Part shown: positions 1 to 64,000 of the stretch, one piece after another
How positions within the stretch are numbered: the first letter of the stretch is position 1
Layout of the letters: the number at the start of each line of letters is the position of its first letter
DNA from: Patescibacteria group bacterium
GTDB taxonomy: Bacteria; Patescibacteriota; UBA1384; CAJBMM01
Assembly (NCBI GenBank): GCA_041660565.1
Contig: JBAZWC010000002.1
Span: 149,520-213,519 of the forward strand
Direction: 5' to 3'
DNA: 64,000 nucleotides
Program-made: the position numbers and the translations under genes
Notes under the pieces: model-generated
Told to the model about the DNA's origin: nothing
The model's input: the letters and a program-made list of their open reading frames with translations, nothing else
Database searches by the model: none

Positions 1-296
1 ACGCGTTGATCGGTTTTGAGCACCGCAATTTGGATAAAGCGAAAAGTGTAATAAAACGGTCTAAACCGGCCGGTACCAAAAATATCGGAGTGAATATAGC
101 CATATGCGTGATTAATAAAGCCCAAACTGGCGGTGGTGGCGTTGTGATAGAGTTCAATAATTTCGTGATCGTCGGTTAGATGGAAACCAGATTTGTATGT
201 GCCGGTAATGGCGTAAAACAACGCCCAAAACACCAAAATTACCGCAAACGCCACGATGTAATGATGCTTTTGATAAAAGGTGCCAAGCTGCTGCAT
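1..296 (-). CDS. Hypothetical hydrophobic membrane protein, N-terminal part only (runs off the window edge).
   Basis: Minus-strand ORF opens with ATG at 294-296 (MQQLGTFYQKHHYIVAFAVILVFWALFY...) and stays open to position 1. It lies directly upstream of the next minus-strand gene. Confidence 0.4.
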   Translation of the reverse strand, partial: MQQLGTFYQKHHYIVAFAVILVFWALFYAITGTYKSGFHLTDDHEIIELYHNATTASLGFINHAYGYIHSDIFGTGRFRPFYYTFRFIQIAVLKTDQR

Positions 297-1070
297 TTAA
301 TCCACTTTCCGGGCCAGAGTTAACGTGGCAAATGATAGTTTGCGACCAATTAGATTTCGCATAAATAATTTATCAACCGCAAAACTAGCCTTTACCAGCC
401 ATTTCCCGCCAATGTTTAACCATGGGAATACATCCGGATTGTAAAATAAGATATATGACAACAATCCGGGGTACATTTGATCTATAACCTCTAAGCGATG
501 ATCTGACATTAATTTATTTAGATCTTTTAAGTCAAAAGCGCGCTCGGTCTCTTCATCAAAAAAATCATTTTTCTGATATGTTTTGGCCCGAATACGCTTA
601 AACAATCGGTTATTTTGGGTTGGCTCAAGCGCAATAAAATAACCGCCTTTATTTAGCCCATCGCTCAAACTAGCCATCAAGGTCTCAACGTAGTCAGGGA
701 CATGATGCAATCCGCCGATCACAATAATTAAATCGTATTTTTTCGTCGGCTTAAAAGTGGTGGCATCACCGACAAAAATTCGACTGTCAGGATGTTTTTT
801 TTGCGCCGCTTCCACCAAGAACTCACTGATATCAAAACCTTCATAAACCACTTTGGTTTTTAGATGATCTTCAAGGATTTCTTTACCCTCTCCGTACCCA
901 CACAACGGCTCTAACACCAACATCTGATCTTTTTTGATCGATTGATGGCGTTTCAAAAAATGACCCCACATTAGATCTTTTAACAGCAAATGGTTGGGTA
1001 GCTGACGACTAGTAAAATATTTTTCGGATACGCTCTTAAAATGCTTGGCCTGCTGTTCCACTTTCGACAT
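297..1070 (-). CDS. Class I SAM-dependent methyltransferase.
   Basis: 257-aa ORF. Gly-rich motif I 'VLEPLCGYGEG' and motif II-like 'DLIIVIGGLHHV' are present. Confidence 0.55.
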   Translation of the reverse strand: MSKVEQQAKHFKSVSEKYFTSRQLPNHLLLKDLMWGHFLKRHQSIKKDQMLVLEPLCGYGEGKEILEDHLKTKVVYEGFDISEFLVEAAQKKHPDSRIFVGDATTFKPTKKYDLIIVIGGLHHVPDYVETLMASLSDGLNKGGYFIALEPTQNNRLFKRIRAKTYQKNDFFDEETERAFDLKDLNKLMSDHRLEVIDQMYPGLLSYILFYNPDVFPWLNIGGKWLVKASFAVDKLFMRNLIGRKLSFATLTLARKVD

Positions 1071-1075
1071 TTTTA

Positions 1076-1411
1076 TTACCCCTTTCGCCCATCTAAATAA
1101 AATAACACAATGCCGCTTAATACCAACAAGATGGCGACTAGTTTTAACGAACTGAATTTTTCGCCAAGTGCAAAATAACCTACCAGCTGTGTAGCGATAA
1201 TCAAAGAACTGGCGGCAATCGGAAAGGCGGTTGAAAGCGGATTAAGTTTAAGAATAATAATCCAAATCACAAAACCGGCACCGTAGCAAAACAGTCCGAA
1301 TAAAAATGGGAAACCAAAATATCCACCACCCGCATTTTTAATTTGAAATAATCCATACGAGCTCACAATTACATAAAATAGATACAACAAGATGTCTCTG
1401 TATATCACCAA
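1076..1411 (-). CDS. Small four-TM membrane protein, SMR/ArnE-ArnF-like candidate flippase subunit.
   Basis: 111 aa and almost entirely hydrophobic, with four predicted helices. Overlaps the downstream GT2 gene by 7 nt, which is operon-like. Confidence 0.4.
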   Translation of the reverse strand: MVIYRDILLYLFYVIVSSYGLFQIKNAGGGYFGFPFLFGLFCYGAGFVIWIIILKLNPLSTAFPIAASSLIIATQLVGYFALGEKFSSLKLVAILLVLSGIVLFYLDGRKG

Positions 1412-2376
1412 ATCTCCTCATCTTTAATAAATCGTGGGCGCTTTTTGACTTCTTGATATATTTTGCCAATATATTCACCCACCACTCCCAAAGAGAGTAG
1501 CTGCACCCCACCAATAAAGTAGATCGGCAGTACAGTAGATGCCCATCCCGGAACAGTGTGATTCACTACTACCGATTCATACAAAACATATCCACCCATT
1601 ATCAGACTAAGTAGAAAAATTATAAAACCGATTAGTGCCACCACCCGCAGCGGCACCACGCTAAACGAGGTCACCCCGTTTAAGGCAAAGGAAATCATCT
1701 TTCGCATATTGTATTTGGATTTACCCAAAGCGCGATCTGTAACGTCAAAATAGACAATCGCTGTTTCGTACCCAAGGTCGGTAACGATGCCACGCAAAAA
1801 CAGGTTTGTTTCTTGATATTCCGCCAAGGTGTCCAAAGCACGTTTAGAAATTAAGCGATAGTCGGCGTGATTGCGAATCACCCCCGTGCCCATTAATTTC
1901 ATGAATCGATAGAAGAATAACGCCGTCAGCTTTTTGATCATACTGTCGGTTTGGCGATTAGACCTAATGCCATAAACAATATCTGCTCCATCCAGATATT
2001 TCTGCACAAATTGATGGATCGCTTTTTGATCCTGTTGCAAATCGGCATCAATCGAAATTACACAATCAGCTTTATCTTTAACAGACAACAGCCCGGCCAG
2101 CAGTGCGTTCTGATGCCCGACGTTTTTGGCTAACTTTAGTCCTTTAACCCGATCGTTTTGGCGGTTAGTTTGAGTAATAATTTGCCATGTAGAGTCTTTG
2201 CACCCGTCATCAACCAAAAACAAAAAGCTGTCATTGTGAATCGATTTTTGGCATTTTAGTTCATCAACCACCTTTAATAACTTGGCAATGGTGGTAGGAA
2301 GCACCTCTTCTTCGTTAAAGCACGGCACCACAATGGCTAAAATTGGTTGAGCTGTTTTTTGCGATCGAGCCATCAC
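1405..2376 (-). CDS. GT2 polyprenyl-phosphate glycosyltransferase (ArnC/DPM-synthase-like) with C-terminal TM helices.
   Basis: 323 aa. 'IVVPCFNEE' GT2 start, 'VDDGCKDST', 'ISIDADLQQD' (DxD), and two C-terminal hydrophobic helices. Confidence 0.7.
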   Translation of the reverse strand: MMARSQKTAQPILAIVVPCFNEEEVLPTTIAKLLKVVDELKCQKSIHNDSFLFLVDDGCKDSTWQIITQTNRQNDRVKGLKLAKNVGHQNALLAGLLSVKDKADCVISIDADLQQDQKAIHQFVQKYLDGADIVYGIRSNRQTDSMIKKLTALFFYRFMKLMGTGVIRNHADYRLISKRALDTLAEYQETNLFLRGIVTDLGYETAIVYFDVTDRALGKSKYNMRKMISFALNGVTSFSVVPLRVVALIGFIIFLLSLIMGGYVLYESVVVNHTVPGWASTVLPIYFIGGVQLLSLGVVGEYIGKIYQEVKKRPRFIKDEEIW

Positions 2377-2382
2377 TCCACC

Positions 2383-3300
2383 TTATTTTTTAATATAAAC
2401 CGCGGTGACGGTATGCCCATACGGTGCCGTTTTTACCGACATTCCGCGCTTGAAAAACAATGCCAAAACTTCTGCTTTAATTAGCGACAGCCAAAACACA
2501 ATCGAAGTATCAACTACACGCTGTTTACGCCAAAATAATTTGTAAAAACTTTTCATAAAGATCGTCCGCAAATACAGTTTGTACTGGGTTGGTGGCAGGG
2601 TTTCGTGATAAATGTCCTTCATTTCAAGATTAAACAAGGTAGCTATCCCGGCTAGTGCGCCATCCGTCCATCTGGTTTGATGATGAGGCGGTAGGTTTAA
2701 TGCCCCATTAATAATTTCGCCAACATAGCTATCTTCACTTGGCACCGACATTATTAACGTGCCACCTTTTTTCAAACATTTCACCGCAGACTGTAAAAAT
2801 TCGCGCGGATTTTCGATATGCTCCAATACTTGAAAAGAGCAAACCACGTCGTACTTTTCGGCGTTAGACTTAGCGTGAGTGGCGATATCCTCTATCAAGA
2901 TCTGAGGATTTTGCTTGGCCGCCTCTTTATTGATCTCTAACCCAACATATTTTTTAGTCGGAATCAGTTTAGAAAAATACCCGTTGCCGCTACCGATACT
3001 TAACACATGGTCAGATTCAGAAATCAGTTTTTTGGCATAATCATATTCATCTTTATGCTGAGCGTAATACCAAGGAATTGCAGATAATTTGTGATAAAAA
3101 CCACCGTCGCCCACAATCGCCGGAGTATAAAATCTCAGTTGGCATCCCTCGCATTGCATCAGATTAACTCGTGAAATCTCTTTGGGCATTTCGATATTCA
3201 GTTTCAAAGAAATCCGATACAAAAATTTAATACTACGCGTAGAAATCGACTGAACGGACGTTAAATTTTGACTCTGGCAAAGCGGGCAAGTATTTTTCAT
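2383..3300 (-). CDS. SAM-dependent methyltransferase with N-terminal zinc ribbon.
   Basis: 305 aa. 'CPLCQS...CEGCQ' Cys4 ribbon and 'VLSIGSGNGYFS' MTase motif I. Confidence 0.55.
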   Translation of the reverse strand: MKNTCPLCQSQNLTSVQSISTRSIKFLYRISLKLNIEMPKEISRVNLMQCEGCQLRFYTPAIVGDGGFYHKLSAIPWYYAQHKDEYDYAKKLISESDHVLSIGSGNGYFSKLIPTKKYVGLEINKEAAKQNPQILIEDIATHAKSNAEKYDVVCSFQVLEHIENPREFLQSAVKCLKKGGTLIMSVPSEDSYVGEIINGALNLPPHHQTRWTDGALAGIATLFNLEMKDIYHETLPPTQYKLYLRTIFMKSFYKLFWRKQRVVDTSIVFWLSLIKAEVLALFFKRGMSVKTAPYGHTVTAVYIKK

Positions 3301-5147
3301 GGTTTAATCTCGTATAATTGGCTGTTAGGGTTATTTACTATTAATGTAGCGTGACTGATAAAATACTGCTCAAGGGCAATTCCGTTATCGGTATAAGCGC
3401 CCCAATTTTTTAAGTCAATAAACTTTTGGCGCAATCGCACGTCAACCGCCAGTAATTTGATCTTATTTTGGCTGATAAAACCGGCATAATCTGAATCGCT
3501 AGGGACGGCATAGGTGTAACTATTACCGTTTTCTAAATAATACTGAGCGGTGTGATTCCAAATATTCAACGTTACGACACCTTGATAATGATGGTTAATG
3601 TAATCCGTCACCAGTGCAAAATCGCCCAGCTTATAACGCAAATAGGCGCTTTCACCAATGCGCCCGGTGGCGTACGCCGCTTCTTCCACCTTAAATGTAT
3701 CATAAAATAGGGAATTTAGAATACGTCTGGTCGGAACAAAAGGATTTAGACTGTTAATTATCACTACCGCGATCAGAATAACTCCACCGACTTTGTAGGC
3801 AATCGGCTTTAGGTTTGACAAAGTGATGGCAGATAAAATTGATAGTACTACCAACGCCGGAAACAAAAATCGCTGTTGGTGACTAATGACAAAAAACCAC
3901 GCCACAATGTCGACTACGACCAAGGAAGACAATAGCAGTGTAGTGCGACGATTTTTAGGATTGAGAAGGGCAAACGGGGCGAAAAATGATGAAAAGATGA
4001 ATAGATTATAATATCCGGCGGTATTCTGCCAAAATATCTCCGGAATACGTAGAAAATTGGTCAACGTGCGCGGAACTGAGAAGTTTTTGATCGCCGCGTT
4101 TAAGGTATTAATTTCATTATCGGTATATCCCGGGTGAACCAAAATTAGCGGATAGGTGGGATTATGAAATACGATCCAGTTTTTGACGTACCAAAACCCA
4201 CCTACCAGCGCGGCGATTCCGGTAAAATACAACATAGTTTTAAGAAATTTCGCCGACCACTGACGACGAACCGTTAAGAATATTGCTACCACCACCACTG
4301 TGGTCAAAATACCATAAAAAGCCGAGTATTTGATTCCCGCTGCTGCCCCAAAAAAGAATCCGGATAACCAAATATAACGCTCGGATTTTGATTCAAGCCA
4401 CGCTGTCATCGATAAAATAGCCATTACCTCCATCACCGCCTCGCCTGCGTCGATGTAACCACTAGTGGCGTTCTCGATTAGTTGAGGCACAAAAAATATC
4501 AATATAGCAGCAATAAGGCCGGTATTGAGCGAATACCTCTTGTGCAAGAACCCAATAATTGCCACCATCATCGCCAAAAAGTAGCTAAAGTGCAGCAAAT
4601 GCATTAACGATACACCTTTAACCATCATTCCAAACGCAAAGAGGGTCTCCATGGATATTGGCAAATTGCCATAAAATTTCGACCCGCCTAGCGGCAAAAC
4701 GAATCCGGATTGATGAACGATGTAATTTGCTTCGGGTAAATGATAAGCCACCTCATCCCAGGCAGTGGCAGGCGCAAAACAAGCTAAAATGTTTACACCG
4801 GCTAAGATAATCAACGGGATAAGCAGCCATTTTTGTTTCTTAATTTCCGCTAAAATATTCCGGCGGTCTATGCGGCGTTTGCGCAGTTGTTTAATTTCGC
4901 CCAGAGCGACTAGAAACATCGCCACAGCGGCAATTGAAACAGTCCAGCCGTTAAACCACCTTAATATGCCCAAAAACTCAAGTAGGAGTACGAATATGGT
5001 CAAGCCAATAAGATACGAAGACGCGACGACAAACAACTTACTTTCGGGTAAATTAAATACCAACCGCCATACCCTTTGCCCCGCGAGTGTAACCACAGCA
5101 ATAAATAACAAAAAAATTGATAGGGTAATAAGCAAATTTAAGATCAT
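3297..5147 (-). CDS. GT-C fold membrane glycosyltransferase (ArnT/PMT, GT39/GT83-like).
   Basis: 616 aa with more than 10 TM helices in the N-terminal two-thirds and a soluble C-terminal domain. Loop motif 'WDEVAYHLPEA' carries the DE motif of the PMT/ArnT family. Confidence 0.5.
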   Translation of the reverse strand: MILNLLITLSIFLLFIAVVTLAGQRVWRLVFNLPESKLFVVASSYLIGLTIFVLLLEFLGILRWFNGWTVSIAAVAMFLVALGEIKQLRKRRIDRRNILAEIKKQKWLLIPLIILAGVNILACFAPATAWDEVAYHLPEANYIVHQSGFVLPLGGSKFYGNLPISMETLFAFGMMVKGVSLMHLLHFSYFLAMMVAIIGFLHKRYSLNTGLIAAILIFFVPQLIENATSGYIDAGEAVMEVMAILSMTAWLESKSERYIWLSGFFFGAAAGIKYSAFYGILTTVVVVAIFLTVRRQWSAKFLKTMLYFTGIAALVGGFWYVKNWIVFHNPTYPLILVHPGYTDNEINTLNAAIKNFSVPRTLTNFLRIPEIFWQNTAGYYNLFIFSSFFAPFALLNPKNRRTTLLLSSLVVVDIVAWFFVISHQQRFLFPALVVLSILSAITLSNLKPIAYKVGGVILIAVVIINSLNPFVPTRRILNSLFYDTFKVEEAAYATGRIGESAYLRYKLGDFALVTDYINHHYQGVVTLNIWNHTAQYYLENGNSYTYAVPSDSDYAGFISQNKIKLLAVDVRLRQKFIDLKNWGAYTDNGIALEQYFISHATLIVNNPNSQLYEIKP

Positions 5148-7060
5148 TATTTTTTAACCAAGTGATAAAACTGTAAATCTTCATTTTCATAGTATAGTTG
5201 GTATTGGCCAAATTGTTCCATCGATTTAATTTTCTGATTATTCGCTTCATTTTTTTGTTTCAATTTTTCTTGCTTGGCATCAAACGAGCTCAACCCTTTG
5301 GCATCTGCTACCGCAATTTGGGCTAACACCGGATTAGTAGGGTACGGCTGTTTTTCAAAAATCAGAAAAACCTGATCGGTACCATAATTCTTTTTCAAAT
5401 TTTCATCGTTAAGCTTGCCGTAAGCTAAACGCTCAGACATCATTGTAAAATCACGGCAACTATCATTGGCTAAAAGCAAAATATGACTGCTTGGAAAATC
5501 ACGGGCAATTTTGGCACTTTCATCAAACCCGGAAGTATAATATCCGCGATAAAAATGAGCCGGGTAAATAAACGGTGATACCCACAGAGCCACTAATAAG
5601 ATATAAAGCGCAATGCGGAATTTCTGACGGTAGAATTCGTCAAAGGCATAAGTAAGCCCGAGTATTGACAACAGCAGCAGATACCACCCGCTTCGTCCGC
5701 GATACAACATCAATTCAAATACTCCGGTTTGGGTGGAGAAACCCAACACCAAACAGAATATGGAAATGATAAATAGTGGCAGGCGTTTTTTAATTAACGC
5801 ATAAATTAGCAACCCAAGCGACAAAATCATCCATAAATACGCTCCGACTGAGAGAATATTATTCATCGGCCGAATGTTTTTAATTTTGACCCAATCTTTG
5901 CCGGTACGTATTGCGGGGGCAATATATCGTTTATAAAATTTGCTGCTAACAAAACCACTCGGTTTGCTACTTATGCTAGGCGGACTGCTGGTAAAGGTAT
6001 TCGGAGCCTGATTTGACTCCAATACAATCTGGCCGTCGGAAGTGGTAGATGATACCGCAACGTTCGGGAATCCGCCGTATCTGCTTAAAACTGTGGCTTG
6101 CAAATAAACATGACCAAACGATAGCAGTAAGCCGATGGCTGCGATAGCGACAAACGTTACCAAATACTTGAAATAGTCGTGATTCCACCGACGCTTAAAA
6201 ATAAAGCCCAACAGCGTCGCAACCAACAGAGCCGGAATGTATTGAACAAAAAAATACGGCACCGTAATTGCCAGCGCGGCCGAAAACCACAGTCCCAGTG
6301 CCACTGAACGTAAAAAGCCAACTGTTTTGACTGAATAAATTAGATAAAGCAAGGGCACAAATAGCATAAAACTTAGAACTGAGGAGAAAAAGCTAATCGT
6401 TTGCAAAGTAAGTTGGTTATAAATCGGACAAGCCAGCAGCAGAAGCAAAAGTATCATCATTATTTGATGCTTAAAGGTGTCTCTCAGCAATAAATAAACT
6501 GACAGCAGAAAGATCAACCCGATCGCTGGTCCGGCATATCGAAAAATCTCGGTGATGCTAACAAAATGAAATAAAGGAAATAAAAATATATGAAACCCTG
6601 GCGCGTAATACCCGGTACTTAAACGCCCCAAAGTTCTTAAACTATCTAACAACACATAATGGCCAAAAGTATCGTTTGCTCCGGGATACATAAAATTATA
6701 TGCGTCGTAGCAGCGCGAATAAAGCAACGGAATTAGTATCGCAACCACCCACCCCACTTGGCGAGGCTTCCATCGTTTGATCCGAGCAACAATGTCTTTC
6801 ATCTTAATTTCTAAAACAAAAGATGCGTATACGTTTACCACAAACACCAGTATCAACCAAGCCGCCGGGTAATATTTGATGATATTCAAATTATAAAAAA
6901 TGTAGCCAAACAAAATTTGGGCGGAGATAGAGACCGGAACGGTGAATTTTTGCGCCATTTTGGCGTCTTTGAAAATGAGAATTAACGGCAAATAGGCAGT
7001 CACCGAGCACAATCCCAAAACGGCAATGATAATTAATGCTGATAGATAGGTGTTCATCAT
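5147..7060 (-). CDS. Large polytopic membrane protein, probable GT-C-like glycosyltransferase.
   Basis: 637 aa, multi-TM N-terminal region followed by a hydrophilic C-terminal domain. Its start overlaps the stop of the upstream gene. No named motif recognised. Confidence 0.35.
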   Translation of the reverse strand: MMNTYLSALIIIAVLGLCSVTAYLPLILIFKDAKMAQKFTVPVSISAQILFGYIFYNLNIIKYYPAAWLILVFVVNVYASFVLEIKMKDIVARIKRWKPRQVGWVVAILIPLLYSRCYDAYNFMYPGANDTFGHYVLLDSLRTLGRLSTGYYAPGFHIFLFPLFHFVSITEIFRYAGPAIGLIFLLSVYLLLRDTFKHQIMMILLLLLLACPIYNQLTLQTISFFSSVLSFMLFVPLLYLIYSVKTVGFLRSVALGLWFSAALAITVPYFFVQYIPALLVATLLGFIFKRRWNHDYFKYLVTFVAIAAIGLLLSFGHVYLQATVLSRYGGFPNVAVSSTTSDGQIVLESNQAPNTFTSSPPSISSKPSGFVSSKFYKRYIAPAIRTGKDWVKIKNIRPMNNILSVGAYLWMILSLGLLIYALIKKRLPLFIISIFCLVLGFSTQTGVFELMLYRGRSGWYLLLLSILGLTYAFDEFYRQKFRIALYILLVALWVSPFIYPAHFYRGYYTSGFDESAKIARDFPSSHILLLANDSCRDFTMMSERLAYGKLNDENLKKNYGTDQVFLIFEKQPYPTNPVLAQIAVADAKGLSSFDAKQEKLKQKNEANNQKIKSMEQFGQYQLYYENEDLQFYHLVKK

Positions 7061-8265
7061 ATTTGATATGTTTTAATTAATTTTGATACCGAATTTGAGA
7101 GAGAAAAGTGGTCTACAAAGCGAACCGTATTTTTTTGCAATGTCTTTTGCAGATCAGTATTGCTTAATATTTGTGATGCCGCTTCAACGGCTGACCCAAC
7201 GTCATCCACTACCCTACCAACGCCCATCTGTTCGATCTCGGGTAGATTACAATCTTTGGAACAAACTACCGGCACCCCTAACGCCGAAGCTTCAAGAACG
7301 GTCATAGGAATACCCTCCGATCGCGACATCAGCAAAAACAAATCGGAGCTTTTCACTACAGATAGTTTTTCTTTGCCCGACAATAAACCAGTATATATTA
7401 CATTATCTGAGATTTTCAATTCTAAGGCAAGTTTGTCTAAATTGGCTTTTTCACCTTCATCCGGGCCAATAATCAAAAAAACCACGTTCATGCCGGGTTT
7501 TTTTAATTGTTTGATAACCTGAAAAGCAATATCCAGTCCTTTAATGTACTGAATTCGCCCCACGAACGAAATCACTTTTGACTCCGGCGCAAGATCAAAT
7601 TTTTGCACCAAGTTAACTTTTGGCACATCTAAAAATTCTAATGGATCCACTCCATTGGTAACAACGACCACCTTACTTTTGACACTCGGATAAAGTACTG
7701 AAATATCTGATAGTTCTTTGGGTGAAAGCGCAATGACCGCGTTCGCACGATCAACAATGCGATGAAATAACCGAATAAATGTAGTTTTGACCCACGATAG
7801 TTTGGCTTGGCGACTAACCAATGATAACACACCATGAGGTTGGACCACGTATGGCACATCATTTGCAACGCAAACACGACTGGTAATGATGTTTTGGACC
7901 GTAAAATAATCGTGACAGTGCACTACGTCAAAATTTTTAACATTTTTTTTCATCCACCCCGCAAACCCGAACGGTAGATAAAAGTTATGAAATTTCGCCA
8001 AATTGTTGCTGGGATTACGAAAACGAACAATTTGGATGCCGTCGATAGTCTCTGCGGTTTTGTTAATGCGATGAGGTGCGTCTCCGGCGTCAGAGGTAGC
8101 CACCGTTACCTTTATCCCCCGCTTTACCAATTCGCAAGCTTGATTATACGCTACCCGTACCACCCCACCGTAACTCCATGCCGGTGCAAAATACGGAATC
8201 ACCATTAGCACGCTTTTTATCTGACGCGGCTTCGGCCCTAAATCAATCTCGCTCTTAGCCATCAC
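7057..8265 (-). CDS. GT4 (GT-B fold) glycosyltransferase.
   Basis: 402 aa. C-terminal 'EGIPMTVLEASALGVPVV' matches the GT4 'EGFGlpvlEAmacGvPVV' signature. Confidence 0.7.
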   Translation of the reverse strand: MMAKSEIDLGPKPRQIKSVLMVIPYFAPAWSYGGVVRVAYNQACELVKRGIKVTVATSDAGDAPHRINKTAETIDGIQIVRFRNPSNNLAKFHNFYLPFGFAGWMKKNVKNFDVVHCHDYFTVQNIITSRVCVANDVPYVVQPHGVLSLVSRQAKLSWVKTTFIRLFHRIVDRANAVIALSPKELSDISVLYPSVKSKVVVVTNGVDPLEFLDVPKVNLVQKFDLAPESKVISFVGRIQYIKGLDIAFQVIKQLKKPGMNVVFLIIGPDEGEKANLDKLALELKISDNVIYTGLLSGKEKLSVVKSSDLFLLMSRSEGIPMTVLEASALGVPVVCSKDCNLPEIEQMGVGRVVDDVGSAVEAASQILSNTDLQKTLQKNTVRFVDHFSLSNSVSKLIKTYQI

Positions 8266-9068
8266 TTTGTCATCCGGTACGCGAGCTTAATTAAGCCGTT
8301 ATGGACAAAATGCAAAAAGATCAAAAAACTATTACTGGAATACTTTTTTACGCTCAAATAATCTTGGTCAAACTGCTTAATGTAGGCCGTTTTGCCTTTA
8401 GAGGCGCTGTGAATACGAAAATTGGCCAAAAATTGTTTGATAATCACCGGACGGTTTACCTTACCAATTTTTAACCAATAGTCATAATCCATAGTGTAGT
8501 GCAGACTTTCATCAAAAAAGCCGAACTGATCCAAAGCTTCTCGACGCCAAAAGGTGGCGGGTTGGCAAACATAATTTAAAACCTGCAGCGTGACGTAAGA
8601 ATATCGCTTCAACCAGAAGTTTTTGTATCGCGTCACCAAGTTCGAAATCAACCGGCCATTCTCGTCAATAATATGACAGTATCCGGTAGCCCATAGTGAT
8701 TTGGGATGATCTGAAAACGCCTTAACTACCTGATCAAACGCACCCGCGCAATAAGTGTCGTCCGAGTTAATGTAGGCAATGATGTCTCCAGATGCGATAC
8801 GCATCCCTTTATTAATCGCATCTGACTGCCCGTGATCTTTTTCGCTATGCCAAATAAAATCAACCAGGTTAGATTGCTTTAACTTTGTCTCATACTCTTG
8901 TAGCACCTTCACGGAATGATCGGTGGAACCGCCGTCCATCACAATATATTCAATCTTAAAATCCCCTTCTTGGTTGATTACGCTTTCGATAGTTTGGCGT
9001 AAAAAATCAGCTTGATTAAAAGAAGGGGTAATAACGCTAATTTTTCTTTGTTTTTTTATTGTCATCAA
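8262..9068 (-). CDS. GT2 family glycosyltransferase.
   Basis: 268 aa. 'ISVITPSFNQADFLRQTIESVINQ', 'YIVMDGGSTD', 'DDTY' (DxD). Confidence 0.7.
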   Translation of the reverse strand: MMTIKKQRKISVITPSFNQADFLRQTIESVINQEGDFKIEYIVMDGGSTDHSVKVLQEYETKLKQSNLVDFIWHSEKDHGQSDAINKGMRIASGDIIAYINSDDTYCAGAFDQVVKAFSDHPKSLWATGYCHIIDENGRLISNLVTRYKNFWLKRYSYVTLQVLNYVCQPATFWRREALDQFGFFDESLHYTMDYDYWLKIGKVNRPVIIKQFLANFRIHSASKGKTAYIKQFDQDYLSVKKYSSNSFLIFLHFVHNGLIKLAYRMTK

Positions 9069-9402
9069 TTTCCCTTAATGATAAATCGCGAATCGTTTTC
9101 TCTAAAGTTTTTCGCAAACGATCCAAATTAACGTAAGTGTAAAACGAAATCCCCAAAACAACCGTAAACCCGAGTACCGAAAAAAGGTCAAAAGCGCGCG
9201 CCGTGCCTAAATTGCTACTAAAAACTTGAAACATGTTCGGGTAAAGAGTAACTAAAACAAAACAAACCCAAATAGTCTGCCATCCTAAATATTCGCGAAT
9301 GGTAAATTGGGTGCGTTTATAGGCTAAATAAGTAAAATAGCTTAAAACTAAACCAAAAAGGACTCCAATGATTTGAATTCCCGAGACCATAATAACCTCC
9401 AC
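9037..9402 (-). CDS. Small membrane protein (DUF2304-like partner of a polyprenyl-phosphate GT2).
   Basis: 121 aa with 3-4 TM helices. Overlaps the end of the upstream GT2 gene, a common arrangement for the DPM-synthase-like GT2 plus small membrane protein pair. The true start may lie at the internal Met (MVSG...). Confidence 0.35.
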   Translation of the reverse strand: MEVIMVSGIQIIGVLFGLVLSYFTYLAYKRTQFTIREYLGWQTIWVCFVLVTLYPNMFQVFSSNLGTARAFDLFSVLGFTVVLGISFYTYVNLDRLRKTLEKTIRDLSLREIDDNKKTKKN

Positions 9403-10058
9403 TTCAACAACGTTCGCAAGATACGCAAACCATCAACAACCGTTGTGCCTTTAAAATTATCTAAGTATATTGTATCGATTTCGACTTCGTGACAGGGGAT
9501 GCGACGATAAGTTGATAATATCAGCATCTCGGTCTCCATGCCATAGTCACTAGATCGCCAGCGAATTTGCGGATAAATTTCGGCGGGAAATGCTCGAAAA
9601 CCGGATTGAGTGTCTCTGACATGAATGTTAAATAGCATTTGAGACAAAAACGAGAGCGACCAATTGGCAAAACGCATGGTCATCGGCATCGCCTTGCATC
9701 GCGGACGGGAACCAATTACTAACGCTGATCGTGATTCCAAAACTGGCGCCACCATTTTGGGAATGTCGTTTACCCGATGCTGGCCATCGCCATCCATTAA
9801 CACAATGACGTCGGCTTTCATTTTGCATGCCGCATCACAACCGGTTTTGGCCGCTGCCCCCTTGCCCAGATTTGTAACGTGCCTAAGTACCGTCACGCCT
9901 TTAACCGATTTGGCATGCCTTGAGGTGTCATCTTTTGAACCGTCGTCAACCACAATCGCACACAGTTCGTGCCCATTAATAAACTGCGGCATTTGCTCAA
10001 GTAATGCTTTGATATGTTTGGATTCGTTGTAGGCCGGAATTACGACCGCAATTTTCAT
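9348..10058 (-). CDS. GT2 dolichyl/polyprenyl-phosphate sugar synthase-like glycosyltransferase.
   Basis: 236 aa. 'KIAVVIPAYNE', 'VVDDGSKDDT', 'LMDGDGQH' (DxD). Confidence 0.7.
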   Translation of the reverse strand: MKIAVVIPAYNESKHIKALLEQMPQFINGHELCAIVVDDGSKDDTSRHAKSVKGVTVLRHVTNLGKGAAAKTGCDAACKMKADVIVLMDGDGQHRVNDIPKMVAPVLESRSALVIGSRPRCKAMPMTMRFANWSLSFLSQMLFNIHVRDTQSGFRAFPAEIYPQIRWRSSDYGMETEMLILSTYRRIPCHEVEIDTIYLDNFKGTTVVDGLRILRTLLKWRLLWSREFKSLESFLV

Positions 10059-10330
10059 ATCTTTATAATGCCAAAAACCAGCTGAAATACAAGGACAGGA
10101 GAAATTGTCTTAATTGGAGTCATCGGAATTTGGAGTTTTTTACATAAATTCCGGGTACTTCTCGCAACCTTGCGGTTGGAGTCGTTAGTTCCTAAAGGAA
10201 CAATCAAGCCCGTAATGACAGTGATGGCGCTTGCAAAACGATTGATTTACTGTCATTATGACCTGTTCTGGGAGGGGCACAAAAAATAATTTTAAATTTT
10301 CAATTTGAAATTTTAAATTGGAGCCCCACC

Positions 10331-11176
10331 ATGTTAGTTCAACCGAAAATTTTAACCGTAATTATTGCTAGTCCGGACAGCGCTAAAACCTACACTACTA
10401 TTCGTAGTGTGCAACAAATGCGCTATCGTAATCACGAAATCGTTTGCACCGTTCCTTACGAGCGCGATTTATTGCGTCACAATTTATTACGTGATTTTAA
10501 TTGGTTACCGTTAATTACCGCCCCGCGCGCTTCACTAAGTACCCTGTTATCAATTGCAGTTGAGCGCGGCCGATATTCCAATGTCGATGCGGTCTGTTTT
10601 ATTCAATCGGGCTGCACGCCCGAACGTGAATTCCTAGCCGAGATGGCGGTACCTTTACGCACTCACACCAATATTGATTTATTTATGCCCTCCATGGTGC
10701 GCCCAGATGATAAGGGAATTGTTTTTGGCGCCACGCGTTTTGGCAAGTGGCCACATCAGATGAAATCGGTTATCGAAATACCCGAAGACGAATTAAACAT
10801 CGCCAACAGTCACTTCTTGGGGCATTCCGTGTTAGTGAGATTATCAACCTGCTTGAAAAATCAGTTTTCCGATATTAACGACGATCTAACGTTGTTATAC
10901 TGGACTGAAAAAATCATTAACAACAAGCACCAAACCATGGCCATTTCATCAATCAAAATATTTTTTGATGGCGTCATTTTTCCCGATCTTTCCAGCGCGC
11001 TGGTTGTGCCTAAGGGGTGGTATAAGGATATGGAGCGCTATATTCAAATATACGGCTCGTGGTATGATAAAGTAGGTTTTGTGTTGCGATATCGTTGGCG
11101 CCGCGAGGGCAGTCTGTTCTCACGGCTGGTTGATAGCTGGTGGCAAAACCAAGCAGCATACAAGCGCGAATTTTAA
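10331..11176 (+). CDS. Hypothetical protein, possible GT2-like glycosyltransferase.
   Basis: 281 aa. N-terminus 'LTVIIASPDSAKTYTTIRSVQQ' resembles a GT2 Rossmann start, but no DxD motif is obvious. Confidence 0.35.
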   Translation: MLVQPKILTVIIASPDSAKTYTTIRSVQQMRYRNHEIVCTVPYERDLLRHNLLRDFNWLPLITAPRASLSTLLSIAVERGRYSNVDAVCFIQSGCTPEREFLAEMAVPLRTHTNIDLFMPSMVRPDDKGIVFGATRFGKWPHQMKSVIEIPEDELNIANSHFLGHSVLVRLSTCLKNQFSDINDDLTLLYWTEKIINNKHQTMAISSIKIFFDGVIFPDLSSALVVPKGWYKDMERYIQIYGSWYDKVGFVLRYRWRREGSLFSRLVDSWWQNQAAYKREF

Positions 11177-11254
11177 ATTTTTAATTTTAAATTTTAAAAA
11201 ATTCCAATCAGCCCAATTTATCCAATTTGACCAATTGACGAGCAAGGAAATTTT

Positions 11255-12667
11255 GTGAAAAAAATCTATCTGATTACTCTAACTTTACTACTAGCCACGG
11301 TCTCCGGCTTCTTCTTTGCCCACGATTTGGCCATTGTACCAGCGTTAATTTTGGGCGGGCTGGTTTTTATTTTCTTTTTGACAATTATCATTCCAAATCC
11401 CAAGTTTGGCTTACTGGCCTTAATTTTTGCCCTGCCATTTGAACGTATCCCCTCAATGGCTATCGGAGGCACTACCGTACGTATGAGCCAGATCATTCTG
11501 GGCGGTTTGATTATCACCGCCATTGCCCGACTAATTAAAAACCGGCACGCAAAAATTAAATTTTCTCCCTATTTTTATCCCTACATCCTATTTATCATCT
11601 CGATGCTATTATCATTTCAAAATATGGAGAACCTTGGTCGCGGTGTAATGGTGTTCACATTCATTTTATTCACTTCATTGACCATTTGGATTGTGCCATC
11701 CCTGCTAAAAACTTCAGCCGACTTAGATAAAGTGATTCGAGTATTGTTTATTGTTACAATTCTAATCTCGATATTCGGCTTATATCAATTTGCGGGCGAT
11801 ATGATCGGGCTACCAACATCACTTACCGGCTTACGCGAGCTATATACAAAAATTGTTTTTGGCTATCCACGCGTACAATCAACTGAGCTTGAGCCACTAT
11901 ATTTAGCCAACTTCTTGATCATCCCACTCACCCTTGCCTTTACCTTTGTGGTACGTCGCGCCAACTATTTTTCAGCTTGGATGAACTGGGGGGTGATCGG
12001 GTTTGCCGGGCTAGCGTTTATCTTAACCATCTCTCGTGGTGGATATTTAGGGTTGGCATTTAGCTTCTTACTAGTGATATTGGCCAGCGTGTTTGTCTTT
12101 TTGCGACCAAAATTAATCTTTGGTATTACCACCGGTTTGATCATTTTGAGCGTAGTTGCAGTTGTGGCGCTAAATGTTAGCGATATCGGGCAAAAGACTA
12201 TTGCCATTACTGAAAAGCACTTTTTTGAGGCAACACAGACCGCATCAACTCAATTTCGCTTTAACGCCTATAGCCAAGCGCTTGAAGCATTTAGCCAACA
12301 CCCTATTACCGGCGTCGGTATTGGCAATTTTGGCCCGTGGGTGGCAAACTATCCCGACAAATTGCCTGTTAGCGGTTGGGCAATTGTGAATAATCAGACT
12401 TTAGAATCTTTAGCGGAAACCGGCGTGGTCGGGTTGGCCGCATTGGTGATATTTATTTTGATATTATTGATACGGTCTGTTGCGGCATTTTTCCACGCTA
12501 CCGATCCAAAGCTACGCGCTGTGACGATAGGACTGTTCGCAGCGATGATTGGGGTATTAGTGCAATATCAGTTCTTTTCAACTCTTTATGTGATGCATAT
12601 TTGGGTTCTGACAGCACTCATGATTGCAGTTCAAAACATCATTTTAATTCCGGATAAATCAGAATGA
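11255..12667 (+). CDS. O-antigen ligase (Wzy_C)-like polytopic membrane protein.
   Basis: 470 aa with more than 10 TM helices. 'ISRGGYLGLAFSFLLV' motif and periplasmic loop typical of WaaL/O-antigen-ligase domain proteins. Confidence 0.5.
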   Translation: MKKIYLITLTLLLATVSGFFFAHDLAIVPALILGGLVFIFFLTIIIPNPKFGLLALIFALPFERIPSMAIGGTTVRMSQIILGGLIITAIARLIKNRHAKIKFSPYFYPYILFIISMLLSFQNMENLGRGVMVFTFILFTSLTIWIVPSLLKTSADLDKVIRVLFIVTILISIFGLYQFAGDMIGLPTSLTGLRELYTKIVFGYPRVQSTELEPLYLANFLIIPLTLAFTFVVRRANYFSAWMNWGVIGFAGLAFILTISRGGYLGLAFSFLLVILASVFVFLRPKLIFGITTGLIILSVVAVVALNVSDIGQKTIAITEKHFFEATQTASTQFRFNAYSQALEAFSQHPITGVGIGNFGPWVANYPDKLPVSGWAIVNNQTLESLAETGVVGLAALVIFILILLIRSVAAFFHATDPKLRAVTIGLFAAMIGVLVQYQFFSTLYVMHIWVLTALMIAVQNIILIPDKSE

Positions 12668-13908
12668 AAATTTCAAATTTAGTCGCCATTCTTCCTGGTC
12701 TAACCATCTTATATCTGATCAAGCTGACAATTTTCGGTTTACCTACCAATTGGTGGGAGATTTTGGTTTATCTGTGCGCGTTCGTCTTTCTCTTTATCAA
12801 AAAATCGACTCGACTTAAAAAATCCGAGATTGCATCAATTGCACTTATTACGCTCATAACACTTATCGCCACCTATACTTCGCCCGAGAAACGAGAGGCG
12901 CTGGGCATAATTAAAGGCTGGATTGTCCCGGCAATTTTGCTTTACTGGATGCTTAAAAACGCCTGGGCTGATCCAAAGAATATCACGCTGACTATAAAAG
13001 CGATGGTTTACCAAGGCATTTTAGTGGCGCTAGTTGCCATTTTGCAAACTATCCCCGCTATCTCCAACTGGTGGATTACTCGCGCTCCAGATTTAGCCCA
13101 ATATCTAAACACCGGGCGATACACTAGCATTTTTAACTCGCCCAATTCGGCGGCAATGATTTTAGCCCCAGCGTTAATTTTAGCTCTATATTGTCATTTC
13201 GACCCGGGGAGCTGGCTCGAGCGACCACGTTGGCCTCTGGCTCTACTAGCCGATAGGCTCGGAGAGAGAAATCTTAAGAAAGAATCCCTTCCTCTGCTTG
13301 CATCGCTAGTCATAATTATCGGATTGGTCCTAACCCATTCCCGCGGTGGCATCGTCGCGGCCATAATCGGGATTGCTCTACTAGCGCTCAGTCGATTCGA
13401 TAAAATCAGCCGAGCGTGGGCAGTGGTGATTGCCGCCTTGTCGTTACTTATTTTTAACCCCATTATTTTATCACTGTCGGCCTTAAACGACCCTAACCAC
13501 AGCGACATTCGCATTTTAATTTGGCAAAAAAGCTGGCAGATGGTGAGTCAGCACCCAATTTGGGGTATCGGGCTAGGCCATTTTCATCAAGCTTTCGCCT
13601 CCTTCACCCTACATCAGCCTAACTTTGACGAATTTATTACACCTTATGCTCTTCACCCTCATAACGTGATTTTATACGTTTGGTTGAGCTTCGGGATAAT
13701 TGGGTTAATTGGACTAATTGGGTTGATTGGAGCTTCGGTTCGAGCGTTTTTACGAGACAAATCACCGTTACGCGCGTTAGGTTTTGCCTTGCTAGTAGTG
13801 ATGCTGACTCAGGGTATGGTAGATACTACAATTTTTAAAAACGATCTGATAATTTGGTTTATTATTGCGGTTTTATTAACATTCAGACAGTCGGAAAACA
13901 CAAAATGA
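12664..13908 (+). CDS. O-antigen ligase-like membrane protein, paralog of the previous gene.
   Basis: 414 aa, multi-TM. 'LTHSRGGIVAAIIGIALL' motif. Contains an in-frame 9-bp x 3 tandem repeat (GLIGLIGLIG) and a GC-rich internal patch. Confidence 0.5.
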   Translation: MKISNLVAILPGLTILYLIKLTIFGLPTNWWEILVYLCAFVFLFIKKSTRLKKSEIASIALITLITLIATYTSPEKREALGIIKGWIVPAILLYWMLKNAWADPKNITLTIKAMVYQGILVALVAILQTIPAISNWWITRAPDLAQYLNTGRYTSIFNSPNSAAMILAPALILALYCHFDPGSWLERPRWPLALLADRLGERNLKKESLPLLASLVIIIGLVLTHSRGGIVAAIIGIALLALSRFDKISRAWAVVIAALSLLIFNPIILSLSALNDPNHSDIRILIWQKSWQMVSQHPIWGIGLGHFHQAFASFTLHQPNFDEFITPYALHPHNVILYVWLSFGIIGLIGLIGLIGASVRAFLRDKSPLRALGFALLVVMLTQGMVDTTIFKNDLIIWFIIAVLLTFRQSENTK

Positions 13909-14891
13909 CAACAATCGGAATTGATACATTATTGCTCGGGAGTTCCGAGCTTAATGATTATTTTATCTATGGCTTTTTAAATCAACTCGTCAAAAGTAAC
14001 GCCGAGCTTGTTTTTATTATTTTAATTCCCAAGAAACAAGAAAAACGGTGGACAAGCACCGACAAAATTAAATTCGTACCGATTGACCCAGAAGTTAAGA
14101 TTTTTAAAAAAGAGATTACACGATATAGAAAAGATCCCGCCATCTCACTATGGTTGTGTCTAAACGGCCAGGTTAGGTTTGATGGCCGCAAATCGATCTT
14201 ATTTTTAGATCAGCTTCCCGTAATTAAACCACCCGTAGTCAAACATATTATCGCCACTTCGGTTCAACTTAAACGACAGCTAGTGCAAAAATTTCATCTT
14301 GAAGCAAGCCGGATATCGGTTATCTATCCGGGTGTTAACCCACTCTCAGCTAATCCCGAACCAAATCAAATTACCGTCGTTAGCGGCGGATCGGCAAACG
14401 AACTAATAAATGTGGTTGATATTGTGGCAACGTCGGCACTAAAGCACCGCACCAGACATTTTAATTTATTGGTAAACGAGGCGCGAGTTTTAACCACTCG
14501 TGCCAAAGTAGATGCGCGACGCGTTGGAAACATCTCGGTATTGCCAAATCGACCGGATCAATTAGAATCAACTCTGTCGTACACTCAATTTGTGATTGCC
14601 GATCACCTAAAGCCGGATACGCTACCATTAGCCCTGATTGTTTTGTCGTTCGGTATTCCCACTTTATGCGACAAAAACAGTTTTAATTTAGAAATTTTTG
14701 AGGATGGCGCATTATACTGCAACACCGCAGACACGGTAGAGATGGTGGACCAAATTAGCCATACCATTAAACAGACCGGCTTGCGCCAAATTTTATCCGA
14801 AAAAGCCGCGGAACAAAAAAAACGGTTTACTTGGGATGGCTGTGTCGATGCGGTCATTAATCTTATTCGCAATCAAATTTCTAATGACTAA
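13905..14891 (+). CDS. Hypothetical GT-B-like glycosyltransferase.
   Basis: The ORF track gives 13854; I prefer ATG 13905 (MTTIGIDTLL...) to avoid a 55-nt overlap. No strong motif recognised; placement is by genomic context within the glycosylation cluster. Confidence 0.35.
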   Translation: MTTIGIDTLLLGSSELNDYFIYGFLNQLVKSNAELVFIILIPKKQEKRWTSTDKIKFVPIDPEVKIFKKEITRYRKDPAISLWLCLNGQVRFDGRKSILFLDQLPVIKPPVVKHIIATSVQLKRQLVQKFHLEASRISVIYPGVNPLSANPEPNQITVVSGGSANELINVVDIVATSALKHRTRHFNLLVNEARVLTTRAKVDARRVGNISVLPNRPDQLESTLSYTQFVIADHLKPDTLPLALIVLSFGIPTLCDKNSFNLEIFEDGALYCNTADTVEMVDQISHTIKQTGLRQILSEKAAEQKKRFTWDGCVDAVINLIRNQISND

Positions 14892-14897
14892 TGCCTA

Positions 14898-16379
14898 ATG
14901 TCTAATCAATTTCTAATTTTAAAATTTCTAAGCCGTTTCAATATTCGGATTTCGAATTTCAATCGACATTCGTTATTAGTTATTCGTCATTGTTTGTCGT
15001 GGTTCAAGCAAAATTGGCATTGGGTGGCTCTGACGGCGATTATTGTTCTAGGCGCATTTTTAAGATTTTATTTGCTCTATTCCGGAATGCATTTTGATGT
15101 AGACGAAGCAAATCATGTTAAATCCGTCTACGGTATATGGACAAATCATCAGCTGCTAACCCAGGGGCCACCAACATCCAGCGGTCTGGGATTATATCAC
15201 GGCGCATATTACTATTATTTGTTACTAATCCCAGCTGTCATTGGAGAAGGCAACCCGTTAGCGGTCGTTACTTTCTGCGCTTTGTTGAGTACCTTAGCCG
15301 TATTTTTCATCGGCAGTGCGGTGATGAAACAGTATGGGAAGCTACCGGGGATCTTGGCGGCACTGTTGATGGCGGCGTCATTCGACCTAGTCCAATACGG
15401 ACGATGGATCTGGAATCCAAATTTAATCCCGTTTTTTATGGCGTTATCTCTTTTTGCCCTGGTAAAAACTAGCCCAAAACGCCCCAAATACCTAATACTG
15501 TTCTCGTTCGCACTAAGCAGTATTACTCAACTGCACCTGGGCGGCTTTGTGTTTGTACCAATTTATCTACTATTAATTCCATTTCTGATTAGAGTGGTTA
15601 AGAATAAGCGCATTTGGGCAATCAGTATTCTGGCATTCATTATCCCGTGGACGCCTACCATCTATTACGAAACCACCCACAACTTTGAGATGTTTCGAGG
15701 AATTATCTCCTTGCTTTCGGCGCAATCTAATATATCGTTTTGGCAACATCTAACCACCGGCTATAACTATATGTTATTTATGTTTGACCGAACGCTGCAT
15801 CTACCCGAAATCACCCGCTCGATATTTATTTATTCCGGAATTGCAGCTCTGTTACTACAGCTTAAAAACTGGCGCCATGCCGAATCGGTTTTACTGCCCA
15901 TTTATTTATTAATTTCGCTAATTTTTACCTTTTTGATCGTTTCTTTCTACCCGGATTATTTGTACGTTCATTTGGCCGAACAGTTGTTTGTGATTTATAT
16001 CGTGCTAGTCGTATTTATTTTGCAAATATTATTTATGCATAATGAGACCATTATCGTTTCGCTACTGATTTTGGGATTCTTTTTGCAACAAAATCTGACC
16101 CTGTTTCAAGATAAGATTGTAAACGGCAGCCATCAATACGAAATAATCGATAAAGCGTGCCGATCGTTAAAAGATCAGCATTTAGACAACGTTGAGATGA
16201 TGGTTAATAATCAGAAAAATCCGGTTTATCTAACGTACGTTTGTTTAAACCAATACGGCGTTCACACCGGTAGTAAATTCACCCTCACACTGTCACCGGA
16301 TCAAGCAAAAGGACTGGGGCGCCCGATTGAACAATATATGTTCAATAATAAGGTGATAGACCCGAGCATTAAAAATTAG
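14898..16379 (+). CDS. GT-C fold membrane glycosyltransferase (PMT_2/ArnT-like).
   Basis: 493 aa, multi-TM. First loop contains 'HFDVDEANHV' (DE motif). Confidence 0.45.
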   Translation: MSNQFLILKFLSRFNIRISNFNRHSLLVIRHCLSWFKQNWHWVALTAIIVLGAFLRFYLLYSGMHFDVDEANHVKSVYGIWTNHQLLTQGPPTSSGLGLYHGAYYYYLLLIPAVIGEGNPLAVVTFCALLSTLAVFFIGSAVMKQYGKLPGILAALLMAASFDLVQYGRWIWNPNLIPFFMALSLFALVKTSPKRPKYLILFSFALSSITQLHLGGFVFVPIYLLLIPFLIRVVKNKRIWAISILAFIIPWTPTIYYETTHNFEMFRGIISLLSAQSNISFWQHLTTGYNYMLFMFDRTLHLPEITRSIFIYSGIAALLLQLKNWRHAESVLLPIYLLISLIFTFLIVSFYPDYLYVHLAEQLFVIYIVLVVFILQILFMHNETIIVSLLILGFFLQQNLTLFQDKIVNGSHQYEIIDKACRSLKDQHLDNVEMMVNNQKNPVYLTYVCLNQYGVHTGSKFTLTLSPDQAKGLGRPIEQYMFNNKVIDPSIKN

Positions 16380-16783
16380 TGCGAAAACGTCCAGGTTCGA
16401 TTAGCAAAAAAGTTCCAGAACATCGCCACAGCCGTAGCGGTGGCAAGCCCGTATATTGTGTCCAAATTGAGCATTTGCGGGGAAGTGATAATAAAAAATA
16501 TCGAGTTGTTTATCACTAAGCCAACCAATGCGACCAATAAAAATTTGAGCGCCTCACGCCGAATTTGCGGATTAGTCGACCTAAATGTCCAACTTCGATT
16601 CATCGCATAGCTTGAAGATGCCGAGAATACGAACGACATCGCTTTAGCAATTTGAGCGCCAACCTGACCGGCTGGCCTGAGTGACAAGTGAAAAACATAA
16701 AAAAGCGCCCAATCTAGGGCGGTATTAATTGCCCCAACTATCGCAAATTTAACAAATTGTCTAACGGCTGGCTTGTCTCTCAT
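16376..16783 (-). CDS. GtrA-family small membrane protein.
   Basis: 135 aa. 'FVKFAIVGAINTALDWALFYV' GtrA-like N-terminal helix and four TM helices. Convergent and overlapping with the upstream gene end. Confidence 0.6.
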   Translation of the reverse strand: MRDKPAVRQFVKFAIVGAINTALDWALFYVFHLSLRPAGQVGAQIAKAMSFVFSASSSYAMNRSWTFRSTNPQIRREALKFLLVALVGLVINNSIFFIITSPQMLNLDTIYGLATATAVAMFWNFFANRTWTFSH

Positions 16784-16831
16784 TAAAATCCTTCATTTGA
16801 ACAGATCAATCATAACTGATATTATGCGTTT

Positions 16832-17554
16832 ATGGAAGAAAAGAAACCTCAATACAAGACATTATCAATCGTCATTCCGGCATACAACGAAGCCGCTACC
16901 ATTGAGCAACTGATTGATCGGGTCAAAAAAGCCAAATGTTTCGGGATGCAAAAACAGATTATTGTAGTTAACGATTGTTCTAAAGACAAGACCAAGGACG
17001 TGGTGGCTAAAATCGCCGACATCAAATTAATCAATCAAAAAGTCAACGGCGGTAAGGGAAAAGCGTTAAAAACAGGTTTTGAAGCCGCGGACGGCGACAT
17101 TATTATGATTCAAGACGCCGATTTGGAATACAATCCAGATGAATACGAAATTTTACTTGATCCCATTCTGCATGGCACCGCAGATGTAGTTTATGGTTCG
17201 CGTTTTATGGGTGATCACCCTCACCGCGTCCTTTACTATTGGCACAGCGTTGGTAACAGTTTTATTACCTGGCTTTCCAATATGATGACCAACTTAAACA
17301 TCTCCGATATGGAAACCTGCTATAAAGTGTTTAAAAAAGATGTATTAAAACAAATTGTACCTAAATTGACCTCTCCACGTTTTGGGTTTGAGCCCGAGGT
17401 AACCGCCCGTATTGCCCACCTAAAACCGCGAGTTCAAATTTATGAGGTTGGTATTTCTTATGCGGGCCGCACCTACGAAGAAGGTAAAAAAATCAACTGG
17501 AAAGACGGCTTCGAAGCGATCTATTCGATTATCAAATTTAATCTGTTTCGATAG
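16832..17554 (+). CDS. GT2 polyprenyl-phosphate sugar transferase (soluble, DPM1-like).
   Basis: 240 aa. 'LSIVIPAYNEA', 'VVNDCSKDKT', 'IQDADLEY'. Confidence 0.7.
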   Translation: MEEKKPQYKTLSIVIPAYNEAATIEQLIDRVKKAKCFGMQKQIIVVNDCSKDKTKDVVAKIADIKLINQKVNGGKGKALKTGFEAADGDIIMIQDADLEYNPDEYEILLDPILHGTADVVYGSRFMGDHPHRVLYYWHSVGNSFITWLSNMMTNLNISDMETCYKVFKKDVLKQIVPKLTSPRFGFEPEVTARIAHLKPRVQIYEVGISYAGRTYEEGKKINWKDGFEAIYSIIKFNLFR

Positions 17555-17568
17555 CCAGGCTAATAAAT

Positions 17569-19479
17569 ATGACAGGCGACCAATTTCTGATAATTTCTGG
17601 CTATTTTTTGATCGTATTTATCGCCGCATTTTGTTTGGGCACTTTGGCTGCTCAATTTATCCGATATGTTCTCAAGCGATTCAAAATCAACCTAAACTCA
17701 GACGATTCACCCACTTTTTACGGCGTGAATTTAATGGTCGGAATGGGGCTGCTCAGTAATTTATGGTTGGTTTTGGGGTTGTTGGGCTGGTTCACTCGGC
17801 CGGTAATTTTATCTAGCCTAATTTTAGTCGTATTTTTGTTTATTGGCATTTACTGGAAACGAATTCCCAGGCGCTTCACCATCAAACCAGTCGATCTTCG
17901 TCATCTTTCATACATTCACCTAGTCCTAATTGGCATTGCAACTTACTTTTTACTAACGTTTTATGCTGCCGCCATGCTACCTCCGCACTTATGGGACGAG
18001 CTCTCTTATCACTTGCCTGAAGCCGGTAACATCGTGCAACATCATCGCATATTCCCTCATTTTGAGGCGTATCTGTTTTTCGGCAACATCCCCAAATTAA
18101 TGGAGGTTTTATACGCCGGCGCAATTTCGTTAAGCGGCACTACGGCGGTTGGAGCGTTGGCGCATTTGATGCATTTCACCGTGATTTTAGGATTGTTAAT
18201 GTTGGTGTACCAATGGCTTCGCCATAGATTTGGCACCAGAACGGCGGCAATTGGCTTGATAATGCTCGTTCTGTGCGATCAACTGATGCAAAATGGGATT
18301 ATCGGATATATCGACGCCGCAACCGCCGCATTTGAAGTGGCGGCTGTAATTATGGCAATTGAGTGGATAATTAGCAAAAACACTTACGCACTATCACTAT
18401 CGATGCTGTTAATTGGTTTTGGATTAGCATCTAAATACTCCGCGTCTCCTTCCTTTTTGGCTGTTTTGGCATTGTTAGCTGGAGGACTATTTAGATTTAA
18501 ACTACCCCAAGTACAAATTAAAAAACTGGCAGTCTGGTTAATATTATTGTTCGTATTTGCGTGCGGTTATTGGTATATCAAAAACATCTATTTTTATGGC
18601 AATCCGTTTTATCCGTTATATTTTGGCCACCGCTTTATTAGTGATTCGGAATACCTCGAGATACTGGCTTCGGTGCGACAAATAAGCGACCGCAGCTTAT
18701 CCGGAATTATCGAGATTGTGACTAATTTTCTGACCCCGGCCAACTTTAACGTATTTTGGGCCATTATTTTATTTCCAATTGCCTTATTGGTGCGCAAATC
18801 TCGATCAATTACTGCCATTTTAGTAGTGTACGCAGCCAGCTATTTTGCATACTGGTATTTCTTTGCCTCACGCCAAGATCGATTTATGATCGCCGCAATC
18901 GTGGCCGCCACCATTTTGATTGCGATATTACTTGGCTCAATTCGTTATCGATGGTCAATTCCGATAGTGGCAGTTTTTCTGATAATGTCGTATTTCTTAA
19001 TCAATCACCACGCCAATGGAGTGGTAGAATACCGCAAAGCGTTAAAAGAAAAGCGAAACCAAGTTGGTGTACAATACGTTCTTGGCCAGGTCTCAACCAG
19101 ACAGTATATGAGTAGCTTATTTGGCTGCGCGTATCTCACTTTTGATGATATGAAAATTAATGGCTGGAACGGCAACGTAATTGATAACTGGACGGTCTGG
19201 CACGACCCAAACGTCGGTTTCTTCGCCACCAACATCGGGTTAGTTCAATTTAATGCCCCATTAGGCACTACCGACGCTCAATTAAATGAAATGGTGCACA
19301 AGCAAAGTCTCAAATTTTTGTACTTTAACCAAGGGACCAAAGAGCGATTTGCTCAAGAGACAAACACGGGAATGGTGGAATACCGCCAAGGCCGAGCAGA
19401 AGTGGAAGCTAGATTGCTGCAAAACGCCACACTGATTAGTCAGCAAGGGCCGTGCATGCTATACAAATTAAATTATTGA
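17569..19479 (+). CDS. GT-C fold membrane glycosyltransferase, paralog of 3297..5147.
   Basis: 636 aa, multi-TM. Loop motif 'WDELSYHLPEA' is near-identical to 'WDEVAYHLPEA' in 3297..5147. Confidence 0.5.
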   Translation: MTGDQFLIISGYFLIVFIAAFCLGTLAAQFIRYVLKRFKINLNSDDSPTFYGVNLMVGMGLLSNLWLVLGLLGWFTRPVILSSLILVVFLFIGIYWKRIPRRFTIKPVDLRHLSYIHLVLIGIATYFLLTFYAAAMLPPHLWDELSYHLPEAGNIVQHHRIFPHFEAYLFFGNIPKLMEVLYAGAISLSGTTAVGALAHLMHFTVILGLLMLVYQWLRHRFGTRTAAIGLIMLVLCDQLMQNGIIGYIDAATAAFEVAAVIMAIEWIISKNTYALSLSMLLIGFGLASKYSASPSFLAVLALLAGGLFRFKLPQVQIKKLAVWLILLFVFACGYWYIKNIYFYGNPFYPLYFGHRFISDSEYLEILASVRQISDRSLSGIIEIVTNFLTPANFNVFWAIILFPIALLVRKSRSITAILVVYAASYFAYWYFFASRQDRFMIAAIVAATILIAILLGSIRYRWSIPIVAVFLIMSYFLINHHANGVVEYRKALKEKRNQVGVQYVLGQVSTRQYMSSLFGCAYLTFDDMKINGWNGNVIDNWTVWHDPNVGFFATNIGLVQFNAPLGTTDAQLNEMVHKQSLKFLYFNQGTKERFAQETNTGMVEYRQGRAEVEARLLQNATLISQQGPCMLYKLNY

Positions 19480-19522
19480 TCGTAATTTTGCTTAAACGCC
19501 TAATTTAACCTAAAATAGAGTT

Positions 19523-20560
19523 ATGCTAAAAAAACTGTTAATCGCCGGTGTAGCCATCACCCTAATTGGGGTGATTGTTTTGGTCGTCCTAAATTATCGA
19601 AGTAAGAACAGTAGCTCATCCCAAACTCCGGTAGTGGTCAGCCCCATCGCCGCACCAACCGACTTTCACTGGGGGGCGCAACTTAGAGCATACAATTTGT
19701 CTACTTTTGATGCTGCTGAAGTACACCAATCAATTGCAGATCAAATTGCTTTGGCAAAAGAGCTAAAATTAACCGATATTCGAGCCAATATAGAAGCAAG
19801 CGACGTAGTTAACGATGACTTTGTGAATCAAACCATCGCCGCCGGTCTGAATCCGGTAGTAATTATTGAACCCAATTATTCTGTGGCCGGATTTAATCGC
19901 CAAAGCGCCTACGATTATGCCTATAAATACGCATTACGGTATAAGGGCAAGGTTCATTATTATCAACTAGCCAACGAAGCCAGCGGAGTTACACTCAAAC
20001 CGACTCATGGTGGCGATAAAACAGACGACTACGATGTTGCTAAATATCAAGCATTTAAAGAGCTACTACTTGGATTTAGCGAGGGTGTGTATGCCGCTGA
20101 TCCGGCTGCAAAGCGTATTATTAGCTCAAATTGGGTTGGGGTAGCGGTAATTGATAAGTTAATTACCGACCAAGTTAAATTCGAGGTGATTGGTTGGAAT
20201 TGGTACTCCAGTATGGGCAACGATTTAATCGTCAAAGCAAGCGGAAACACGCTGAATATTCCCGAATATCTTAAAAAATACGGCAAACCAATTTGGGTGG
20301 TTGAGTTGAACCGAACCGAGGGCACCCTAGACGGCAACTTGTCCGCTCAATCAGACTTTTTATATACGTTCATCAACAATACCCTTTCACATAACAATAT
20401 TAATGGGATCTTCGTTTACTTATTAACCGATCAATGTGCTGAACTGAGCAAGGGCGTCGGCAACATGGGTATTGTAAAGCTAATCAAATCCGGCACCACC
20501 TGCACTCTGGGTGACAAAAAGCCGGCATTTACAACCTACAAGAATATCATTAGTCAATAG
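19523..20560 (+). CDS. Membrane-anchored secreted protein, possible TIM-barrel glycoside hydrolase.
   Basis: 345 aa. N-terminal TM helix (LLIAGVAITLIGVIVLVVL), then a domain with 'YQLANE' and 'WVVELN' acid/nucleophile-like motifs. Weak call. Confidence 0.3.
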   Translation: MLKKLLIAGVAITLIGVIVLVVLNYRSKNSSSSQTPVVVSPIAAPTDFHWGAQLRAYNLSTFDAAEVHQSIADQIALAKELKLTDIRANIEASDVVNDDFVNQTIAAGLNPVVIIEPNYSVAGFNRQSAYDYAYKYALRYKGKVHYYQLANEASGVTLKPTHGGDKTDDYDVAKYQAFKELLLGFSEGVYAADPAAKRIISSNWVGVAVIDKLITDQVKFEVIGWNWYSSMGNDLIVKASGNTLNIPEYLKKYGKPIWVVELNRTEGTLDGNLSAQSDFLYTFINNTLSHNNINGIFVYLLTDQCAELSKGVGNMGIVKLIKSGTTCTLGDKKPAFTTYKNIISQ

Positions 20561-20647
20561 ACTTTTTAAAGAACTTCCGATTGTTTAAAAATTTAAAATT
20601 TAAAATTTAAAATTTTCTATGTTACTCTAAATACGGAGGGGTTTATT

Positions 20648-22252
20648 GTGCCCAACAACGTCGGTGACAAAATTTTACAGTTAGACCGAGATCAAGAAGA
20701 GGTTCAGGCTAAAATTAAAGCCGAGGCTCTTAAAATGCCGTACATTAATTTGTCCGGACGGCACATTGACGAAAATATTCTAAAACTAATTCCCAAAGAA
20801 CAGATTGAGGGTTTGCAGTGCGTACCGATCGCACTAGCCGGTCACCTTTTAACTGTCGGCGTAGTTGATCCACAAAGCCAGGGTGTGGTAGATGGGTTGA
20901 AAACTCTGCAAGAAATGACCGGCTATCAAATTAAAACCGCACTCGTATCTGCCACCAGTTTTGCTTACGGCAAAAAGTCATACGATCTTCTAGTTAAAAC
21001 CAACGAGGGTGAACGCCCGGTTGTGCTTGATAGTAAAAATCAAGACGAGCTTTTGCAACTATCTGCGCAGCTTAAAAGTGGCAAAGTTGACCGAGAAGTA
21101 ACGGTGTCGGATTTATTTCTGGCGATTATGGCCGAAGCGGTGCAGCAAAAATCATCGGATATTCACTTTGAACCAGATTCAGAAAGCTTAAAAATCCGCT
21201 TCCGCATTGACGGTGTTTTACATTTGGTAATGGAGCGCCCAACCGGCGATTATCACGGTCTGGAATCTCGCATCAAATATCTGGCAAAGATGCCCTTATC
21301 TGCCACCTCAAAGCCGCAGGACGGCCGTTTTACCATCCAAGTGTCAGACGCGGCACTAGATCTCCGCGTAGCCAGTCTGCCCACCGTATACGGCGAGATG
21401 ATGGTAATTAGAATTCTAAATCAAAGCCAAGTAATGCTGCCACTTAGCCAACTGGGCTTAAGGCCAGACCTGGAGCAGATGGCCAGAAGCGCGTTTACCA
21501 AACCGCACGGACTAATTCTAGTTACCGGCCCTACCGGATCTGGTAAAACCACTACCCTGTATGCCATCTTGCAAGAGTTAAACACGCCCGAGCGCAAAAT
21601 TATTACTATTGAAGATCCGGTGGAATATAAAATTGCCGGGCTAGAACAAAGTCAGGTAGATGCCGAGCGTGGCTATGATTTTGTCGATGCTTTGCGCGGC
21701 GCACTGCGCCAAGACCCAGACATTATTATGATCGGTGAAATTCGCGATAAAGAAACCGCCAACATTGGCATCCGTGCCGCTTTAACCGGACACATCGTGT
21801 TAGCTACGTTGCACAGTAACACCGCTCCGGCATCGTACAGTCGATTACTAGAAATGGAAATTGAACCATTTTTGTTTTCCGGCAGCATCAATCTAATTAT
21901 TGCTCAACGATTAGTGCGACTGCTTTGCCCAAACTGCAAAAAGGGGCGCGAAGTCACCAGTCAGGAAGCAAAAACCTTTCAAAAAGAGATTGGCCGCATT
22001 CCCAGCCAAATTTTTGACGCGGTTGGTTGTAGTCAGTGCCGCAATATCGGCTACTCCGGCCGCACCGCAATTTTAGAGGCATTCACACCTAGCCGAGCCA
22101 TCGAGCAAATGGCCATCTTACAGGCATCGGTAGCCGACTTTGAGCAACAGGCGCACAAAGACGGCATGATCACCATGACTCAAGATGGATTATTGAAAGT
22201 AGAACAAGGCATCACCACGATATCAGAGATCTATCGGGTAACGGCTGAATAA
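20648..22252 (+). CDS. pilB: Type IV pilus assembly ATPase PilB (GspE family).
   Basis: 534 aa. Walker A 'GPTGSGKTTT', 'DPDIIMIGEIRD', His box, and the C-terminal tetracysteine 'CPNC...CSQC' typical of PilB/GspE. Confidence 0.85.
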   Translation: MPNNVGDKILQLDRDQEEVQAKIKAEALKMPYINLSGRHIDENILKLIPKEQIEGLQCVPIALAGHLLTVGVVDPQSQGVVDGLKTLQEMTGYQIKTALVSATSFAYGKKSYDLLVKTNEGERPVVLDSKNQDELLQLSAQLKSGKVDREVTVSDLFLAIMAEAVQQKSSDIHFEPDSESLKIRFRIDGVLHLVMERPTGDYHGLESRIKYLAKMPLSATSKPQDGRFTIQVSDAALDLRVASLPTVYGEMMVIRILNQSQVMLPLSQLGLRPDLEQMARSAFTKPHGLILVTGPTGSGKTTTLYAILQELNTPERKIITIEDPVEYKIAGLEQSQVDAERGYDFVDALRGALRQDPDIIMIGEIRDKETANIGIRAALTGHIVLATLHSNTAPASYSRLLEMEIEPFLFSGSINLIIAQRLVRLLCPNCKKGREVTSQEAKTFQKEIGRIPSQIFDAVGCSQCRNIGYSGRTAILEAFTPSRAIEQMAILQASVADFEQQAHKDGMITMTQDGLLKVEQGITTISEIYRVTAE

Positions 22253-22350
22253 AATTCTAAATTCGAAATCCGAAGCACGAAACAAACATCAAGCACAAAA
22301 CCTCAAATTCAAAATTTTTCGAATTTCGAGTTTCGAATTTCGTGCTTAAA
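22253..22350. repeat. About 100-bp AT-rich dispersed intergenic element with inverted 'cgaagcacgaaa/tttcgtgctt' ends, copy A.
   Basis: 'aaattcgaaatccgaagcacgaaacaaa...ttcaaaatttttcgaatttcgagtttcgaatttcgtgcttaaa'. A related copy is at 42141-42262 and a partial one at about 60925-60990. Confidence 0.65.
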
Positions 22351-22356
22351 AGTTAT

Positions 22357-22671
22357 TTACATGAACATTCTGGCGACGGTCTTTTCGATCACGAACGCTA
22401 ACACAATCACAATAATACCAATAACCGCGTTGACAATACCTTGTCGAGCTTTTCCGGCTTTGGCTTCGTCTCCACCGGCAGTAATGTATTGAATACCGGC
22501 AATTAACAGGTAAATAACGGCTAATGCACCGGCGATGAATAGAATATCACCGATAATAATGTCAACCAAAGCGCTGAACGTGTAGTTTCCGGTTAGAGGT
22601 TGTAATGGCGAGAAGTTAGCTGAATACCCTAGGTTCTGTGCATGTGCGGTGGCGATGTGGAATAGTGACAT
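22357..22671 (-). CDS. Two-TM hairpin small protein, VirB2/T4SS-pilin-like (paralog 1 of 5).
   Basis: 104 aa: TM1 - 'GIQYITAGGDEAKAGKARQG' loop - TM2. No class III (type IV pilin) leader. Confidence 0.5.
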   Translation of the reverse strand: MSLFHIATAHAQNLGYSANFSPLQPLTGNYTFSALVDIIIGDILFIAGALAVIYLLIAGIQYITAGGDEAKAGKARQGIVNAVIGIIVIVLAFVIEKTVARMFM

Positions 22672-22694
22672 ATTGTCCCCTTTGTTAATTATTA

Positions 22695-23105
22695 TTAAAG
22701 AGATATTTGATCAGATACTGGAGTTGGTGAGGATGTCGAGGTTGAATCACCTTTGAAAATTCGGGTTGCGGCGGCCTGAATGGCTACTGCCAACAGAATG
22801 ATAACAATTCCAATGATAGCATTCAAGATGGTGTTACGTGCCTTAGTCGCCTTCGACTCGTCGCCGGCCGAGGCAATGTAGCTAATACCTCCCCAAAGCA
22901 GGAAAATAATCGCCACCACGCCACCCACATAAAAAAGAATATTTAACACGGTGTCTATAATGTTGCCAATGCTCCAACCGCTATCTAAAACCGGCACCAA
23001 CTTGGTGTAATATTTAAGGCCACTGCCTAATTCTTTATTAACGTTGGCGTTAATGTCGGTAGCTGCGTGTACAGCAGCGATATGAAACAAATTCGAAAAA
23101 ATCAT
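22695..23105 (-). CDS. Two-TM hairpin small protein, VirB2/T4SS-pilin-like (paralog 2).
   Basis: 136 aa. 'WGGISYIASAGDESKATKARN' loop between two hydrophobic helices. N-terminus 'LFHIAAVHAAT' parallels paralog 1's 'LFHIATAHAQ'. Confidence 0.5.
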   Translation of the reverse strand: MIFSNLFHIAAVHAATDINANVNKELGSGLKYYTKLVPVLDSGWSIGNIIDTVLNILFYVGGVVAIIFLLWGGISYIASAGDESKATKARNTILNAIIGIVIILLAVAIQAAATRIFKGDSTSTSSPTPVSDQISL

Positions 23106-23164
23106 AATAACCTCTCTGATAATAGCTTAGATTAAAAAGCAAATGGTTGTCAAATGGTGTGGCG

Positions 23165-23461
23165 TTATGAAAGAATTCGGCCGATTACTTCTATCATCGT
23201 AAACGACAATATCACAATCATCATTCCAATTAACCCGTTAATGGCTGCTTGGCGGCCCTTTTTGGCTTTAGCTTCATCACCCGCCGAAGAAATATACAAG
23301 ATTCCACCCCAAACAATCGCCACCACCGTTACCACGCCGGCGAGTGTTAATAAAATGTTAATCCCGATAATTGCAAAAGACACCAAATAGCTGCTCGAAC
23401 CATCACCCGGATTCGGTGAGTTAATGGGGGTAAATAATTTGGCTAAAGCGGCTAAATCCAT
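23165..23461 (-). CDS. Two-TM hairpin small protein, VirB2/T4SS-pilin-like (paralog 3).
   Basis: 98 aa. 'WGGILYISSAGDEAKAKKGRQ' loop between two TM helices. Confidence 0.5.
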   Translation of the reverse strand: MDLAALAKLFTPINSPNPGDGSSSYLVSFAIIGINILLTLAGVVTVVAIVWGGILYISSAGDEAKAKKGRQAAINGLIGMMIVILSFTMIEVIGRILS

Positions 23462-23818
23462 TTAATTTCCTAGCGGCGAAACCACGTTCACCGGAATTGG
23501 GTTGATGTTTGATGCGGGCATAATGAATCGCAACACTTCATAGATTATCACATTGGCTAGAATGATAATAATCATCCCGATAAAAATATACAAAATACGC
23601 TTCTTTGCCGTTTCGGCCTTGGCTTCGTTGCCATACGCCGTAAAGTAGGTGATAGACGCCATAATCAATCCGACAAAAGCGGAAACGGCGCCAATCCAAA
23701 TTAGTAGGGTACGAGCATAATCTAAAATGTTTTGTACATCGGACAACGTTAAGCTGGTCGGATCTTTCCCGCCCGTGACAATCTCGATAATAGTTTTTCC
23801 GGTGTTCATTCCTGCCAT
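23462..23818 (-). CDS. Two-TM hairpin small protein, divergent paralog 4.
   Basis: 118 aa. 'ITYFTAYGNEAKAETAKKR' loop between two TM helices. Directly abuts paralog 3. Confidence 0.45.
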   Translation of the reverse strand: MAGMNTGKTIIEIVTGGKDPTSLTLSDVQNILDYARTLLIWIGAVSAFVGLIMASITYFTAYGNEAKAETAKKRILYIFIGMIIIILANVIIYEVLRFIMPASNINPIPVNVVSPLGN

Positions 23819-23849
23819 GTTTCTATCCTAGCATCCTTATTCTAATCAC

Positions 23850-24992
23850 CTATTGAATATAATTTACTAGCCGACTGACTATCGTGATAACGGTTATCGA
23901 AGAAATCATTATCGCCACCCCAATTGACGCCCAAACCAAATTTTTCTTCGCTTTTTCCGCTTTTGCCGCATCTCCAAACGATAATCCGTACTGTATGCCA
24001 CTAACAATGAACGCAATTCCGGCTAGTAAGCTGGCAATAATAATAAACAGGTCAATCACCGTTTTGGCTAGCCAAACAATGATTTCAGAACCGGTTTTGC
24101 CTTTCAGTGTGGATAAATCTGGCACGGAAAATGAAATGGGCGAAAGAGATCCGGAGCCACCTGAGCCTCCAGAATCTGGCGGAGTGACACCATCTTTGCT
24201 GGTGGTTGTCACGGTGTTATCGTTGTTTTTATACGCGATGAAATCTGCCCCCGTCACCAACGATCCGGTTGATCCGGATTGAAAACGGGCGTTTAGGGTG
24301 TGAGCGCCTGCGGCACTGCCCGATGCGTCCCAAGTAAACGTCATCGCTCCACCCGATAGTTTATAATCAGCGGTTTTGTCCACGCCATCAACTAACAAAT
24401 GGAACTGGTTGCCAGAAGTGTAAGCAGTCAAGTTTGATGCCGAAACCGACACTGTCACACTCGCCTGACCCCCGCTAATCCCCGATATTGCCAGATCACT
24501 GGCGTTAGGCACAATCTCGCTACTTGACGCGGCACAACCACCTTTGTAGCTGGCGATCACAAACGAGGTGGTAGCAAGGTCGTTCGTCACACTCGGCAAG
24601 CTGGCCAAACCGGTGCCTCGTAATATTATGGTGATATTTCCGTTAGTAAAGTCTTGATTACCGGCGCACAAATCCCAAGTATACGGAGAGTTAAAAACCT
24701 TGGTTTTGTCGCCACCATGTTTTTTGAATTCAGAACCACCGTTCATAATATACAGATCGTATATATTGTATAAACGTTCCGTTGGGCCTGATACCGAAAT
24801 GGTAATTTGCGGATGACTGCCGCTTTCAAAAGTGTACGACGAAGTACCCAAGGTACTACCGGGGGTTGGTGATAAAGTGATGCTGTAATCAGCCGCGTGA
24901 ACCGGCTTGGCTAGAAAAATGAACGCGAAAAGAAATAAGAAGCTTAAGTTTCTTAAGATACTTAACGTCTTGGAAATTTGTTTATATTTCAT
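23850..24992 (-). CDS. Extended pilin-like surface protein: signal peptide, Ser/Thr/Gly-rich domain, and C-terminal two-TM pilin module.
   Basis: 380 aa. Signal peptide '...FLAKPVHA/ADYS'. About 270 aa rich in S/T/G (GGSGGSGS linker). C-terminus 'VSGIQYGLSFGDAAKAEKAKKN' flanked by two TM helices, the same module as the four upstream paralogs. Confidence 0.5.
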   Translation of the reverse strand: MKYKQISKTLSILRNLSFLFLFAFIFLAKPVHAADYSITLSPTPGSTLGTSSYTFESGSHPQITISVSGPTERLYNIYDLYIMNGGSEFKKHGGDKTKVFNSPYTWDLCAGNQDFTNGNITIILRGTGLASLPSVTNDLATTSFVIASYKGGCAASSSEIVPNASDLAISGISGGQASVTVSVSASNLTAYTSGNQFHLLVDGVDKTADYKLSGGAMTFTWDASGSAAGAHTLNARFQSGSTGSLVTGADFIAYKNNDNTVTTTSKDGVTPPDSGGSGGSGSLSPISFSVPDLSTLKGKTGSEIIVWLAKTVIDLFIIIASLLAGIAFIVSGIQYGLSFGDAAKAEKAKKNLVWASIGVAIMISSITVITIVSRLVNYIQ

Positions 24993-25018
24993 AATTATTT
25001 AAAATTGTGATTTGTTTT

Positions 25019-26392
25019 TCACTTCTGCAACAAATCAGTAACAGTATTGGCGGCGGCATCGATGGATTGCTGCAACGGTTGCCCCTTTAGCACGTTGTTA
25101 ATCATATCGTTAAAGGCCGCAGTTACTTTTTCTGGTGATTTACCTTGTTCCCAAGTAGTAGATGTAGTTACCTGATCGATAAACGGATCTGAAGTTTTGG
25201 GGTTTCGCGGATCTGGCAATAACGCCGAGGTACGCTTGGTGGCATTCAAATAGCTATTGGCGTGTGTGGCAGCATAAGCCAGAAAGTCCCAAGCAGTTGA
25301 TTGATTTCGACTGTTGTTTGTTACGGTCTCGGTCCAATAATTGGCGTAATTAACCGTGGTTGCGCCTTTAACTTGAGGCATATACGTAACTTGATATTGC
25401 AACGTAGGTGCTTGTTGCTTTAAGGTTTGAGCGATGTATTGGTAGCCAATCATCATTGCCAGCTGGCCGTTCTCGAATGCTTGCAGAGCATTAGGCTGGC
25501 TATTGTTCCATGTGTAGTTACTTTTTGCAGGGTTAGAAAAACTGGTATAGAAATCAAGAGCGTTAGTGCCATTATAAATTGGTTTACCGGATGCATCGTT
25601 GACCAGAGTATTAAACCGCGCCGATTTTGTTGGAGTATCAACCATGGTAGTGCCGTTTTGCATCATCAACAGAGACAAAATGTCAGCCGAGAACGACGTA
25701 TTATTAGCGGTGCCAAGCGCAATGCCACCTTGGGTGATGTTGCCACTTGCATCCTTTTTAGTCAAATATGGCAGTTCAGCCAACAGCTCATCCCATGTAC
25801 CCGGGAAATTGCGGAAAAGCGAGTCATCAAAGCTTTGATTATTCGAGTTTGCTTTGCGATAGGCGCTGCGGCCGTTATCCCATAGTTGCTGGTTAACGTA
25901 TAACGCTAAGTTATCTACGTACATTGGCAATCCATAAATCTTACCATCGATAAGATTATCGTTGGACACGATTTTAGCGAACGTTTGACTGTAATAATCT
26001 TGATTGTTACGCGTCTCTTTCTTGGTCTTAAAGAAGTCGTCCGGCATCGTAACCAGCTTATCCAAATCTCGCGGGATCCAGGTGTTGTTAATACTCCAAA
26101 TATCCGGCCCGGTACCGGCCGCCAAAGCATTTATTGTGGCATCTTCGTAATCTGCCAAATCTTTTTTAACATATTTGATAGTAACGTTGGGGTGAGCTTC
26201 TTGATAGTTCTGGATAATCTGAGAATACGTGTAATCTTCATCAAAAGTGCGCCACACGGTTAGCGTAATGTTACCGTTGGTTGTGGGGGTGGTGGTTTTT
26301 GTTTTGCCGCTAGACAACGCAAAAATCACAATAATTACCACAATAATTAGAGCAAATATCGCAATTGCCGCCGCAATCAGTTTGTTGTTCAT
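25019..26392 (-). CDS. Extracellular solute-binding protein (ABC transporter SBP family 1, sugar-type), membrane-anchored orphan.
   Basis: I prefer the internal start MNNKLIAAAIAIFALIIVV (ATG 26390-26392) over the track's 26440. N-terminal anchor, then SBP_bac_1-like features ('WRTFDEDY', 'PDIWSINNTWIP'). No permease or ATPase gene is adjacent. Confidence 0.55.
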   Translation of the reverse strand: MNNKLIAAAIAIFALIIVVIIVIFALSSGKTKTTTPTTNGNITLTVWRTFDEDYTYSQIIQNYQEAHPNVTIKYVKKDLADYEDATINALAAGTGPDIWSINNTWIPRDLDKLVTMPDDFFKTKKETRNNQDYYSQTFAKIVSNDNLIDGKIYGLPMYVDNLALYVNQQLWDNGRSAYRKANSNNQSFDDSLFRNFPGTWDELLAELPYLTKKDASGNITQGGIALGTANNTSFSADILSLLMMQNGTTMVDTPTKSARFNTLVNDASGKPIYNGTNALDFYTSFSNPAKSNYTWNNSQPNALQAFENGQLAMMIGYQYIAQTLKQQAPTLQYQVTYMPQVKGATTVNYANYWTETVTNNSRNQSTAWDFLAYAATHANSYLNATKRTSALLPDPRNPKTSDPFIDQVTTSTTWEQGKSPEKVTAAFNDMINNVLKGQPLQQSIDAAANTVTDLLQK

Positions 26393-26484
26393 CCCACCCC
26401 TTACTCGACTTTGTCGAAAAAATTCTAACCAAACTTCCAATTATCTCAATCCAGCCAATCAGTCCAATCTAGACCGATCGACAT

Positions 26485-27354
26485 TCACAGCTTCCCCAGA
26501 TACTTTCGTAAATCTTCCCCAATATCAGGGCGCTGCAATGCAAATTCTATGTTGGCTTTAATATATTCCAATTTGTTACCACAATCGTAATGACGCCCAT
26601 TTTGGACATCATACGCCAACACACTACCATTCTGCGCTAATTGGTTAATGGCGTCAACTAACCAAATCTCGCCATTTTTACCCGGGGTGATTGATTCTAA
26701 AGCGTCAAAAACCTCAGGATTAAAAACATAACCTCCGACACTAACAGCGTAAGGTGGGATTGCAGACGATCCGGGTTTTTCGATTACCGATTTAAGCTTA
26801 ATCAGTCGATCATCTACTTTTTCCCCAACTGCGATTGCGTACAAATCAGTCACCTTTGGATCTGTGCTTTGGTAAGTCATAATGATATTGGTTTGGTGCT
26901 GATTGTAAGCATCGATTAACTGCTTAATTCTGGGAGGATTTGCCTGAAACAGTTCATCACCCCAAACTACTACAAACGGAGAATCGCCAATAACCGATTT
27001 AGCTTGCAAGACAGCGTGGCCGTTACCTAATTGTTCGCGTTGGCGAATATAAACAAACCGCGCCATATCTGAAATGGCCCGGATTTCTTCGTACTGCTCA
27101 GTTTTTCCCGATCGTTTTAACAACTCTTCTAACTCAAAGTTATAATCAAAATGATCCTCAATCGGGCGCTTGGTACTACCGGTAATCAACACCACTTCTT
27201 CGATGCCCGAAGCAACGGCTTCTTCTACGATGTATTGAATAACCGGTTTATCCACAATCGGCAGCATCTCTTTTGGACTGGCTTTGGTCACCGGCAAGAA
27301 ACGAGTACCGAATCCGGCGGCCGGAATGACAATTTTAGTTACTTTTTTAGCCAT
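26485..27354 (-). CDS. galU: UTP-glucose-1-phosphate uridylyltransferase.
   Basis: 289 aa. 'KIVIPAAGFGTRFLPVTKASPKEMLPIVDKPVIQYIVEEA' is the canonical GalU N-terminus. Confidence 0.85.
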   Translation of the reverse strand: MAKKVTKIVIPAAGFGTRFLPVTKASPKEMLPIVDKPVIQYIVEEAVASGIEEVVLITGSTKRPIEDHFDYNFELEELLKRSGKTEQYEEIRAISDMARFVYIRQREQLGNGHAVLQAKSVIGDSPFVVVWGDELFQANPPRIKQLIDAYNQHQTNIIMTYQSTDPKVTDLYAIAVGEKVDDRLIKLKSVIEKPGSSAIPPYAVSVGGYVFNPEVFDALESITPGKNGEIWLVDAINQLAQNGSVLAYDVQNGRHYDCGNKLEYIKANIEFALQRPDIGEDLRKYLGKL

Positions 27355-27726
27355 TTATCCCGCCTGCACCGTTACAACTTTAGTACGGGAACGCGCGTCT
27401 TTTGGTACAGTAATGGTTAAAATGCCTTCTTTGAGAAGCGCGTTAGCTTTGTCGGCAATCACCAGCGCCGGCAAGGTATATGTGCGTGAAAATGGCCCCC
27501 AGTAGCACTCTTGAACTAAATAATCGCCTGCATCAGCTTGGTTTTGATTATGTCTCTCACCTTTAATGATAATGGTTTCGTCGGTGATAGAGATGTCCAA
27601 ATCTTCGGGACGAACTCCGGCAATCGGGGCTTTTAATACGATGTTCTCGACAGACTGATAAACATCAATGGCCAGTTGGCCGTCTTCGGTGTTTTCTGGG
27701 CTATTTGCTTCCATAAAAACCTCCAC
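27355..27726 (-). CDS. Hsp20/alpha-crystallin small heat-shock protein.
   Basis: 123 aa. 'LAIDVYQ...IVLKAPIAGVRPEDLDISI...GILTITVPK' alpha-crystallin domain pattern. Confidence 0.75.
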   Translation of the reverse strand: MEVFMEANSPENTEDGQLAIDVYQSVENIVLKAPIAGVRPEDLDISITDETIIIKGERHNQNQADAGDYLVQECYWGPFSRTYTLPALVIADKANALLKEGILTITVPKDARSRTKVVTVQAG

Positions 27727-27846
27727 TTCTTACAAATATTATACCTTAAATACAAATATTTTTCACATGTCATTCCCGCGAAGGCGGGAATCCAGTCTAT
27801 AAATAAAATATTCAATCATTTCAAATTTTAAATTTTAAATTGTTTT

Positions 27847-28548
27847 TTATACTCTCGCCACTGTAACACCAACCACTTTTTTTGCTCCGGCGTGCTTTAA
27901 CGCCGCCGCGCAAGCGGATAAAGTTGACCCGGTGGTGGCAATATCGTCGATCAAGAAAACGGTCTGATTTTGCATCTCTAAGCACTCAAAAACACCTTCG
28001 AGATTGTGTAAACGGCCGCGTCGTTGCAGTTTCATTTGGGGGATGGTGTAAACGGTGCGAAACAATCGATTAGATAAAATGGGCAAACCAAACTGATCCG
28101 CAAAAATGCGGGCAATTAAATCACTTTGATTAAAACCACGCCACCACAATCTCTGGCGATAAAGTGGGACTGGCACGATTATACTGTCGGGTTTGATCAA
28201 AGAGTTAAGATCTTTGATAACGGTTTGATTTTGGTTGATGATTTGCTTAAAACTATTTAGTGCATCGACGCGGCCTTCGTATTTGTACTGATGCATTGCT
28301 TCTTTAATTGGCCCTTCGTAATAGGCAAAAGCGAGTAAGTTATCGAGCTCTGAATGCTCGCGACATTTGGGGCAAGTGCGGCCAAGCGAAGATAATTTTT
28401 CACACCTCACGCAGCGCTGTTTAAGCATCAGCGTTATTTGATCAAAACATTTGGGGCAAATAGTCTGGTCTGCCTCACCACACCCTACACACAGCCGCGG
28501 AAACACCGTGTCAACTATGGGCGTGATGATTTTCTCTGCGATTCTCAT
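27847..28548 (-). CDS. comFC: ComF/ComFC-family phosphoribosyltransferase-domain protein.
   Basis: 233 aa. N-terminal double zinc ribbon (CVGC...CPKC; CVRC...CPKC) and C-terminal PRTase motif 'VFLIDDIATTGSTL'. Confidence 0.7.
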   Translation of the reverse strand: MRIAEKIITPIVDTVFPRLCVGCGEADQTICPKCFDQITLMLKQRCVRCEKLSSLGRTCPKCREHSELDNLLAFAYYEGPIKEAMHQYKYEGRVDALNSFKQIINQNQTVIKDLNSLIKPDSIIVPVPLYRQRLWWRGFNQSDLIARIFADQFGLPILSNRLFRTVYTIPQMKLQRRGRLHNLEGVFECLEMQNQTVFLIDDIATTGSTLSACAAALKHAGAKKVVGVTVARV

Positions 28549-28674
28549 AGCTCAATAATACGCTTCACTTTACGGCCAGTGTAGGGGCAATTCACGTTGA
28601 CCGGTAGGTCATCCGATGCGTTAGCTAGGACGGCGCCCGTCTAATTGAAAATATCCATCATTAGTCTAGAATAA

Positions 28675-29061
28675 TTGGTGTCGGAGAGGAAAAATATGAA
28701 TAAATATCAATCACAAATCAAAGATTTTGCCGTCGAACGGGACTGGAGTCAATTCCACAACCCCAAAGACCTACTACTTGGAATCGTAGAAGAGATCGGA
28801 GAAATTAGAAACATTATCAAATGGGAACAAGATCCAGAGACCTTACGCAAAGTGCTAAATGATAACAAGGCGAAGCTAGAAGACGAAATTGGCGATATCT
28901 ATTGGTTTTTGGCTTTACTGGCAAACGGTACAGATATTGATATTGATCAGGCAATTGAGAATGTGATTGCGAACAATAAAAAAAGATTTCCGGTTAAGAA
29001 AGTAAAATCACGCCATACCAACCTGTACCTCGGTGGCTCCGACGGCCAATACGAAAAATAA
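28675..29061 (+). CDS. MazG-like nucleotide pyrophosphohydrolase (small, all-alpha NTP-PPase).
   Basis: 128 aa. 'LLLGIVEEIGEI' and 'EDEIGDIYWFLALLA' are the paired EExxE/D metal-binding helices of the MazG/HisE fold. Confidence 0.6.
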   Translation: MVSERKNMNKYQSQIKDFAVERDWSQFHNPKDLLLGIVEEIGEIRNIIKWEQDPETLRKVLNDNKAKLEDEIGDIYWFLALLANGTDIDIDQAIENVIANNKKRFPVKKVKSRHTNLYLGGSDGQYEK

Positions 29062-29155
29062 CCGAAGCCATCGCAGTTTTTATTGTACATTAGCTCAAAA
29101 AATGTTATTGTAAGTGTGCTGTTAATTGTTAATTGTCAGCCGTTAATAGTTGTAT

Positions 29156-29248
29156 GGAGAGGTACCCAAGTGGCTGAAGGGGCGGGTTTGCTAAACCTGT
29201 AGTAGGCCGTAAGGCTTAGCGAGAGTTCGAATCTCTCCCTCTCCGCCA
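29156..29248 (+). tRNA. tRNA-Ser (anticodon GCT), type II with long variable arm.
   Basis: GGAGAGG acceptor, GCT anticodon in the 'TTGCTAA' loop, long extra arm, GTTCGAATC T-loop, G73 discriminator, encoded CCA. Confidence 0.85.
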
Positions 29249-29350
29249 TCCTTCGCTAACGCTTCGGAATGGCAAGCCATTTTGGAGCGATTAGTGAAGG
29301 AAAAGGAGAATTGGTATTCCGTAGCATTTGCGTAGGATACCTCTCCGCCA
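29239..29350. repeat. 112-bp perfect inverted repeat, left arm: tRNA-Ser 3' end plus 92-nt trailer plus a second copy of the 10-nt tRNA 3' end.
   Basis: 29239-29350 is the exact reverse complement of 30662-30773. Both arms begin and end with 'ctctccgcca' (the tRNA-Ser 3' end). Confidence 0.85.
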
Positions 29351-29391
29351 CGCTTAGCGTGGCATTTGGGACGCTCAGCGTCCCGCCATAT

Positions 29392-29467
29392 GTGCCTGTA
29401 GCTCAGTGGATAGAGCGTCAGATTGCGGATCTGAAGGTCGGAGGTTCAAGTCCTCCCAGGCATACCA
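29392..29467 (+). tRNA. tRNA-Arg (anticodon GCG as read).
   Basis: GTGCCTG acceptor (G1:U72), 'TAGCTCAGTGGATAGAGCG' D-arm typical of tRNA-Arg, anticodon loop 'TTGCGGA', GGTTCAAGTCC T-arm, encoded CCA. Confidence 0.75.
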
Positions 29468-29521
29468 AGCCAAAATTTCAAATTTTAAATTCTAAATTTT
29501 AAAACATTAAGGAAGCTCTTA

Positions 29522-29974
29522 ATGGATCAAGCGGAGTATCGTTCTAATCCTAACAATCTCTATCACATTTCTTGTGGCGGCGTGGTTTATCGTCAAAATA
29601 ATCAAAAAACTGAAATCGCTCTCCTCTACAAGAACAAGCGCACTGCATGGAATTTACCAAAAGGAACATTGCATCACAATGAAACTCTTGAACGCTGCTG
29701 CCTGCGCGAAATCAAAGAAGAAACTGGCTTCGAAACTATCGTTGAACAGTATCTTGGTGCGCTGACAGACCAGTGGTTCGATGAAACCCAAGGATACGAC
29801 ATCGATAAAACAGTGCATTATTTTCTGTGCAAATACGTTCCGTCTGGCAGCGAGATAATGGATGAAGAACACGACCGTGTTGAGTGGCTTGATGTCACGA
29901 AAGTTAGAGAACTCCTAACCGAGGGTCCAAAAAACGAGCATTTGATTATTGATCGAGCTGCTTTGCATTTTTGA
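29522..29974 (+). CDS. NUDIX hydrolase.
   Basis: 150 aa. Nudix box 'GTLHHNETLERCCLREIKEETGF' (Gx5Ex7REUxEExGU). Confidence 0.75.
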   Translation: MDQAEYRSNPNNLYHISCGGVVYRQNNQKTEIALLYKNKRTAWNLPKGTLHHNETLERCCLREIKEETGFETIVEQYLGALTDQWFDETQGYDIDKTVHYFLCKYVPSGSEIMDEEHDRVEWLDVTKVRELLTEGPKNEHLIIDRAALHF

Positions 29975-29978
29975 TTGA

Positions 29979-30224
29979 TTGTGCCAGAATATAAATATGG
30001 CAGATGATAACGACAAAAAACCAATTGAAAGCGATTTAGGGCAAGTTTTTGCATTCAAAAACGATATTCGCTGGTATGCCAGTGCGTTTGGCATTGCTGT
30101 AATTTTGATCGCTATTGCCTTTGTAGCGAAAGATTATCTGTTAATTTCACCCTGGATAACCGTTGCCGCCATTACTGTTTGTCTGATAGCTTTAATAGCA
30201 CACGGCCTGCAGCAGAAAAAATAA
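29979..30224 (+). CDS. Small membrane protein (two TM helices).
   Basis: 81 aa. Acidic N-terminus, then 'WYASAFGIAVILIAIAFVAK' and 'WITVAAITVCLIALIAHGL' helices. Confidence 0.35.
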   Translation: MCQNINMADDNDKKPIESDLGQVFAFKNDIRWYASAFGIAVILIAIAFVAKDYLLISPWITVAAITVCLIALIAHGLQQKK

Positions 30225-30256
30225 TTATTTAGTATTTTCATTGACCAAACCACCAT

Positions 30257-30499
30257 ATGGTGGTATTTTGTTGTTGGAAGGGAGACGGACTAATGGACGA
30301 AGTGTCTGGAGTAGTGAAGGGCATTGATCCGACCATGGGTCATATCGCCGTGGACGTTCTCGACGAAGGCATCCGACACGTTGTTCGCGCAAAGGTGCGT
30401 GATAAGGTCTCAGAAGGCGATCCGGTGGTGGTAACCAGAGCTCGCGGAACCGAGATCATCACAAGCGTTCGTCTGGCAAACTCGGGCGTTAGCAGGTAG
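30257..30499 (+). CDS. Small hypothetical protein.
   Basis: 80-aa ORF followed by two hairpins and a T-tract (terminator). Composition slightly GC-richer than the flanks. Confidence 0.3.
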   Translation: MVVFCCWKGDGLMDEVSGVVKGIDPTMGHIAVDVLDEGIRHVVRAKVRDKVSEGDPVVVTRARGTEIITSVRLANSGVSR

Positions 30500-30550
30500 C
30501 GACGCCACACTCCCTATTCAATCATCGGCCGAAAATTTCGGCCGCTCCAC

Positions 30551-30579
30551 GACGGCCGGCCTCCGGTCGTCTTTTCTTA
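30551..30579 (+). terminator. Rho-independent terminator candidate downstream of 30257..30499.
   Basis: Hairpin 'gacggccggcctccggtcgtc' followed by 'ttttctt'. It is preceded by a second perfect 9-bp-stem hairpin, 'cggccgaaaatttcggccg', at 30526-30544. Confidence 0.5.
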
Positions 30580-30630
30580 ACAAAAAAGGATTGAGTATTT
30601 AATCAATCCTCTATTCTCCACATTCCAAAT

Positions 30631-30773
30631 TGGCTTGCCATTCCGAAGCGCTAGCGAAGGATGGCGGAGAGGTATCCTACGCAAATGCTACGGAATACCA
30701 ATTCTCCTTTTCCTTCACTAATCGCTCCAAAATGGCTTGCCATTCCGAAGCGTTAGCGAAGGATGGCGGAGAG
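30631..30773. repeat. Right arm of the 112-bp inverted repeat (30662-30773) plus a 41-bp tandem partial copy (30631-30671).
   Basis: Arm 30662-30773 is the reverse complement of 29239-29350. The sequence 'tggcttgccattccgaagcg(c/t)tagcgaaggatggcggagag' occurs at 30631-30671 and again at 30733-30773. Confidence 0.85.
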
Positions 30774-30853
30774 GGTGGGATTCGAACCCACGAGGAGCTT
30801 GCACCCCTGACAGTTTTCAAGACTGCTGCACTAGACCACTATGCGACCTCTCC
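30764..30853 (-). tRNA. tRNA-Ser (anticodon TGA), type II.
   Basis: The reverse complement reads GGAGAGGTCGCATAGTGGTCTAGTGC...CTTGAAA (anticodon TGA)..., a long variable arm, ...GGGTTCGAATCCCACCCTCTCCGCCA. Confidence 0.85.
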
Positions 30854-30991
30854 ATTAATATAATCATAACATAAATTAACATCTGCGTCTATTAACGCGA
30901 AAACAACATTATAAATAATCGAATTAGTCACATTTTTTGTTAACAAAACCGACCCAGAACCACTGGCGAATGAAAAATTATTCATTAGCCG

Positions 30992-32206
30992 TTAGTTATT
31001 AGCTTGAATAATTTCTAGATATTTCTCGGCGCTAGGGAAAGTACCGCCGCTATTAGTCTTGCTCATGTCTGTGCGGAAATCATCAAACGTATAACGGGTA
31101 AAGAAAATGCGCTCGGCTCCAGCCGCAATCGCACCAGACACGCTAGTCTTAGTACTTTGGTAATTTTCTTCCCCGGTAGTACCGTAAAATGCCTCGGCTT
31201 CTGTGACCCAAATTGGCTTGGCTGTCACACCAGCATCTGAGAGCATTTTTTTGTACGCAGCCACATTAAAATCATGAGTCATACGATCATTAGAAATGCA
31301 ATGAACGTTGCCGATATCAAACGACGTCAACGCTTCAGCGTTAGTAAATACTTGACGATAAAAATTCAGCATCCGGCTATCTGCACCTGCCGCGCCAGCG
31401 ATTAAAACGTTCGCATTTGTGTCAGATTTCTTTACCGCTTGGTATGTTTTAACTAGCAACTGAGCGTATTCATCTGGTCCTTGTTTATAAAAATTCAGAC
31501 TACTTTCACCTGCCTGCGGTAGATTGTTTTGATATTGTAAATCGGGCTCATTCATTACTTCCCAGTACTTTACCGGCATTACCAGCCCGGGCATATCGTT
31601 TACCCCATCGCCGTCGTACCGCTCTACAATTTTTTGCACAAAAGTTTGGTACGCTACCCAGTCGCTCGGATTACATCGATACTGGGGAATATATGCTCCG
31701 CGACCCTTTTTATCATTCTTAGACAAAAACTCATCATTATCACCAACTTTGCAGGCTACGGGGTTGGTAAGTTTTTGTTGATCCCAATCTGCAAACGGCC
31801 AGATTGTTACCATTATTGCCACATTATTTTTCGAATAATTCTGGATTTCTTGATCGGCTAGGGTAAAATCGATCTCGCTACTAGCTGATTTCTGCATTGC
31901 ATCCCATACAAACGAACCGGGGTGCGGCCGAACCCACGCACCTCCTCGATCGATAATCGTCGACCCATCGTCTTCAGCGCCACCACCTAACCAACCAAAT
32001 TTATTTGTCAAAATCTTTTGTGATATTGATACAGGCGCGCCTGAGCTGGCGGTTGCGGATGCAGCGGTAGAGGTGCTATTTTTCTCGTTGCCTGACCGGT
32101 CTTTGACAACAAAAAACCAGATTAAAAATCCGGCGACTATTAGTACAAGTAAAGAGACGAACACCCACAACCATACCCTTGAACCATTTTGTTTATTTTC
32201 ATCCAT
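30992..32206 (-). CDS. Membrane-anchored glycoside hydrolase, GH5-like (TIM barrel).
   Basis: 404 aa. N-terminal TM anchor plus Ser/Ala-rich linker. 'KYWEVMNEPD' is the conserved NEP catalytic-acid motif of clan GH-A/GH5. A 'TEAE' candidate nucleophile region is present. Confidence 0.5.
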   Translation of the reverse strand: MDENKQNGSRVWLWVFVSLLVLIVAGFLIWFFVVKDRSGNEKNSTSTAASATASSGAPVSISQKILTNKFGWLGGGAEDDGSTIIDRGGAWVRPHPGSFVWDAMQKSASSEIDFTLADQEIQNYSKNNVAIMVTIWPFADWDQQKLTNPVACKVGDNDEFLSKNDKKGRGAYIPQYRCNPSDWVAYQTFVQKIVERYDGDGVNDMPGLVMPVKYWEVMNEPDLQYQNNLPQAGESSLNFYKQGPDEYAQLLVKTYQAVKKSDTNANVLIAGAAGADSRMLNFYRQVFTNAEALTSFDIGNVHCISNDRMTHDFNVAAYKKMLSDAGVTAKPIWVTEAEAFYGTTGEENYQSTKTSVSGAIAAGAERIFFTRYTFDDFRTDMSKTNSGGTFPSAEKYLEIIQANN

Positions 32207-32293
32207 ATTTCCCTCCCTTGTTTAATTATACAACCATATTTCAGCCCTGTACCAGAGTTGGCACAGGGCTGTTTCAGACATTGCGCTTAAAGT

Positions 32294-34069
32294 TCAGCGC
32301 TTCACCGGCGCCAGCGTCATCGTCCCACCCGGGACTAGTTTGGCGCCAAGGTTGACCGATCGCGGTGTTGACGGTCCCGACCCGTCCTTGTCTAGCAGTT
32401 GGAACCGCTTATGGGACGAGAACGGCCGATTGGCGCTGTCAGTACCATTCACCCACAGGTCAATGGTCTTGGCATGGGAATCGTACGATGTGTTTCCATA
32501 CGAATTCCAGTACTTGTCGAAAGTACACCCGATGAGCGGCAACGCATACTCGCCGTCTCGCGGCACCGTTATGTCAACCAGCGTCCGGGTATCTGGGAAA
32601 TACCCGCCGAAGAAATTGGTAGCGTACCACTGCCTCCAATATTCGGTTCCGCTCCGGTTGGAGGTTTTGAAGATGATCTCGTTAACATGGTAAGGTGCAC
32701 CGACCGTTTGCCCTCCCAACAGGTCAACGTAATAGTTCCAGCCGCTGTCAGTCGGCTTGCCGTAGTTGGTGCCGATAACAGTGATAGATGGGCCATTATT
32801 CAGCTTGGTGGCGATCAGTAAGTCAATCAACTTGTTGCTTAGACTGACGGACCAGAAATCCGTATGACCGCAACCCCACCTCCGGCTCGTATCGCGCGGC
32901 CCAAGCGTTGCTCCATCGGGCAGATGAGCGGCGCTCCCCACGGTAACAAACTGGTCATTGGTCCCACCAACCGTGTAGTATGACACGCTGTTCAGATGAT
33001 TGGTCGGGTAGTCCAGATCGTGGATGAAAGTGGACCAAGTCAGCATCTGCGTGATCGATAGCGCGATGGACTTGAGGCTGGACCACTGGCAGTCGGCGCT
33101 TTCCGGATTCATCACAGCGTCGTCACGCAGGGCAGTCAGAATCACATCAGCTTGTAACGACCCTGCGTTAGGTGTGGCCAACATGACCAGTTCTTGGACA
33201 TGATTCGACGCCCTATCTGACAGGTCAGTGTCTTGCTCAAGAGCGTAGCGAGACACCAAACCGCCCATAGAATGGGCAATCATGACGACCCGCTGTTCTT
33301 TTGGTTGTAGTTTGAGTAGGCGATTCAGCTCTTGTGCGTTCAGTGTGATATCGATCGCCCATGGATATTCGAAGGCATAAACCGCCTTGAATCCCCCTTG
33401 ACTGACAAGCGCCTGAGCAGTTGACTTCAGTTTGGAAGCGTCAGTCCACATACCGTGTACTAGCAACGCCACTCGACCGGTCGACGGGAAGACATGAGCG
33501 TCTCCTGTACCTGCAAGTAGCGAAATCTGGCAGACGGTTTCCTTTTGGTCAGAAAACGCAAGCAAGACGCCGTAGATGATAAACTGCGCCACGCCGCGGC
33601 TGGAGGATGACACTGGCATGGCAATCGTGGCCTTGCCGCCGGACTCGGTAACGTCTGCCCACTTCCACGTGGTACCATCAGACAAACGATACGCGCCCAC
33701 CAACACCGTGTTGGCTGGGTGAGTTGATGGCATGGACACAGTTGCCACACCATCGTTCACCGTCGTCGCCGTCTTGGCTTCGAACGCCAGTATCGGATTC
33801 GGAGCCGATGGTGGTTTGGACGGGATTGACGCGCCCTTGTACACCGTCGCGGTTACCGTGCCATTGGCATTCAACACGCCCGATGGGACAGAGACCGAGA
33901 CGCCGGTTGCACCTACATCAATCGTACCACCCGACGGAGTCATATCCTTGGTCACCGAGAACTTGTTCGACGCTGGCGGGGCGGGCGTTCCGCCTCCTCC
34001 ACCGCCACATCCAGACAACGTCGGCGCTGTGAACAACACGCCGATCAAGCAGACCCACGAAAGCTTCAT
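32294..34069 (-). CDS. Lipoprotein with alpha/beta-hydrolase (lipase-like, GxSxG) domain, encoded on a GC-rich island.
   Basis: 591 aa. Lipobox 'TLSGC' followed by a poly-Gly linker. 'IAHSMGGLV' nucleophile elbow. The DNA is markedly GC-richer than its surroundings. Confidence 0.5.
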   Translation of the reverse strand: MKLSWVCLIGVLFTAPTLSGCGGGGGGTPAPPASNKFSVTKDMTPSGGTIDVGATGVSVSVPSGVLNANGTVTATVYKGASIPSKPPSAPNPILAFEAKTATTVNDGVATVSMPSTHPANTVLVGAYRLSDGTTWKWADVTESGGKATIAMPVSSSSRGVAQFIIYGVLLAFSDQKETVCQISLLAGTGDAHVFPSTGRVALLVHGMWTDASKLKSTAQALVSQGGFKAVYAFEYPWAIDITLNAQELNRLLKLQPKEQRVVMIAHSMGGLVSRYALEQDTDLSDRASNHVQELVMLATPNAGSLQADVILTALRDDAVMNPESADCQWSSLKSIALSITQMLTWSTFIHDLDYPTNHLNSVSYYTVGGTNDQFVTVGSAAHLPDGATLGPRDTSRRWGCGHTDFWSVSLSNKLIDLLIATKLNNGPSITVIGTNYGKPTDSGWNYYVDLLGGQTVGAPYHVNEIIFKTSNRSGTEYWRQWYATNFFGGYFPDTRTLVDITVPRDGEYALPLIGCTFDKYWNSYGNTSYDSHAKTIDLWVNGTDSANRPFSSHKRFQLLDKDGSGPSTPRSVNLGAKLVPGGTMTLAPVKR

Positions 34070-34216
34070 AGTCTCTCTCCCCCGAGAAAAGTGTTGTTCA
34101 CGTACACTAGCTCAGCCATTACATCAACTTTGTTATAGCAGAAAAATGCATACCTGTCACGAAACTTTTGACTTTTTTTACATCATTCTTTACACTTAAA
34201 TAAATAAGGAGGGCAA

Positions 34217-34801
34217 ATGCATGTTCCCATAGAGAACATCGTTTCGGTTAGTTCTATGAAGGATAAATTAGAGAAGGCTGTTAATGATATGGGGCGTGAT
34301 GATATTTACGTCATCACTCACGGCGATAAGCCAGCTGCTGCGTTAGTTAGCATGGATCATCTTAAAAGTTTGATGAACAAAAGCGGCGAGAATGTTGATG
34401 TTCCGGCGCCAAAACCATCATCACCTTTGCCTCCACCGCCATCATTTAACTCAAACCCAACTCCGCCACCAGCTCCGATGGCGCCAAAACCATTACCGCC
34501 GCTACCGCCACTGCCTCCTTTGCCACCGGCACCTAAACCGATGATCGATGAGAAACCGGCCGATGCGCCGCTAGTAACTGAAAAAGAAGCCGACAAAGCG
34601 GTCTCAACCGGCACAGTTCTACCACCGCTACCTCCTTTGCCTCCTATCGGATCGACCCCAACTCCTCCACCAGCACCTAAACCATTTGCTCCTGAGCCAC
34701 CAAAAGTGACATCACCGTTTAGTAATTTGCCAAGCGCAGACATCAACGCTTCCAAACCGGCCGACGAGCCAGAGGAAGAAGATGGGGATAGCATACTATA
34801 G
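34217..34801 (+). CDS. Phd/YefM-like N-terminal domain fused to a long proline-rich acidic tail.
   Basis: 194 aa. The N-terminal 55 aa ('...DDIYVITHGDKPAAALVSMDHLKSL') resemble the Phd/YefM antitoxin fold. The rest is PLPPLPPLPP/PxxP repeats ending in an acidic tail. Confidence 0.4.
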   Translation: MHVPIENIVSVSSMKDKLEKAVNDMGRDDIYVITHGDKPAAALVSMDHLKSLMNKSGENVDVPAPKPSSPLPPPPSFNSNPTPPPAPMAPKPLPPLPPLPPLPPAPKPMIDEKPADAPLVTEKEADKAVSTGTVLPPLPPLPPIGSTPTPPPAPKPFAPEPPKVTSPFSNLPSADINASKPADEPEEEDGDSIL

Positions 34802-34907
34802 TAAAATTTTAAATTCTAAATTTTTAATATTAAAACAATGATGAAGAGCGGACCGAAACGTCCGCTTTTCTTGTGTTTTTGTGCTACATTAATAGAAAAG
34901 GAGAGTT

Positions 34908-35294
34908 ATGAACGAACAAGGATTTGGATCACCGGAAAAAGAAGTAAAAAGCCCTGAAGAGGCTAGAGCGGAGGCAGCTGATCGAGATTTGCGAAAGCTG
35001 GCCGAGTTAAGAGAATCCGGAGAGATCGAACCAGAAGATTTTCCGATCGACACTCTATTACAGCTTAATGAATACGACCAGCCAGTGGCTCGCAAAGATG
35101 CTGGGAATCAGGCAATCGTGATTAACCCTGGCCAATTCGAAGAGTTAGGATACATTGACTTTGTTGGGGCGGGCGGAGAGTTAATTACACTCGACTTTGA
35201 AGATCAAGTTACAACGCACCCGCTGATAATTTTCCCATCCGAACTCGGCGACTTACCAGAAAATGTCATTCCGGGCCCGGCTCAGAATTTATAA
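34908..35294 (+). CDS. Acidic hypothetical protein.
   Basis: 128-aa ORF, strongly acidic (E/D-rich), no recognisable motif. Confidence 0.3.
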   Translation: MNEQGFGSPEKEVKSPEEARAEAADRDLRKLAELRESGEIEPEDFPIDTLLQLNEYDQPVARKDAGNQAIVINPGQFEELGYIDFVGAGGELITLDFEDQVTTHPLIIFPSELGDLPENVIPGPAQNL

Positions 35295-35820
35295 TAATAA
35301 AGTTTACTTTTCCAGCATAATTATCTCGCACAGTGTATATCCCAAGGCTATGCCCGGCTTGATAGCCATTTATCGTGTTTGGGAGAGCTTGAATAGAATA
35401 TGAGTTACACAGACTGTTGAGTCTGATTAATTCTTGAAAATCCGTATCGTTTGAGACGACTACTACTCGGTTAGATACCAGCAGTACTCGTACTATTTCA
35501 GGATTAATTTGATTAAGTAACATGTCAATCTTATTCTTGACGGTGATATTCAGCTGTTCGACATTGCCTTTTCCTCGATTGCATAATAGACACAGGGTTT
35601 GATAGTTATTCAGATCTCCCGATCCCCCCTTGGAGAAAGGCTTAATGTGGTCAGCCTCCAGTTTGACCGCGTCGATCTCCAACTCAGGGTATAAAGAAGG
35701 AGACTTGCCACAAGACCGACAAGTAAAATTATCCCGTTGCAAAATTTGTAATCTTTTTTTGGCCGAAACAGGTGGCCGGCGCTTATTCTCCATTTGTTTA
35801 AAATCCCTTAACGATATCAA
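35266..35820 (-). CDS. HNH endonuclease-domain protein.
   Basis: 184 aa. 'CRSCGKS...LEADHIKPFSKGGSGDLNNYQTLCLLCNRGKGN' is the HNH motif with its Cys4 zinc site. Confidence 0.65.
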   Translation of the reverse strand: MISLRDFKQMENKRRPPVSAKKRLQILQRDNFTCRSCGKSPSLYPELEIDAVKLEADHIKPFSKGGSGDLNNYQTLCLLCNRGKGNVEQLNITVKNKIDMLLNQINPEIVRVLLVSNRVVVVSNDTDFQELIRLNSLCNSYSIQALPNTINGYQAGHSLGIYTVRDNYAGKVNFIIINSEPGPE

Positions 35821-36280
35821 CTTCTTTTTCTAGCACCGTGTCGCCCTCACCAAAGACAAACTTGGCTTTTAGCTTTTTGCCCTCTATTACCTGCGGCAAC
35901 CAAAAAATATCGTCTGGCCACATTTCTTTATATGGTAGCTTATTTACCTCAAACCATTTTGGAGACATCTCTTCAGATTCGGTTGGCTCCCCTGTCCACT
36001 TTTCGCACAAATAAGCATAGACAATTTGATTCCACTCCGGTTTATGCGGAAAAGTAAAATCTATTTCCGCAACTTTGTCTAAATCTTTTACATCAACATC
36101 AATTTCTTCTTTGGCTTCTCTAATAGCAGCTTGTTCCACCGTCTCACCTTCGTCAATTTTGCCACCAACCCCGTTCCAACGATTAACCCCGAACCCGCGC
36201 TTTTTCATCGCCAGACAAATTTGGGTTATCTTTCCCCCATCACGTTTGATTAGAAATACCAACGTAGCATTTTTCATCAT
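35798..36280 (-). CDS. NUDIX hydrolase, paralog of 29522..29974.
   Basis: 160 aa. Nudix box 'GGKIDEGETVEQAAIREAKEEIDV'. Confidence 0.7.
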   Translation of the reverse strand: MMKNATLVFLIKRDGGKITQICLAMKKRGFGVNRWNGVGGKIDEGETVEQAAIREAKEEIDVDVKDLDKVAEIDFTFPHKPEWNQIVYAYLCEKWTGEPTESEEMSPKWFEVNKLPYKEMWPDDIFWLPQVIEGKKLKAKFVFGEGDTVLEKEVDIVKGF

Positions 36281-36630
36281 CAGCCTTTCGTGATATTATT
36301 CTCCGCGTTTTTGTGGTTGTATTTAGCTAAAATCTCGGTTTTAACCTGATTAAATGCACTTTCGATATCCACATCTAGCTGATTAGCCAACCGGCACGTC
36401 GCAAAAAACAGATCACCGATACCGTCTACAAATATCTCTTTATTTTCTTGCACAAATTTGATGCGCTCCGGCTCAGACTTGTATCGCAAATGCTGTGACA
36501 TTTCAATCAACTCTTCATGCAAGTGATCAAATTTATCGACGTTGGGCACGTCTTTCCAGCCGTTTCGTTCGGCAAAAAACCGCAGCAACTCCTGCGCCTC
36601 TTTCAAGGTGGAAATTCGCTTATCTTTCAT
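36280..36630 (-). CDS. MazG-like nucleotide pyrophosphohydrolase, paralog of 28675..29061.
   Basis: 116 aa. 'HLHEELIEMSQHL' and 'VDGIGDLFFATCRLA' paired acidic helices. Its start overlaps the NUDIX stop, so the two are translationally coupled. Confidence 0.6.
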   Translation of the reverse strand: MKDKRISTLKEAQELLRFFAERNGWKDVPNVDKFDHLHEELIEMSQHLRYKSEPERIKFVQENKEIFVDGIGDLFFATCRLANQLDVDIESAFNQVKTEILAKYNHKNAENNITKG

Positions 36631-36644
36631 TTATACTCCAACAT

Positions 36645-37193
36645 TTATTCAATAACATAATCCCAACCCGGTTGCCAAGCTTTTCTTTTGCGCCAATCTT
36701 CCGCAAACGCCTGCTCCCATGATTTACCCTTGAGTAATACATCAAGCGCTAATTGCGGCGCTTTGTGAGCAACTATAGCCACAGTTTTGCCATCATAGTC
36801 ATCTTTTAGGAAACTGACGAAATTGGATATACGATTTTTAACATCCTCGTAACTCTCGCCTTCTGGAAATGGCTCGGAAATGCACTTTTCTTGCATGGGC
36901 TCGACAATTTCTGATGATTGAGCGTTAAATTTTCCATAATTGCACTCTCTTAACCGCTCGTCTATTACGATCGGCACGATCCCCTTGAAAGTCAAGTTTG
37001 CAGAGTCAATGGCTCGTTTTAAATCGGAGCAGAACACTGCATCAAACTTCTTACCCACGATTTGCTCTTTGAGATCAATTGACTGCTTGACGCCTAAGCC
37101 TGATAAGCCAACATCAAACCAACCAGACGACACCCCTTTTTCATTGTCTGTTGTAGTGCCATGAACGAAATAAGTAATGTTTATCGACATCAC
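36645..37193 (-). CDS. Histidine phosphatase superfamily (phosphoglycerate-mutase-like) protein, atypical.
   Basis: 182 aa. 'YFVHGTTTDNE' sits at the position of the RHG motif, but has V in place of R, so activity is uncertain. Confidence 0.4.
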   Translation of the reverse strand: MMSINITYFVHGTTTDNEKGVSSGWFDVGLSGLGVKQSIDLKEQIVGKKFDAVFCSDLKRAIDSANLTFKGIVPIVIDERLRECNYGKFNAQSSEIVEPMQEKCISEPFPEGESYEDVKNRISNFVSFLKDDYDGKTVAIVAHKAPQLALDVLLKGKSWEQAFAEDWRKRKAWQPGWDYVIE

Positions 37194-37972
37194 GATTTCT
37201 TTTCTAATTGCTTAACCAAATCCTTAACTCGTTCGTGGGCGTAAAGCCGGCCGGTTTCACGAATCCGAGGCATTTGCGAAAAGTCATACCAACTGAACTC
37301 TTGTACCATCGGTGTAAAGACAAAATCTGCCTTGTCTAGCTCGTAAGCGTTGATACGGCTTTCCATAATATCAAACGCGCGCGAGGCAATTTGCACTCGG
37401 CTGGGGCGACGCAGTTGTTTATTAAAATCCGCTAGTTTATATACCGATGATACGATCACAAAACCAACTCCTTGATCTTTTAATGGGCTAACAGGCAAGT
37501 TTAGGCTGATTCCCCCATCTATATAGTGATGCTCACCCACTTTTTGTATTGGGAATAACCCCGGATACGCGGCCGAAGCGATGACGCACTTAACCGGATC
37601 TCCGGTAGTAAACAATTTAACCTCACCGCTAATAATATCGGTAGCAACACACGAAAAATGAATTGGCAGCTGGTCAAATCGATCAACTTTTACAATCTTG
37701 CGAATAATTTCTTCCAGTTGTTTGAATATTCTTTCCGGACGGCGCAGGCGGATGACGTTCTTAAACGTAAAAATGCCCAGCTTATCCAGTTGGACAAAAA
37801 ATTCATCTATACCATCACTACCTTTCGCAGCGTATAAAACGCCCGCGATTGCACCTACCGATGTACCGCAAACACTGTTTATTTTGATGTGATTTTTCTC
37901 TAGACTTTCAATCACACCGGCGTGTGCCGCGCCCAGAACTCCCCCACTACTTAACGCTAATCCAATTTTCAT
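37190..37972 (-). CDS. Patatin-like phospholipase.
   Basis: 260 aa. 'LSSGGVLGAAHAG' oxyanion Gly-rich loop, 'CGTSVGAIAG' GxSxG, and 'IDGG' catalytic Asp motif. Confidence 0.7.
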   Translation of the reverse strand: MKIGLALSSGGVLGAAHAGVIESLEKNHIKINSVCGTSVGAIAGVLYAAKGSDGIDEFFVQLDKLGIFTFKNVIRLRRPERIFKQLEEIIRKIVKVDRFDQLPIHFSCVATDIISGEVKLFTTGDPVKCVIASAAYPGLFPIQKVGEHHYIDGGISLNLPVSPLKDQGVGFVIVSSVYKLADFNKQLRRPSRVQIASRAFDIMESRINAYELDKADFVFTPMVQEFSWYDFSQMPRIRETGRLYAHERVKDLVKQLEKKS

Positions 37973-38017
37973 AAGTTAATAATATCATAATATGAAATTA
38001 TTGAAGCGGTGGTGAAA

Positions 38018-38593
38018 TTATGATGGCTTTTGAATAATCAACTCTAATACCTTATGCTTATGCTCAACAGGTACGTAGTCAGTCCGTTCGAATACAACTT
38101 GATCAATGAGGCTAAATTTTGCAGTTAATCCCGCCACATCTTCTAGTTTATACGAATAATCGACTTTACCAGTTTTGTCAGATATTTCGATATTAAAATG
38201 AACAAAGAAATAGCCGTTTGGTTTTAGCGCTCTAACAATCTCCGAGATCGCTTTTTCTTTATCCACGTAGTGGATTACATTAATCATATAAAACGCATCT
38301 ACCGAATTGTCAGCAAGTTTCAATTTTTCTACATCTTGAACTTCAAACGTTAACTCCGGGTAATTTTTACGCGACAGGGCAACCTCATCGGTTTTGTTGT
38401 CGACCCCGATGGAACGAAATCCCATTTTGACAAAACAATCTACGTCGCGCCCATTTCCACATCCAATATCGACTAATAATCCGCCAAAGCCAACCTCTTT
38501 GAGAAATTTCGCAAAAGTCTCGGCATACACGGTTGGGTGGTTTTCCCAATGACGTCCATTAGAATATTTTTGGTAAAGTTTTTCTGATTTCAT
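38018..38593 (-). CDS. Class I SAM-dependent methyltransferase.
   Basis: 191 aa. 'LLVDIGCGNGRD' motif I; 'LKPNGYFFV' motif. Confidence 0.6.
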   Translation of the reverse strand: MKSEKLYQKYSNGRHWENHPTVYAETFAKFLKEVGFGGLLVDIGCGNGRDVDCFVKMGFRSIGVDNKTDEVALSRKNYPELTFEVQDVEKLKLADNSVDAFYMINVIHYVDKEKAISEIVRALKPNGYFFVHFNIEISDKTGKVDYSYKLEDVAGLTAKFSLIDQVVFERTDYVPVEHKHKVLELIIQKPS

Positions 38594-38615
38594 AGCGTAA
38601 TGTTAGCACATTTTG

Positions 38616-39191
38616 CTAGATAACTTGTAGGACGTCTGTTAGTTGTTTGATCCGGATGATGTTTTTGTGATCTGAAACGCCATGGTTCCACGGCCTGTCA
38701 AACAGCAACACCCTCACCCCGGAATTGGCGCATTTCTCTGCCCATTCCGGCGAATCGTCAATTATCAGATCAACTTTTTCACGTAAACAAACATCGTTTT
38801 TCTCTCCTCGTGCGTTACCGTCATTAGAAAAATGATGGGTCAAAATAATCTTAGAGAATCGTTGTGGAAAATGGCTGTCTAACCAGCTTGTAGTCTCAGC
38901 GGTTAACTGTGTTGGACGGGAAGTGATAACAATTAATTCGTGATCTTTTGATAATTTTTCCACCACGTCGACCGCTTTGTTCTGAGGTTGCAATGACTTA
39001 AGACTGCCCGATTGGTAAAACTTAAATACCTTATCGACTATCTCTGCGTGAGGGCGCTTGAACAACGGCTGTAAATCGTATTCAAGAACGTCTGATAATA
39101 CAAAACTCGTGCCGTCGTTTTCGTTGCAGTAGCGCAAAAACTCAGACACAAAGTCGGTTAGCACATCATCAAAATCAAAAGCAATTTTCAT
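38616..39191 (-). CDS. HAD-superfamily 5'(3')-deoxyribonucleotidase-like phosphatase.
   Basis: 191 aa. 'MKIAFDFDDVL' is the HAD motif I (DxD) at the N-terminus; length and architecture are NT5C-like. Confidence 0.5.
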   Translation of the reverse strand: MKIAFDFDDVLTDFVSEFLRYCNENDGTSFVLSDVLEYDLQPLFKRPHAEIVDKVFKFYQSGSLKSLQPQNKAVDVVEKLSKDHELIVITSRPTQLTAETTSWLDSHFPQRFSKIILTHHFSNDGNARGEKNDVCLREKVDLIIDDSPEWAEKCANSGVRVLLFDRPWNHGVSDHKNIIRIKQLTDVLQVI

Positions 39192-39209
39192 AAAGCCATA
39201 TTAGCACAT

Positions 39210-39785
39210 TTAGGAAACGCCGGCCTCATCTTCCGAGTTAATCTGATGAAAATACTTCATTACGGATTCTCCAATAATGTCTAGGTCCGTCAATAATTCT
39301 TCGCGATCATCTTTTGGATCAATAATTCCTTTTGCCTGCGATGGAGATAAAATATAGTAAATCGGCATATCCATAGATGTATTGGCGCTATAAACTTCAA
39401 TAAGCCACGGGAATTTCTTGTGTACAGTTCGCCTATAAACTACTTCGATGATATCCTTTAATAATTGTTTATCGTCGCAAGCAAACCAAATTACTGGTAA
39501 TTCCTCGCCGTGACCCTCACAAGATTCTACGGTTATAAGACCGTTGTTTGTCAACACCTGACAAATTCTTTTCATTGGTTCGTCTGTGATTGGTAAGTTC
39601 AGTTCAATATCTCTGTACCGCTGAACTGATTTCTCGGTTTCCGCTCTGTATTGCGCAATTCCCTCCGGGGACCATCTTTCATCACATATTCGACTAACAA
39701 TTAAGTCAGCACTAATTCTTGGCTTTACGCCTGATTGACCAACCTCGGATTCGCCTGAGATATATTCATTCATTTGTGACTCCAA
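39210..39785 (-). CDS. Hypothetical protein, flanked by 33-bp direct repeats.
   Basis: 191-aa ORF, no motif recognised. Identical 33-bp sequences at 39183-39215 and 39793-39825 bracket it. Confidence 0.3.
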   Translation of the reverse strand: MESQMNEYISGESEVGQSGVKPRISADLIVSRICDERWSPEGIAQYRAETEKSVQRYRDIELNLPITDEPMKRICQVLTNNGLITVESCEGHGEELPVIWFACDDKQLLKDIIEVVYRRTVHKKFPWLIEVYSANTSMDMPIYYILSPSQAKGIIDPKDDREELLTDLDIIGESVMKYFHQINSEDEAGVS

Positions 39786-39828
39786 ATGATTTAATTTTCA
39801 TAAAGCCATATTAGCACATTTAGGATTG

Positions 39829-39866
39829 TTAGGGGATTTGGGGGGATTGGGGGCTTTTGGGAAGTG
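39829..39866. repeat. G-rich half-element of the same family.
   Basis: 'aggggatttggggggattgggggcttttgggaagtg' between the 33-bp direct repeat and tRNA-Ser(CGA). Confidence 0.55.
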
Positions 39867-39906
39867 ACAATTCCATCCTCCATCTTCTATTTTCCATCCT
39901 CTGATA

Positions 39907-39996
39907 TGGCGGAGACGAGAGGATTTGAACCTCTGAAGGGCTTGCACCCTTACCGCGTTTCGAATGCGGCGCAATCAACCACTATGCGACGTCTCC
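39907..39996 (-). tRNA. tRNA-Ser (anticodon CGA as read), type II.
   Basis: The reverse complement reads GGAGACGTCGCATAGTGGTTGATTGCG... anticodon loop TTCGAAA ... long variable arm ... GGTTCAAATCCTCTCGTCTCCGCCA, with G73 discriminator. One mismatch in the anticodon stem. Confidence 0.7.
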
Positions 39997-40251
39997 ATTT
40001 AACTTCGTTATTATATCACGATATTGCTGTTTTAGTAACCGCTTCCCCTCAGTCGTTTTTAGAAATCTTTCGCGCCTCTGTGCATCGGTTTTAAGCGCGT
40101 AGCACTCGTACCCGATTAAGGTTAATGGTCGCTTGAATTTTGTCGACGTTACGCCACCTTGATTATGTTGACCAACGCGTCTTTTTAAATCGCTGGCACT
40201 ACCAGTATAAATATGACTGTCGTTTTGCATTAAAAAATAAACATAGTACAT
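39982..40251 (-). CDS. GIY-YIG nuclease-domain protein (YhbQ/UPF0213-like).
   Basis: 89 aa. 'YYVYFLMQNDSHIYTGSASDLKRRVGQHNQG' is the GIY-YIG signature. The last ~20 codons run through a duplicated segment and 15 nt of the tRNA-Ser(CGA) 5' end, so the functional CDS probably ends earlier. Confidence 0.55.
   Translation of the reverse strand: MYYVYFLMQNDSHIYTGSASDLKRRVGQHNQGGVTSTKFKRPLTLIGYECYALKTDAQRRERFLKTTEGKRLLKQQYRDIITKLNGDVA
39984..40043. repeat. About 60-bp direct repeat, copy 1: tRNA-Ser(CGA) 5' end plus upstream flank.
   Basis: 'atgcgacgtctccatttaacttcgttattatatcacgatattgctgttttagtaaccg' recurs at 40433-40492 with two mismatches. Confidence 0.8.
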
Positions 40252-40325
40252 GGCTTCATAATTTTACCGCATTTCGCCCTATCATTCGATAGCGCGCCCT
40301 GTCGCATGACAGGGCGAAACCGGAG

Positions 40326-40351
40326 CACTAGGCCACTATGCGACCTCTCCA
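40326..40351 (-). pseudogene. tRNA-Ser 5' fragment (pseudo-tRNA) followed by a cloverleaf-like palindrome.
   Basis: The reverse complement 'GGAGAGGTCGCATAGTGGCCTAGTGC' matches the first 26 nt of tRNA-Ser(TGA) at 30764-30853, then diverges into nested palindromes with no T-arm. Confidence 0.4.
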
Positions 40352-40432
40352 GATAACAGTTAACATTTAACTTGAAACAATTAACAGGATCGACAAGGGA
40401 AAATAAGGGATTGCGATGGATTCCACAAAGGG

Positions 40433-40492
40433 ATGCGACGTCTCCATTTGACTTCGTTATTATATCACGATATTGCTGTTTTAGTAACCGTT
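40433..40492. repeat. About 60-bp direct repeat, copy 2 (displaced tRNA-Ser 5' end plus flank).
   Basis: Near-identical to 39984-40043. Lies at the left edge of the GC-rich patch 40500-40920. Confidence 0.8.
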
Positions 40493-40518
40493 TCTTCCTG
40501 GCTTGATTTGTTTCGACT

Positions 40519-40914
40519 TTGCGCATAAAATCAATTCGGAGCAACACTGTCTCAGAGGAGATAACGATGCAGATGATTGGAGACGTGAATCTGCTATCGC
40601 AATACTCGGGTTACGGCAACCTGCTAGCCCATCTAAGGAACCTCCCAGAAATGCTGGAGTTATACAGCGGTTACTGTTTCGAGAAGGGAAGCCGTGGCAG
40701 GGGAAATGGGCAAGCATCATCACCGCTTGCTGGGAGTAACATTTGGCTTGCGGACGAAGACGAGTGCGTCATCATTTGCCAAGCCGAGAGAGGCCGCGGC
40801 GCGCTGGTAATCCGTGTCTACACGCTTAACCATGGTTCGAAGTGTCTTAGTCAGCGCATTTGGCAGATCATTCATCAGCACAACCTGCCTTACGCCATCA
40901 CTGGCTCGCCGTAA
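40519..40914 (+). CDS. Hypothetical protein on a small GC-rich island.
   Basis: 131-aa ORF in a roughly 420-bp GC-rich patch immediately beside the tRNA-Ser fragments. Confidence 0.3.
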   Translation: MRIKSIRSNTVSEEITMQMIGDVNLLSQYSGYGNLLAHLRNLPEMLELYSGYCFEKGSRGRGNGQASSPLAGSNIWLADEDECVIICQAERGRGALVIRVYTLNHGSKCLSQRIWQIIHQHNLPYAITGSP

Positions 40915-41021
40915 AAGCGGGCCAGCTATTTTTTTATTCAATTAACAGGGTGCTTTTAGATATTTAGGAATTAGACATTTTTCTATATAGATTCAAAGGT
41001 CTTGCCCGGAATGACAGGTGA

Positions 41022-41861
41022 TTATTTTTTCTTCACCGTAACCGTAACGCCGCCTTTTTTCTTCTCCACCTTCACCGGGGCAGATGAAGTGGGCGCACTC
41101 GAGGTTGTTTTTTCGGCTTTATCAATTGTCTTTTCAGTTCGGGTGGCTTCTTTTTGCAGCTCTTGAAGCGTCAAACCCTGTTTTTTAAGCACATATTGCT
41201 GTTGAGCCACGCCAAACAAGTTGGTCACCGCCCAGTAAAGCGGCAGGGCGGCCGGCAAACTACGGGCAATTATTAAGGTGATTAACGGCGCCAAATAAAT
41301 CATTTGTTTCGAAAACGCCGCTGTTGGATCGTCTGGATTGTTGTTCGGGATAAAGGTTACTTTGGTTTGCCAGTACTGAGTTAGCCCGGCAATGATAGGT
41401 AAAATGTACAGATCTGGTTTAGCTAGATTGATGCCAAAAAAGTTAGTATTTACGTCTGACGGGCGCAAGGTGAACGAATAGAGCTGATCAAAATGCGCGG
41501 TAGTTAAACCGTTACGGAAGACTTGGTACAACACCACCAAAATTACCAGCTGTACGATCATCGGCAAACAACTTGAGAACGGGCTAACGCCCTCTTCTTT
41601 ATACAGCGCCATTAACGCCTGAGACTGCAGAGCTTTGTCTTCTTTGTGCTTAGCGCGTAGCTCGTCTATCTTTGGTTGCAGCAATCTCATTCTCACCTGA
41701 ACCCGAGCGGTGTGAACTGTAACCGGCAAAAGTACGATGCGGATTATTAAGGTAAGAATGATGATAGCCCATCCCAGCTCGTGTCCCGGCATAATTGCCA
41801 TCAAAAATACCAAAAAATTGAACATTGGTGTGTATAAAATGGTGGTGAATAATTTGATCAT
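41022..41861 (-). CDS. yidC: Membrane protein insertase YidC (short, Gram-positive/CPR type).
   Basis: 279 aa, five TM helices with a 60-kDa_IMP-like core and a lysine-rich C-terminal tail. Conserved position yidD-yidC. Confidence 0.8.
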   Translation of the reverse strand: MIKLFTTILYTPMFNFLVFLMAIMPGHELGWAIIILTLIIRIVLLPVTVHTARVQVRMRLLQPKIDELRAKHKEDKALQSQALMALYKEEGVSPFSSCLPMIVQLVILVVLYQVFRNGLTTAHFDQLYSFTLRPSDVNTNFFGINLAKPDLYILPIIAGLTQYWQTKVTFIPNNNPDDPTAAFSKQMIYLAPLITLIIARSLPAALPLYWAVTNLFGVAQQQYVLKKQGLTLQELQKEATRTEKTIDKAEKTTSSAPTSSAPVKVEKKKGGVTVTVKKK

Positions 41862-41876
41862 TGTTGTCCTTAAATT

Positions 41877-42134
41877 TTATGGAACTGGATCGTGGCCAAC
41901 CTCGTGCCAAGGGTTACATCTTAAAATTCGGGCCGTTCCCAATCGTACGCCCTTAACAATACCATATTTTGCCACTGCCTGATAGGTGTATTGGCTGCAC
42001 GTTGGGGTAAACCGACAAACGCCACTGGGATAAAATACCCTTACCCAGCTGTGGTCAGGCGACAAAGTGTACTGATAGATAACGATCAGCATCAATACAA
42101 TTTTCCGTGGCAAAAGATATATTTTTTTTAACAT
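41877..42134 (-). CDS. yidD: Membrane protein insertion efficiency factor YidD.
   Basis: 85 aa. 'YQYTLSP...CRFTPTCSQYTYQAVAKYG...RCNPWH' is the YidD (haemolytic-domain) signature. Confidence 0.8.
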   Translation of the reverse strand: MLKKIYLLPRKIVLMLIVIYQYTLSPDHSWVRVFYPSGVCRFTPTCSQYTYQAVAKYGIVKGVRLGTARILRCNPWHEVGHDPVP

Positions 42135-42140
42135 ATAGTT

Positions 42141-42262
42141 ATAAATTCGAAACTCGAAGCACGAAATAAATTCGAAAGTTCAAAATCAGAAATTCAAATT
42201 TTTGGATTTTTTTATTTTTTGTACTTGTTTCGGATTTCGGATTTAGTGCTTCGTGCTTAAAC
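42141..42262. repeat. About 100-bp AT-rich dispersed intergenic element, copy B (yidD-rnpA spacer).
   Basis: 'aaattcgaaactcgaagcacgaaataaattcgaaa...aaattcaaatttttgga...tcggatttcggatttagtgcttcgtgcttaaa'. Confidence 0.65.
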
Positions 42263-42589
42263 TTTTTGGATTTGCCCAAAAAGTTCCATGCACTCTTGCT
42301 TAATATCCACACCGGCGCCGTAGTTGCTAACATAAACACACAAATCGAATGCTAGAGCTGGATTATCTTTGATAAATTGATCAAATTGAGCACGAATTTG
42401 GCGCTTGACTCTGTTACGATCCGTGGCGTGCTTGATGGTTTTAGTGCCCACGATAACCGTGAATCTAATGTGCCCGGAGCGATTTGGTAAAATTTGGATA
42501 CGTAAATTGCGCCCGGACAGCTTTTTGCCTTTTTGCTGTACCCGACGCACATCGCGGTTACTTTGCAATCGATATTTTCGACTGACCAT
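42257..42589 (-). CDS. rnpA: Ribonuclease P protein component.
   Basis: 110 aa, basic. 'RLQSNRDVRRVQQKGKK' RNase P protein motif. Immediately downstream of rpmH. Confidence 0.8.
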   Translation of the reverse strand: MVSRKYRLQSNRDVRRVQQKGKKLSGRNLRIQILPNRSGHIRFTVIVGTKTIKHATDRNRVKRQIRAQFDQFIKDNPALAFDLCVYVSNYGAGVDIKQECMELFGQIQKV

Positions 42590-42598
42590 TATTAGATC

Positions 42599-42733
42599 CT
42601 ACACAGTTAACTTAGCGCGACCTTTGTTTCGACGTCTTTGTAGTACGTTTTGACCGTCTTTATTGGACATACGCGCCAAAAAGCCGTGATCCTTTTTAGA
42701 TTTGACGTTCTTGTGTTTATAATTTAGAAACAT
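42599..42733 (-). CDS. rpmH: 50S ribosomal protein L34.
   Basis: Hand-translated 44 aa: [44 protein letters not shown]. Missing from the ORF track because it is under 60 aa. Confidence 0.85.
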
Positions 42734-42758
42734 TACATTGCTCCGCTGTTGTTTGTCT

Positions 42759-42794
42759 TAAAATATCACGTTTCGGCTAAAAAAGCAAACGGCG
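42759..42794. repeat. 36-bp direct repeat, copy 1 (left boundary of the GC-rich rpmH-dnaA island).
   Basis: 'taaaatatcacgtttcggctaaaaaagcaaacggcg' recurs at 43809-43844 with one mismatch (g/a). Confidence 0.8.
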
Positions 42795-42847
42795 ACCCCC
42801 TACAAGTAGAAGGCCGCCGAATTGTGTCTTCATGCCGATTCCTTAGC

Positions 42848-43255
42848 CTAACTCTCTGCCACCGTCACCAAGATGGCATTGCAGCCCTGGTACTTCACAA
42901 ACAGAACGTCGTTGAACGCAATGTCGACGGCATGGAGGCCGCCCCCGATCGGGGAACAGTCAGCAAAGTGAAGCCATTTCGGTCCCCGATAGAATCGCAC
43001 CCTCCATCGTTCTCCGTCGAGACGAACTATGCGCATTTTGTTGTGTTCGTTGATGGCCTGGTAGGCATCCTCCGGAAATACGGCCTTGATTGCCGGCCAC
43101 CAGCCATCAACATGGTCGTCGTTGACCTGCCTCAGACGAACCAGGACCGCGCCTGCTGGAATAAGCGCGTCGCGAACCGCTGCCCTGATCTTCATGTGCA
43201 CGTACGCTAGAAATACAACAGCCAGCGCCGCCGCAATCCAGAAACTCGCGTGCAT
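42848..43255 (-). CDS. Hypothetical membrane-anchored protein on the GC-rich rpmH-dnaA island.
   Basis: 135 aa. N-terminal TM helix (FWIAAALAVVFLAYV). GC-rich coding sequence. Confidence 0.3.
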   Translation of the reverse strand: MHASFWIAAALAVVFLAYVHMKIRAAVRDALIPAGAVLVRLRQVNDDHVDGWWPAIKAVFPEDAYQAINEHNKMRIVRLDGERWRVRFYRGPKWLHFADCSPIGGGLHAVDIAFNDVLFVKYQGCNAILVTVAES

Positions 43256-43267
43256 CTCACCGCCCTC

Positions 43268-43939
43268 CTAGAGCTTCGGTAGATAGCTGGAAACCACGAT
43301 GCGGTCGCAACCGCACTCCGCTGCTAGCCGTAGACAGTTAGCGGTAATACGAGCCCCGCCAAGAGTCATTGGCGCATACTCAGCGTTGCTTTCGTCTAGG
43401 TACACTATGGTCGCGTCGCCCCGCTTGAACTCCACAACGACCTTAAGATATGATCGCTTGGCAAAGACATGCAACGCGTACTCCCCAGACACACAACTAG
43501 TCTCAAAGGAGGACTGAAGGGTGAATTGCTCGGGCGGGAAGAGACTCCTAATCCGTCCCCAGCACTCCTCACAGACACGCCCCTGAGTCAGACAATCACA
43601 GTCAAGGTCGATCGGCTCGTCCATCAGCCGCTTCTTGCGACCCCGACCTAGTGTCAAAGCAGCGCCGAATGCGATGACACAGATCGCCGCGAAGGCCACA
43701 CTCAAAACCCCGATCCCGATCACCAAAGGCACATCCACGGTCACTTTCGTAACCTTTCTGCCCCCAAATGGGCGGTATATGTTGTCAGGTACTGCGCTAT
43801 CAGATTGATAAAATATCACATTTCGGCTAAAAAAGCAAACGGCGGCCTTACTGTAATGGAAGACTGTCCATCCCCCATCCCCTATAGATACTATGCATCT
43901 AAGAGCCAAAAACTCACAGATTGAGGCTCTATTTACCAT
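43268..43939 (-). CDS. Hypothetical membrane-anchored Cys-rich protein on the GC-rich rpmH-dnaA island.
   Basis: 223-aa ORF. Central TM helix (LVIGIGVLSVAFAAICVIAF), then 'DLDCDCLTQGRVCEECWGR'. The true start may be an internal Met. Confidence 0.3.
   Translation of the reverse strand: MVNRASICEFLALRCIVSIGDGGWTVFHYSKAAVCFFSRNVIFYQSDSAVPDNIYRPFGGRKVTKVTVDVPLVIGIGVLSVAFAAICVIAFGAALTLGRGRKKRLMDEPIDLDCDCLTQGRVCEECWGRIRSLFPPEQFTLQSSFETSCVSGEYALHVFAKRSYLKVVVEFKRGDATIVYLDESNAEYAPMTLGGARITANCLRLAAECGCDRIVVSSYLPKL
43809..43844. repeat. 36-bp direct repeat, copy 2 (right boundary of the GC-rich rpmH-dnaA island).
   Basis: 'taaaatatcacatttcggctaaaaaagcaaacggcg'. AT-rich sequence resumes immediately after it. 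Confidence 0.8.
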
Positions 43940-43957
43940 CTTCCAAATATGCTATGC

Positions 43958-43966
43958 TGTGGATAA
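43958..43966 (+). promoter_or_regulatory. Consensus DnaA box (TGTGGATAA) in the dnaA upstream region.
   Basis: Perfect 9-mer TGTGGATAA lies 14 bp upstream of the dnaA start. Confidence 0.5.
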
Positions 43967-43979
43967 CTTTTAAGGCGAG

Positions 43980-45359
43980 GTGATTATGATCGACAACGAA
44001 AAATTATGGCAAACCGCTCTGGGAGAGTTTGAGGTTAGCTTAAGTAAAGGCAACTACACCACCTGGTTTAGGGGCTCGTTTATTTATAAAATTGATGATC
44101 ACTTGGCCACGATAGGCGTATTCAATAACTTCTCTCTTGAATGGCTGCGGAAGAAATTTCATCAGCAGATTATTGATACTCTTAACAAGCTAACCAAAGG
44201 ACAGGTTACCGAAGTTGAATACATGGTGGCTAGTAAAGACGAGCAGCCAAAGCACATCAATAGTTCTCCACTTATCAACAACCCTGTGGATAAAAAAGCG
44301 ACCCCTGTTAACCCAACATTAACACCGTTGAGCAAACCGCAATTGAACGCGAAATACACCTTTGACCACTACATTGTCGGCAACAGCAACCGCATGGCAC
44401 ACGCCGCCGCCGAAGCAGTAGCAGACAATCCCGGCCACGCTTACAACCCGTTATTTATTTGGGGTGGCGTTGGTTTGGGAAAAACTCACTTAATCCAAGC
44501 TATCGCGCATCGTGTGTTGCAAAAAGACAGCAATAAGAAGGTGGTCTATACCACTTCGGAACAGTTTACTAACAGCTTTGTAGATTCATTAAGAAAAGGT
44601 AAAGCGAACGAATTTAAGCACCTTTATCGGGGCGTCGACGTTCTTATCATCGACGATATTCAATTTATTGCCGGCAAAGAAGCGGTGCAAGAGGAATTTT
44701 TTCACACCTTTAACGCCCTGCACCAACAAAACAGTCAGATCATTATCACTTCTGATCGAATCCCCAAAGCCATTCCCACATTAGAAGATCGCTTGTCATC
44801 TCGCTTCGAAATGGGATTGATTGTGGATATCAATTTACCCGATGTCGAAACCAGAACCGCTATTATTAAATCTGCATGCGAAGAAAAGGGATTTGAGATT
44901 ACCGATGAAATCGTGAATTATTTGGCGGTTAGAATATCGCGGAATATTCGCGAAATCGAGGGAGCAGTAAACCGATTGGTAGCTTATTGTGGATTAAGCA
45001 ACATTGAGCCAACCGAAGCTTTAATCGAATCCACCTTACAGCAATATCTAAACAACGAAGAAACCAAACAAGTAACCGCCAACAAAATCATCAAAATGGT
45101 TGCATCGTTTTATAACATCACCGTTGATCAGATTTTGGGCCAACGTCGCACCAAAGACTTGGTGCACCCTCGCCAGGTAGCAATGCACTTACTTAGATCA
45201 GAACTAAACATCTCATTACCAAACGTAGGCAAAGAGATGGGTGGTAAAGATCATACTACGGTAATGTATGCCTGTAATAAGATTGAAAAAGAATTGCTTA
45301 AAAACAATACACTTCAACAAGAAATAGCTACTTTGAAAGAAAGATTGTATTCGGTATAG
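43980..45359 (+). CDS. dnaA: Chromosomal replication initiator DnaA.
   Basis: 459 aa. Walker A 'GGVGLGKTHL', 'VLIIDDIQF' Walker B, and the C-terminal DNA-binding domain 'HPRQVAMHLLR...GGKDHTTVMYACNKI'. Confidence 0.9.
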   Translation: MIMIDNEKLWQTALGEFEVSLSKGNYTTWFRGSFIYKIDDHLATIGVFNNFSLEWLRKKFHQQIIDTLNKLTKGQVTEVEYMVASKDEQPKHINSSPLINNPVDKKATPVNPTLTPLSKPQLNAKYTFDHYIVGNSNRMAHAAAEAVADNPGHAYNPLFIWGGVGLGKTHLIQAIAHRVLQKDSNKKVVYTTSEQFTNSFVDSLRKGKANEFKHLYRGVDVLIIDDIQFIAGKEAVQEEFFHTFNALHQQNSQIIITSDRIPKAIPTLEDRLSSRFEMGLIVDINLPDVETRTAIIKSACEEKGFEITDEIVNYLAVRISRNIREIEGAVNRLVAYCGLSNIEPTEALIESTLQQYLNNEETKQVTANKIIKMVASFYNITVDQILGQRRTKDLVHPRQVAMHLLRSELNISLPNVGKEMGGKDHTTVMYACNKIEKELLKNNTLQQEIATLKERLYSV

Positions 45360-45593
45360 ACATTAATATTATTTAATTAATATACCTAGTAGTAATAATA
45401 AGGGATGTTAATAGCGGGGATAAGTGGTATTTTAATCTTGATAATACCGGTAAAACGTCTAAAAACTCTGGGGAAAATAAAGGATAAGTTGGGTAGTTTT
45501 GCACAGGTTAGCGGTATTAACAAGATCAGGAAAATCTCTGTGGAAAACAATAAGAGTAATTAAATAATTATCAACAGGCAAAAAGGAGATAAA
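45360..45593. promoter_or_regulatory. Candidate oriC (dnaA-dnaN spacer) with an AT-rich unwinding element and degenerate DnaA boxes.
   Basis: AT-rich 'cattaatattatttaattaatata...' at 45360-45400. DnaA-box-like 9-mers 'tgtggaaaa' (45539-45547) and 'ctggggaaaa', and 'ggataag' repeats inside two similar ~30-bp units. Confidence 0.45.
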
Positions 45594-46700
45594 ATGAAGG
45601 TCGTAGTTACACAAGAAAACCTACATAAAGCGATGAACGCCATTAGTCGGGTGGTTAGTAACCGCGTTAGCCTGCCAATTTTAGGAAACGTTTTGTTACA
45701 AACCGATAACGGTCGGCTTAAATTATCGGCTACCGATCTTGAAATCGGCTTGACCACTCAAATTGGGGCCAAGGTTGAATCCGACGGGGCCATCACTGTG
45801 CCGTGTCGCGCCTTTAATGAATTTGTTGGCTCGGTGTTTGATTCCACCATCACCTTGGAAACATCAGAGTTGATTCTAAAGCTGTCCAGCGAACGTAATA
45901 AAGCTAATCTACGCGGTGTGGATGCGGAAGAATATCCGGTTATCCCAAGTGTGGATAAAAAGTCCGACTTATCGGTTACCGCCGCCGAATTCCTATCTGC
46001 CCTCAAACAAGTAACCATTGCCGCTGCCACCGACGATACACGTCCGGTATTGGCGGGGATATTGCTGAATTGGAGTGAGGATCAGCTTATTCTGGCCGCA
46101 ACCGACAGTTATCGCCTGGCCGAAAAGAGATTAAAGTTGGCCGAAAAGGTAGCCGAGGAGAAAGCGGTCATTGTGCCGATTCGCTGCGTTAACGAGCTAA
46201 TTCGAGTGCTATCCGGTTACACGCAAGAGAAGGTTAGCATTACCATTAAAGATAATCAGATTCTGTTTGCGTTTGGCGATGTTGAAATTGTGTCGCGTTT
46301 AATTGACGGCAAATATCCCGACTACGTCAAAATCATTCCTGACAAAAAAACCACCACTATTACCGTGAGCGCCGAGTTGTTTCGCCAAACATTACGTTCG
46401 GCCAGTATTTTCGCCAAAGAATCGGCCAATACCGCTAAATTAGTATTTAACACAGCAGGCACGTTGGCAATTAAATCGACCGCTTCGAATTTAGGTGATA
46501 CCGAAACCACCGCGGCGGTAGAGGTGGATGGGGAAGACGTAGAAGCGAATTTTAATATCAAATATCTGCTAGACGCGGTCAGCGTGATTACCGATGAAAA
46601 GGTAGAGTTTGGGCTGTCCGGCAAGTTCTCTGCCGCCCTGCTGGTTGGCGTCGGTTCACCAGACTTTAGATATGTAATAATGCCGCTTAAAACAGAGTAG
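45594..46700 (+). CDS. dnaN: DNA polymerase III beta sliding clamp.
   Basis: 368 aa, three-domain beta-clamp pattern. Conserved position after dnaA. Confidence 0.85.
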   Translation: MKVVVTQENLHKAMNAISRVVSNRVSLPILGNVLLQTDNGRLKLSATDLEIGLTTQIGAKVESDGAITVPCRAFNEFVGSVFDSTITLETSELILKLSSERNKANLRGVDAEEYPVIPSVDKKSDLSVTAAEFLSALKQVTIAAATDDTRPVLAGILLNWSEDQLILAATDSYRLAEKRLKLAEKVAEEKAVIVPIRCVNELIRVLSGYTQEKVSITIKDNQILFAFGDVEIVSRLIDGKYPDYVKIIPDKKTTTITVSAELFRQTLRSASIFAKESANTAKLVFNTAGTLAIKSTASNLGDTETTAAVEVDGEDVEANFNIKYLLDAVSVITDEKVEFGLSGKFSAALLVGVGSPDFRYVIMPLKTE

Positions 46701-46792
46701 GGGCAGTTAGGGGGGGGCTTAGGGAGATTTGGGGCATTGGGGGAACCGTTGGCTCTCCCAATCACCCCAATGTCCCCAATCCCCCTAATAGG
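46698..46792. repeat. G-rich/C-rich imperfect palindromic intergenic element of the TTAGGG/TTGGGG...CCCCAAT family.
   Basis: 'ggggcagttagggggggcttagggagatttggggcattgggggaacc...tcccaatcaccccaatgtccccaatccccctaatagg' in the dnaN-recF spacer. It shares 'aatcaccccaatgtccccaat' with 63821-63845. Confidence 0.7.
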
Positions 46793-46801
46793 CCTTTAAC
46801 T

Positions 46802-47869
46802 ATGATAACAAATTTAACTCTAAAAAATTGGAGATGCTACTCTGACGCTAGTTTTGACTTTGGTCAAACTACGGTAATTTTGGGACCAAACGGGGTGGGC
46901 AAAACAAACATCATTGAGGCAATTTATTATTTATCCACCGCGCGTTCGTTTCGTACTATTCATGACAAAGATTTAATCAAGGCCAAAGCGCCTTTTGCCC
47001 AAATTTCTTCGGGCCCGGTGCAAATTACTATCGTTGATGGTCTAAAAATCCAAAAACAGCTTAAAGTGCATCAAAAACCGGCGCGGATGTTGCAAATTTT
47101 AGGGGTGCAACCGTCGGTGCTGTTTACCCCGGAAAGTATGGCGCTTGCAAACGGCTCACCGAGCTTAAGACGGCTTTTTATGGATGTGGTGCTGTCCCAG
47201 ACCGATTTGGTTTATGCGCGCCAACTGATCGAATATCAGCGTGCTCTACGGCAGCGCAACTTACTACTACATCAAATTAAGCTAGGTACGTCCTCAACCG
47301 AATCGCTTAAAATGTGGGATGAGTTGTTGGTAACGTGTGCCATTCCGATTGTGCTGGCGCGTAAAAAATTTGTAAATCAGATGGCAGGCATCAACCAGTA
47401 CTATCGCCAAATTAGCCAAAGTGCCGGCGAGCTATCAGTTAATTATTTGTGTTCGATTGAGAGGCATGGGGCGGTGGTTGAAACCGAAGCGGCGCTAACC
47501 TCGCGATTTCATCAGCGTTTAATTGATCGCCGGGTAGCCGAAATGCAAAGTGCACGCACGTTGGTTGGCCCGCACCGAGACGATCTGGAAATTTTACTGG
47601 ATCAGAATTTGCTGGCGACGTTTGGCTCACGCGGGCAAATGCGCACCGCGGTAGTGGCGCTAAAGTTGTTTGAGTTTGAATATATGAAATCTCAGTCTGA
47701 TAGGGTGCCAACATTGTTGTTTGATGATGTTTTTTCCGAATTTGACTTAACACACCGCCGCCAGATGTTAGATTTGGCGCTTGGTGCTCAAATAATCTTC
47801 ACCGCCACTGATCTAAGCGGGTTAGGGGAGTTGGGGAAAGAAGTAAAGATTATAAACTTAGGGGCGTAA
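46802..47869 (+). CDS. recF: DNA replication/repair protein RecF.
   Basis: 355 aa. Walker A 'GPNGVGKTN' and an SMC-like signature region. dnaA-dnaN-recF synteny. Confidence 0.85.
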   Translation: MITNLTLKNWRCYSDASFDFGQTTVILGPNGVGKTNIIEAIYYLSTARSFRTIHDKDLIKAKAPFAQISSGPVQITIVDGLKIQKQLKVHQKPARMLQILGVQPSVLFTPESMALANGSPSLRRLFMDVVLSQTDLVYARQLIEYQRALRQRNLLLHQIKLGTSSTESLKMWDELLVTCAIPIVLARKKFVNQMAGINQYYRQISQSAGELSVNYLCSIERHGAVVETEAALTSRFHQRLIDRRVAEMQSARTLVGPHRDDLEILLDQNLLATFGSRGQMRTAVVALKLFEFEYMKSQSDRVPTLLFDDVFSEFDLTHRRQMLDLALGAQIIFTATDLSGLGELGKEVKIINLGA

Positions 47870-47950
47870 GGGTGGTTTGGGAAGTTAGGGGTGTTGGAAA
47901 AGCCGATGGTCTACCAACCGCCCAAACTACCCCAACGACCCTAACCGTCT
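47860..47950. repeat. G-rich/C-rich palindromic intergenic element (same family).
   Basis: 'ggggcgtaagggtggtttgggaagttaggggtgttgg...ccaaccgcccaaactaccccaacgaccctaaccg' downstream of recF. Confidence 0.65.
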
Positions 47951-48039
47951 TAGTTGACAAAAACTGGCAAAAAGTGTATAACCTAGTCAGCTAGGTTCTT
48001 TAAGATTGGCCCAAACCGTTGGGCCATTAACCGCCTCTT

Positions 48040-48645
48040 GTGGGGCAGAAAGAGACAGGGCTGACCATGTCTGATGACATGCTCGGCAAGGTTGTAAAGA
48101 AGCTCGCGAAGGTCCCCGAAATGTGGGGGTTGATCGACGACCTTCTGACGAAGATCGAGAATCCTGATATGCTCGCGGCCATTAAGCAGTGTTTGCGCGG
48201 GAGTAATCCTTGGCCGCGCACGCGGCGAGAACTGCTGCAGGCCTGCGCTAACGCTGGCATTTCGTTGTTTGGTGGGAGCGTTGAGTCGGCGGACCACGAA
48301 GGCCAACAGCTTCCGATCAGGGGTGATCTACCAGAGCTGCTGCGCGACTTCGACGAGGTCCTCCGATTGCAGGAACAAGGAAAATCGCCAGTCGACCCGA
48401 TCTTAGGTCAGCCTGACGATGACAACTGCCGACTGCTAAGTGTCGAAGAGACTCTCGTGGTTATTCTGGCGTGGTTTCGCAAGAACAAGCGGGCGCCGGA
48501 TAGAGTTGTTTATCTGAGGTGCCGCAACACCTGCGGCCGCGGCTTCTCGCTCCTCGTCTACTGGGGCCCCGATGACGGGCTGTGCGTCCGCTGGTACGGC
48601 AATGGCAATCGCGTTTCGGACGCCGGTGGGCTGCTCAGGGCGTGA
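48040..48645 (+). CDS. Hypothetical protein on a GC-rich island.
   Basis: 201-aa ORF. DNA is GC-rich relative to its flanks. Inserted between recF and the DUF721-like gene. No motif recognised. Confidence 0.3.
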   Translation: MGQKETGLTMSDDMLGKVVKKLAKVPEMWGLIDDLLTKIENPDMLAAIKQCLRGSNPWPRTRRELLQACANAGISLFGGSVESADHEGQQLPIRGDLPELLRDFDEVLRLQEQGKSPVDPILGQPDDDNCRLLSVEETLVVILAWFRKNKRAPDRVVYLRCRNTCGRGFSLLVYWGPDDGLCVRWYGNGNRVSDAGGLLRA

Positions 48646-48656
48646 CGGGGGACATG

Positions 48657-48692
48657 ACGGGTGTGGTGCAAGATGCACCGCACCCGTTTTCA
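48657..48692 (+). terminator. Rho-independent terminator candidate.
   Basis: GC-rich imperfect hairpin 'gggtgtggtgcaagatgcaccgcaccc' followed by 'gttttcatt'. Confidence 0.5.
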
Positions 48693-48722
48693 TTATCAAA
48701 AATAATCAGATAGAATCAAGCC

Positions 48723-48992
48723 ATGGATGACATTAAAGAACTATTACTAAAGCGGATGAATCAACATCATTTGGGTAGTGAAGCGATTGCCTCCCAAGTG
48801 TGCTACAGCATTAACCAAATTGCCGAAGGTAGATTTGAAGCCATTCGGTATAAAAATGGCGTGTTGACCGTTACAGTGCCGTCTAGCAGTGCCGCCAGCG
48901 ACCTTCAAGGTGGTATGTCGGCCTTAAAAATCAGATTATCACAAAGAGTCAGTCCGAATAGAATTATTAGAATAATTATAAAAACAAAATAA
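48723..48992 (+). CDS. DUF721/DciA-like small protein (candidate helicase-loader).
   Basis: 89 aa. The 'LGSEAIASQVCYSINQIA...EAIRYKNGVLTVTVPSSSAASDLQ' pattern and the position right after recF match the DUF721 family seen in dnaA-dnaN-recF-DUF721-gyrB neighbourhoods. Confidence 0.4.
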   Translation: MDDIKELLLKRMNQHHLGSEAIASQVCYSINQIAEGRFEAIRYKNGVLTVTVPSSSAASDLQGGMSALKIRLSQRVSPNRIIRIIIKTK

Positions 48993-49110
48993 TTCCAAAT
49001 TTCCAATCAAGCCAATTTATCCAATTTGGCCAATTGGATTTTTTTTATACAGATTTCTCCAACAGCTCGACAAGGCTCGCAGGGTCGAAATGACAGGCTG
49101 TGGCATTGGC

Positions 49111-52100
49111 CTAGAACCCTAGGTGAACTCTATCTGTCGTTTTATCAAACCATCCCGGGCCAATTTTGGCTGGACGGGTGGTTAGGTTGCCGTAGAGCGA
49201 TGTCGAAATTGTCTCAAACAAATTTAGGTCGTTGGTATCGTACGTGCCAATTTGATTTGGTTTAAGGTTGGTATTGCGGGTGCGATCTTTCATTAACAAT
49301 AACGAACCAATTACGCGCCGTACTTCGTATTGCGCCCCCGCTTTGATCCCTTTGCGATACGAATCGTTGCTGGTGCCGCTAAACTGGTTGGGTAGTTTAA
49401 GTTGTGAATCCAAGCTGGAGCTGGCGGTGATGTTAGCCGTTTCGGTAGTCTGACTGTTTAGAGCAGTTTTGAGTGCGGCTAACGAAGCGTTAGCTTGATT
49501 GGCGTCGGCTGATCCCGAAAGCGGGTAGTAGTCGATGGCGCAGGTAACGGTGGTTTTTCCCCAGATAAAGTTGAAGAAGATAAATAATCCTAAGCTAATT
49601 GGATCGGGATGAATTAGATATTGGATTAGGTAAATTAGCGTGCCGGATTGCAATCCCAGCACTGATTCAACTTGTCCAATTTGTTTTTGGAAGATCACGT
49701 TGGCTACCGCGGCAATAATCATCGATGTCTGGGTTTTAAACTGACGCGAGGCAGAGTTCATGTTACTGCTGGCGTTATCTAACGCTTCGTTAAACGCTTC
49801 GGTGCCCATGGTGCTGGCGTCTGACAGGCTTTGCATCGCTTGCATAGAGGCGTTTTGATAGGTGGCCAGGGCAGTTTGGTATTGGGTGATGCCTTGGTAG
49901 ATGGTCATTGTGGTGCCGGATTGCATCCCTAGCGTTTTATCGGCCCAGTTAAAAGCGGCACCTTGCCACGATGTCCACAAGTTGGCTTGCAATTTGGCAG
50001 TGTCGCCACTGAATGCGTATCCAACCAGCGCTGAGCCGGTGCCCGGGGCCAGATCGATGTTGAATACTTTGTTGGTTAGTCGATCAAAGCTGGTGCCCAG
50101 TTTATCGATGCCGGTGCGGCCGCCGGCGTCTCTGGCGGTTAGTTGAGTCTCGAGCCAAGCGTCATCACCGGAATGTGAAGTAACGTAGTCGGTTAAAATC
50201 CCCAGCGTGTCGGCCGGAATGCCCATATCTTTAAGAATTGGGATGTTGTTTACCGCGTAAGACACCATAAAGTCTTTGGCGTAGCGCCAGCGGGCGGCGT
50301 CGCCGGTTAGGCTGATCGTTTTGCCGGTGATATCAACGTAGGTGTATTGCCCGCCAATTAATGCTTTGGCGAATCCGGGCTGAATGAATTTGGCGACATC
50401 ATCAGGCAACAGTTTGCGCGCCTGATAATCCATATATTTGTACGATAGATTTTGGCGGGCGTTGTTCATAAACTGACGGTTTAGAGATTCTACATCGGAC
50501 ATATAAAGTAAGGCAATGTCGCCACCGGCGGCCGCTAGCTCAGGGTGAGCGGTTGCTAGTTGGGCGTTGATGTAATCTTGCTGTGCAATCGGATCGCCGA
50601 TAATCGAATTACGGATGTCGGCGTAGGTAATGCCAGCCTCTTTCATATCAGCGGTGTTAGCCATCATGGCGGCGCCGATGTAGGTCATGCCAATGGTAAA
50701 GTGACCATTAAATAGGTTTGCCGCATCCACGCTGGTAAACCCGTTAACGTTGACTATCTTAGCCGCTTCTTCGCTTAGAGCGTTAGTGTAGTTCCCTCGA
50801 AACATCATCTGGAGCGAAACGGTGCTAATGCCGGTGATTTGCGATAGTTTGAGAGCGCCTTGATAAATTAGAGTCCGTTTAAGCTCGGTAACGTTGTTCA
50901 TATTGGCCAGCAAGTGCGAAAAAGTACCCCTGTCCCAACCGACTTGCGCGTCAACATAAGTGCCACCAAAGCCGCCGACTAAATCTTGAAACGCTTTCAT
51001 ATTCTCACCGTTGGCCAACGCGCTGATTACGTCTTTGCCGAGAATCGAATATTTATCCGGAATACCTAAAATGCTAGCCAGCTCACCCGCAATGCCATCG
51101 GTAACGGCTTTCTTGCTGGTGGCTTGAACATAATCATCGGGTGATATGCCGCCTTGCATCATCTTCAAGGTCGAACCGCTTTCAATGCCTAACGATTGGT
51201 CGATAATATCAAATCGTTTTAGGGTGACATCAGAGAAATGACCTTCCGCGCCAACGCTTGGGCCGATGGTAGAGGTTAGATAATTGTAAACAATTTGGTC
51301 GCGCTGAGATTTCATCGCATTGGTGCTGTACGAAAAACTGACTGCGTTTAGTTGCGCTTGTACCGTGCTAGGTAAAATGATGCCGTACGCGCTGGCAAAC
51401 GATTCCGCACCGGTTTTCTTAGCCACATCTAGCACGGTATTACCGTAAAATGAACTTGCGCCGAAACCAAGTGCTTGTTCGATGGTTGACTGCCCGATGG
51501 CGGATTGTACACCGGCAATCGAATTGGCGTGGGATAGATCGATGGTGTTAAGGTGAAAGACCGAGGCGACTACGTTAGTACCTAAAGCATACAGGCTGAT
51601 GTTATCTGTTCCGGTTAGCAGAGAGGTTGCCAATGCACCCACCGGCAGACCGTGATTTTTTTCGGTGATGCGCTGGCCAATACGATTTAGGACGTTATAG
51701 TACGAACCATCAATCAAATCGTAGAAATCTTGTCCGCTTAAACGATAACCGGCTACTTTGACATCAAACTGCGACGCTAAAACCGATCCGGCATTATAAC
51801 GCAATTGAGCATTGCCAATGCGTTTTTTATAATCCGCAAAGGTGATTTTGCCGTCAAATAAATCTTTAGTCGAGCCGTAGTCGATGTGGTAATAATCATC
51901 GGTTGAGCCAAGTTGAGGCGCGATTGAGGTGAGATATCCACTGTCTTTGTTCACGATTTTAGTGTAATCAACGGACTGTAATCTGAATATTTGTTGCGCT
52001 TGTGATTGGGTTAGCGCCGATTGCCAGTTGTCACTATTTAGACTACCGGTCAATAATCCGGCAATGTTCTCTAAAGCGGATTGTCCCACGCCACCAACTC

Positions 52101-54912
52101 CGCTGTTACCGTTGGCGCCAAGTAAGTTGGCGGCAAACGAAAGGGCGGTTGGAGGCAGGTTAAGGGCGGTTGAAACCTTCATCGCGCCATATTGCAAAGC
52201 GATACTGTTTAAGGCGGTCGGGTTGTTGAGTAGCGAATAAACCAGATTCGGCGTAATTTCGGAAGGATTCGAGGCTTTAGTGGCAAGGGCGGTGTACTTG
52301 ATGGTGACGGTGTTGCTACCCAGGTTGTTGTATTGGTTGCTGGGTAGAGTAACGGTGGTGCCATCGGCGCTGACACTGTAGCTGGACGGCGAAAGCGGTG
52401 CCCCTTCGCGATCGGTAACTGTAACAGACGAAACTTTAACCGCTTTGTTTGATAGATGGTAGGTCAAAGCACTGGCGTCGCTGACCGGGAACGACTCAAT
52501 GGTTTCGCTGGTTGACGGCCGAGATCTGTCGTATTGATACAACAGATTAGCTAGGTTTTGATCGCCGATTGCTTTGGTAGCAATATTGCTGAAAGTGTAG
52601 TTCATTTGGCTTTCCGCAACTTGACGAATGGTGTTTTGGCGCTGGGTGGCCGCGGTCTGGTAGTTTTTTGATGATGAAGTTGGTGCCAAAAATGATCCGA
52701 CAACACTCAAAAACTGGTTTGGTGATAGATTTGAGGTTAGACTGGCGTTGGCGGCGGAAAAATTAAACGTCCGTTTGCCGTTAATGGCATCAAACACCAT
52801 TCCGGTATTTGATAGCACCGCATTATCTTTGTAGCTCTGGCTGAAGATTTTATCTGAGCTCATTTGCAGCGACTTGGCCACGGCATCAACCCCCAATGCT
52901 ACCCAGTAATTCTTATTGCCTTTAATCAGCTCGGATAAAAATTGATTTTGCGGATATTTGTGCAGAGTGGCGCTAGGTGGCACCGGGGTGGTTCCGCCGA
53001 AAATACTAGACTCAATACGCACGTTTGTGCCGTCAGACGTGGTGTAATAACTCGGTTGATCCATCGGTAGATCATAGGCGGTGGTGGTGCTTTGATATGC
53101 GCCGTATTGGTTTAATATTGACCCGTATCCCAACGCCGCTTCGTAATCGGGCAGGCTTAAATCACCCACTACAAAACGGTACGTCATATCGTTGCGGTCG
53201 GTATTTTTAATCTGGTCGATGTACGAAATGTAACCATCACTGAAAACCGATTTATTCTCGGTGTTAGACATATCCGGGAAAAGCTGTTGATCAAAATTAC
53301 TTAAGTTAGCTTTATATTTTTGGCCCTGGGCGCTGTTCCAAAACGAACTGTTTTTATTGGTCAAATCGCCTACCGACACGCTCGTTGGGATATTCAAGGC
53401 GCCTTTGATTAAACTGCTGGCGTAGCTAGAACTGGAACCGGTTAGACCTAATTTTCCGGTAATATTGTTGATGATGGTATTGATGGCCGAATTGGCTGAA
53501 TTAGACACATCGCCCGCACCGGTGGGTAGGTGATAATAGGTTTCCAGCTTTGCTTGCCCGATGGATAGTAATACGTTTTGCGGGCTATCTAGACTACCGC
53601 GCAGGCTTTGATTTTGCAGCCCCAAGCTTTTTTCTAGATAGCGCTGGCCGGCATTGGTCATTACTTCTTCTACAGAATTACCGTTTAAACTGCCAGCGGA
53701 CAAGTTCAGATTTTTTTCCACTGATCTGAGTAAACTGTTAGAAAGTAACGTTTCGACGTTGTTTTGGCTGGTGTTAAGTGGATTAGCGGTAGTGTCGGAA
53801 GCGTTGATGTAAGGATTAAAGACGGCCGAGTTAGGTAAATCCATTAGGTCGGCTAATGCAGCATAACCAAGAGTGCGATAATCGAGTGCGGCGGTGTTAG
53901 GATCAAACGTAGATGGTTTAATGCCCATTTGATTTGCCAACAAGTTATATCCCATCATGGTAAATGCGCCTTTTAAGGCTTGAGCTTGAAAAGTGCCATC
54001 AGACGATTCAAATCCGGCCAAAAACTGGTCTAGCCCGGCAGTGGTAGACATTGAGTCATAGGTGTTGCCGAACGGTGTTTGCACATTGGCTACGCCAGCG
54101 TCGGTTTGCCACGCCACTTTGACCGGCCGCGGCGCTTGCCGAGTGATTTTAGCACCAATCCCCATTACTCCACCCGATTTAGTGGTGCACATCACCAAGC
54201 CAGCCGCGGTAATGTCCGCCGCCTGGCCTTTTTTATGCACCGTAGACACGCCGTTGGGTTCAGTCTGCGCAGAGGTGTTTACGCTCGCGGCTTCGGTAAG
54301 CGGGGCGATGACCCCTGAGATCGACTTGTAAATCTTGATGGCGGCCGAGCTGTTAGATGGGCTAGCGCTAGCACTTGGTTGTGAGCTGGGCGCGGTTTTA
54401 AGTAACGGATAACCCGGGTTGTTTGGATCGGCTGTCTCGCCGTCAAATATTACCGGATAAGCGGTGCCAATTGAATCCGGTGAGTTCTCTTCGGCGCAAC
54501 TTTTACCAAAAGTCACATAAAGGTAAGTCATACCGGCGCCGCCATTGCTTACCGGAGTAACCAAGTAGTTTAGTGATTGCAGTACGCGCTGATCAATTTG
54601 ACCCGATCGTACCAGCTGTTGATCGCACTGAGACATCCCAATTTTGGGTAAGGTCTGATTGTTGTTGCTAAAGTTGGGGCGACGCGACTGCATATCCGAT
54701 AAATTGCTGTAAATATTGGCAATGTAGTTTGCGGATAAACTAGGAGTAAAATCTTGGGTGATATCATCTTCCCCATCTCCGGTGTCTATCTCGCCCGAGG
54801 TTACAATAGTATCACCAATACCACCCTCGGCACGCGCCTGGCCAAGTTGAGCCAACGCAATTGATGGCACCATAGTCAAACAAATTAAAATATAGGTTAT
54901 GACTTTTTGCAT
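49111..54912 (-). CDS. Giant secreted or surface protein (1933 aa), terminal gene of the T4SS-like operon.
   Basis: Uninterrupted 5.8-kb ORF. Signal peptide 'MQKVITYILICLTMVPSIALA/QLG'. S/T/N/G/A/Q-rich, largely hydrophilic, with one hydrophobic segment near the C-terminus (ISLGLFIFFNFIWG). Its start overlaps the stop of the upstream hydrolase gene. Confidence 0.6.
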   Translation of the reverse strand: MQKVITYILICLTMVPSIALAQLGQARAEGGIGDTIVTSGEIDTGDGEDDITQDFTPSLSANYIANIYSNLSDMQSRRPNFSNNNQTLPKIGMSQCDQQLVRSGQIDQRVLQSLNYLVTPVSNGGAGMTYLYVTFGKSCAEENSPDSIGTAYPVIFDGETADPNNPGYPLLKTAPSSQPSASASPSNSSAAIKIYKSISGVIAPLTEAASVNTSAQTEPNGVSTVHKKGQAADITAAGLVMCTTKSGGVMGIGAKITRQAPRPVKVAWQTDAGVANVQTPFGNTYDSMSTTAGLDQFLAGFESSDGTFQAQALKGAFTMMGYNLLANQMGIKPSTFDPNTAALDYRTLGYAALADLMDLPNSAVFNPYINASDTTANPLNTSQNNVETLLSNSLLRSVEKNLNLSAGSLNGNSVEEVMTNAGQRYLEKSLGLQNQSLRGSLDSPQNVLLSIGQAKLETYYHLPTGAGDVSNSANSAINTIINNITGKLGLTGSSSSYASSLIKGALNIPTSVSVGDLTNKNSSFWNSAQGQKYKANLSNFDQQLFPDMSNTENKSVFSDGYISYIDQIKNTDRNDMTYRFVVGDLSLPDYEAALGYGSILNQYGAYQSTTTAYDLPMDQPSYYTTSDGTNVRIESSIFGGTTPVPPSATLHKYPQNQFLSELIKGNKNYWVALGVDAVAKSLQMSSDKIFSQSYKDNAVLSNTGMVFDAINGKRTFNFSAANASLTSNLSPNQFLSVVGSFLAPTSSSKNYQTAATQRQNTIRQVAESQMNYTFSNIATKAIGDQNLANLLYQYDRSRPSTSETIESFPVSDASALTYHLSNKAVKVSSVTVTDREGAPLSPSSYSVSADGTTVTLPSNQYNNLGSNTVTIKYTALATKASNPSEITPNLVYSLLNNPTALNSIALQYGAMKVSTALNLPPTALSFAANLLGANGNSGVGGVGQSALENIAGLLTGSLNSDNWQSALTQSQAQQIFRLQSVDYTKIVNKDSGYLTSIAPQLGSTDDYYHIDYGSTKDLFDGKITFADYKKRIGNAQLRYNAGSVLASQFDVKVAGYRLSGQDFYDLIDGSYYNVLNRIGQRITEKNHGLPVGALATSLLTGTDNISLYALGTNVVASVFHLNTIDLSHANSIAGVQSAIGQSTIEQALGFGASSFYGNTVLDVAKKTGAESFASAYGIILPSTVQAQLNAVSFSYSTNAMKSQRDQIVYNYLTSTIGPSVGAEGHFSDVTLKRFDIIDQSLGIESGSTLKMMQGGISPDDYVQATSKKAVTDGIAGELASILGIPDKYSILGKDVISALANGENMKAFQDLVGGFGGTYVDAQVGWDRGTFSHLLANMNNVTELKRTLIYQGALKLSQITGISTVSLQMMFRGNYTNALSEEAAKIVNVNGFTSVDAANLFNGHFTIGMTYIGAAMMANTADMKEAGITYADIRNSIIGDPIAQQDYINAQLATAHPELAAAGGDIALLYMSDVESLNRQFMNNARQNLSYKYMDYQARKLLPDDVAKFIQPGFAKALIGGQYTYVDITGKTISLTGDAARWRYAKDFMVSYAVNNIPILKDMGIPADTLGILTDYVTSHSGDDAWLETQLTARDAGGRTGIDKLGTSFDRLTNKVFNIDLAPGTGSALVGYAFSGDTAKLQANLWTSWQGAAFNWADKTLGMQSGTTMTIYQGITQYQTALATYQNASMQAMQSLSDASTMGTEAFNEALDNASSNMNSASRQFKTQTSMIIAAVANVIFQKQIGQVESVLGLQSGTLIYLIQYLIHPDPISLGLFIFFNFIWGKTTVTCAIDYYPLSGSADANQANASLAALKTALNSQTTETANITASSSLDSQLKLPNQFSGTSNDSYRKGIKAGAQYEVRRVIGSLLLMKDRTRNTNLKPNQIGTYDTNDLNLFETISTSLYGNLTTRPAKIGPGWFDKTTDRVHLGF

Positions 54913-56261
54913 GATGCTACCTTTAATCTGGCAATAGTGTCGAGTATTTTGCTGTAACTTTTTGAGACTGTGGGATTGTGGCTACCGATTGAAGCGGCAG
55001 CGATCTGGCCATTGCCGATGTAAAAACCGACATGCCCGTATCCTCCGCCTACTTTCTTACCGTGCGAGTCGTATCTGATGGGGCTTTTGCCAGATCGGTA
55101 AAGTAAATCACCCTGGGCAAATTGTGAGTAAAAATCGGACCCGGACTTTGAGAAATCAACCTTAATTACTTCATAGCACGCTGTTTGTTGTTTGACGTAT
55201 AAATACTGATCGTAAGCGACACCAGTGAGGTTATCGTCAGCGTCGGTCTCGTGCATCACGCGAATGGCAAATGAGTTACAAGCGGTTTTATCACTAACAT
55301 CGCAAGTTGCGTATTTTTTAATTCCTTCCGGATCCGAGGCGTAATATCGAGCCAACTTAGCGATTTTTTGTCCGATTTCACTGGCTGGCACGCCACCGTA
55401 TCCCCAAATGTTTAGTTGATTAATATCATCCATCATTGCGATCAACGATTTTTTATCCACATCTGTGTCGTTGCTGGAGTAGGTAGCTAGTCGAGTGGAT
55501 AGATCGGTTAGCTTGTCTAGCGCAGCTTGATCTGGTTTTGGCCGTCCGGTTGGGGGATTGTTGGTGGCGGCACTTTGGGCGCTTTTGATTACATCGAGAA
55601 TGATTTGTTTACTGGCCGCGTCTAACTGACGGCGCGAGATTATATCCCCGGCATTCATTAAGGTGATGGTTTTTTCAGACGAGGCACTGGCTTGTTTAGG
55701 ACTACTGCCACCGTTTATTGAGACGGCGATAGCAATTGCGATCGCAATAATTATTAGTATAACCAGAAAAATAATCGCTGATACCGGATTTGCAAATAGC
55801 GCCATCGCCCCTCGCGCCACTCCTTGCCCGACTAACTTAACTCCCTGAGCTACGACTTTTGTTGCTTCAGTAGCGGCTTTTCCCGCTACTTTACCCACTT
55901 GCCCGGCGGCTTTACCGGTTTGGCTGGCTACTCTGGTGGTCTGCTCGGCCGCTTTACTGGCTTGGCTGGCAACTTTGGCTGATGCTTCAGTTGTTTTACC
56001 AACTTTGCCTACCGAGGAAGCCTCTGCCGTACTTTCCGGGCTATGCAAAAATCGATTAAAAATTGACTGACGCGGATTTACATCGTCATTAATGCCTTTA
56101 CTGGGAGTGCCGGTTGGGTTGCGGTTAATTGGTTTAAGGCCGGCTTGCTGGGCTTGGTCGTACCGGGTTTTCTGATCATCAGCATCGACAGCGCCAACCT
56201 CGCCCGTTGGTATTTCGGGAGTAACTTCATCGTCTACTATGTCAAAGTTTGGGTCTGGCAT
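54897..56261 (-). CDS. Bitopic membrane protein with C-terminal CHAP/NlpC-P60-like peptidoglycan hydrolase domain (PrgK/CwlT-like).
   Basis: 454 aa. Hydrophilic N-terminal region, central TM (VSAIIFLVILIIIAIAIAIAV). The C-terminal domain has conserved Cys ('ATCDVSDKTACNS') and 'GHVGFYIGNGQ' His motifs typical of CHAP/NlpC-P60. Confidence 0.45.
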   Translation of the reverse strand: MPDPNFDIVDDEVTPEIPTGEVGAVDADDQKTRYDQAQQAGLKPINRNPTGTPSKGINDDVNPRQSIFNRFLHSPESTAEASSVGKVGKTTEASAKVASQASKAAEQTTRVASQTGKAAGQVGKVAGKAATEATKVVAQGVKLVGQGVARGAMALFANPVSAIIFLVILIIIAIAIAIAVSINGGSSPKQASASSEKTITLMNAGDIISRRQLDAASKQIILDVIKSAQSAATNNPPTGRPKPDQAALDKLTDLSTRLATYSSNDTDVDKKSLIAMMDDINQLNIWGYGGVPASEIGQKIAKLARYYASDPEGIKKYATCDVSDKTACNSFAIRVMHETDADDNLTGVAYDQYLYVKQQTACYEVIKVDFSKSGSDFYSQFAQGDLLYRSGKSPIRYDSHGKKVGGGYGHVGFYIGNGQIAAASIGSHNPTVSKSYSKILDTIARLKVASCKKS

Positions 56262-56264
56262 ATT

Positions 56265-57518
56265 TTACTCGTAGGTTGGGGTGGTTAAGCTAATCGACAT
56301 TAATTGATTGCCAACAGTAAACATCACCCGATCGTCGTTTGGAATAGTAATCAAATTGTCGGGAGAAAAATCAATTCCGCTTGGCTTAGTGTATTGATAA
56401 TCTGTAACCGTGCCGTCAAGCGTCACATTGACCAGTTTTTGTCCGGTTGCGCTTGAAGTAACGGCAATGATCGATTTGCTACTATTCACCCAGGCAATTT
56501 TGGATACGCCGGATAGTTCTACGTTCAATGGTATAACACCACTGCCGTCAGATTTGGCCACCCACAGCAAGTTAGATGTTCCCCCGCTGGAAGTAGTGCC
56601 CGGAGCAACGTAAGCGACGTACTGGCCGTTTGGACTCCATTTTGCCCCTTCAACATCGCCCTCGGTGGTTAGACGGGTCATTTTTTGGGCAAAAATATCG
56701 TAAACATACAAATAGTTGGTTTTGGTCTGGGTGCTGTTTGATTTAAGGAAGATCTGCTGCCCGTCCGGTGACCAGGTAATAGTGGGGTGATCGATGTTGT
56801 CGATGGTCAAATTGTAAACGCGACGCAAGTTAGCGTTTTGGACATCGGACAAGATTAAAGTTTGCTCGCCATTGGTGCCGTAATAGGTGTATGCTGCTTG
56901 AATGGAGCTTGGCGACCACGCAAAATCATCAATATTGGTGCCCCATAAAGTGAGAGTTTGATTTAGTAAATCGTGGCGGGCAAAATCATATAAATACACC
57001 CCGTCTGCCTTTTTCATTAGCGCTACCGCTCCGTCCGGGCGCATTTGCACTTTGGAAATATCGGTGAGGCTGTCTGGAGTAAGCGCTACTACGTTAACGG
57101 CGGTCTGGCCGGTGACGGTTTGAGTGCGGTATAGGGTGTGCCCCAAATTTCCGACAAAATAGACGTCGCTTTTATCTAGCAACTTAGGCGAATTGGTGAC
57201 CGACGCGCTAAGCACTACCGGTGTGGGGATGTTTTTCATTAGCACGGGTAGCACCAGCTTTTGAGCGCGGGTTAAGGTGATTTTTTTCTGATAGGTTACG
57301 TATCCGTCGGCGGTTAGTTTGACCAAATGATCGCCAACCGTGGTAGTGATGGAATGGCTGTGAATAACGGCGTTATCAAAAGTGATCTCGGCGTTGTCCG
57401 GGCTAGATTGAATGATCAGCTTGGGTGAACTTAAGACAAAAGTGTACAACAAAAGCGCTCCGGCCAAAACGGCCAGCGTGGCGATAATTCCGATTAATAA
57501 GGCTTTATGTGCTTTCAT
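56265..57518 (-). CDS. Membrane-anchored TolB-like (PD40) beta-propeller protein.
   Basis: 417 aa. N-terminal TM. Repeated 'WSPDGQQIFL', 'WSPNGQYVAYVAP' and 'WSPSSIQAAY' PD40-type blades. Confidence 0.5.
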   Translation of the reverse strand: MKAHKALLIGIIATLAVLAGALLLYTFVLSSPKLIIQSSPDNAEITFDNAVIHSHSITTTVGDHLVKLTADGYVTYQKKITLTRAQKLVLPVLMKNIPTPVVLSASVTNSPKLLDKSDVYFVGNLGHTLYRTQTVTGQTAVNVVALTPDSLTDISKVQMRPDGAVALMKKADGVYLYDFARHDLLNQTLTLWGTNIDDFAWSPSSIQAAYTYYGTNGEQTLILSDVQNANLRRVYNLTIDNIDHPTITWSPDGQQIFLKSNSTQTKTNYLYVYDIFAQKMTRLTTEGDVEGAKWSPNGQYVAYVAPGTTSSGGTSNLLWVAKSDGSGVIPLNVELSGVSKIAWVNSSKSIIAVTSSATGQKLVNVTLDGTVTDYQYTKPSGIDFSPDNLITIPNDDRVMFTVGNQLMSISLTTPTYE

Positions 57519-57525
57519 TCATCTC

Positions 57526-58269
57526 CTACGACCCCGACAATGATGGTAAGGGAGACGCAAAATTATCTCGGGTGCAACCATTCCCTACATATATTGTAGC
57601 ACCAGAAACGTTTAAGTCACCTAGGTCGCCATTGGTTGAATTAATATAGCTTGAGTCGCTGGTGGCGATGTCAAAGTGAAATGGATTGTTACCAAATTCA
57701 CTAAATGCTCCGGTATCTACTATCCGAAACTCAATTCCTTTGCCGTTTAATTTTGCGGCAACACCGGCTTTTTTCTCTAAATCCGGAATATATGCCTTGG
57801 TACCGTATTTGTAAGTATTAGTGCTACCCTTTAATGTCTCCAGGTTGGCGGCCAAGCCTGCGTAATTGCCCTCCTTGGCACTTGAATATTTGCCATTAAG
57901 ATAATCTTCAAGTTTGTGTACTACTACGCCGCGAGCATCATTTACCCCTCCTTCAATGCCGCCTTTGCCAGGAACATAGGTGGTTGCCTCTTTTAGCGTG
58001 ACGGCGTTGCAATCCGGGCCAACGTTGACTGTTCCGCCGGCGACAGTTGAATTGCCGGTTGGTTTATTCCACGTGCCGCTGGGGTTGTAAAAAACAGCAA
58101 AGATCACGCCAAACATGATCAACGGGATAGCAATGGCGGCCACGCCTAAAATAATCATCAGAATTTTGCGTCCGGATTTCTTTGGTGCAGGTTGTTGATT
58201 TTCAGTCTCGTCAGGCATATAAACATCCAAACAATTTTTAATTTTTAATTTTAAATGAAAGGTAGCCAA
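57526..58269 (-). CDS. Membrane-anchored protein with possible 3D/DPBB (lytic) domain.
   Basis: 247 aa. TM (ILMIILGVAAIAIPLIMFGVIFAV). C-terminal 'FRIVDTGAFSEFGNNPFHFDIATSD' resembles the Asp-rich 3D domain of MltA/YuiC-type hydrolases. Weak call. Confidence 0.3.
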   Translation of the reverse strand: MATFHLKLKIKNCLDVYMPDETENQQPAPKKSGRKILMIILGVAAIAIPLIMFGVIFAVFYNPSGTWNKPTGNSTVAGGTVNVGPDCNAVTLKEATTYVPGKGGIEGGVNDARGVVVHKLEDYLNGKYSSAKEGNYAGLAANLETLKGSTNTYKYGTKAYIPDLEKKAGVAAKLNGKGIEFRIVDTGAFSEFGNNPFHFDIATSDSSYINSTNGDLGDLNVSGATIYVGNGCTRDNFASPLPSLSGS

Positions 58270-58355
58270 TTTTTAAATGACTAAATAAGGAACCATTTTT
58301 AAAATTTAATCATTCGGTACTTATTCATTTAAAATTTAGCCTTTAAAATTTAAAA

Positions 58356-60149
58356 TTATTCTTGTACTTTCTGTTGATCCATAATTTCTTGTGGGTTGGT
58401 GGTGATAATTTGGTGCTCGTTATAACTGGCGATAATCTTAATGGCCACGTGTTCTTGACCGGCAAAGAACAGCCCTTCACCAATGTCTGATTCTAATAGC
58501 AGCATTTTCTCACCGTCGGTTAAGCCAAATATTTGACTGATTTTTTCGATTGATGAGGTGGATTGTTTGAGCAAAATCTGTAATGACGAGTTGGAAACCA
58601 CCGCCTTACCATATTGCCCTTGCAAAAAATCCTCAACGTCTTGGCTGATAATGGTTAATCCTAAGAAATATTTACGCGATCGCTTGGCTAATCCGTACAA
58701 AAATCGCGCCGAATCTTCGTATTGCATCATGGTCCACGCTTCATCCACCACCATAATACGCTTCTTAAAGTTAAGTCTAATTTGAGTCCAAATGTAGTTC
58801 AAAATCACATACATTGCTACCGGTCGTAACTGCTCTTCCAAATCGCGAATGGAAAACACCACAAAGCCCTCACCCAAAGCAAAGTTGGTTGGTTGATTAA
58901 ACAGGCCGGCATAGGTGCCCTCAGTATATTTGGAGAGGCGCTTGGTTAGCGAATCTGTGCCCGAAAGGTTGGCCAGCACCGAGACTAAATCGGACATTAC
59001 CGGCGGCTCGTTAGTTTGAGTTTTTGGATCAACGGTAATATCTTTGATGGCGTAGGTTTCATACAGCGCTTTGTCCAAAATCGAATCTTCCTCGGGAGTT
59101 AAGCCGCCAGTCATCAGTGAAATTAGACCGTGTAAATCGGTGATAGTCGAACGTAAAACATCGTCACCGGTTTGATCGTTGTCGGCGTGCGGTAAATCAA
59201 ACGGGTTAATGCGTTTTTCGGAATTCAGGCTAACCTCAAGATAACTGCCTCCTACTGCATCACACAGTGCTTTGTACTCGTTTTCCGGATCAACAATAAT
59301 GATGTCGGTGCCTAGCATTAGGCTGCGCAGCACCTCTAACTTGACCACGTATGATTTTCCGGCGCCCGCCTTGGCAAAGACCACCGAGTTGGCGTTTTCC
59401 AACTTAAACCGATCAAATAAAATTAACGAATTATTGTGACGGTTAACGCCATACAAAATGCCTTCGTTGCTGGTCAGTGTGGCGGTGGTAAAGGGGAAGG
59501 TGGTGGAAAGCGAACCGGTGTCTAGGTTGCGGGTGATGTTTAGTTGATCGTTGTGCAAGGGCAGTGAGGCGTTAAAACCCTGCTCCATCTGATAAAGCGC
59601 CTGTTTGGTGTAAATTAACATTCCGCCAAGCACCGATTCCAGCTGTCTGGTGATGGTTTTCAAATCTTCGCGTGATTTAGCGTAAATAGTGAAATATAAC
59701 GCGTAGTGAAATAGGCGAGATTCGCCTTTTTGTAACACATCGCGCAACTCTTCGATATCACCCACCGCTGTTTCTAATTCGGGATCTCGCACCATCCCTT
59801 TTTCCTGTTTGATGGTGACGGACGATGAAAGTTGCCCCAACTCTTTTTTAAGATCGGTCATTACATCTTTGGTATCAAGCGGATAAATGAACATCGAAAT
59901 GTCCATTGGGATATCGTAGTCAATGATGTTAGCCAGCCAGTTAGTCTCCAAATAACGCGGGTAAGTGTAGGTGAACAGGGTTTTGACAAACTGTTCGCCC
60001 AGTTGAATATCGTTTGGCGACACTACAAAAACCGACGGCGCAATAATATCTAGCACGCTCGCCATGCCCTCGGTAAAGACTTGCTGGGCATTGTTTTGAG
60101 CCGCAACTGCTTGCTTGTCTAGTTTAATTGGGTTTGGCGTGTCGGTCAT
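58356..60149 (-). CDS. VirB4/TraC/ConE-family type IV secretion ATPase, C-terminal (ATPase) part.
   Basis: 597 aa. Walker A 'AKAGAGKSY', 'IIVDPENEY', Walker B 'MVVDEAWT'. Its ATG overlaps the stop of the upstream ORF as ATGA. Confidence 0.75.
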   Translation of the reverse strand: MTDTPNPIKLDKQAVAAQNNAQQVFTEGMASVLDIIAPSVFVVSPNDIQLGEQFVKTLFTYTYPRYLETNWLANIIDYDIPMDISMFIYPLDTKDVMTDLKKELGQLSSSVTIKQEKGMVRDPELETAVGDIEELRDVLQKGESRLFHYALYFTIYAKSREDLKTITRQLESVLGGMLIYTKQALYQMEQGFNASLPLHNDQLNITRNLDTGSLSTTFPFTTATLTSNEGILYGVNRHNNSLILFDRFKLENANSVVFAKAGAGKSYVVKLEVLRSLMLGTDIIIVDPENEYKALCDAVGGSYLEVSLNSEKRINPFDLPHADNDQTGDDVLRSTITDLHGLISLMTGGLTPEEDSILDKALYETYAIKDITVDPKTQTNEPPVMSDLVSVLANLSGTDSLTKRLSKYTEGTYAGLFNQPTNFALGEGFVVFSIRDLEEQLRPVAMYVILNYIWTQIRLNFKKRIMVVDEAWTMMQYEDSARFLYGLAKRSRKYFLGLTIISQDVEDFLQGQYGKAVVSNSSLQILLKQSTSSIEKISQIFGLTDGEKMLLLESDIGEGLFFAGQEHVAIKIIASYNEHQIITTNPQEIMDQQKVQE

Positions 60150-60835
60150 GTTGTCTTGTTTTCAGTTGATATTATATTTTCGGTTAACTCGGTTGGTTGC
60201 TCAACACGCTCAGATGCGGCAATGTCAAAGTTATAAGTGTTATAAAGCGATCGAATGATACCATCGGAGTCTAAAACAGTAGTCTTCAATCCAAAAGATG
60301 CCAAGCCGCTGGCAACCACGTTGGCTCGCTGCATCAACTCTTCGCGATGAATGTTAAATTGTGATTCGCTAATTTTTAAGTAAGATGGCGCTTTGCTCTT
60401 AAACAATCCGGCAAAAAGTGATTTGCTGTCCTGCACCACCGGCGAATACGAAATCACCACAAAAAATTTTTTATCCATAATGTTAGCCACCGTAATTAGC
60501 TCGCGCACATAGGCGACGTAATCGGTAGTCTGAGTTTTAATCAGCTCATTTTTCTGCCCCACGGTAGTAGATTCAAGCTGTTTTAAGTACGGCTCCAAAT
60601 CTAACGAACGTGATTGCATTACAATCTGAATTGAGTAATTAAGAGAGTTCAAAAAGTTTTGATAGGCCATTATGAGGGCGTTTTGTTCTTGCTCAGATTT
60701 CAACATAAAGTTGGTTGAGCCAACAGAAATTATGGCACGATAAGATCCATCGTGCATAATTACTACCCCGTTTTCAACTCCAACCAGAGGAAGGTGAGAC
60801 TGGGTGCTGGCCGGTTTGGCAGTTTTTTCTGCCAT
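60146..60835 (-). CDS. VirB4-family ATPase, N-terminal domain as a separate ORF (split VirB4).
   Basis: 229 aa. 'LPLVGVENGVVIMHDGSYRAIISVGSTNFMLKSEQEQNALIMAYQNFLNSL' matches the N-terminal domain of Gram-positive-type VirB4 (Tn916 Orf16/ConE-like). The stop overlaps the next ORF's start, and combined length is 826 aa. Confidence 0.6.
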   Translation of the reverse strand: MAEKTAKPASTQSHLPLVGVENGVVIMHDGSYRAIISVGSTNFMLKSEQEQNALIMAYQNFLNSLNYSIQIVMQSRSLDLEPYLKQLESTTVGQKNELIKTQTTDYVAYVRELITVANIMDKKFFVVISYSPVVQDSKSLFAGLFKSKAPSYLKISESQFNIHREELMQRANVVASGLASFGLKTTVLDSDGIIRSLYNTYNFDIAASERVEQPTELTENIISTENKTT

Positions 60836-60991
60836 TACAAAACCCCTCCTGATTTAAGGATAACACAATTATTTAATCTTTGTAATTTTCCTTTTAATCG
60901 TGTCGAGGGCGGTCAAAATAAAAAAGCACTAAGCACTAAATTCTAAATCCGAAATAAATTCAAATTGTAAATTGTAAATTTCAAATTCGGT

Positions 60992-62440
60992 CTATATCGG
61001 CACGTATTCCGTGACCCAGGTGATAATCAGCGCTACCATTTGTATAATCGCTTTTTGAATATACTTAGCCATTAATTTTAGCGCATTACCGATAGTGTTA
61101 TTGAGAGCCGTATTAACTGCGTCAGAATTTATTGTATTCCCCTGTGATGTAAATAAACCTTTTTTTGTATCAATTTGGCATCCCCCGGTAGCTTGTGTCA
61201 TAGCAATTGTGCCGAAATCTAAATCCGCAGTTGTAGTGGTGCTTTCTTGGGCTGATGTAATGGTTAAGCTTTTCTTTCCTTCGAAATTATCACTCCCAAC
61301 GGCTTTGCAGGCGTAAAGAAACACGGTTTGTCCTTGCGGAACATAATTTAATTGTATCGCTTCAGTACCGGACCCTGGCCAGGAAATGGTAGCGTTATTA
61401 TCCTCGCCTTCTAATTGAGGTTGGGATGGGACATCGACATGAAAGGTGACTCGTCCATCAGCGATGTCAGGGATACTGGCTTTGATGTTAAACTTTGCCA
61501 AATGACCACTAAGAAACTGATATCCTGGCGAATTATCACCGTTTATTCCATAGTCGCCCATCCAAACGAGTGGGGTATCGCCAGATAGCGCAGTCCATAT
61601 CCCACCAAATGAAGGAAGTGTTGCGTAAATATTCCAGTAATTCGGGCCAGCGGCTGCAACACATCCCGAACTTGAACAAAACGCATAAGCGTCACGTCTA
61701 ACTGGGCTCCCTCCTGACACTGCATTTCCTAATGCGGTGTAACTTGTGATGTGTACAACGCCAATGAATGCATAAGCGGTGTCTGCTTTTGAATATCGGT
61801 AAAGTGTTTTATAGGTGCGTGGGTCAAGAAAATATGGGTCAAGATCTTGATAACCACTATCTGACGCGTGGATTAGTATCAAGTGGGATGCGTCAATAAC
61901 ATCAGTCGAATGGTTGTTGATGTAGTTTGATAAATCAGATTGATATGGGTCGCTTAGATTGCTGGTTTTCTGGGTTGCCTGACCATTAGAGTCAAGAAAA
62001 TACAAACCATACTTAATTGAAGTTGGCGTTGTAGTCGACAGTATTATTCCGATATTAGTATTGGATAATTGGTAAATCGGCCCCGAGAAAGTACCCCCAC
62101 TATTATTGTCAGCAGGGATACTCGATGTTTTACCAGTATTTTGAAATTGTGCGGTCGATTCGGTAACATTACCATTAACCGTTGAAAGATATCTGTCTGT
62201 GATTGTGTTTTGCCCGTTGCTGTAATAAAAGTAATGGCTGAAAACATTAGTGCCAGATGGGGTTGGAATATTTGGCGTGTCGGCGCGGGCGGAGAGCTGA
62301 TAAATTGTGTATCCAACCACAGCCAAGATCACCAAAACCACGCCCACATTGACGTAGTCAATCGAGCGCTTTGTTAGCCATTTTCTTAAAACTTTTTGGC
62401 GCATTATCTTTAGCTTAAGACAAAGCGTCATTAGTTGCAA
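60992..62440 (-). CDS. Secreted/bitopic hypothetical protein, first gene of the T4SS-like operon.
   Basis: 482-aa ORF. N-terminal TM (VGVVLVILAVVGYTIY), S/T/N/G/Y-rich body, C-terminal hydrophobic helix (IIQMVALIITWV). The probable start is an internal Met (MRQKV...). Confidence 0.35.
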   Translation of the reverse strand: MQLMTLCLKLKIMRQKVLRKWLTKRSIDYVNVGVVLVILAVVGYTIYQLSARADTPNIPTPSGTNVFSHYFYYSNGQNTITDRYLSTVNGNVTESTAQFQNTGKTSSIPADNNSGGTFSGPIYQLSNTNIGIILSTTTPTSIKYGLYFLDSNGQATQKTSNLSDPYQSDLSNYINNHSTDVIDASHLILIHASDSGYQDLDPYFLDPRTYKTLYRYSKADTAYAFIGVVHITSYTALGNAVSGGSPVRRDAYAFCSSSGCVAAAGPNYWNIYATLPSFGGIWTALSGDTPLVWMGDYGINGDNSPGYQFLSGHLAKFNIKASIPDIADGRVTFHVDVPSQPQLEGEDNNATISWPGSGTEAIQLNYVPQGQTVFLYACKAVGSDNFEGKKSLTITSAQESTTTTADLDFGTIAMTQATGGCQIDTKKGLFTSQGNTINSDAVNTALNNTIGNALKLMAKYIQKAIIQMVALIITWVTEYVPI

Positions 62441-62501
62441 TAAAATGCGAAGACCGCCGTATGGAAACGTCCACGCGGCGGTCTATTAGGCGGATGATAC
62501 T

Positions 62502-63041
62502 TCATGATTGTTCGTATCGCCGATCGACGACCTTGTTTGTCGCTGGATCAACGATTATATACAGCACCTCAAGCACGGTGTGCGGGTCAGCGGTGCGATA
62601 TACGTCATATGGTACCCACACAAGCCCGCCGACCACCTTGGAGTCCTGGGTTCTCGAGCGCCCACTGAACTTATCCAGTCCGAACTTGGATGTGCCGCCG
62701 GTCAGGAAATCGGATGGGCTGAGCAATGCAAGCGACTTAGCGAACTCGGACGACATGTACTGAGTCGCGGCGTCGAAGGCAGCGGTGTCGGCGTCGCCCC
62801 ACCTGACGTTGTTCATCATCGTGATGGCGGCTTGAATTGCTGGGAAGTACTGGCTGTTCGATCCGACCGGCTGGTCGAAAACGACTTGATTGGTCGTTGA
62901 TGGTGCAGTTGTCGTGCGTGGCATGAACATTACTGCTAGCACAAGCAACACCGCACCGATGCTGATCCCGCCGGCGGCTTGAAAGACCACGGGCGGAATG
63001 CGGGAGCTGCTGACGCTCCCATGAGGATGTGCGACGGACAT
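62502..63041 (-). CDS. Hypothetical membrane-anchored protein on a GC-rich island.
   Basis: 179-aa ORF. TM (ISIGAVLLVLAVMFM). GC-rich DNA bounded by AT-rich flanks. Confidence 0.3.
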   Translation of the reverse strand: MSVAHPHGSVSSSRIPPVVFQAAGGISIGAVLLVLAVMFMPRTTTAPSTTNQVVFDQPVGSNSQYFPAIQAAITMMNNVRWGDADTAAFDAATQYMSSEFAKSLALLSPSDFLTGGTSKFGLDKFSGRSRTQDSKVVGGLVWVPYDVYRTADPHTVLEVLYIIVDPATNKVVDRRYEQS

Positions 63042-63201
63042 TGTAGTTTCTCCTACCCACGCGAAGTGGGTCTGGTATGGGCGGTTAAGCCCGAAGTTGT
63101 GAATGGGGCACGTAGTGAAGCCCCTCGATTGATATATTAACTATACACTATTACGCTTGATTTGTCAATCACGCACATAGTATGATGAGCGTGAGAATAG
63201 C

Positions 63202-63789
63202 TTATTGATCTCCATAATTTGGATCGAGCTCGAGTGCGTGCTGATGGGCGGTTGCGGCAATATCAGCATTATTTTTGGCTTTTGCGACAGTTTCTAAAAG
63301 TGCCCAACCATCGCGAAACTGGGGCCAAACAGTGGTTAAATTCTGAGCACAAACCAACGCCAGTTCTGGTTGATTCTGGTTATAAATATTTTGGCAGACG
63401 GCCAGGGCTGTTGGGGGAGTTAGGGCGGTTAGGGATTTTTGACTGGTTTGATCAAATAAATCAATCATTTTGGTATTACCTTGATCAATATAGAATTGGC
63501 GCAGGGTCAGCACGTCTTTTTGTCCATCTCGCGCCGTTTTTATCAAGCTGATGGCTTTAGCGTCACTCATTTTGATCAGGCGAAGTTTTTGATAATCGGT
63601 GATCGCTTGGGAATAGTTACCATTTGAGAGCGCGTTGTTGCCCGCTTTCATAATTTCACGGTAGGCGTGATTTTTTAACGGCTGCACGGCCAGAATTAGC
63701 ATTAAAACCATGGTCCAATAAAAAACCGACCAACGTTTTTTGGTGGAGGTGGTTTTTTTAATTAGGGATTTTAGGGAGATTAGGGTCAT
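63202..63789 (-). CDS. Membrane-anchored TPR-like repeat protein.
   Basis: 195 aa. N-terminal TM (WSVFYWTMVLMLILAV). The C-terminus ends in a TPR-like '...ALELDPNYGDQ'. The start codon lies inside the G-rich dispersed repeat. Confidence 0.35.
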   Translation of the reverse strand: MTLISLKSLIKKTTSTKKRWSVFYWTMVLMLILAVQPLKNHAYREIMKAGNNALSNGNYSQAITDYQKLRLIKMSDAKAISLIKTARDGQKDVLTLRQFYIDQGNTKMIDLFDQTSQKSLTALTPPTALAVCQNIYNQNQPELALVCAQNLTTVWPQFRDGWALLETVAKAKNNADIAATAHQHALELDPNYGDQ

Positions 63790-63850
63790 AAGGGTAATTG
63801 GGGGTTCTTATGTTCCCCCAATATCCCCAATCACCCCAATGTCCCCAATT
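63762..63850. repeat. G-rich/C-rich palindromic intergenic element (same family).
   Basis: 'tagggattttagggagattagggtcataagggtaattggggg...cccccaatatccccaatcaccccaatgtccccaattgg'. The G-rich half encodes the first residues (MTLISLKSL) of the upstream TPR-like ORF. Confidence 0.7.
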
Positions 63851-63857
63851 GGTCCTA

Positions 63858-64000
63858 TTATTCTGGCCACTTGGCCGATATAAGCATTGGTTCGGTGACC
63901 AATTTTTGCTTACTCAGTTCTTGCCAGATTGCTTCGGTCACAAACGGCATAAACGGATGAATTAGTTTTAATGACGTGGTTAGCGTGGTCAATAACGCGA
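63858..64000 (-). CDS. valS: Class I aminoacyl-tRNA synthetase C-terminus, probably valyl-tRNA synthetase (partial).
   Basis: The minus-strand reading 'LIHPFMPFVTEAIWQEL...' matches the conserved 'LHPFMPFITEELWQ' motif of ValRS. The ORF continues beyond the window edge. Confidence 0.5.
   Translation of the reverse strand, partial: ALLTTLTTSLKLIHPFMPFVTEAIWQELSKQKLVTEPMLISAKWPE

Follow-up and report, generated by a model that had tools for sequence, protein, structure and literature searches.

Four GT-C-fold glycosyltransferases and three polyprenyl-phosphate-sugar synthase-type GT2 proteins in a Patescibacteria glycosylation island

In the general lipid-phosphate-sugar/GT-C scheme, the usual acceptors are LTA, WTA, wall polysaccharides and O-antigen (PMC8035078, PMC11127046). 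GtrB plus GT-C systems (GtrB/PgtC2 and Pgf) also O-glycosylate S/T-rich disordered protein regions in streptococci (PMC11092751). Further precedents are GacI/GacJ and PpgS/Rv3632, in which GacJ and Rv3632 act as activators of the synthase (10.1101/180810). A flippase function for SMR, GtrA and similar small membrane proteins is unproven in model systems too (PMC11127046).

The original prediction placed a glycosylation gene cluster at positions 297–19479 of a Patescibacteria/CPR genome window (the whole 64,000-nucleotide stretch of DNA that was analyzed). The cluster is real, comprising 18 closely packed genes located where they had been predicted, but its left boundary is not at 297: another membrane-protein gene begins at approximately 296 and exits the left edge of the window. 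The island encodes four membrane glycosyltransferases of the GT-C fold, which fall into three sequence families unrelated to one another, and three GT2 proteins that family matches typed, as predicted, as polyprenyl-phosphate-sugar synthases. Each synthase-type gene adjoins one for a small membrane protein: GtrB-like with SMR-like, GacI/PpgS-like with DUF2304, and DPM1-like with GtrA. The predicted pairs of O-antigen-ligase-like and SAM methyltransferase genes were recovered as two Wzy_C proteins, MT1 and MT2. The original gene list omitted a fourth, non-synthase GT2 (8262–9068), a GT4 (7057–8265) and a weak GT-B-like protein (13854–14891). The unassigned 281-aa protein has no Pfam or NCBIfam match, even at E ≤ 1. 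Gene junctions range from −7 to +6 nt across 297–9068 and are −4 nt across 11255–14891, which indicates operons and excludes chance assembly. With a probability of roughly 0.55, we interpret the island as a group of three or more modules for multi-component transmembrane glycosylation, whose role is to construct a glycan of the cell surface or to decorate one.

Table 1. Genes of the island and two genes to its right (window coordinates)
Feature	Coordinates	Strand	Evidence
SAM-dependent methyltransferase MT1	297..1070	-	Methyltransf_23/25/12/11, E 6e-10 to 1.5e-7
SMR/EamA-type four-helix small membrane protein	1076..1411	-	EamA E 2.8e-5; ArnF E 2.5e-5; ArnE E 5.7e-5
GtrB/ArnC-type membrane-anchored GT2, polyprenyl-phosphate hexose synthase	1405..2376	-	Structure and family matches
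SAM methyltransferase MT2, N-terminal Cys-pair zinc-ribbon-like segment	2383..3300	-	Methyltransf_23 E 1.7e-17
GT-C family A, copy 1 (A1; WDEVAYHLPEA)	3297..5147	-	PMT_2 E 4e-4; LIC_10190 family E 7e-8
GT-C family B	5147..7060	-	AlphaFold and Foldseek; invariant D119, D130; near-invariant H134
GT4 (GT-B fold), cytoplasmic, coupled to GT-C B	7057..8265	-	Glycos_transf_1 E 1.3e-31; Glyco_transf_4 E 1e-23
Soluble GT2, TuaG/WcaA-like	8262..9068	-	Glycos_transf_2 E 7e-28; TuaG E 1.8e-17; no hydrophobic helix
DUF2304 small membrane protein	9037..9402	-	DUF2304 E 5.2e-17, over gathering score
GacI/PpgS-like GT2	9348..10058	-	PpgS E 2.1e-28; AglJ E 1e-24; first gene of minus-strand operon
281-aa soluble protein	10331..11176	+	First gene of plus-strand operon; no hydrophobic helix
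Wzy_C membrane protein 1	11255..12667	+	Wzy_C E 1.4e-18, over gathering score; about 11 hydrophobic helices
Wzy_C membrane protein 2	12664..13908	+	Wzy_C E 8.5e-22
Weak GT-B/GT4-like protein	13854..14891	+	Glyco_transf_4 E 1.8e-4 (35 residues); MshA C-terminus E 7e-4
GT-C family C, PMT_2/ArnT-like (FDVDEANH)	14898..16379	+	PMT_2 E 9.4e-4; invariant D69
GtrA-family small membrane protein	16376..16783	-	GtrA_DPMS_TM E 3e-24, over Pfam gathering score
DPM1/AglJ-like soluble GT2, polyprenyl-phosphate sugar synthase	16832..17554	+	Glycos_transf_2 E 3e-34; AglJ E 4e-33
GT-C family A, copy 2 (A2; WDELSYHLPEA)	17569..19479	+	PMT_2 E 9e-5; AlphaFold model
Glycoside-hydrolase-like protein, signal-anchored	19523..20560	+	Glyco_hydro_cc E 1.5e-4, just over gathering score; one N-terminal hydrophobic helix
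GalU (UTP-glucose-1-phosphate uridylyltransferase)	26485..27354	-	TIGR01099 galU E 1.2e-92; beyond island coordinates

The GT-C motifs quoted in the original prediction, 'WDEVAYHLPEA', 'WDELSYHLPEA' and 'DVDEANH', are all present, and the two family-A proteins are indeed paralogs (26% identity over 550 aa, E 1e-41). In each of the four GT-Cs, the first loop that faces outward retains invariant acidic residues; the loss of these acids, which was to count against the prediction, was thus not seen. The acids lie just after a membrane helix (D143 in family A, D119/D130 in family B and D69 in family C), and K/R counts place the motif loops outside the cell. In A1, the loop with the family-invariant D/E/H/P motif is K/R-poor and follows a K/R-rich loop; in A2, the invariant residues are D143, H148, P150, D249, E256 and K289. 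Judged by position and invariance rather than residue-level superposition on ArnT or PglB, the acids are putatively catalytic.

AlphaFold models were obtained for A2 (pLDDT 88, pTM 0.90) and the family-B protein (pLDDT 89.3, pTM 0.89), and at Foldseek probability 1.0 only GT-C enzymes matched: ALG12, ArnT, AglB, ALG9, STT3, AftA and Emb for A2, and STT3, AftA, DPY19 and ArnT for family B. Pmt1 was also among the A2 matches. All PMT_2 matches of window proteins are under the Pfam gathering score. Family B is small and has no Pfam or NCBIfam model, and a search of both databases with its island member found no match. Many homologs of the family-C protein carry PF13231, and a profile match to AglB was obtained (E 3.7e-4); the protein's true start is probably 15024, giving 451 aa. 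Comparison of the families by hhalign gave probabilities of 0.6% for B versus A and 73%, over 104 columns, for C versus A.

The GtrB-like synthase aligns over its full length with Synechocystis GtrB sll0501 (5ekp, E 3.6e-64) and ArnC (E 2e-33), and has hydrophobic helices near its C terminus (about residues 231–300). GalU is a plausible source of UDP-glucose for this enzyme. The overlapping (7 nt) SMR-like gene matches ArnF and ArnE weakly, all under curated cut-offs, and its product is a candidate ArnE/F-like flippase for polyprenyl-phosphate sugars; GtrA is a second candidate. These two agree with the 'small flippase-like or GtrA' partners originally proposed, but the DUF2304 protein does not, because by analogy it is a GacJ/Rv3632-type activator of the adjoining synthase (10.1101/180810) and not a flippase. 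From its family matches, that synthase would make polyprenyl-phosphate (N-acetyl)hexosamine or hexose. The third synthase is nearest to P. furiosus DPMS (5mlz, E 1.8e-15) and AglJ. The GT2 at 8262–9068 is soluble and TuaG/WcaA-like and is not a synthase of this type.

Several of these arrangements recur in other genomes. A DPM1-like GT2 gene lies directly 5′ of a family-A GT-C in eight related loci from Patescibacteria, Actinobacteria and Gammaproteobacteria, with 39–45% identity to the island's DPM1-like protein, and a GT2–methyltransferase–GT-C triad is found repeatedly across phyla. Elsewhere, family-A GT-Cs adjoin a small methyltransferase whose closest relative in the window, at 27% identity, is MT2, which is translationally coupled to A1 by a 4-nt overlap. 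A GT4 gene lies directly 5′ of family B in 3/3 related loci (L016, L017 and L018), and in the island it overlaps each flanking gene by 4 nt. The GT2–DUF2304 pair is also present in L001, L011, L016 and L017; orthologs of the soluble GT2 (38–44% identity) occur in L001, L003 and L006. A family-C relative with 60% identity adjoins a GT2–GtrA fusion gene.

The island could instead be a mosaic, a recombination hotspot of surface-variation genes in which each synthase/GT-C module has its own acceptor, polymer or protein, and no single pathway exists. By hhalign, the sequences of the GT-C families are unrelated to one another, family A is patchily distributed over the lineages named above, module combinations vary among related loci, and the island has three transcription directions, all consistent with this possibility. 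We consider it somewhat unlikely, because ten genes on the minus strand form one overlapping operon that joins two GT-C families and two synthases (MT1, 5 nt from its upstream gene, is the last to lie wholly within the window), the order GT2, DUF2304, GT2, GT4, GT-C B recurs in L017, and G+C is even throughout (0.41–0.43).

The coupling of GT4 to GT-C B, seen in 4/4 loci, would also suit a Mycobacterium-style lipoglycan. GT4 (and GT2) would build a glycolipid primer on the inner face, which would be flipped and then elongated or branched processively by the GT-Cs from polyprenyl-phosphate sugars, as in PIM/LM/LAM assembly by PimA/PimB, PimE, MptA/B and Emb/Aft; the GT-Cs would then act as polymerases instead of adding side chains. 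The presence in a single island of four to six GT-C-like genes and three lipid-phosphate-sugar synthases, AftA and EmbA/B/C among the Foldseek matches, and a Mannosyl_trans2 GT-C in L001 point the same way. Some family-A members match GT87, the PimE-type family (E 5e-6), but these matches are marginal and a Pfam profile search found none for the window proteins themselves. Nothing argues for processivity, genes for lipid-anchor synthesis were not identified, and the two Wzy_C proteins suggest Und-PP-linked donors, which makes this reading doubtful.

The Wzy_C family takes in O-oligosaccharyltransferases, and by family membership both proteins may be polymerases, ligases or enzymes of that kind; the second also matches RfaL (E 4e-6), a repeat-unit polymerase (E 1.5e-5) and WaaL (7tpg, E 0.0075). 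The weak GT-B-like gene that follows is likely to start at the ATG at 13905. A search of the window found no priming phosphoglycosyltransferase, Wzx/ABC exporter, LCP ligase or teichoic-acid enzyme, so the supposed polymer pathway is incomplete here, a result in favor of both the lipoglycan reading and a protein acceptor. Nor did the window match a defined teichoic-acid or capsule pathway, the other result that was to tell against the original prediction.

That prediction named a candidate protein O-glycosylation system. In such a system, one or more GT-Cs would move single sugars from polyprenyl-phosphate sugar to Ser/Thr residues in proteins that are secreted or lie in the membrane, or the Wzy_C proteins would be PglL/PilO-type O-oligosaccharyltransferases, with substrates such as the 380-aa 'pilin-like' protein or the giant surface protein. 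The streptococcal systems (PMC11092751) are a precedent, a PilB gene adjoins the island, and the best NCBIfam match of the GtrB-like synthase is PgfS (E 2.6e-66), although its 224 bits fall far short of the 500-bit cut-off and the match to GtrB is just as good. The 380-aa protein is S/T-rich as described (22.9%, compared with 18.9% for the giant protein and a mean of 12.8%), but it has a T4SS_pilin (PF18895) C-terminal domain and no type IV pilin domain, and S/T richness by itself is weak evidence. None of the four GT-Cs matches PMT (PF02366; GT39), PMT_4TMC, MIR or Pgf-type NCBIfam models. In a check of co-conservation, BLAST of 15 related loci (L001–L015) detected homologs of neither the pilin-like nor the giant protein, and the Wzy_C genes lie 9–10 kb from the pilin-like genes. 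Loci of GT-C-family relatives in other genomes hold genes for polysaccharide synthesis and export: Wzm/Wzt with Wzt_C, Wzx, Capsule_synth, KpsC/S-like, NeuB and dTDP-sugar genes. Protein O-glycosylation is neither refuted nor favored, and we regard it as unlikely; protein acceptors are possible, but the acceptor is more likely to be a lipoglycan or a surface glycopolymer anchored to the wall or to lipid.

The other part of the original interpretation, synthesis of a lipid-phosphate sugar donor in the cytoplasm, flipping, and use outside by GT-Cs, is well supported by families, structure models, outward acidic motifs and conserved synteny. Within our preferred reading of surface-glycan modules, we infer the sugars, the flippase roles, the pairing of synthases with GT-Cs and the acceptor. 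At the cytoplasmic face, the three synthases, the GacI/PpgS-like one aided by its DUF2304 partner, would load nucleotide-sugar-derived sugar onto polyprenyl (undecaprenyl) phosphate, and the SMR-like and GtrA proteins would flip the products to the outer face. The four GT-Cs would then use the acid of the first outward loop to transfer sugar to an acceptor beyond the membrane. The soluble GT4, GT2 and GT-B-like proteins and the two Wzy_C proteins would most likely assemble and then polymerize or ligate the acceptor glycan, with the two methyltransferases adding O-methyl groups in the cytoplasm. The glycoside-hydrolase-like gene, 43 nt 3′ of A2, is possibly a further island member.

Multi-component transmembrane glycosylation systems are known, and the island is one of this kind. 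What it adds is modestly new: GT-C family B, the recurrence of the GT2–methyltransferase–GT-C triad across phyla, and an island that continues beyond the left edge of the window.

The island encodes machinery of a known kind, multi-component transmembrane glycosylation, and every gene class listed in the original prediction was present in Pfam and NCBIfam scans. That prediction counted four PMT/ArnT-like GT-C transferases, a number upheld by models, paralogy, and profile matches. AlphaFold models were built for one member of family A (copy A2; pLDDT 88, pTM 0.90) and for the family B member (pLDDT 89.3, pTM 0.89); both matched GT-C enzymes and nothing else in Foldseek (probability ~1.0, TM-scores 0.4–0.59), so the count of four is right. 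The family A model matched ALG12, ArnT, AglB, ALG9, STT3, AftA, EmbA/B/C, and Pmt1, and the family B model matched STT3, AftA, DPY19, and ArnT. The GT-C_A fold was assigned to A2 and B by model and to copy A1 by paralogy; the family C protein counts as a GT-C solely through PMT_2 in its homologs (PF13231, found in many of them) and a weak AglB profile match, and has a weak PMT_2 match itself. Copies A1 and A2 are genuine paralogs (E = 1e-41), as had been claimed, but kinship does not extend further: the four proteins fall into three sequence-unrelated families, with no usable relationship by hhalign, and A, B, and C cannot be treated as one family. At the sequence level, neither the GT-Cs nor their family profiles hit any PDB chain meaningfully, save for family C, which weakly matched AglB.

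Family B is small, with 373 representative clusters at E ≤ 1e-3 and 78 at E ≤ 1e-30 among 1.84 billion, and all of its named members are from CPR bacteria. The island protein had no match in Pfam or NCBIfam, and none of 35 homologs carried a precomputed Pfam domain. Membership of the PMT family (GT39) was rejected for all four GT-Cs, which had no PF02366, PMT_4TMC, or MIR match at E ≤ 0.01 and only sub-threshold PMT_2 (PF13231). ArnT (GT83) membership was also rejected (PMT_2 at 20–23 bits against a gathering score of 26.1; no ArnT NCBIfam match), as was ArnT-type lipid A modification: ArnA, ArnB, and ArnD were not found in scans of the window and, to our knowledge, CPR bacteria lack lipid A.

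The acidic residues on which the prediction depended were retained in the alignments of all GT-C families. In family A, D143 was invariant and E144 near-invariant within the motif P138-P139-x3-D-E-x2-Y-H-x-P, and D249, E256, and K289-Y290 were also invariant. Family B had invariant D119 and D130 and a nearly invariant H134, and D69 of the FDxD motif was invariant in family C. In all four island GT-Cs, a K/R-rich loop (6–9 K/R) leads into a hydrophobic helix, and the motif comes after it in an acidic, K/R-poor loop. By the positive-inside rule, this arrangement places the motif outside the cell, predicted to be in the first extracytoplasmic loop as expected of GT-C_A enzymes, and invariance and position together make these residues candidate catalytic acids. 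Because the PDB searches were essentially empty, the comparison stays within the family alignments.

The donor side of the mechanism is well supported. The three GT2s proposed as polyprenyl-phosphate sugar synthases were all exactly of that type according to their family matches, and each is adjoined by a small membrane partner. The GtrB-like protein is of the GtrB/ArnC type, with a GT2 domain, two C-terminal membrane helices (hydrophobic helices at residues 231–300), and a full-length GtrB alignment (residues 8–319 to 23–327 of Synechocystis GtrB sll0501 [5ekp], E = 3.6e-64; ArnC, E = 2e-33). In NCBIfam, the GacI/PpgS-like protein was nearest to PpgS (E = 2e-28), AglJ, and dolichyl-phosphate hexose transferases, but it is not an equivalog because its PpgS score was 99 bits against a cut-off of 370. 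The DPM1-like protein was nearest to AglJ and the Pyrococcus dolichol-phosphate mannose synthase. The description of the small partners as flippase-like or GtrA proteins held in part. The GtrA protein belongs to its family (PF04138, 85.9 bits against a gathering score of 26.1, residues 12–133) and is a candidate lipid-sugar flippase. Matches of the partner beside the GtrB-like gene were weak (ArnF, 24.7 bits, cut-off 99; ArnE, 23.3, cut-off 92; EamA, 24.8, gathering score 28.2), and its size, helices, and location are all consistent with the ArnE/ArnF SMR type. The third partner is instead a DUF2304 protein (62.5 bits against a gathering score of 25.5), of the GacJ/Rv3632 family and not a flippase. 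Its gene overlaps that of the GacI/PpgS-like protein, giving the soluble GT2 plus DUF2304 combination of GacI/GacJ (PpgS/Rv3632), and the pair recurred in four of the loci from other genomes or contigs that carry relatives of island genes (L001, L011, L016, and L017). Instead of working as flippases, GacJ and Rv3632 bind to the synthases GacI and PpgS and raise their activity; by analogy, we infer that the island protein activates its adjacent synthase (10.1101/180810).

Conserved linkages tie the GT-Cs to these synthases. A family A profile scan of GTDB representative genomes returned 12 loci, 11 with substantial matches, from Patescibacteria, Actinobacteria (Gaiellaceae and others), and Gammaproteobacteria MAGs; further loci came from homolog look-ups, and window proteins were mapped onto the first 15 (L001–L015). 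In eight loci, the family A GT-C was preceded by a DPM1-like GT2 (39%–45% identical to that of the island), and in most of the eight a methyltransferase of ~195 amino acids (38%–52% interlocus identity) lay between or beside the two. The resulting GT2–methyltransferase–GT-C triad was found in Patescibacteria, one Pseudomonadales MAG, and unclassified MAGs. The closest relative of this methyltransferase in the window is MT2, whose gene overlaps that of GT-C A1 by 4 nt. The triad suggests that a lipid-linked sugar may be methylated before export. In all three other loci examined, a GT4 gene lay directly ahead of family B and overlapped it by 4 nt, and L017 retained the island order of GT2, DUF2304, GT2, GT4, and GT-C B. 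A family C relative (60% identical) adjoined a divergently transcribed gene encoding a GT2-GtrA fusion. The conservation of these gene pairs argues strongly that each GT-C works with a lipid-phosphate sugar synthase.

The ORF listing and junction analysis resolved three transcription units, and G+C was even over the island (0.41–0.43). The A2 protein is identical to NCBI entry WC773_03405 (Patescibacteria group bacterium). At the left window edge, a minus-strand frame opens at ~296 with "MQQLGTFYQKHHYIVAFAVILVFWALFYAITGTYKSGFHLTDDHEII…", a helix with a DD motif ("HLTDDHEI") after it. A 13-kb Logan contig with an identical operon (L021) shows that this gene codes for a 524-amino-acid membrane protein, beyond which lies a convergent gene for a 541-amino-acid protein with a precomputed DUF8201 (PF26626) match. 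The 524-amino-acid protein aligned weakly with family C and the 541-amino-acid protein with family A (hhalign probability 53%–57%), with the acidic motifs in register. The operon thus runs past the left edge, and the island probably comprises six GT-C-like proteins and extends over >22 kb. The literature search found nothing on LIC_10190 or DUF8201. To the right, a gene for a signal-anchored glycoside-hydrolase-like protein starts 43 nt past GT-C A2, and GalU lies 7 kb beyond it. A promoter scan of the window was no better than shuffled sequence (57 versus 48.6 ± 8.2) and a terminator scan gave only mild enrichment over shuffled sequence; neither result was used.

Coordinates of the island, its surroundings, and related loci (window positions unless a locus is named)
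Feature	Position	Strand	Remarks
Ten-gene operon	10058 down to 297	minus	junctions -7 to +6 nt along 297-9068; two upstream junctions apparently overlap more
Second unit	10331-16379	plus	junction analysis
Third unit	16832-20560	plus	junction analysis
GtrA gene	16376-16783	minus	single gene between two plus-strand units
SMR-type protein	1076-1411
GtrB-like GT2	1405-2376
MT2 methyltransferase	2383-3300	minus
GT-C A1	3297-5147	minus
GT-C B	5147-7060	minus
DUF2304 protein	9037-9402
GacI/PpgS-like GT2	9348-10058
281-aa ORF	10331-11176
GT-C C	14898-16379	plus
DPM1-like GT2	16832-17554
GT-C A2	17569-19479	plus
Glycoside-hydrolase-like protein	19523-20560
PilB/T2SSE ATPase	20648-22252
T4SS_pilin run	22357-27354	minus
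T4SS_pilin-domain protein	22695-23105	minus
T4SS_pilin-domain protein	23850-24992	minus	380 aa
Solute-binding protein	25019-26440
GalU	26485-27354
Second signal-anchored protein	30992-32206
High-G+C segment	32001-34000
Alpha/beta-hydrolase	32294-34069		591 aa
Mixed gene region	34217-39785
HNH endonuclease	35266-35820
Patatin-like phospholipase	37190-37972
dnaA, dnaN, recF	43980-47869
Giant-protein run	49111-60149	minus
PEGA/beta-propeller protein	56265-57518
VirB4/TraG-type ATPase	58356-60149
GT2–methyltransferase–GT-C triad	L001:8725-11869
GT2–methyltransferase–GT-C triad	L004:3043-6283
GT2–methyltransferase–GT-C triad	L005:8739-11848
GT2–methyltransferase–GT-C triad	L008:921-4011
GT2–methyltransferase–GT-C triad	L003:7150-9641
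524-aa protein	L021:9895-11469
541-aa protein	L021:11473-13098

Elsewhere in the window, a lone PilB/T2SSE ATPase gene separates the island from a run in which two T4SS_pilin-domain proteins share a strand with GalU and a solute-binding protein, with small ORFs interspersed. Two signal-anchored proteins, one just past GT-C A2 and one farther right, gave marginal Glyco_hydro_cc matches but showed no detectable paralogy (BLASTP E = 0.1). Over the gene for an alpha/beta-hydrolase (LCAT/PGAP1-like, DUF7379), which may have been horizontally acquired, G+C reaches 0.54, compared with ~0.43 in the surroundings. The region that follows encodes a Phd/YefM-like antitoxin domain protein, an HNH endonuclease, a histidine phosphatase, three consecutive 191-amino-acid ORFs (a methyltransferase, an NT5C nucleotidase, and an unknown protein), and a patatin-like phospholipase that is of interest for a lipid-scavenging lifestyle. 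The window probably spans the replication origin, given the order dnaA, dnaN, recF and a cumulative GC skew minimum at ~44 kb. Another minus-strand run resembles a type IV secretion-like surface apparatus of CPR bacteria: it encodes a 1,933-amino-acid giant protein without a Pfam domain, an unknown protein of 454 amino acids, a PEGA/beta-propeller protein, and a VirB4/TraG-type P-loop ATPase.

Several characterized systems resemble parts of the island. GtrA/GtrB/GtrV of Shigella and Salmonella, CsbB/GtcA/YfhO, and lactococcal Csd likewise place a GT2 synthase, a GtrA/SMR-type protein, and a GT-C side by side (PMC8035078, PMC11127046), and the full-length GtrB match, the GtrA protein, and the predicted outward acidic motifs fit multi-component systems of this kind. 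Unlike the GtrA/GtrB/GtrV type, the island has three synthases and four (possibly six) GT-Cs, which belong to families without characterized members (one without any Pfam or NCBIfam model), and its host is a Patescibacteria MAG. The GT2/DUF2304 pair resembles those of GacI/GacJ/GacK/GacL from S. pyogenes and PpgS (Rv3631)/Rv3632/Rv3779 from M. tuberculosis, pathways in which a GT-C acts downstream to modify wall polysaccharide (10.1101/180810); here, by contrast, the pair heads the conserved five-gene module that ends in GT-C B. The membrane-anchored GT2, the SMR-type protein (ArnE/F, E ~1e-5), and the superposition of the GT-C models on ArnT (5ezm/5f15, Foldseek) recall ArnC/ArnE-ArnF/ArnT, although the window lacks the Ara4N genes and all Arn scores were far under equivalog cut-offs. 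We know of no characterized system with the arrangement of the five-gene module.

We estimate a probability of roughly 55% that the main acceptor is a glycopolymer or lipoglycan. Systems of this type classically decorate O-antigens, teichoic acids, and wall polysaccharides outside the cytoplasm (PMC8035078, PMC11127046), and neighbors of the island's relatives included Wzm/Wzt with a Wzt_C carbohydrate-binding domain (L001 and L018), Wzx-type Polysacc_synt (L016 and L017), Capsule_synth (KpsC/S-like) and NeuB (L016 and L018), and dTDP-sugar modification genes (L003). The original proposal was protein O-glycosylation; the observation behind it was confirmed together with the donor side, but a protein as the main acceptor is a minority possibility. 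Streptococcal GtrB plus PgtC2, Pgf (PgfS/PgfM1/PgfE/PgfM2), and actinobacterial Ppm1/Pmt also pair a polyprenyl-phosphate sugar made by a GtrB/PgfS-type GT2 with a GT-C, and the streptococcal systems O-glycosylate S/T-rich protein segments (PMC11092751). S/T-rich extracytoplasmic proteins are encoded near the island: the two proposed substrates, the 380-amino-acid T4SS_pilin-domain protein and the giant protein, contain 22.9% and 18.9% S/T, respectively, compared with a mean of 12.8%. The window scans also lacked a priming transferase, an exporter, an LCP ligase, and a teichoic-acid enzyme, as a protein acceptor would allow, and no teichoic-acid or capsule pathway was matched (TagB/F-type glycerophosphotransferase, LCP ligase, KpsC/S, Wzm/Wzt, and Wzx were absent among the ORFs scanned). 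Against this, none of the four GT-Cs matched a PMT (PF02366), PMT_4TMC, MIR, or Pgf-type model, and the relatives lie among polysaccharide genes. Nor was co-conservation with the two proposed substrates seen, as BLAST found homologs of neither in the 15 related loci (L001–L015); these proteins diverge quickly, and their absence is therefore weak negative evidence.

Two island proteins with 10–11 hydrophobic helices belong to the Wzy_C superfamily (PF04932, 67.5 and 78 bits against a gathering score of 31.7), which comprises the O-antigen ligase WaaL, Wzy polymerases, and PglL-type O-oligosaccharyltransferases. Their RfaL, polymerase, and WaaL matches were all weak; since any of these three activities is possible for such proteins, they also leave room for a protein acceptor. 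The 281-amino-acid ORF that opens the second unit had no match even at E ≤ 1. Within the glycopolymer/lipoglycan reading, processive lipoglycan assembly of the mycobacterial kind is an improbable special case. Mycobacteria assemble PIM/LM/LAM and arabinogalactan with the GT4s PimA/B, Ppm1, the GT-Cs PimE, MptA/B, and Emb/Aft, and the SMR flippase Rv3789; the island similarly has many GT-Cs fed by polyprenyl-phosphate sugars, a GT4 before a GT-C, an SMR-type candidate flippase, and Foldseek matches to AftA and Emb. It differs in having no sequence-level kinship with these enzymes, no Emb/AftD-like carbohydrate-binding modules, and Wzy_C proteins of its own.

Three features appear to be undescribed: family B, which is small, missing from domain databases, and GT4-coupled in every locus examined; the GT2–methyltransferase–GT-C triad, which recurs across phyla; and the unusual density of GT-C genes in a reduced genome. 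A full-text literature search found no paper describing such systems in Patescibacteria/CPR, nothing on Patescibacteria together with GT-C, and no description of CPR/Patescibacteria surface glycans. Because the mechanism is already known, the gain is one for annotation and for choosing targets, not a conceptual one: a reduced-size CPR genome spends ~20 kb or more on extracytoplasmic glycosylation, several of the GT-Cs are "hypothetical" in standard annotation, and the GT4/GT-C B pair, the triad, and the GacI/GacJ-like pair offer gene sets for glycan chemistry and genetics in cultivable relatives. Surface chemistry probably matters for host contact in these bacteria, given that cultivated CPR/Patescibacteria are attached to other microbes (PMC12206443). 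A speculative extension, which we consider doubtful, is that Patescibacteria have a lineage-restricted, as yet unannotated GT-C family of the B type, obligately coupled to GT4 in the five-gene module (GacI-like GT2, DUF2304, GT2, GT4, GT-C), that together with other GT-Cs would build a membrane-anchored glycan wholly outside the cell from polyprenyl-phosphate sugars, including O-methylated ones from the triad. If true, this would mean mycobacterium-like envelope building in ultrasmall episymbionts, possibly of the surface that contacts the host.

Follow-up and report, generated by a model that had tools for sequence, protein, structure and literature searches.

The closest described counterpart of the locus reported here is the six-gene array SEML1_0014-0019 of a cultured relative, Candidatus Southlakia epibionticum ML1 (Saccharibacteria), which Wang et al. 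found essential by Tn-seq in 2023, with all six genes needed for epibiotic growth (PMC10633639). Arrays of this kind were surveyed by Quinonero-Coronel et al. in 2025, who counted 441 of them, each with 2-11 pilin genes, across 383 assemblies and with the highest abundance in Saccharimonadia and Microgenomatia; within-array identity was 25% on average and 54% at most, a pilin gene was near virB4 in only 1135 of 1948 assemblies, and the T4SS was often close to dnaA (PMC12102498). The same survey cites VirB2 paralogue arrays in Bartonella and Anaplasma, reads pilin paralogy as possible host-range variation, and gives adhesins as not detected, Ig-like-fused pilins going unmentioned in the parts consulted (PMC12102498). 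A pilus built from these pilins was still called a possibility in a 2025 review (PMC12857230). Few systems have been shown to be indispensable to the epibiotic way of life in this large, mostly uncultured group, and the Patescibacteria T4SS with its pilin array is one of them.

The window analyzed here is a 64,000-nucleotide stretch of an ultrasmall Patescibacteria group bacterium (GCA_041660565.1, contig JBAZWC010000002.1, positions 149,520 to 213,519 of the forward strand). Its positions 22357-24992 hold five co-oriented minus-strand genes with a common two-helix membrane module, which are likely the VirB2-like pilin set of a chromosomal T4SS typical of Patescibacteria, with the ATPase operon beyond dnaA. 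The locus shows the features by which such arrays have been defined in print, namely at least two tandem PF18895 genes, low identity, and a VirB4 and a TrsD/TraC-like gene in the genome. It is no new kind of system, and the overall picture is already published (PMC10633639, PMC12102498, PMC12857230); added here are position-by-position orthology, a recurring split layout and the architecture of an Ig-fused pilin, the pilin carrying two Ig-like domains being the less familiar part. The genes of the array are as follows.

22357-22671, minus strand: pilin 5, 104 aa, VirB2-like T4SS_pilin whose short leader ends in AHA↓Q; PF18895 37.3 bits
22695-23105, minus strand: pilin 4, 136 aa, T4SS_pilin whose short leader ends in VHA↓A; PF18895 49.2 bits, TrbC E = 0.006
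23165-23461, minus strand: pilin 3, 98 aa, T4SS_pilin lacking a leader of the AxA-Q type; PF18895 26.7 bits
23462-23818, minus strand: pilin 2, 118 aa, T4SS_pilin without a leader; PF18895 37.4 bits, TrbC E = 0.014
23850-24992, minus strand: large pilin 1, 380 aa; PF18895 25.4 bits against a cut-off of 26.6

Intergenic gaps within the array were 0-59 bp, as in an operon, the stop of pilin 2 immediately adjoining the start codon of pilin 3, and identity between the window paralogues was 29-44%. Hydropathy analysis revealed two TM segments in each of the four small proteins (38-56 and 77-95 in pilin 5); the 380-aa protein begins with a signal segment and has its two TM segments toward the C-terminus; the C-terminal tail is Ser/Thr/Pro-rich in pilin 4 and Pro-rich in pilin 2. 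Alignment of the five modules gave TM1, a loop of the form G-I-x-Y-x-x-x-x-G-D/N-E/A-x-K-A-x-x-A/G-K/R, and TM2, with the invariant columns sitting in the polar loop motif and not in the TM helices. The G↓F/M-T/S-L-I/L-E class III leader of type IV pilins was absent from the five N-termini by direct reading, and no type IV pilin family appeared among the Pfam and NCBIfam matches of the five proteins. A prior sequence-only reading, which had described five paralogous two-TM genes sharing an inter-helix loop and lacking a class III prepilin leader, was borne out in all three respects.

The N-termini differ by position. Positions 4 and 5 bear short leaders of 10-19 residues, which end in A-x-A↓Q in most loci examined; no leader is present at positions 2 and 3, and the signal peptide of the large member reads as canonical, ending VHA↓A. 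A canonical Sec signal peptide is longer than the A-x-A↓Q leaders, so their processing is conjectural.

For family assignment, the gathering threshold of PF18895 (T4SS_pilin; local copy PF18895.5) was 26.6 bits, which was reached by four of the five proteins, the 380-aa member falling 1.2 bits below, with independent E-values of 5.5e-13 to 1.5e-05 across the five, a similarity well beyond what chance would give. For a protein identical to the 380-aa member (NCBI locus tag WC773_03440), a PF18895.6 match is precomputed in database annotation. PF18895 matched all 31 small pilins from eight loci (the window and seven related loci), and was the top match for these 31 array members and for all five window proteins; the layout of that family, in which a short loop of polar and basic residues links a pair of hydrophobic helices, was seen by hydropathy and alignment, and by AF2 in the large member. 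Weak TrbC/VirB2 matches at E ≤ 0.01 were obtained for 9 of the 31 small pilins (best 1.1e-4), and in the window the PF04956 gathering threshold of 27.9 bits was not reached (best 17.2 bits, E = 0.006), scores that fit superfamily-level kinship, as judged from profile similarity, and not membership. The proposed kinship with VirB2, TrbC and T4SS_pilin thus held for the PF18895 profile and stopped short of the gathering score for PF04956. A PDB sequence search with the five-module pilin profile returned no solved structure at E ≤ 10.

A pattern scan of relatives' contigs gave at least five confirmed loci, and arrays of five genes that match in their sizes and context were present in L001, L002/L003, L005 and the P0002 contig. 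Best matches computed across genomes for L001 and L002 paired position by position, with identities of 68-71% to pilin 5, 50-54% to pilin 4, 43-51% to pilin 3 and 44-58% to pilin 2 for the respective orthologues. Because of this position-by-position orthology in two relatives, the five paralogues look like a fixed, differentiated subunit set, and the locus offers a testable set of five subunits with three N-terminal classes.

The ATPase operon lies on the other side of dnaA, and the features concerned are listed below.

43980-45359, plus strand: dnaA (Bac_DnaA), followed by dnaN (DNA_pol3_beta) and recF (SMC_N)
49111-58269, minus strand: genes downstream of VirB4, encoding a 247-aa membrane protein, a PEGA/beta-propeller protein (417 aa), a 454-aa protein and a 1933-aa giant secreted protein
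58356-60149, minus strand: VirB4-like ATPase of Patescibacteria type, 597 aa (P-loop_TraG, AAA_10, DUF87)
60146-60835, minus strand: TraC-like/TrsD-like protein, 229 aa, immediately upstream of VirB4 with a 4-nt overlap

VirB4 was 65-85% identical to the best 120 of 8000 scored homologues, whose named sources were patescibacterial or 'uncultured bacterium'. The TraC-like protein had no Pfam match at E ≤ 0.001 in its local copy, and was 69% identical to a gene in L004 carrying PF26593 (TraC-like). The genes downstream of VirB4 had homologues in the same order in L004 and the P0009 contigs, and weak matches to NLPC_P60, Glucosaminidase and Amidase_2 were recorded among these counterparts, the syntenic counterpart of the 454-aa protein in a relative carrying a weak NLPC_P60 match. 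Judging from these similarities, the VirB4 operon likely includes cell-wall-acting proteins, two of them homologous to a relative's gene and one with a counterpart weakly matching NLPC_P60. Homologues of VirB3/PrgI and VirB6 were not found in the window; PrgI adjoins VirB4 in relatives, and a search of the window for the relatives' PrgI and its 1442-, 317- and 331-aa neighbours likewise gave none.

The array and VirB4 are 33.4 kb apart in the window, in place of the roughly 25 kb estimated before, and the dnaA region between them is the origin region separating the two halves of the T4SS. An HMM built from the five modules found no further pilin copy in the window, including its part of the VirB4 operon, so that this operon, as far as the window extends, is without a pilin. 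The earlier proposals that the array supplies the missing pilin component and that the system is bipartite are in keeping with this, and with the relatives: array and VirB4 operon occurred together on one contig in two of them, and the split layout was measured in one, a 1.04-Mb contig with array and VirB4 about 26 kb apart and dnaA between. That the two halves of the system lie on either side of the replication origin is a conserved and testable detail.

The 380-aa member of the array is built of four parts.

24894-24992, minus strand: signal peptide, residues 1-33
24207-24893, minus strand: two predicted Ig-like beta-sandwich domains, approximately residues 34-262
24093-24206, minus strand: Gly/Ser linker, residues 263-300
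23853-24092, minus strand: pilin hairpin, residues 301-380

The ectodomain is rich in Ser, Thr and Gly, as had been noted (39%, against 19% in seven other window proteins), and was predicted by AF2 to be folded and not low-complexity. The AF2 model of this protein (13 sequences, pLDDT 74) placed the helices at 302-336 and 342-379, and an earlier model from five sequences (pLDDT 54) was left out of the fold search. Foldseek with the whole model returned tandem Ig ectodomains at E of about 1e-4, generic matches only. Ig-like folds are generic. Two cysteines, C109 and C153, are conserved. The arrangement of signal peptide, Ig-like domains, linker and pilin module recurred in at least 11 full-length cluster representatives, and identity to homologues was 17-49% in the ectodomain against 32-56% in the pilin module (41-56% among full-length homologues), which indicates that the ectodomain diverges faster. 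No VirB2 homologue is known to us that carries a large, folded ectodomain at its N-terminus. By its predicted fold class and topology, large pilin 1 is a candidate adhesin or tip subunit; the same role had been suggested beforehand, and the predicted signal peptide, Ig-like domains, linker and hairpin fit it. The conserved Ig-domain-bearing pilin is in this respect a concrete candidate for a host-contact component.

By analogy with VirB2/TraA biology, each subunit would insert in the membrane as a helical hairpin, with the Lys/Arg-rich loop (G-D-E-A-K-A-x-K-A-R/K) toward the cytoplasm and both termini outside, and subunits would then be extracted at a VirB4-containing platform and polymerize into a short pilus or conduit contacting the host bacterium; on this analogy we infer that the array may form a pilus. 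The five paralogues would act as differentiated subunits and not as interchangeable variants, and position 1, whose outward N-terminus comprises a full Sec signal peptide followed by the Ig-like pair and a flexible linker, would be a minor subunit displaying an adhesive or host-recognition domain at the filament tip or base. We advance only tentatively, as one possibility, that the Ig-fused position-1 pilin is an adhesin that caps or decorates the pilus and sets host range, with the four small paralogues as fixed major and minor shaft subunits and not antigenic variants. If this were true, the position-1 subunit could turn out to be the adhesin left undetected in Patescibacteria T4SS by the 2025 survey (PMC12102498).

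These VirB2-family proteins might also build no extended pilus and work as membrane-embedded parts of the channel or stalk in a Gram-positive-type T4SS, or else as small adaptors in the membrane; the member with the Ig fusion would then be a membrane-anchored surface adhesin. This would account for the absence of any reported visualization of a pilus of PF18895 proteins in the literature cited on patescibacterial T4SS, and for the weak, below-cut-off NCBIfam matches to the 'pilin-like conjugal transfer protein' of Mycoplasma ICEs, from wall-less monoderms, but we judge it unlikely, as 5-11 diverged paralogues in fixed order and six individually essential ML1 genes look like major and minor filament subunits, and the basic inter-helix loop and hairpin fit the pilin plan.

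The array is flanked by the following features.

20648-22252, plus strand: PilB/GspE-type ATPase, 534 aa (T2SSE 409 bits, plus MshEN), convergent with the array
22253-22356, no strand: spacer between PilB and pilin 5, convergent intergenic, with an imperfect inverted repeat
25019-26440, minus strand: solute-binding protein, 473 aa (SBP_bac_8 and SBP_bac_1), membrane-anchored by one N-terminal TM segment
27355-27726: HSP20
27847-28548: ComF-like
29156-29248: tRNA-Ser

The repeat in the spacer has 23-nt arms, 87% complementary, and a fold of -26 kcal/mol (z = -2.7); it was not called by a simple terminator scan, the promoter/terminator scan being uninformative, and from its sequence it is probably a bidirectional terminator. 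The solute-binding protein gene lies upstream of the array, 26 bp from the large pilin, and occupies the same position in L002, L003, L005, L006 and L007, being cut by the contig end in L001; it probably belongs to the same operon.

The adjacent PilB raises the question of whether the array works with this ATPase instead of, or besides, VirB4, PilB serving as a VirB11-like traffic ATPase for the pilins. Convergent adjacency is found in the window and in L001, L002, L003, L006 and L007, where PilB identity falls as low as 40%; the window showed no further recognizable type IV pilus gene, and VirB11 also belongs to the T2SSE superfamily. The protein nevertheless scored 488 and 453 bits on PilB/GspE profiles (488 on the PilB model) against 57 bits on VirB11, and convergent transcription means that PilB and the array are not one operon. 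GalU, HSP20, ComF and YidC are as syntenic with the array as PilB, and in L009 and ML1 the array has no adjacent PilB; since the synteny is common to unrelated housekeeping genes and PilB adjacency is absent from ML1, adjacency is weak evidence for coupling, and we regard a PilB partnership as very improbable. The tail-to-tail arrangement pointed out previously is real, and what had been taken for an unusual juxtaposition of two filament systems is part of a conserved synteny that also takes in unrelated housekeeping genes.

That the five are holins, bacteriocin-immunity or unrelated small membrane proteins, with the Pfam match a compositional artefact of hydrophobic helices, has a negligible probability: besides many weak, scattered matches to unrelated TM families, there was a single sub-threshold PHROG holin match (E = 0.056), the alternative named in advance as refuting, against PF18895 as top match throughout (E down to 5e-13), invariant columns in a polar loop, no adjacent endolysin or phage genes or lysis context, and synteny with the annotated, essential T4SS pilin array of ML1.

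Read as the VirB2-like pilin set of a split T4SS, the locus provides a subunit set, an Ig-pilin and an origin split that could guide tagging, imaging and host-range work in cultivable Saccharibacteria. Compared with known systems, it shares with type IV pilins, which often include minor-pilin sets, the position next to a PilB ATPase gene and the small, hydrophobic character of the subunits, but is without the G↓F-T-L-I-E leader and has two TM helices where those have one N-terminal helix and a globular head. The likeness of position 1 to VirB5 tip proteins and PrgB-type adhesins lies in the proposed role only, that of a minor surface component in target-cell contact; there is no sequence or fold relation, the window ectodomain consisting of predicted Ig-like sandwiches fused to a pilin module. 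With the VirB2/TrbC/TraA pilins (PF04956), some of which have a cleaved N-terminal leader, the window proteins have in common small size, a helical hairpin in the membrane, basic residues in the loop between the helices and an association with a VirB4 ATPase, whereas the window host is a monoderm, lacks VirB5, VirB7, VirB9 and VirB10, and has PF04956 scores below gathering. Set against the survey, the within-array identity lies between its mean and its maximum, and the position-specific orthologues in the two compared relatives contrast with its reading of paralogy as host-range variation (PMC12102498). The ML1 array differs in that its six genes adjoin the VirB4/PrgI operon, all on the same side of dnaA, where the window has five genes 33 kb from VirB4 and across dnaA from it, and in being without a 380-aa Ig-fused member (its largest is of about 185 aa), a solute-binding protein-pilin pairing in the window's form, or an adjacent PilB. 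The two nevertheless share tandem PF18895 genes (about 100-185 aa in ML1), some with weak TrbC/VirB2 matches, a T4SS of VirB4/TraC-like type in which neither a relaxase nor a coupling protein was recognized, be it in the ML1 cluster or in the window, and a chromosomal position near dnaA with Hsp20, comFC and tRNA-Ser flanks (SEML1_0020-0022 in ML1).

Five minus-strand ORFs occupy window positions 22357-24992, each at the coordinates claimed by a sequence-only reading of this DNA.

Features of the pilin array and its surroundings in the window
20648-22252, plus strand: PilB, convergent with the array
22357-22671, minus strand: ORF, pilin 5, 104 aa
22695-23105, minus strand: ORF, pilin 4, 136 aa
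23165-23461, minus strand: ORF, pilin 3, 98 aa
23462-23818, minus strand: ORF, pilin 2, 118 aa
23850-24992, minus strand: ORF, large pilin (position 1), 380 aa
25019-26440, minus strand: membrane-anchored solute-binding protein (SBP; SBP_bac_1/8), directly upstream of the large pilin, 26-bp gap
27355-27726: HSP20
27847-28548: ComF-like
29156-29248: tRNA-Ser
41022-41861: yidC
43980-45359: dnaA

Gaps within the array measure 0-59 bp, and Shine-Dalgarno-like purine runs lie 5' of three of the ORFs, consistent with one operon, of which the SBP gene is probably also part. Aligning all four small proteins to the C-terminal end of the 380-aa protein recovered the shared module proposed in the sequence-only reading (TM helix, G-I-x-Y-x-x-x-x-G-D/N-E/A-x-K-A-x-x-A/G-K/R, TM helix), and a hydropathy scan upheld its two-TM topology: each small protein has two TM segments, and the large one has two at its C-terminus besides a signal segment at the N-terminus. 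At array positions 4 and 5 the proteins begin with a segment of 10-19 residues, shorter than standard Sec signal peptides, that closes with a conserved A-x-A|Q-like motif; the four closest genomes show AHAQ, ALAQ, AYAQ and TLAQ. Similar endings (VYAQ, AHAK, VFAA, AYAF) were seen in some pilins, with array positions not assigned, of two more distant loci, L006 and L007, and no such leader was present at positions 2 and 3. These motifs suggest processing of some subunits, and the segments at positions 4 and 5 may be cleaved leaders leaving an N-terminal Gln. Position-5 orthologues in relatives contain a Cys pair that is absent from the window copy.

PF18895 (T4SS_pilin) was the best Pfam match for all five proteins, at 37.3, 49.2, 26.7 and 37.4 bits for the small proteins and 25.4 bits for the large one (gathering score, 26.6 bits), and PF18895.6 is annotated on a database protein identical to the large pilin (WC773_03440, NCBI MAG 'Patescibacteria group bacterium'). 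TrbC/VirB2 (PF04956), the other family to which the hairpin had been likened, gave a weak secondary match in four of the five (E = 0.006-0.21). In NCBIfam the sole family matched, a Mycoplasma ICE 'pilin-like conjugal transfer protein', stayed below threshold, and the pilin-module profile had no match among PDB sequences. All 31 small array members collected from the window and seven related loci matched PF18895, with TrbC/VirB2 the second most frequent family (nine members, best E = 1.1e-4). Type IV pilins were rejected, as no class III prepilin leader occurs at any of the five N-termini, in agreement with the sequence-only reading; holins were rejected after a single marginal PHROGs match, and an unrelated two-TM family is effectively excluded. 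On these matches and the missing leader, the array proteins are classed as VirB2-superfamily pilin-like proteins, neither type IV pilins nor holins. Many database proteins contain 2-8 pilin modules per polypeptide (e.g. 552 aa with six stretches in P0133, 820 aa with eight in P0178); these may be genuine polypilins, or separate tandem genes that a different genetic code or read-through has joined in gene calling.

The window covers the origin region of a patescibacterial chromosome, with dnaN and recF in addition to yidC and dnaA, and the VirB4 operon lies downstream of recF.

Genes of the VirB4 operon in the window, all minus strand
482-aa membrane protein
229-aa protein, 69% identical to a relative's PF26593 TraC-like (TrsD-type) protein
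58356-60149: VirB4 (P-loop_TraG, AAA_10)
247-aa membrane protein
PEGA/beta-propeller protein
454-aa protein; syntenic counterpart in a relative has a weak NLPC_P60 match
1933-aa secreted giant protein

The VirB4 gene is 33.4 kb from the array, not ~25 kb as previously stated. An HMM of the five modules, run against all window ORFs of at least 40 aa, found no further copy; the VirB4 operon, as far as it lies inside the window, is therefore without a pilin, as had been proposed. PrgI/VirB3, which adjoins the TraC-like gene in relatives, was not found in the window. In relatives (locus L004, 1-9000), PrgI (VirB3-like) and proteins of 1442, 317 and 331 aa lie between the 482-aa homologue and the TraC-like gene; at window 60836-64000 the 482-aa and TraC-like genes are immediate neighbours, with the 482-aa gene first, and a search of the window recovered none of the three proteins. 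Their genes and that for PrgI may be located past the window end or in another part of the genome. Local G+C reaches 54% at 32001-34000 (DUF7379/PGAP1-like hydrolase gene) and 47-50% at 46000-56000, including the gene for the 1933-aa protein, and ~41-45% in most of the remaining window.

Contigs of relatives carry the same block (ComF-like, HSP20, GalU-type NTP-transferase, SBP, large pilin, four small pilins, convergent PilB), with yidC, rnpA, rpmH and dnaA within a few genes beyond PilB. The block is retained in L006 and L007 (PilB ~40%, SBP ~29% identical), with two large members in the L006 array. Compared with locus L002 and the contig of database protein P0003, the window block (20648-34069, from PilB to the DUF7379 hydrolase) is inverted relative to yidC-dnaA, placing dnaA on its far side and a glycosylation island (~0.3-20 kb) beyond PilB. 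On the yidC side of the hydrolase, 34217-36280 encodes a PhdYeFM antitoxin-domain protein, an HNH endonuclease and a NUDIX protein, perhaps a small amount of mobile or accessory DNA close to the breakpoint of the rearrangement. In all-against-all BLAST of 15 modules from the window, L001 and L002, the best cross-genome match of every protein was the same-position gene (43-71% identity; ~24-60% between positions, 29-44% within the window); the five paralogues therefore arose before these genomes diverged and have kept their order. VirB4 homologues with 85% and 82% identity probably share a contig with an array, and this co-occurrence was confirmed in the record for a 1.04-Mb contig (ena:ERZ27253376:k141_2079645), with VirB4 at ~247.4-249.2 kb, dnaA at ~266.6-267.9 kb and the array at ~275.1-277.7 kb; the arrangement in two loci on either side of the origin, ~26 kb apart in this contig, is thus conserved. 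The nearest genome-collection loci, among at least five confirmed, are labelled Candidatus Saccharibacteria.

The SBP-large pilin pairing is kept in L001, L002, L003, L005, L006 and L007, with the two genes 1-3 bp apart in closer relatives, and the SBP gene, near which no ABC permease or ATPase was found, may be co-transcribed with the pilins. On the other flank, PilB is separated from the array by a 104-nt spacer with an imperfect 23-nt inverted repeat and is adjoined by the ~20-kb glycosylation island (297-20560), encoding four GT2, one GT4, two Wzy_C O-antigen-ligase-like and two PMT_2-like mannosyltransferase-type proteins, GtrA, DUF2304 and two methyltransferases. With this island nearby, the large pilin and the pilin tails, both Ser/Thr-rich, are conceivable candidates for glycosylated surface proteins.

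The S/T/G-rich ectodomain described earlier for the large pilin was recovered by composition, with 39% Ser+Thr+Gly in residues 34-290 versus 19% in seven other window proteins. A search of 1.84 billion cluster representatives with the large-protein profile gave 6,502 proteins at E <= 0.001, 11 of which match over all 380 positions. Many of the rest are long (up to ~790 aa) and bear one pilin module, at the C-terminus; N-terminally extended pilins are therefore common in the family. Full-length homologues are 31-45% identical. A usable AF2 model (13 sequences, pLDDT 74) predicted a signal helix (residues 3-26), two beta-sandwich domains (~37-148 and 169-255, pLDDT 77-91), a disordered Gly/Ser linker (271-290) and a helical hairpin (302-336 and 342-379), and Foldseek against PDB matched the model to tandem Ig-like ectodomains (ICAM-5, PECAM-1, Fabs; E ~1e-4), matches that identify a fold class without pointing to a particular homologue. 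Among the conserved features are Y-x-W-D-L-C-x-G-N, a second Cys (C153), W-D-x-S-G-S-x-x-G and, immediately N-terminal of TM1, V-P-D-x-S-x-L. Identity to database homologue P0001 is 17-49% in the Ig-like domains and 41-56% in the pilin module of full-length homologues (32-56% across all twelve sequences compared). The basic loop is cytoplasmic in VirB2/TraA, and the positive-inside rule places it likewise; if so, the N-terminus of the large pilin would face outward, the signal peptide permitting export of its 270-residue N-terminal domain. We infer a minor subunit displaying an adhesive or recognition domain. No description of an Ig-like domain/pilin fusion was found in the literature searched.

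Taken together, the array is probably the VirB2-like pilin set of the VirB4 machine, which would extract the pilins from the membrane; their assembly into a host-contacting pilus or conduit, with the Ig-bearing subunit as a specialised minor component, is held with less confidence. The main rival, a Gram-positive-type T4SS without a pilus in which the proteins serve as membrane or stalk components, is considered improbable. Coupling to the neighbouring PilB is very unlikely, since that protein scores as PilB/GspE and not VirB11, is transcribed convergently, is no more syntenic than unrelated housekeeping neighbours, and is missing beside the arrays of L009 and Candidatus Southlakia epibionticum ML1. 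The sequence-only reading thus stands in its observation and is supported in its interpretation, once the VirB4 distance is corrected and less weight is given to the tail-to-tail PilB, of which the convergence itself holds.

In ML1, the array SEML1_0014-0019 is essential in the Tn-seq table of Wang et al., is followed by Hsp20, comFC (K02242) and tRNA-Ser, and is assigned to PF18895, two members also to PF04956, in their structure-based table (PMC10633639); the window array has the same three neighbours. In the survey of 3,035 genomes by Quinonero-Coronel et al. 2025 (PMC12102498), VirB2-like pilins are reported in 1,948 VirB4-containing assemblies, near virB4 in only 1,135, with 441 arrays of 2-11 pilin genes, chiefly in Saccharimonadia and Microgenomatia, a mean identity inside arrays of 25%, T4SS often near dnaA, and no adhesins detected. 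In a 2025 review, a monoderm pilus is called an 'intriguing possibility' in view of such arrays (PMC12857230). Arrays of this family, set apart from virB4 and close to the origin, are therefore already known, and the window locus adds another example of the described array type; its main points of interest are that the Ig-pilin fusion is conserved and that the five subunits form a fixed, differentiated set.

Follow-up and report, generated by a model that had tools for sequence, protein, structure and literature searches.

An inverted repeat behind two opposed tRNA-Ser genes of a Patescibacteria bacterium probably consists of two miniature copies of a tRNA-associated element family

The 64-kb stretch of DNA analysed in this work (hereafter, the window) carries a perfect inverted repeat behind two opposed tRNA-Ser genes. 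We consider it likely that each arm of this repeat is one 91-bp, ORF-less derivative of a family of small mobile elements that live immediately 3' of tRNA genes in Patescibacteria. According to this explanation, which we hold to be probable as a whole, two convergent tRNA-Ser genes that end in a common acceptor 3' strand are each followed by one of two identical mini-elements, and one of the genes is also followed by an older copy, now decayed. The repeat would thus have arisen incidentally, from two insertions whose targets face each other, and it would be inverted only because the two tRNA-Ser genes converge. The family is apparently undescribed, and no description of it was found in the searchable literature.

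Results

Structure of the inverted repeat

The left arm begins in tRNA-Ser(GCT) (29156–29248, plus strand; ARAGORN, and Rfam RF00005 with 54.9 bits) and the right arm in tRNA-Ser(TGA) (30764–30853, minus strand; ARAGORN and Rfam). The last 11 nt of both genes, CCTCTCCGCCA (29238–29248 and 30774–30764; hereafter, T), are found again past a trailer of 91 nt, at 29340–29350 on the plus strand and at 30672–30662 on the minus strand (T'). By blastn, 29239–29350 and 30773–30662 are 100% identical over 112 nt, which confirms the perfect 112-bp inverted repeat reported in the initial annotation; the common trailer and the second 11-mer described there were also found at both genes, the trailer being 91 nt long and not 92. 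A repeat search extended the inverted repeat to 139 nt at 95% identity (29220–29358 and 30654–30792), because both tRNA-Ser genes also have most of the T-arm in common. The limits of the arm identity coincide exactly with T and T'; the flank shared on either side is only 11–12 nt long, and the far-side flanks diverge immediately past the 11-nt T' (CGCTTAGC... versus TCCTTCGC...).

The trailer of tRNA-Ser(GCT), which we call mini-element copy 1 (29249–29339, plus strand), contains no ORF and is built of short units. Unit A (29245–29273; nhmmer unit match 29245–29274, and a pattern match) has its GCCA in common with the tRNA end and pairs with an inverted unit A* (29277–29301) in a 53-nt hairpin (29249–29301), while unit B (29313–29341; nhmmer unit match 29341–29313, and a pattern match) reaches into T'. 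Unit A is identical to the reverse complement of B at 21 of 29 positions, and the predicted fold of copy 1 has an energy of −77.9 kcal/mol (z = −9.2). Copy 2 (30673–30763, minus strand; B 30671–30699, A* 30711–30735, A 30739–30767) is 100% identical to copy 1 and stands between T at the end of tRNA-Ser(TGA) and its own T' (30662–30672).

Directly after this T' lies a truncated and older copy, A2 (30624–30661, minus strand), recognised both by pattern and by nhmmer. Together with T' it forms a 49-nt partial tandem repeat (30624–30672 versus 30726–30774, 96% identity, period of 102 nt); the tandem copy noticed initially on the right side is therefore real, its length being 49 nt and not 41. Insertion at the tRNA-Ser(TGA) site is serial, since this third, decayed copy sits behind the intact one. 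A 31-nt piece of the trailer has three matches in the window versus none in 100 shuffles. A search of the 64 kb with an nhmmer profile and blastn gave no further copies of the trailer or of its units elsewhere, so the window contains two copies and one remnant, every one of them at tRNA-Ser genes.

The segment between the arms was found to be composed as initially annotated. A native spacer outside the repeat (29351–29391, plus strand), in which GCCACGCTTAGCGTGGC and GGGACGCTCAGCGTCCC each form a small palindromic hairpin, precedes tRNA-Arg(GCG) (29392–29467, plus strand; ARAGORN and Rfam), and it is followed by an ORF for a NUDIX hydrolase of 150 amino acids (29522–29974, plus strand; Pfam PF00293, E = 1.8e-15) and by two small plus-strand ORFs without a Pfam match (29979–30224 and 30257–30499, together 29979–30499), the second of which lies in a locally GC-rich stretch (0.56). 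Back-to-back terminator-like hairpins at 30551–30612 close the segment, 30551–30571 serving the plus-strand unit and 30612–30585 that of tRNA-Ser(TGA).

The trailer family in other Patescibacteria

The trailer belongs to a family with a common layout: a ~30-nt imperfect hairpin unit A starting from the discriminator base of the tRNA, an inverted unit B at the far end, and then a repeat of the tRNA 3' end. The 19-mer GCTTCGGAATGGCAAGCCA from the trailer matches Patescibacteria and Saccharibacteria genomes directly behind tRNA-Asp and tRNA-Asn, and it had no match in viral contigs. A degenerate pattern fitting A and inverted B was found in at least 120 metagenome contigs, in both orientations, as in the window, and the same units occur in several Patescibacteria genomes. 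Among the matches listed, 53 of 93 A-type units stand behind the 3' end of a tRNA or a fragment resembling a T-loop, compared with 2% of random positions and none of 42 B-type units. Also among the matches listed, the dinucleotide preceding the unit and the one following it covary (CC/GG in 60, GT/AC in 37 and CT/AG in 29 of 140). Minis resembling those of the window were found behind other tRNAs (loci L012, L094, L053, L045, L057, L103 and L111), and in L012 even the order is that of the window, tRNA-Ser(GCT)–mini–tRNA-Arg(GCG). Behind a tRNA-Ser(TGA) in L031, the same kind of unit is present in 3.1 tandem copies. The interior of the minis shows a weak similarity to the 3' end of the full-length ORF described below (p of about 0.05 in one of three comparisons against shuffles).

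In 15 of 24 distinct A...B elements, the 3' end of the host tRNA is repeated over 10 nt or more, versus 4% with mismatched partners. T' usually spans C61 to the discriminator, and its length varies between 11 and 16 nt, unlike a fixed-stagger duplication. Which copy of the tRNA end better suits the 5' strand of the tRNA differs between loci: it is the downstream one in L053 and the upstream one in L028, L045 and L111. Together with a complementary strand further upstream, hairpin B and T' make up a tRNA-like minihelix, but only in the window, L012, L053 and L094; in the other minis A pairs with B, and the minihelix was dropped as a general feature.

Search for insertion-free sites was made in two ways. 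The best homologues of the neighbouring glycosyl-hydrolase gene have ~65% protein identity and stand in unrelated contexts without synteny, and no syntenic empty site was found among their loci; when the flanks of the elements were compared by blastn with every locus fetched, no empty sites were found either.

Full-length elements and their nuclease

In other genomes and contigs, full-length elements of about 340–360 bp were found, in which A is followed by a gene for a single-domain GIY-YIG protein of ~97 amino acids, then by B, into which the end of the ORF extends, and then by T'. The 5' arm of their A unit includes CCA or CTA directly after the tRNA discriminator. Of those A units among the matches listed that have enough downstream sequence, 24 of 81 (about 30%) have the GIY-YIG ORF immediately next to them, and the tRNAs hosting nuclease-bearing elements include those for Gln, Ser, Asn, Asp and Leu. 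The window has no full-length A–ORF–B copy and no GIY-YIG gene within its mini copies.

The ORF matches PF01541 with E = 1e-15, and its nearest solved structure is that of the UPF0213 protein 1zg2. Tyr5, Tyr16, Gly18, Arg26, His30 and Glu62 are invariant in 27 nuclease sequences, residue types which we take to be the GIY-YIG catalytic set. As an independent check, four nuclease genes were fetched using only the similarity of their proteins, and each of them has an A-like unit on one side and a B-like unit on the other. Two of them stand behind an ARAGORN-called tRNA with repeats of 14–15 nt; the third is preceded by a fragment resembling a tRNA 3' end, its 15-nt repeat containing one mismatch, and the fourth has a partial repeat only.

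The nuclease is 68–89% identical across named Patescibacteria lineages, which is unusually high for a selfish gene, and in a Levybacteria population it was found in one fixed context in 24 of 24 contigs read. The nuclease could be a domesticated resident gene.

Discussion

Proposed mechanism

From these results, a mechanism of spread may be inferred: the nuclease of full-length copies would break DNA at tRNA 3' ends, and repair would copy the element in. The repeat of the tRNA end would then be either a target duplication or a gene 3' end carried by the element and displacing the resident one, as in the mobile endonuclease ORFs of fungal mitochondria. A GIY-YIG domain on its own acts as a hydrolytic nuclease, and it is not known to make target duplications of 11–16 bp. 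The cassette, having no promoter, may be expressed through read-through from the tRNA promoter. The minis might be moved or copied in trans, or they might have spread between both tRNA-Ser genes via the shared 12-nt end.

A further-reaching proposal, which we put forward tentatively and with more doubt than belief, is that A–GIY-YIG–B cassettes are an unrecognised class of autonomous bacterial mobile element. Such an element would be ~350 bp long, encode a single GIY-YIG protein of ~97 amino acids, target tRNA 3' ends through its hairpin ends with an 11–16-nt duplication of the tRNA end, ride on tRNA transcription and shed MITE-like minis and single units, even in frame in essential protein genes; the inverted repeat of the window would be a fresh double mini insertion. 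An element of ~350 bp is smaller than any insertion sequence known to us.

Alternative explanations

The identity of the arms could also have been produced by gene conversion: the element would have inserted only once, long ago, and concerted evolution would then have made the two tRNA-Ser loci alike. The two tRNAs do have their last 12 nt and the greater part of the T-arm in common (hence the 139 nt at 95%), and the repeat of the window starts at position 66, not at C61 as in most members of the family, thus comprising exactly the part common to both tRNA-Ser. On the far side, however, the loci share the 11-nt T' only, which is very short for RecA-driven conversion, and copying by repair primed from such short homology would in effect be the homing mechanism proposed above. 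The remnant A2, moreover, shows an earlier independent insertion at the site. We therefore regard conversion after one insertion as rather unlikely. As for the recent gene conversion or recombination suggested in the initial annotation, the identity is indeed recent, but conversion is not needed to explain it, since it stops exactly at the boundaries of the element plus its repeat.

Less probable still, and in our opinion unlikely, is that the trailers are a conserved functional RNA, namely hairpins co-transcribed with tRNAs for 3' processing, transcript protection or termination and kept alike by selection. It would agree with such a role that A units begin exactly at the discriminator or CCA, that the outer stem covaries, that 11 of 13 minis fold better as the tRNA-sense strand than as the antisense strand, that the window hairpin has four G-U pairs and no A-C pair, and that the units are widespread behind tRNAs. 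The distribution of the units nevertheless speaks against it, as it is patchy (tRNA-Ser(CGA) and the tRNA-Arg of the same window have no A/B units), it covers many isotypes, and it includes tandem arrays. The units also flank the nuclease gene, bounded by tRNA-end repeats, and they are found in frame and in either orientation inside putative ComEC-like, RluA-like, S1-like and MurC-like ORFs (named from sequence motifs). Beyond chance-level matches, Rfam found only tRNAs in the window at gathering and permissive thresholds, with no match for the trailer. No T run follows the A/A* hairpin, the real terminators lying further downstream. The initial annotation had held that trailers ubiquitous behind the tRNA-Ser genes of the clade would indicate a conserved processing element. 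Homologous trailers are in fact very common behind tRNA genes, but since they occur at many isotypes, patchily and also inside protein genes, selfish DNA fits them better than a universal processing signal does.

We consider it highly improbable that a site-specific recombinase acting on the repeats flips the segment as a programmed DNA switch, even though a perfect 112-bp inverted repeat encloses 1.3 kb of gene-bearing DNA. Hundreds of tRNAs are followed by a single one of these units that lacks an inverted partner. Among the seven ORFs checked with Pfam between 27.8 and 35.8 kb, an HNH nuclease was found but no recombinase domain. Each side also has its own terminator, and flipping would do no more than change the tRNA-Ser gene in front of tRNA-Arg/NUDIX, so that the arrangement shows no on/off logic.

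Tyrosine-integrase islands are classically recognised by direct repeats of a tRNA 3' end, and the initial annotation had read the repeats here as serial att-site scars. The insertion-site repeats are present and their accumulation is serial, as seen from A2 and from the 3.1 copies in L031; several partial tRNA-Asp 3' ends also surround an ORF pair in L009, a putative XRE-type regulator and a metallopeptidase with a HEIGH motif (read from the sequence). It is nonetheless extremely doubtful that they are attL/attR scars of integrase islands later deleted to ~100 bp: no integrase was seen among the ORFs of 24–36 kb, seven of them Pfam-checked, the same conserved end units accompany the repeats of many different tRNAs, and the intact relatives are elements of ~350 bp only, in which the GIY-YIG nuclease is the sole ORF and no integrase is present.

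An IS200/IS605-type mechanism was considered and rejected, as A and B are true mirror-image ends and not same-strand hairpins, and no Y1 gene accompanies them.

Comparison with known systems

MITEs are very short transposon derivatives that have no ORF but possess terminal inverted repeats and target-site duplications. The elements of the window resemble them in being 91 bp long, free of an ORF and ended by the inverted units A and B, in that each copy is bracketed by the 11-nt direct repeat of the target, and in sharing their ends with longer ORF-bearing relatives and inserting repeatedly at the same kind of site. They differ from MITEs in that their relatives encode a GIY-YIG nuclease of ~97 amino acids and not a DDE or HUH transposase, that the flanking repeat, always a tRNA 3' end, varies between 11 and 16 nt, and that the end units are themselves hairpins. 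Short imperfect hairpins occurring singly, in inverted pairs and in arrays are also typical of REP/BIME/REPIN sequences, and single units in frame inside protein genes of Rickettsia palindromic elements. Here, however, the units flank a GIY-YIG gene and no Y1/HUH (RAYT) gene goes with them as in the REPIN–RAYT systems, and, in contrast to both REP/REPIN–RAYT and Rickettsia palindromic elements, they strongly prefer tRNA 3' ends and come with tRNA-end repeats.

With their PF01541 domain and intact catalytic set, the full-length members fall close to GIY-YIG homing elements, the window copies having lost the ORF. In the case of segB of phage T4, the encoded protein carries a DNA-binding part, whereas the element described here encodes one bare GIY-YIG domain with a short tail; to our knowledge, segB has neither hairpin end units nor a duplicated tRNA end. 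What the two have in common is a small GIY-YIG gene by or between tRNA genes, thought to spread by a DNA break and repair copying; segB is a free-standing homing endonuclease gene in the tRNA gene cluster of the phage (PMC2330249). In fungal mitochondria, mobile endonuclease ORFs (mORFs) bring along a duplicated 3' end of whichever gene they invade, as in atp6 of Allomyces and in atp6, atp9, cox2 and nad3 of Glomus (PMC3630166). Their layout is the same as that of our full-length elements, i.e. gene body, working 3' end, endonuclease ORF and displaced second 3' end; the mORFs, however, invade protein genes of organelles and not bacterial tRNA genes, and the duplicated piece is here 11–16 nt only and is joined by hairpin end units. 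In the same phylum, sparse GIY-YIG-encoding insertions unlike group I and group II introns were reported in CPR rRNA genes (PMC11270868). They too are non-intron insertions in stable-RNA genes with a nuclease of the same superfamily, but that work covers rRNA genes, describes no tRNA-linked elements and does not contain the term 'tRNA gene' in its main text.

Implications and orientation of the segment

Although the repeat of the window is a by-product, it exposes very abundant and conserved tiny nuclease-bearing cassettes at tRNA genes throughout Patescibacteria. If they are mobile by their own nuclease, a GIY-YIG-based, tRNA-targeted element would be added to the known types of bacterial mobile DNA, and the smallest known size of an autonomous element would have to be revised downwards. 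Mobility of the cassettes would also help to explain odd tRNA trailers, partial tRNA duplicates, short in-frame protein insertions and assembly breaks at tRNA genes in these small genomes. In metagenome-assembled genomes, repeats of this kind can break an assembly or turn part of it the wrong way round, and they can lead to spurious ORF calls.

Short-read contigs of the same run break in or beside the repeat (L001 maps to 29418–30691 and L002 starts at 30826) and are therefore uninformative on the orientation of the segment; exact-protein look-ups of the window genes returned just fragments from the same sequencing run, likewise broken at or near the repeat. Homologous recombination between the perfect 112-bp arms is a possible and reasonable expectation, and RecA-type recombination could invert the 1.3-kb interior. 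The outcome would merely swap which tRNA-Ser gene precedes the tRNA-Arg/NUDIX unit, and nothing suggests a programmed switch at the locus.

The only GIY-YIG gene in the 64 kb (39982–40251) is of another subtype (35–45% identity), so that a partner acting in trans in this genome is hypothetical. Outside the window, loci L085 and L105 have common flanks and different cargo after the A unit.

Structure of the inverted repeat

The window carries four tRNA genes, three for serine and one for arginine. Both tRNA-Ser(GCT) (29156-29248, plus strand) and tRNA-Ser(TGA) (30764-30853, minus strand) end in CCTCTCCGCCA, and each is followed by an identical stretch of 91 nt and then by a second CCTCTCCGCCA; the repeats enclose tRNA-Arg(GCG) (29392-29467, plus strand), and tRNA-Ser(CGA) lies apart (39907-39996, minus strand). 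The perfect 112-bp inverted repeat described in the initial annotation was recovered by blastn (29239-29350 versus 30773-30662, 112 nt, 100% identity), although the identical trailer, given there as 92 nt, is 91 nt long. With most of the T-arm also common to both tRNA-Ser genes, a repeat search lengthens the match to 139 nt at 95%. Beyond the tRNA-Ser(TGA) copy, the tandem partial copy is present as described, but spans 30624-30672 and not the 41 bp at 30631-30671; it shares 96% identity with 30726-30774, the period being 102 nt, and its part outside the second CCTCTCCGCCA (30624-30661) is here called A2. The enclosed 1.3 kb likewise holds tRNA-Arg, a NUDIX ORF and two small ORFs without a family match.

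Read in the tRNA direction, the trailer begins with a unit A, (G)CCATCCTTCGCTAACGCTTCGGAATGGC (29245-29273), whose first bases are the tRNA discriminator and CCA. Next come an inverted partner, A* (29277-29301), which forms with A a 53-nt hairpin containing four G-U pairs and a single bulge, and then a unit B, GGTATTCCGTAGCATTTGCGTAGGATACC (29313-29341), from which the second tRNA-end copy, T' (29340-29350), runs on directly. The 143-nt region folds at -77.9 kcal/mol (z-score -9.2 versus shuffles). The reverse complement of B agrees with A in 21 of 29 positions, which makes the two units mirror-image ends. The parts in order are thus a target copy, an inverted-repeat end, a short interior, a second inverted-repeat end and another target copy. 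As two copies of an insertion, the inverted repeat is in itself nothing unusual; the interest lies in the family of these copies, which merits follow-up. No further A/B units were found elsewhere in the 64-kb window.

Distribution of the units

When one genome per species was scanned for the 19-mer GCTTCGGAATGGCAAGCCA, nine matches came up, five of them with the extended motif. The motif directly follows tRNA-Asn in a Saccharibacteria MAG, where a GIY-YIG-like ORF comes next, and tRNA-Asp in a Patescibacteria MAG (L009; L numbers denote fetched relative genomes or metagenome contigs, each with its own numbering), where 1.6 kb onward the A unit recurs, together with a B and a copy of the tRNA-Asp end; in two other contigs it lies in frame within protein genes. 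A pattern fitting both A and inverted B matched metagenome contigs numbering at least more than 120. In 140 unit instances among the matches listed, the dinucleotides just outside the unit show Watson-Crick covariation between its two sides (CC/GG 60, GT/AC 37, CT/AG 29), so the unit is a real hairpin or palindrome. Among the same matches, 53 of 93 A-type units lie at tRNA 3' ends or T-loop-like fragments (31 beside ARAGORN-called tRNAs, another 22 after fragments), versus 2% of random positions and none of the 42 B-type units. The full set, window copies included, has Gln, Ser, Asn, Trp, Asp, Leu, Lys and His tRNAs as hosts.

Single in-frame A-type units were found in long ORFs resembling, by sequence motifs, a ComEC-like metallo-beta-lactamase (L004 5100-5125), an RluA-type pseudouridine synthase (L006 1641-1680), ribosomal protein S1 (L014 9256-9281) and MurC (L087 1542-1570). 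They occur in different reading frames and orientations, and in this they are like Rickettsia palindromic elements. The RluA-like ORF has a second in-frame stretch, PGNACPAGNSHPSGRSPARSGG, at residues ~55-80, GC-rich and of low complexity, which may be another kind of inserted repeat.

Directly behind some tRNAs, A units form head-to-tail arrays with a 32-nt period or are accompanied by degenerate second units (L016 31-120; also L056, L021, L067, L131, L121 and L110). In L009 (790-3800), tRNA-Asp is followed by three more partial copies of its own 3' end (~2395-2425, 2516-2530 and 3760-3795), which bracket a 161-aa ORF without a Pfam match and a pair of ORFs that look, by their sequence, like an XRE-type regulator and a HEIGH-motif metallopeptidase; the terminator downstream of this tRNA is also duplicated (59 nt, 83%). 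In the same, otherwise AT-rich genome, a GC-rich stretch of ~150 nt directly downstream of tRNA-Ser(TGA) (4600-4780, minus strand) is probably structured.

The full-length element and its derivatives

Among the matches listed, 24 of the 81 A units whose downstream sequence reaches far enough are followed within a few bases by the start of an ORF of ~97 aa. This ORF encodes a GIY-YIG domain (PF01541, E ~1e-15), with UPF0213 protein 1zg2 as the nearest solved structure and with Tyr5, Tyr16, Gly18, Arg26, His30 and Glu62 invariant in 27 sequences. The ORF terminates within B, its G-I/S-P-K codons forming the first arm of that unit, and behind B the host tRNA 3' end is repeated over 16 nt (L037, L092, L085/L130), 14 nt (L117, L101, L043) or 11 nt (L069), the repeat usually beginning at C61, the first base of the T-stem 3' strand. 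By a strict criterion, such a repeat is found in 15 of 24 distinct A...B elements, versus 4% with randomly paired left and right flanks. As an independent test, four nuclease homologues were taken from a protein search only and their DNA was then fetched: all four have an A-like unit on one side and a B-like unit on the other. Two lie behind ARAGORN-called tRNAs (Ser-CGA with a 15-nt and Gln-CTG with a 14-nt repeat), the third lies behind a tRNA-3'-like fragment and has a repeat of 15 nt with one mismatch, and the fourth has a partial repeat only. The 432 homologues come, wherever the source is named, from Patescibacteria lineages, with identities of 68-89%. In six of the loci L092, L110, L117, L121, L042, L101 and L051, GIY-YIG genes or fragments are found in groups of two or three no more than 1-2 kb apart; in L092 the host tRNA lies between the first and the second.

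ORF-less copies (minis), with 30-57 nt between A and B, stand behind other tRNAs in L012, L094, L053, L045, L049, L057, L062, L063/L077, L079, L103 and L111; the order in L012, tRNA-Ser(GCT), mini, tRNA-Arg(GCG), matches the window. The full-length ORF holds an extra B-like unit near its 3' end, in the S-V-A-L-E-K-D codons, and A* of the window resembles it; this similarity, weakly above that of shuffles, suggests that the mini is an internal deletion of the full-length element with both ends kept. A2 behind tRNA-Ser(TGA) is an older truncated copy, displaced outward by a newer insertion. The same serial process is shown by L031 (4791-5126), where tRNA-Ser(TGA) is immediately followed by 3.1 tandem copies of a 109-nt mini, which are 98% identical and all end in CCTTCCGCC.

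Identity of the arms and inversion

The identity of the arms starts where the two tRNA-Ser genes become identical and stops at the last base of T', beyond which the sequences are unrelated, a pattern that fits two insertions of one active copy. Repair-copying through the 12 nt common to the tRNA-Ser ends would leave an identical pattern; as the repeat begins here at position 66 and not at C61, and so covers exactly the part common to both genes, copying from one tRNA-Ser gene to the other is slightly favoured. Ordinary gene conversion would need more far-side homology.

A perfect inverted repeat of 112 bp is long enough for occasional homologous recombination, and inversion of 29351-30661, proposed initially as a candidate invertible cassette, is therefore plausible. 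Such a flip would merely swap which tRNA-Ser precedes the tRNA-Arg/NUDIX unit and which the end with A2 and a terminator; back-to-back terminators are placed at 30551-30612. No recombinase was found among the neighbouring ORFs checked, and A/B units stand alone behind hundreds of tRNAs. De Bruijn assemblies must break at repeats; contigs of the same run end at or beside this one and are thus uninformative on orientation, and the assembled orientation should be taken with some caution. In other lineages (L103, L109, L111), tRNA-Ser(GCT), tRNA-Ser(TGA) and tRNA-Arg(GCG) are clustered on one strand, so the convergent layout in the window is derived. Its origin by inversion between the two repeats is excluded, both tRNA-Ser genes lying outside them.

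Possible mechanism and relation to known systems

A break made by the nuclease would allow the cassette to be copied in, expression would come from read-through of the tRNA promoter, and the hairpin ends would be recognised by the nuclease or by processing machinery. The tRNA-end repeats could be target duplications from staggered cuts, or the element could bring its own gene 3' end and displace the resident end downstream, as do mobile endonuclease ORFs of fungal mitochondria (PMC3630166). The high conservation of the nuclease and its position, fixed in one Levybacteria population, count against a purely selfish reading. An added role of the minis as RNA is possible, the tRNA-sense strand folding better in 11 of 13.

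The closest known kinds are MITEs, REP/REPIN and Rickettsia palindromic elements, mobile endonuclease ORFs of mitochondria, which come with duplicated gene ends (PMC3630166), non-intron GIY-YIG insertions reported in CPR rRNA genes (PMC11270868) and free-standing GIY-YIG homing endonuclease genes, such as segB among the tRNA genes of T4 (PMC2330249). None of them is known to unite inverted hairpin ends with a bare GIY-YIG gene, a preference for tRNA 3' ends as targets and repeats of the tRNA end, and a full-text literature search covering part of the journals found no description of this family.

Other features of the locus

A second kind of GIY-YIG gene (39982-40251, minus strand, 89 aa), 35-45% identical to the A/B-type nucleases, lies directly upstream of tRNA-Ser(CGA), with its stop codon inside the tRNA. 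With the minis at the other two, all three tRNA-Ser genes of the window thus carry traces of GIY-YIG elements. A 62-nt direct repeat (39984-40045 / 40433-40494, 97%) flanks the gene; it covers the first 13 nt of the tRNA and the terminal part of an earlier, now decayed nuclease ORF, and a pseudo 5' half of tRNA-Ser (~40352-40315) lies between the repeat copies. A similar duplication is seen in L012 (~7260-7400, minus strand), where a tandem duplication upstream of tRNA-Arg(GCG) takes in the first ~12 nt of the tRNA.

Between T' and tRNA-Arg (29348-29388) are two small, perfect palindromic hairpins, GCCACGCTTAGCGTGGC and GGGACGCTCAGCGTCCC, the latter followed by GCCA; they have the common core ACGCTNAGCGT and no relation to the A/B units. 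Within the enclosed segment, an 80-aa ORF without a Pfam match and its terminator (30257-30580) form a local GC peak (0.54-0.56 versus ~0.40 in neighbouring intervals), which may be foreign DNA. A free-standing HNH endonuclease ORF (35266-35820, minus strand; PF01844, E=4.5e-11) adjoins a second NUDIX gene.
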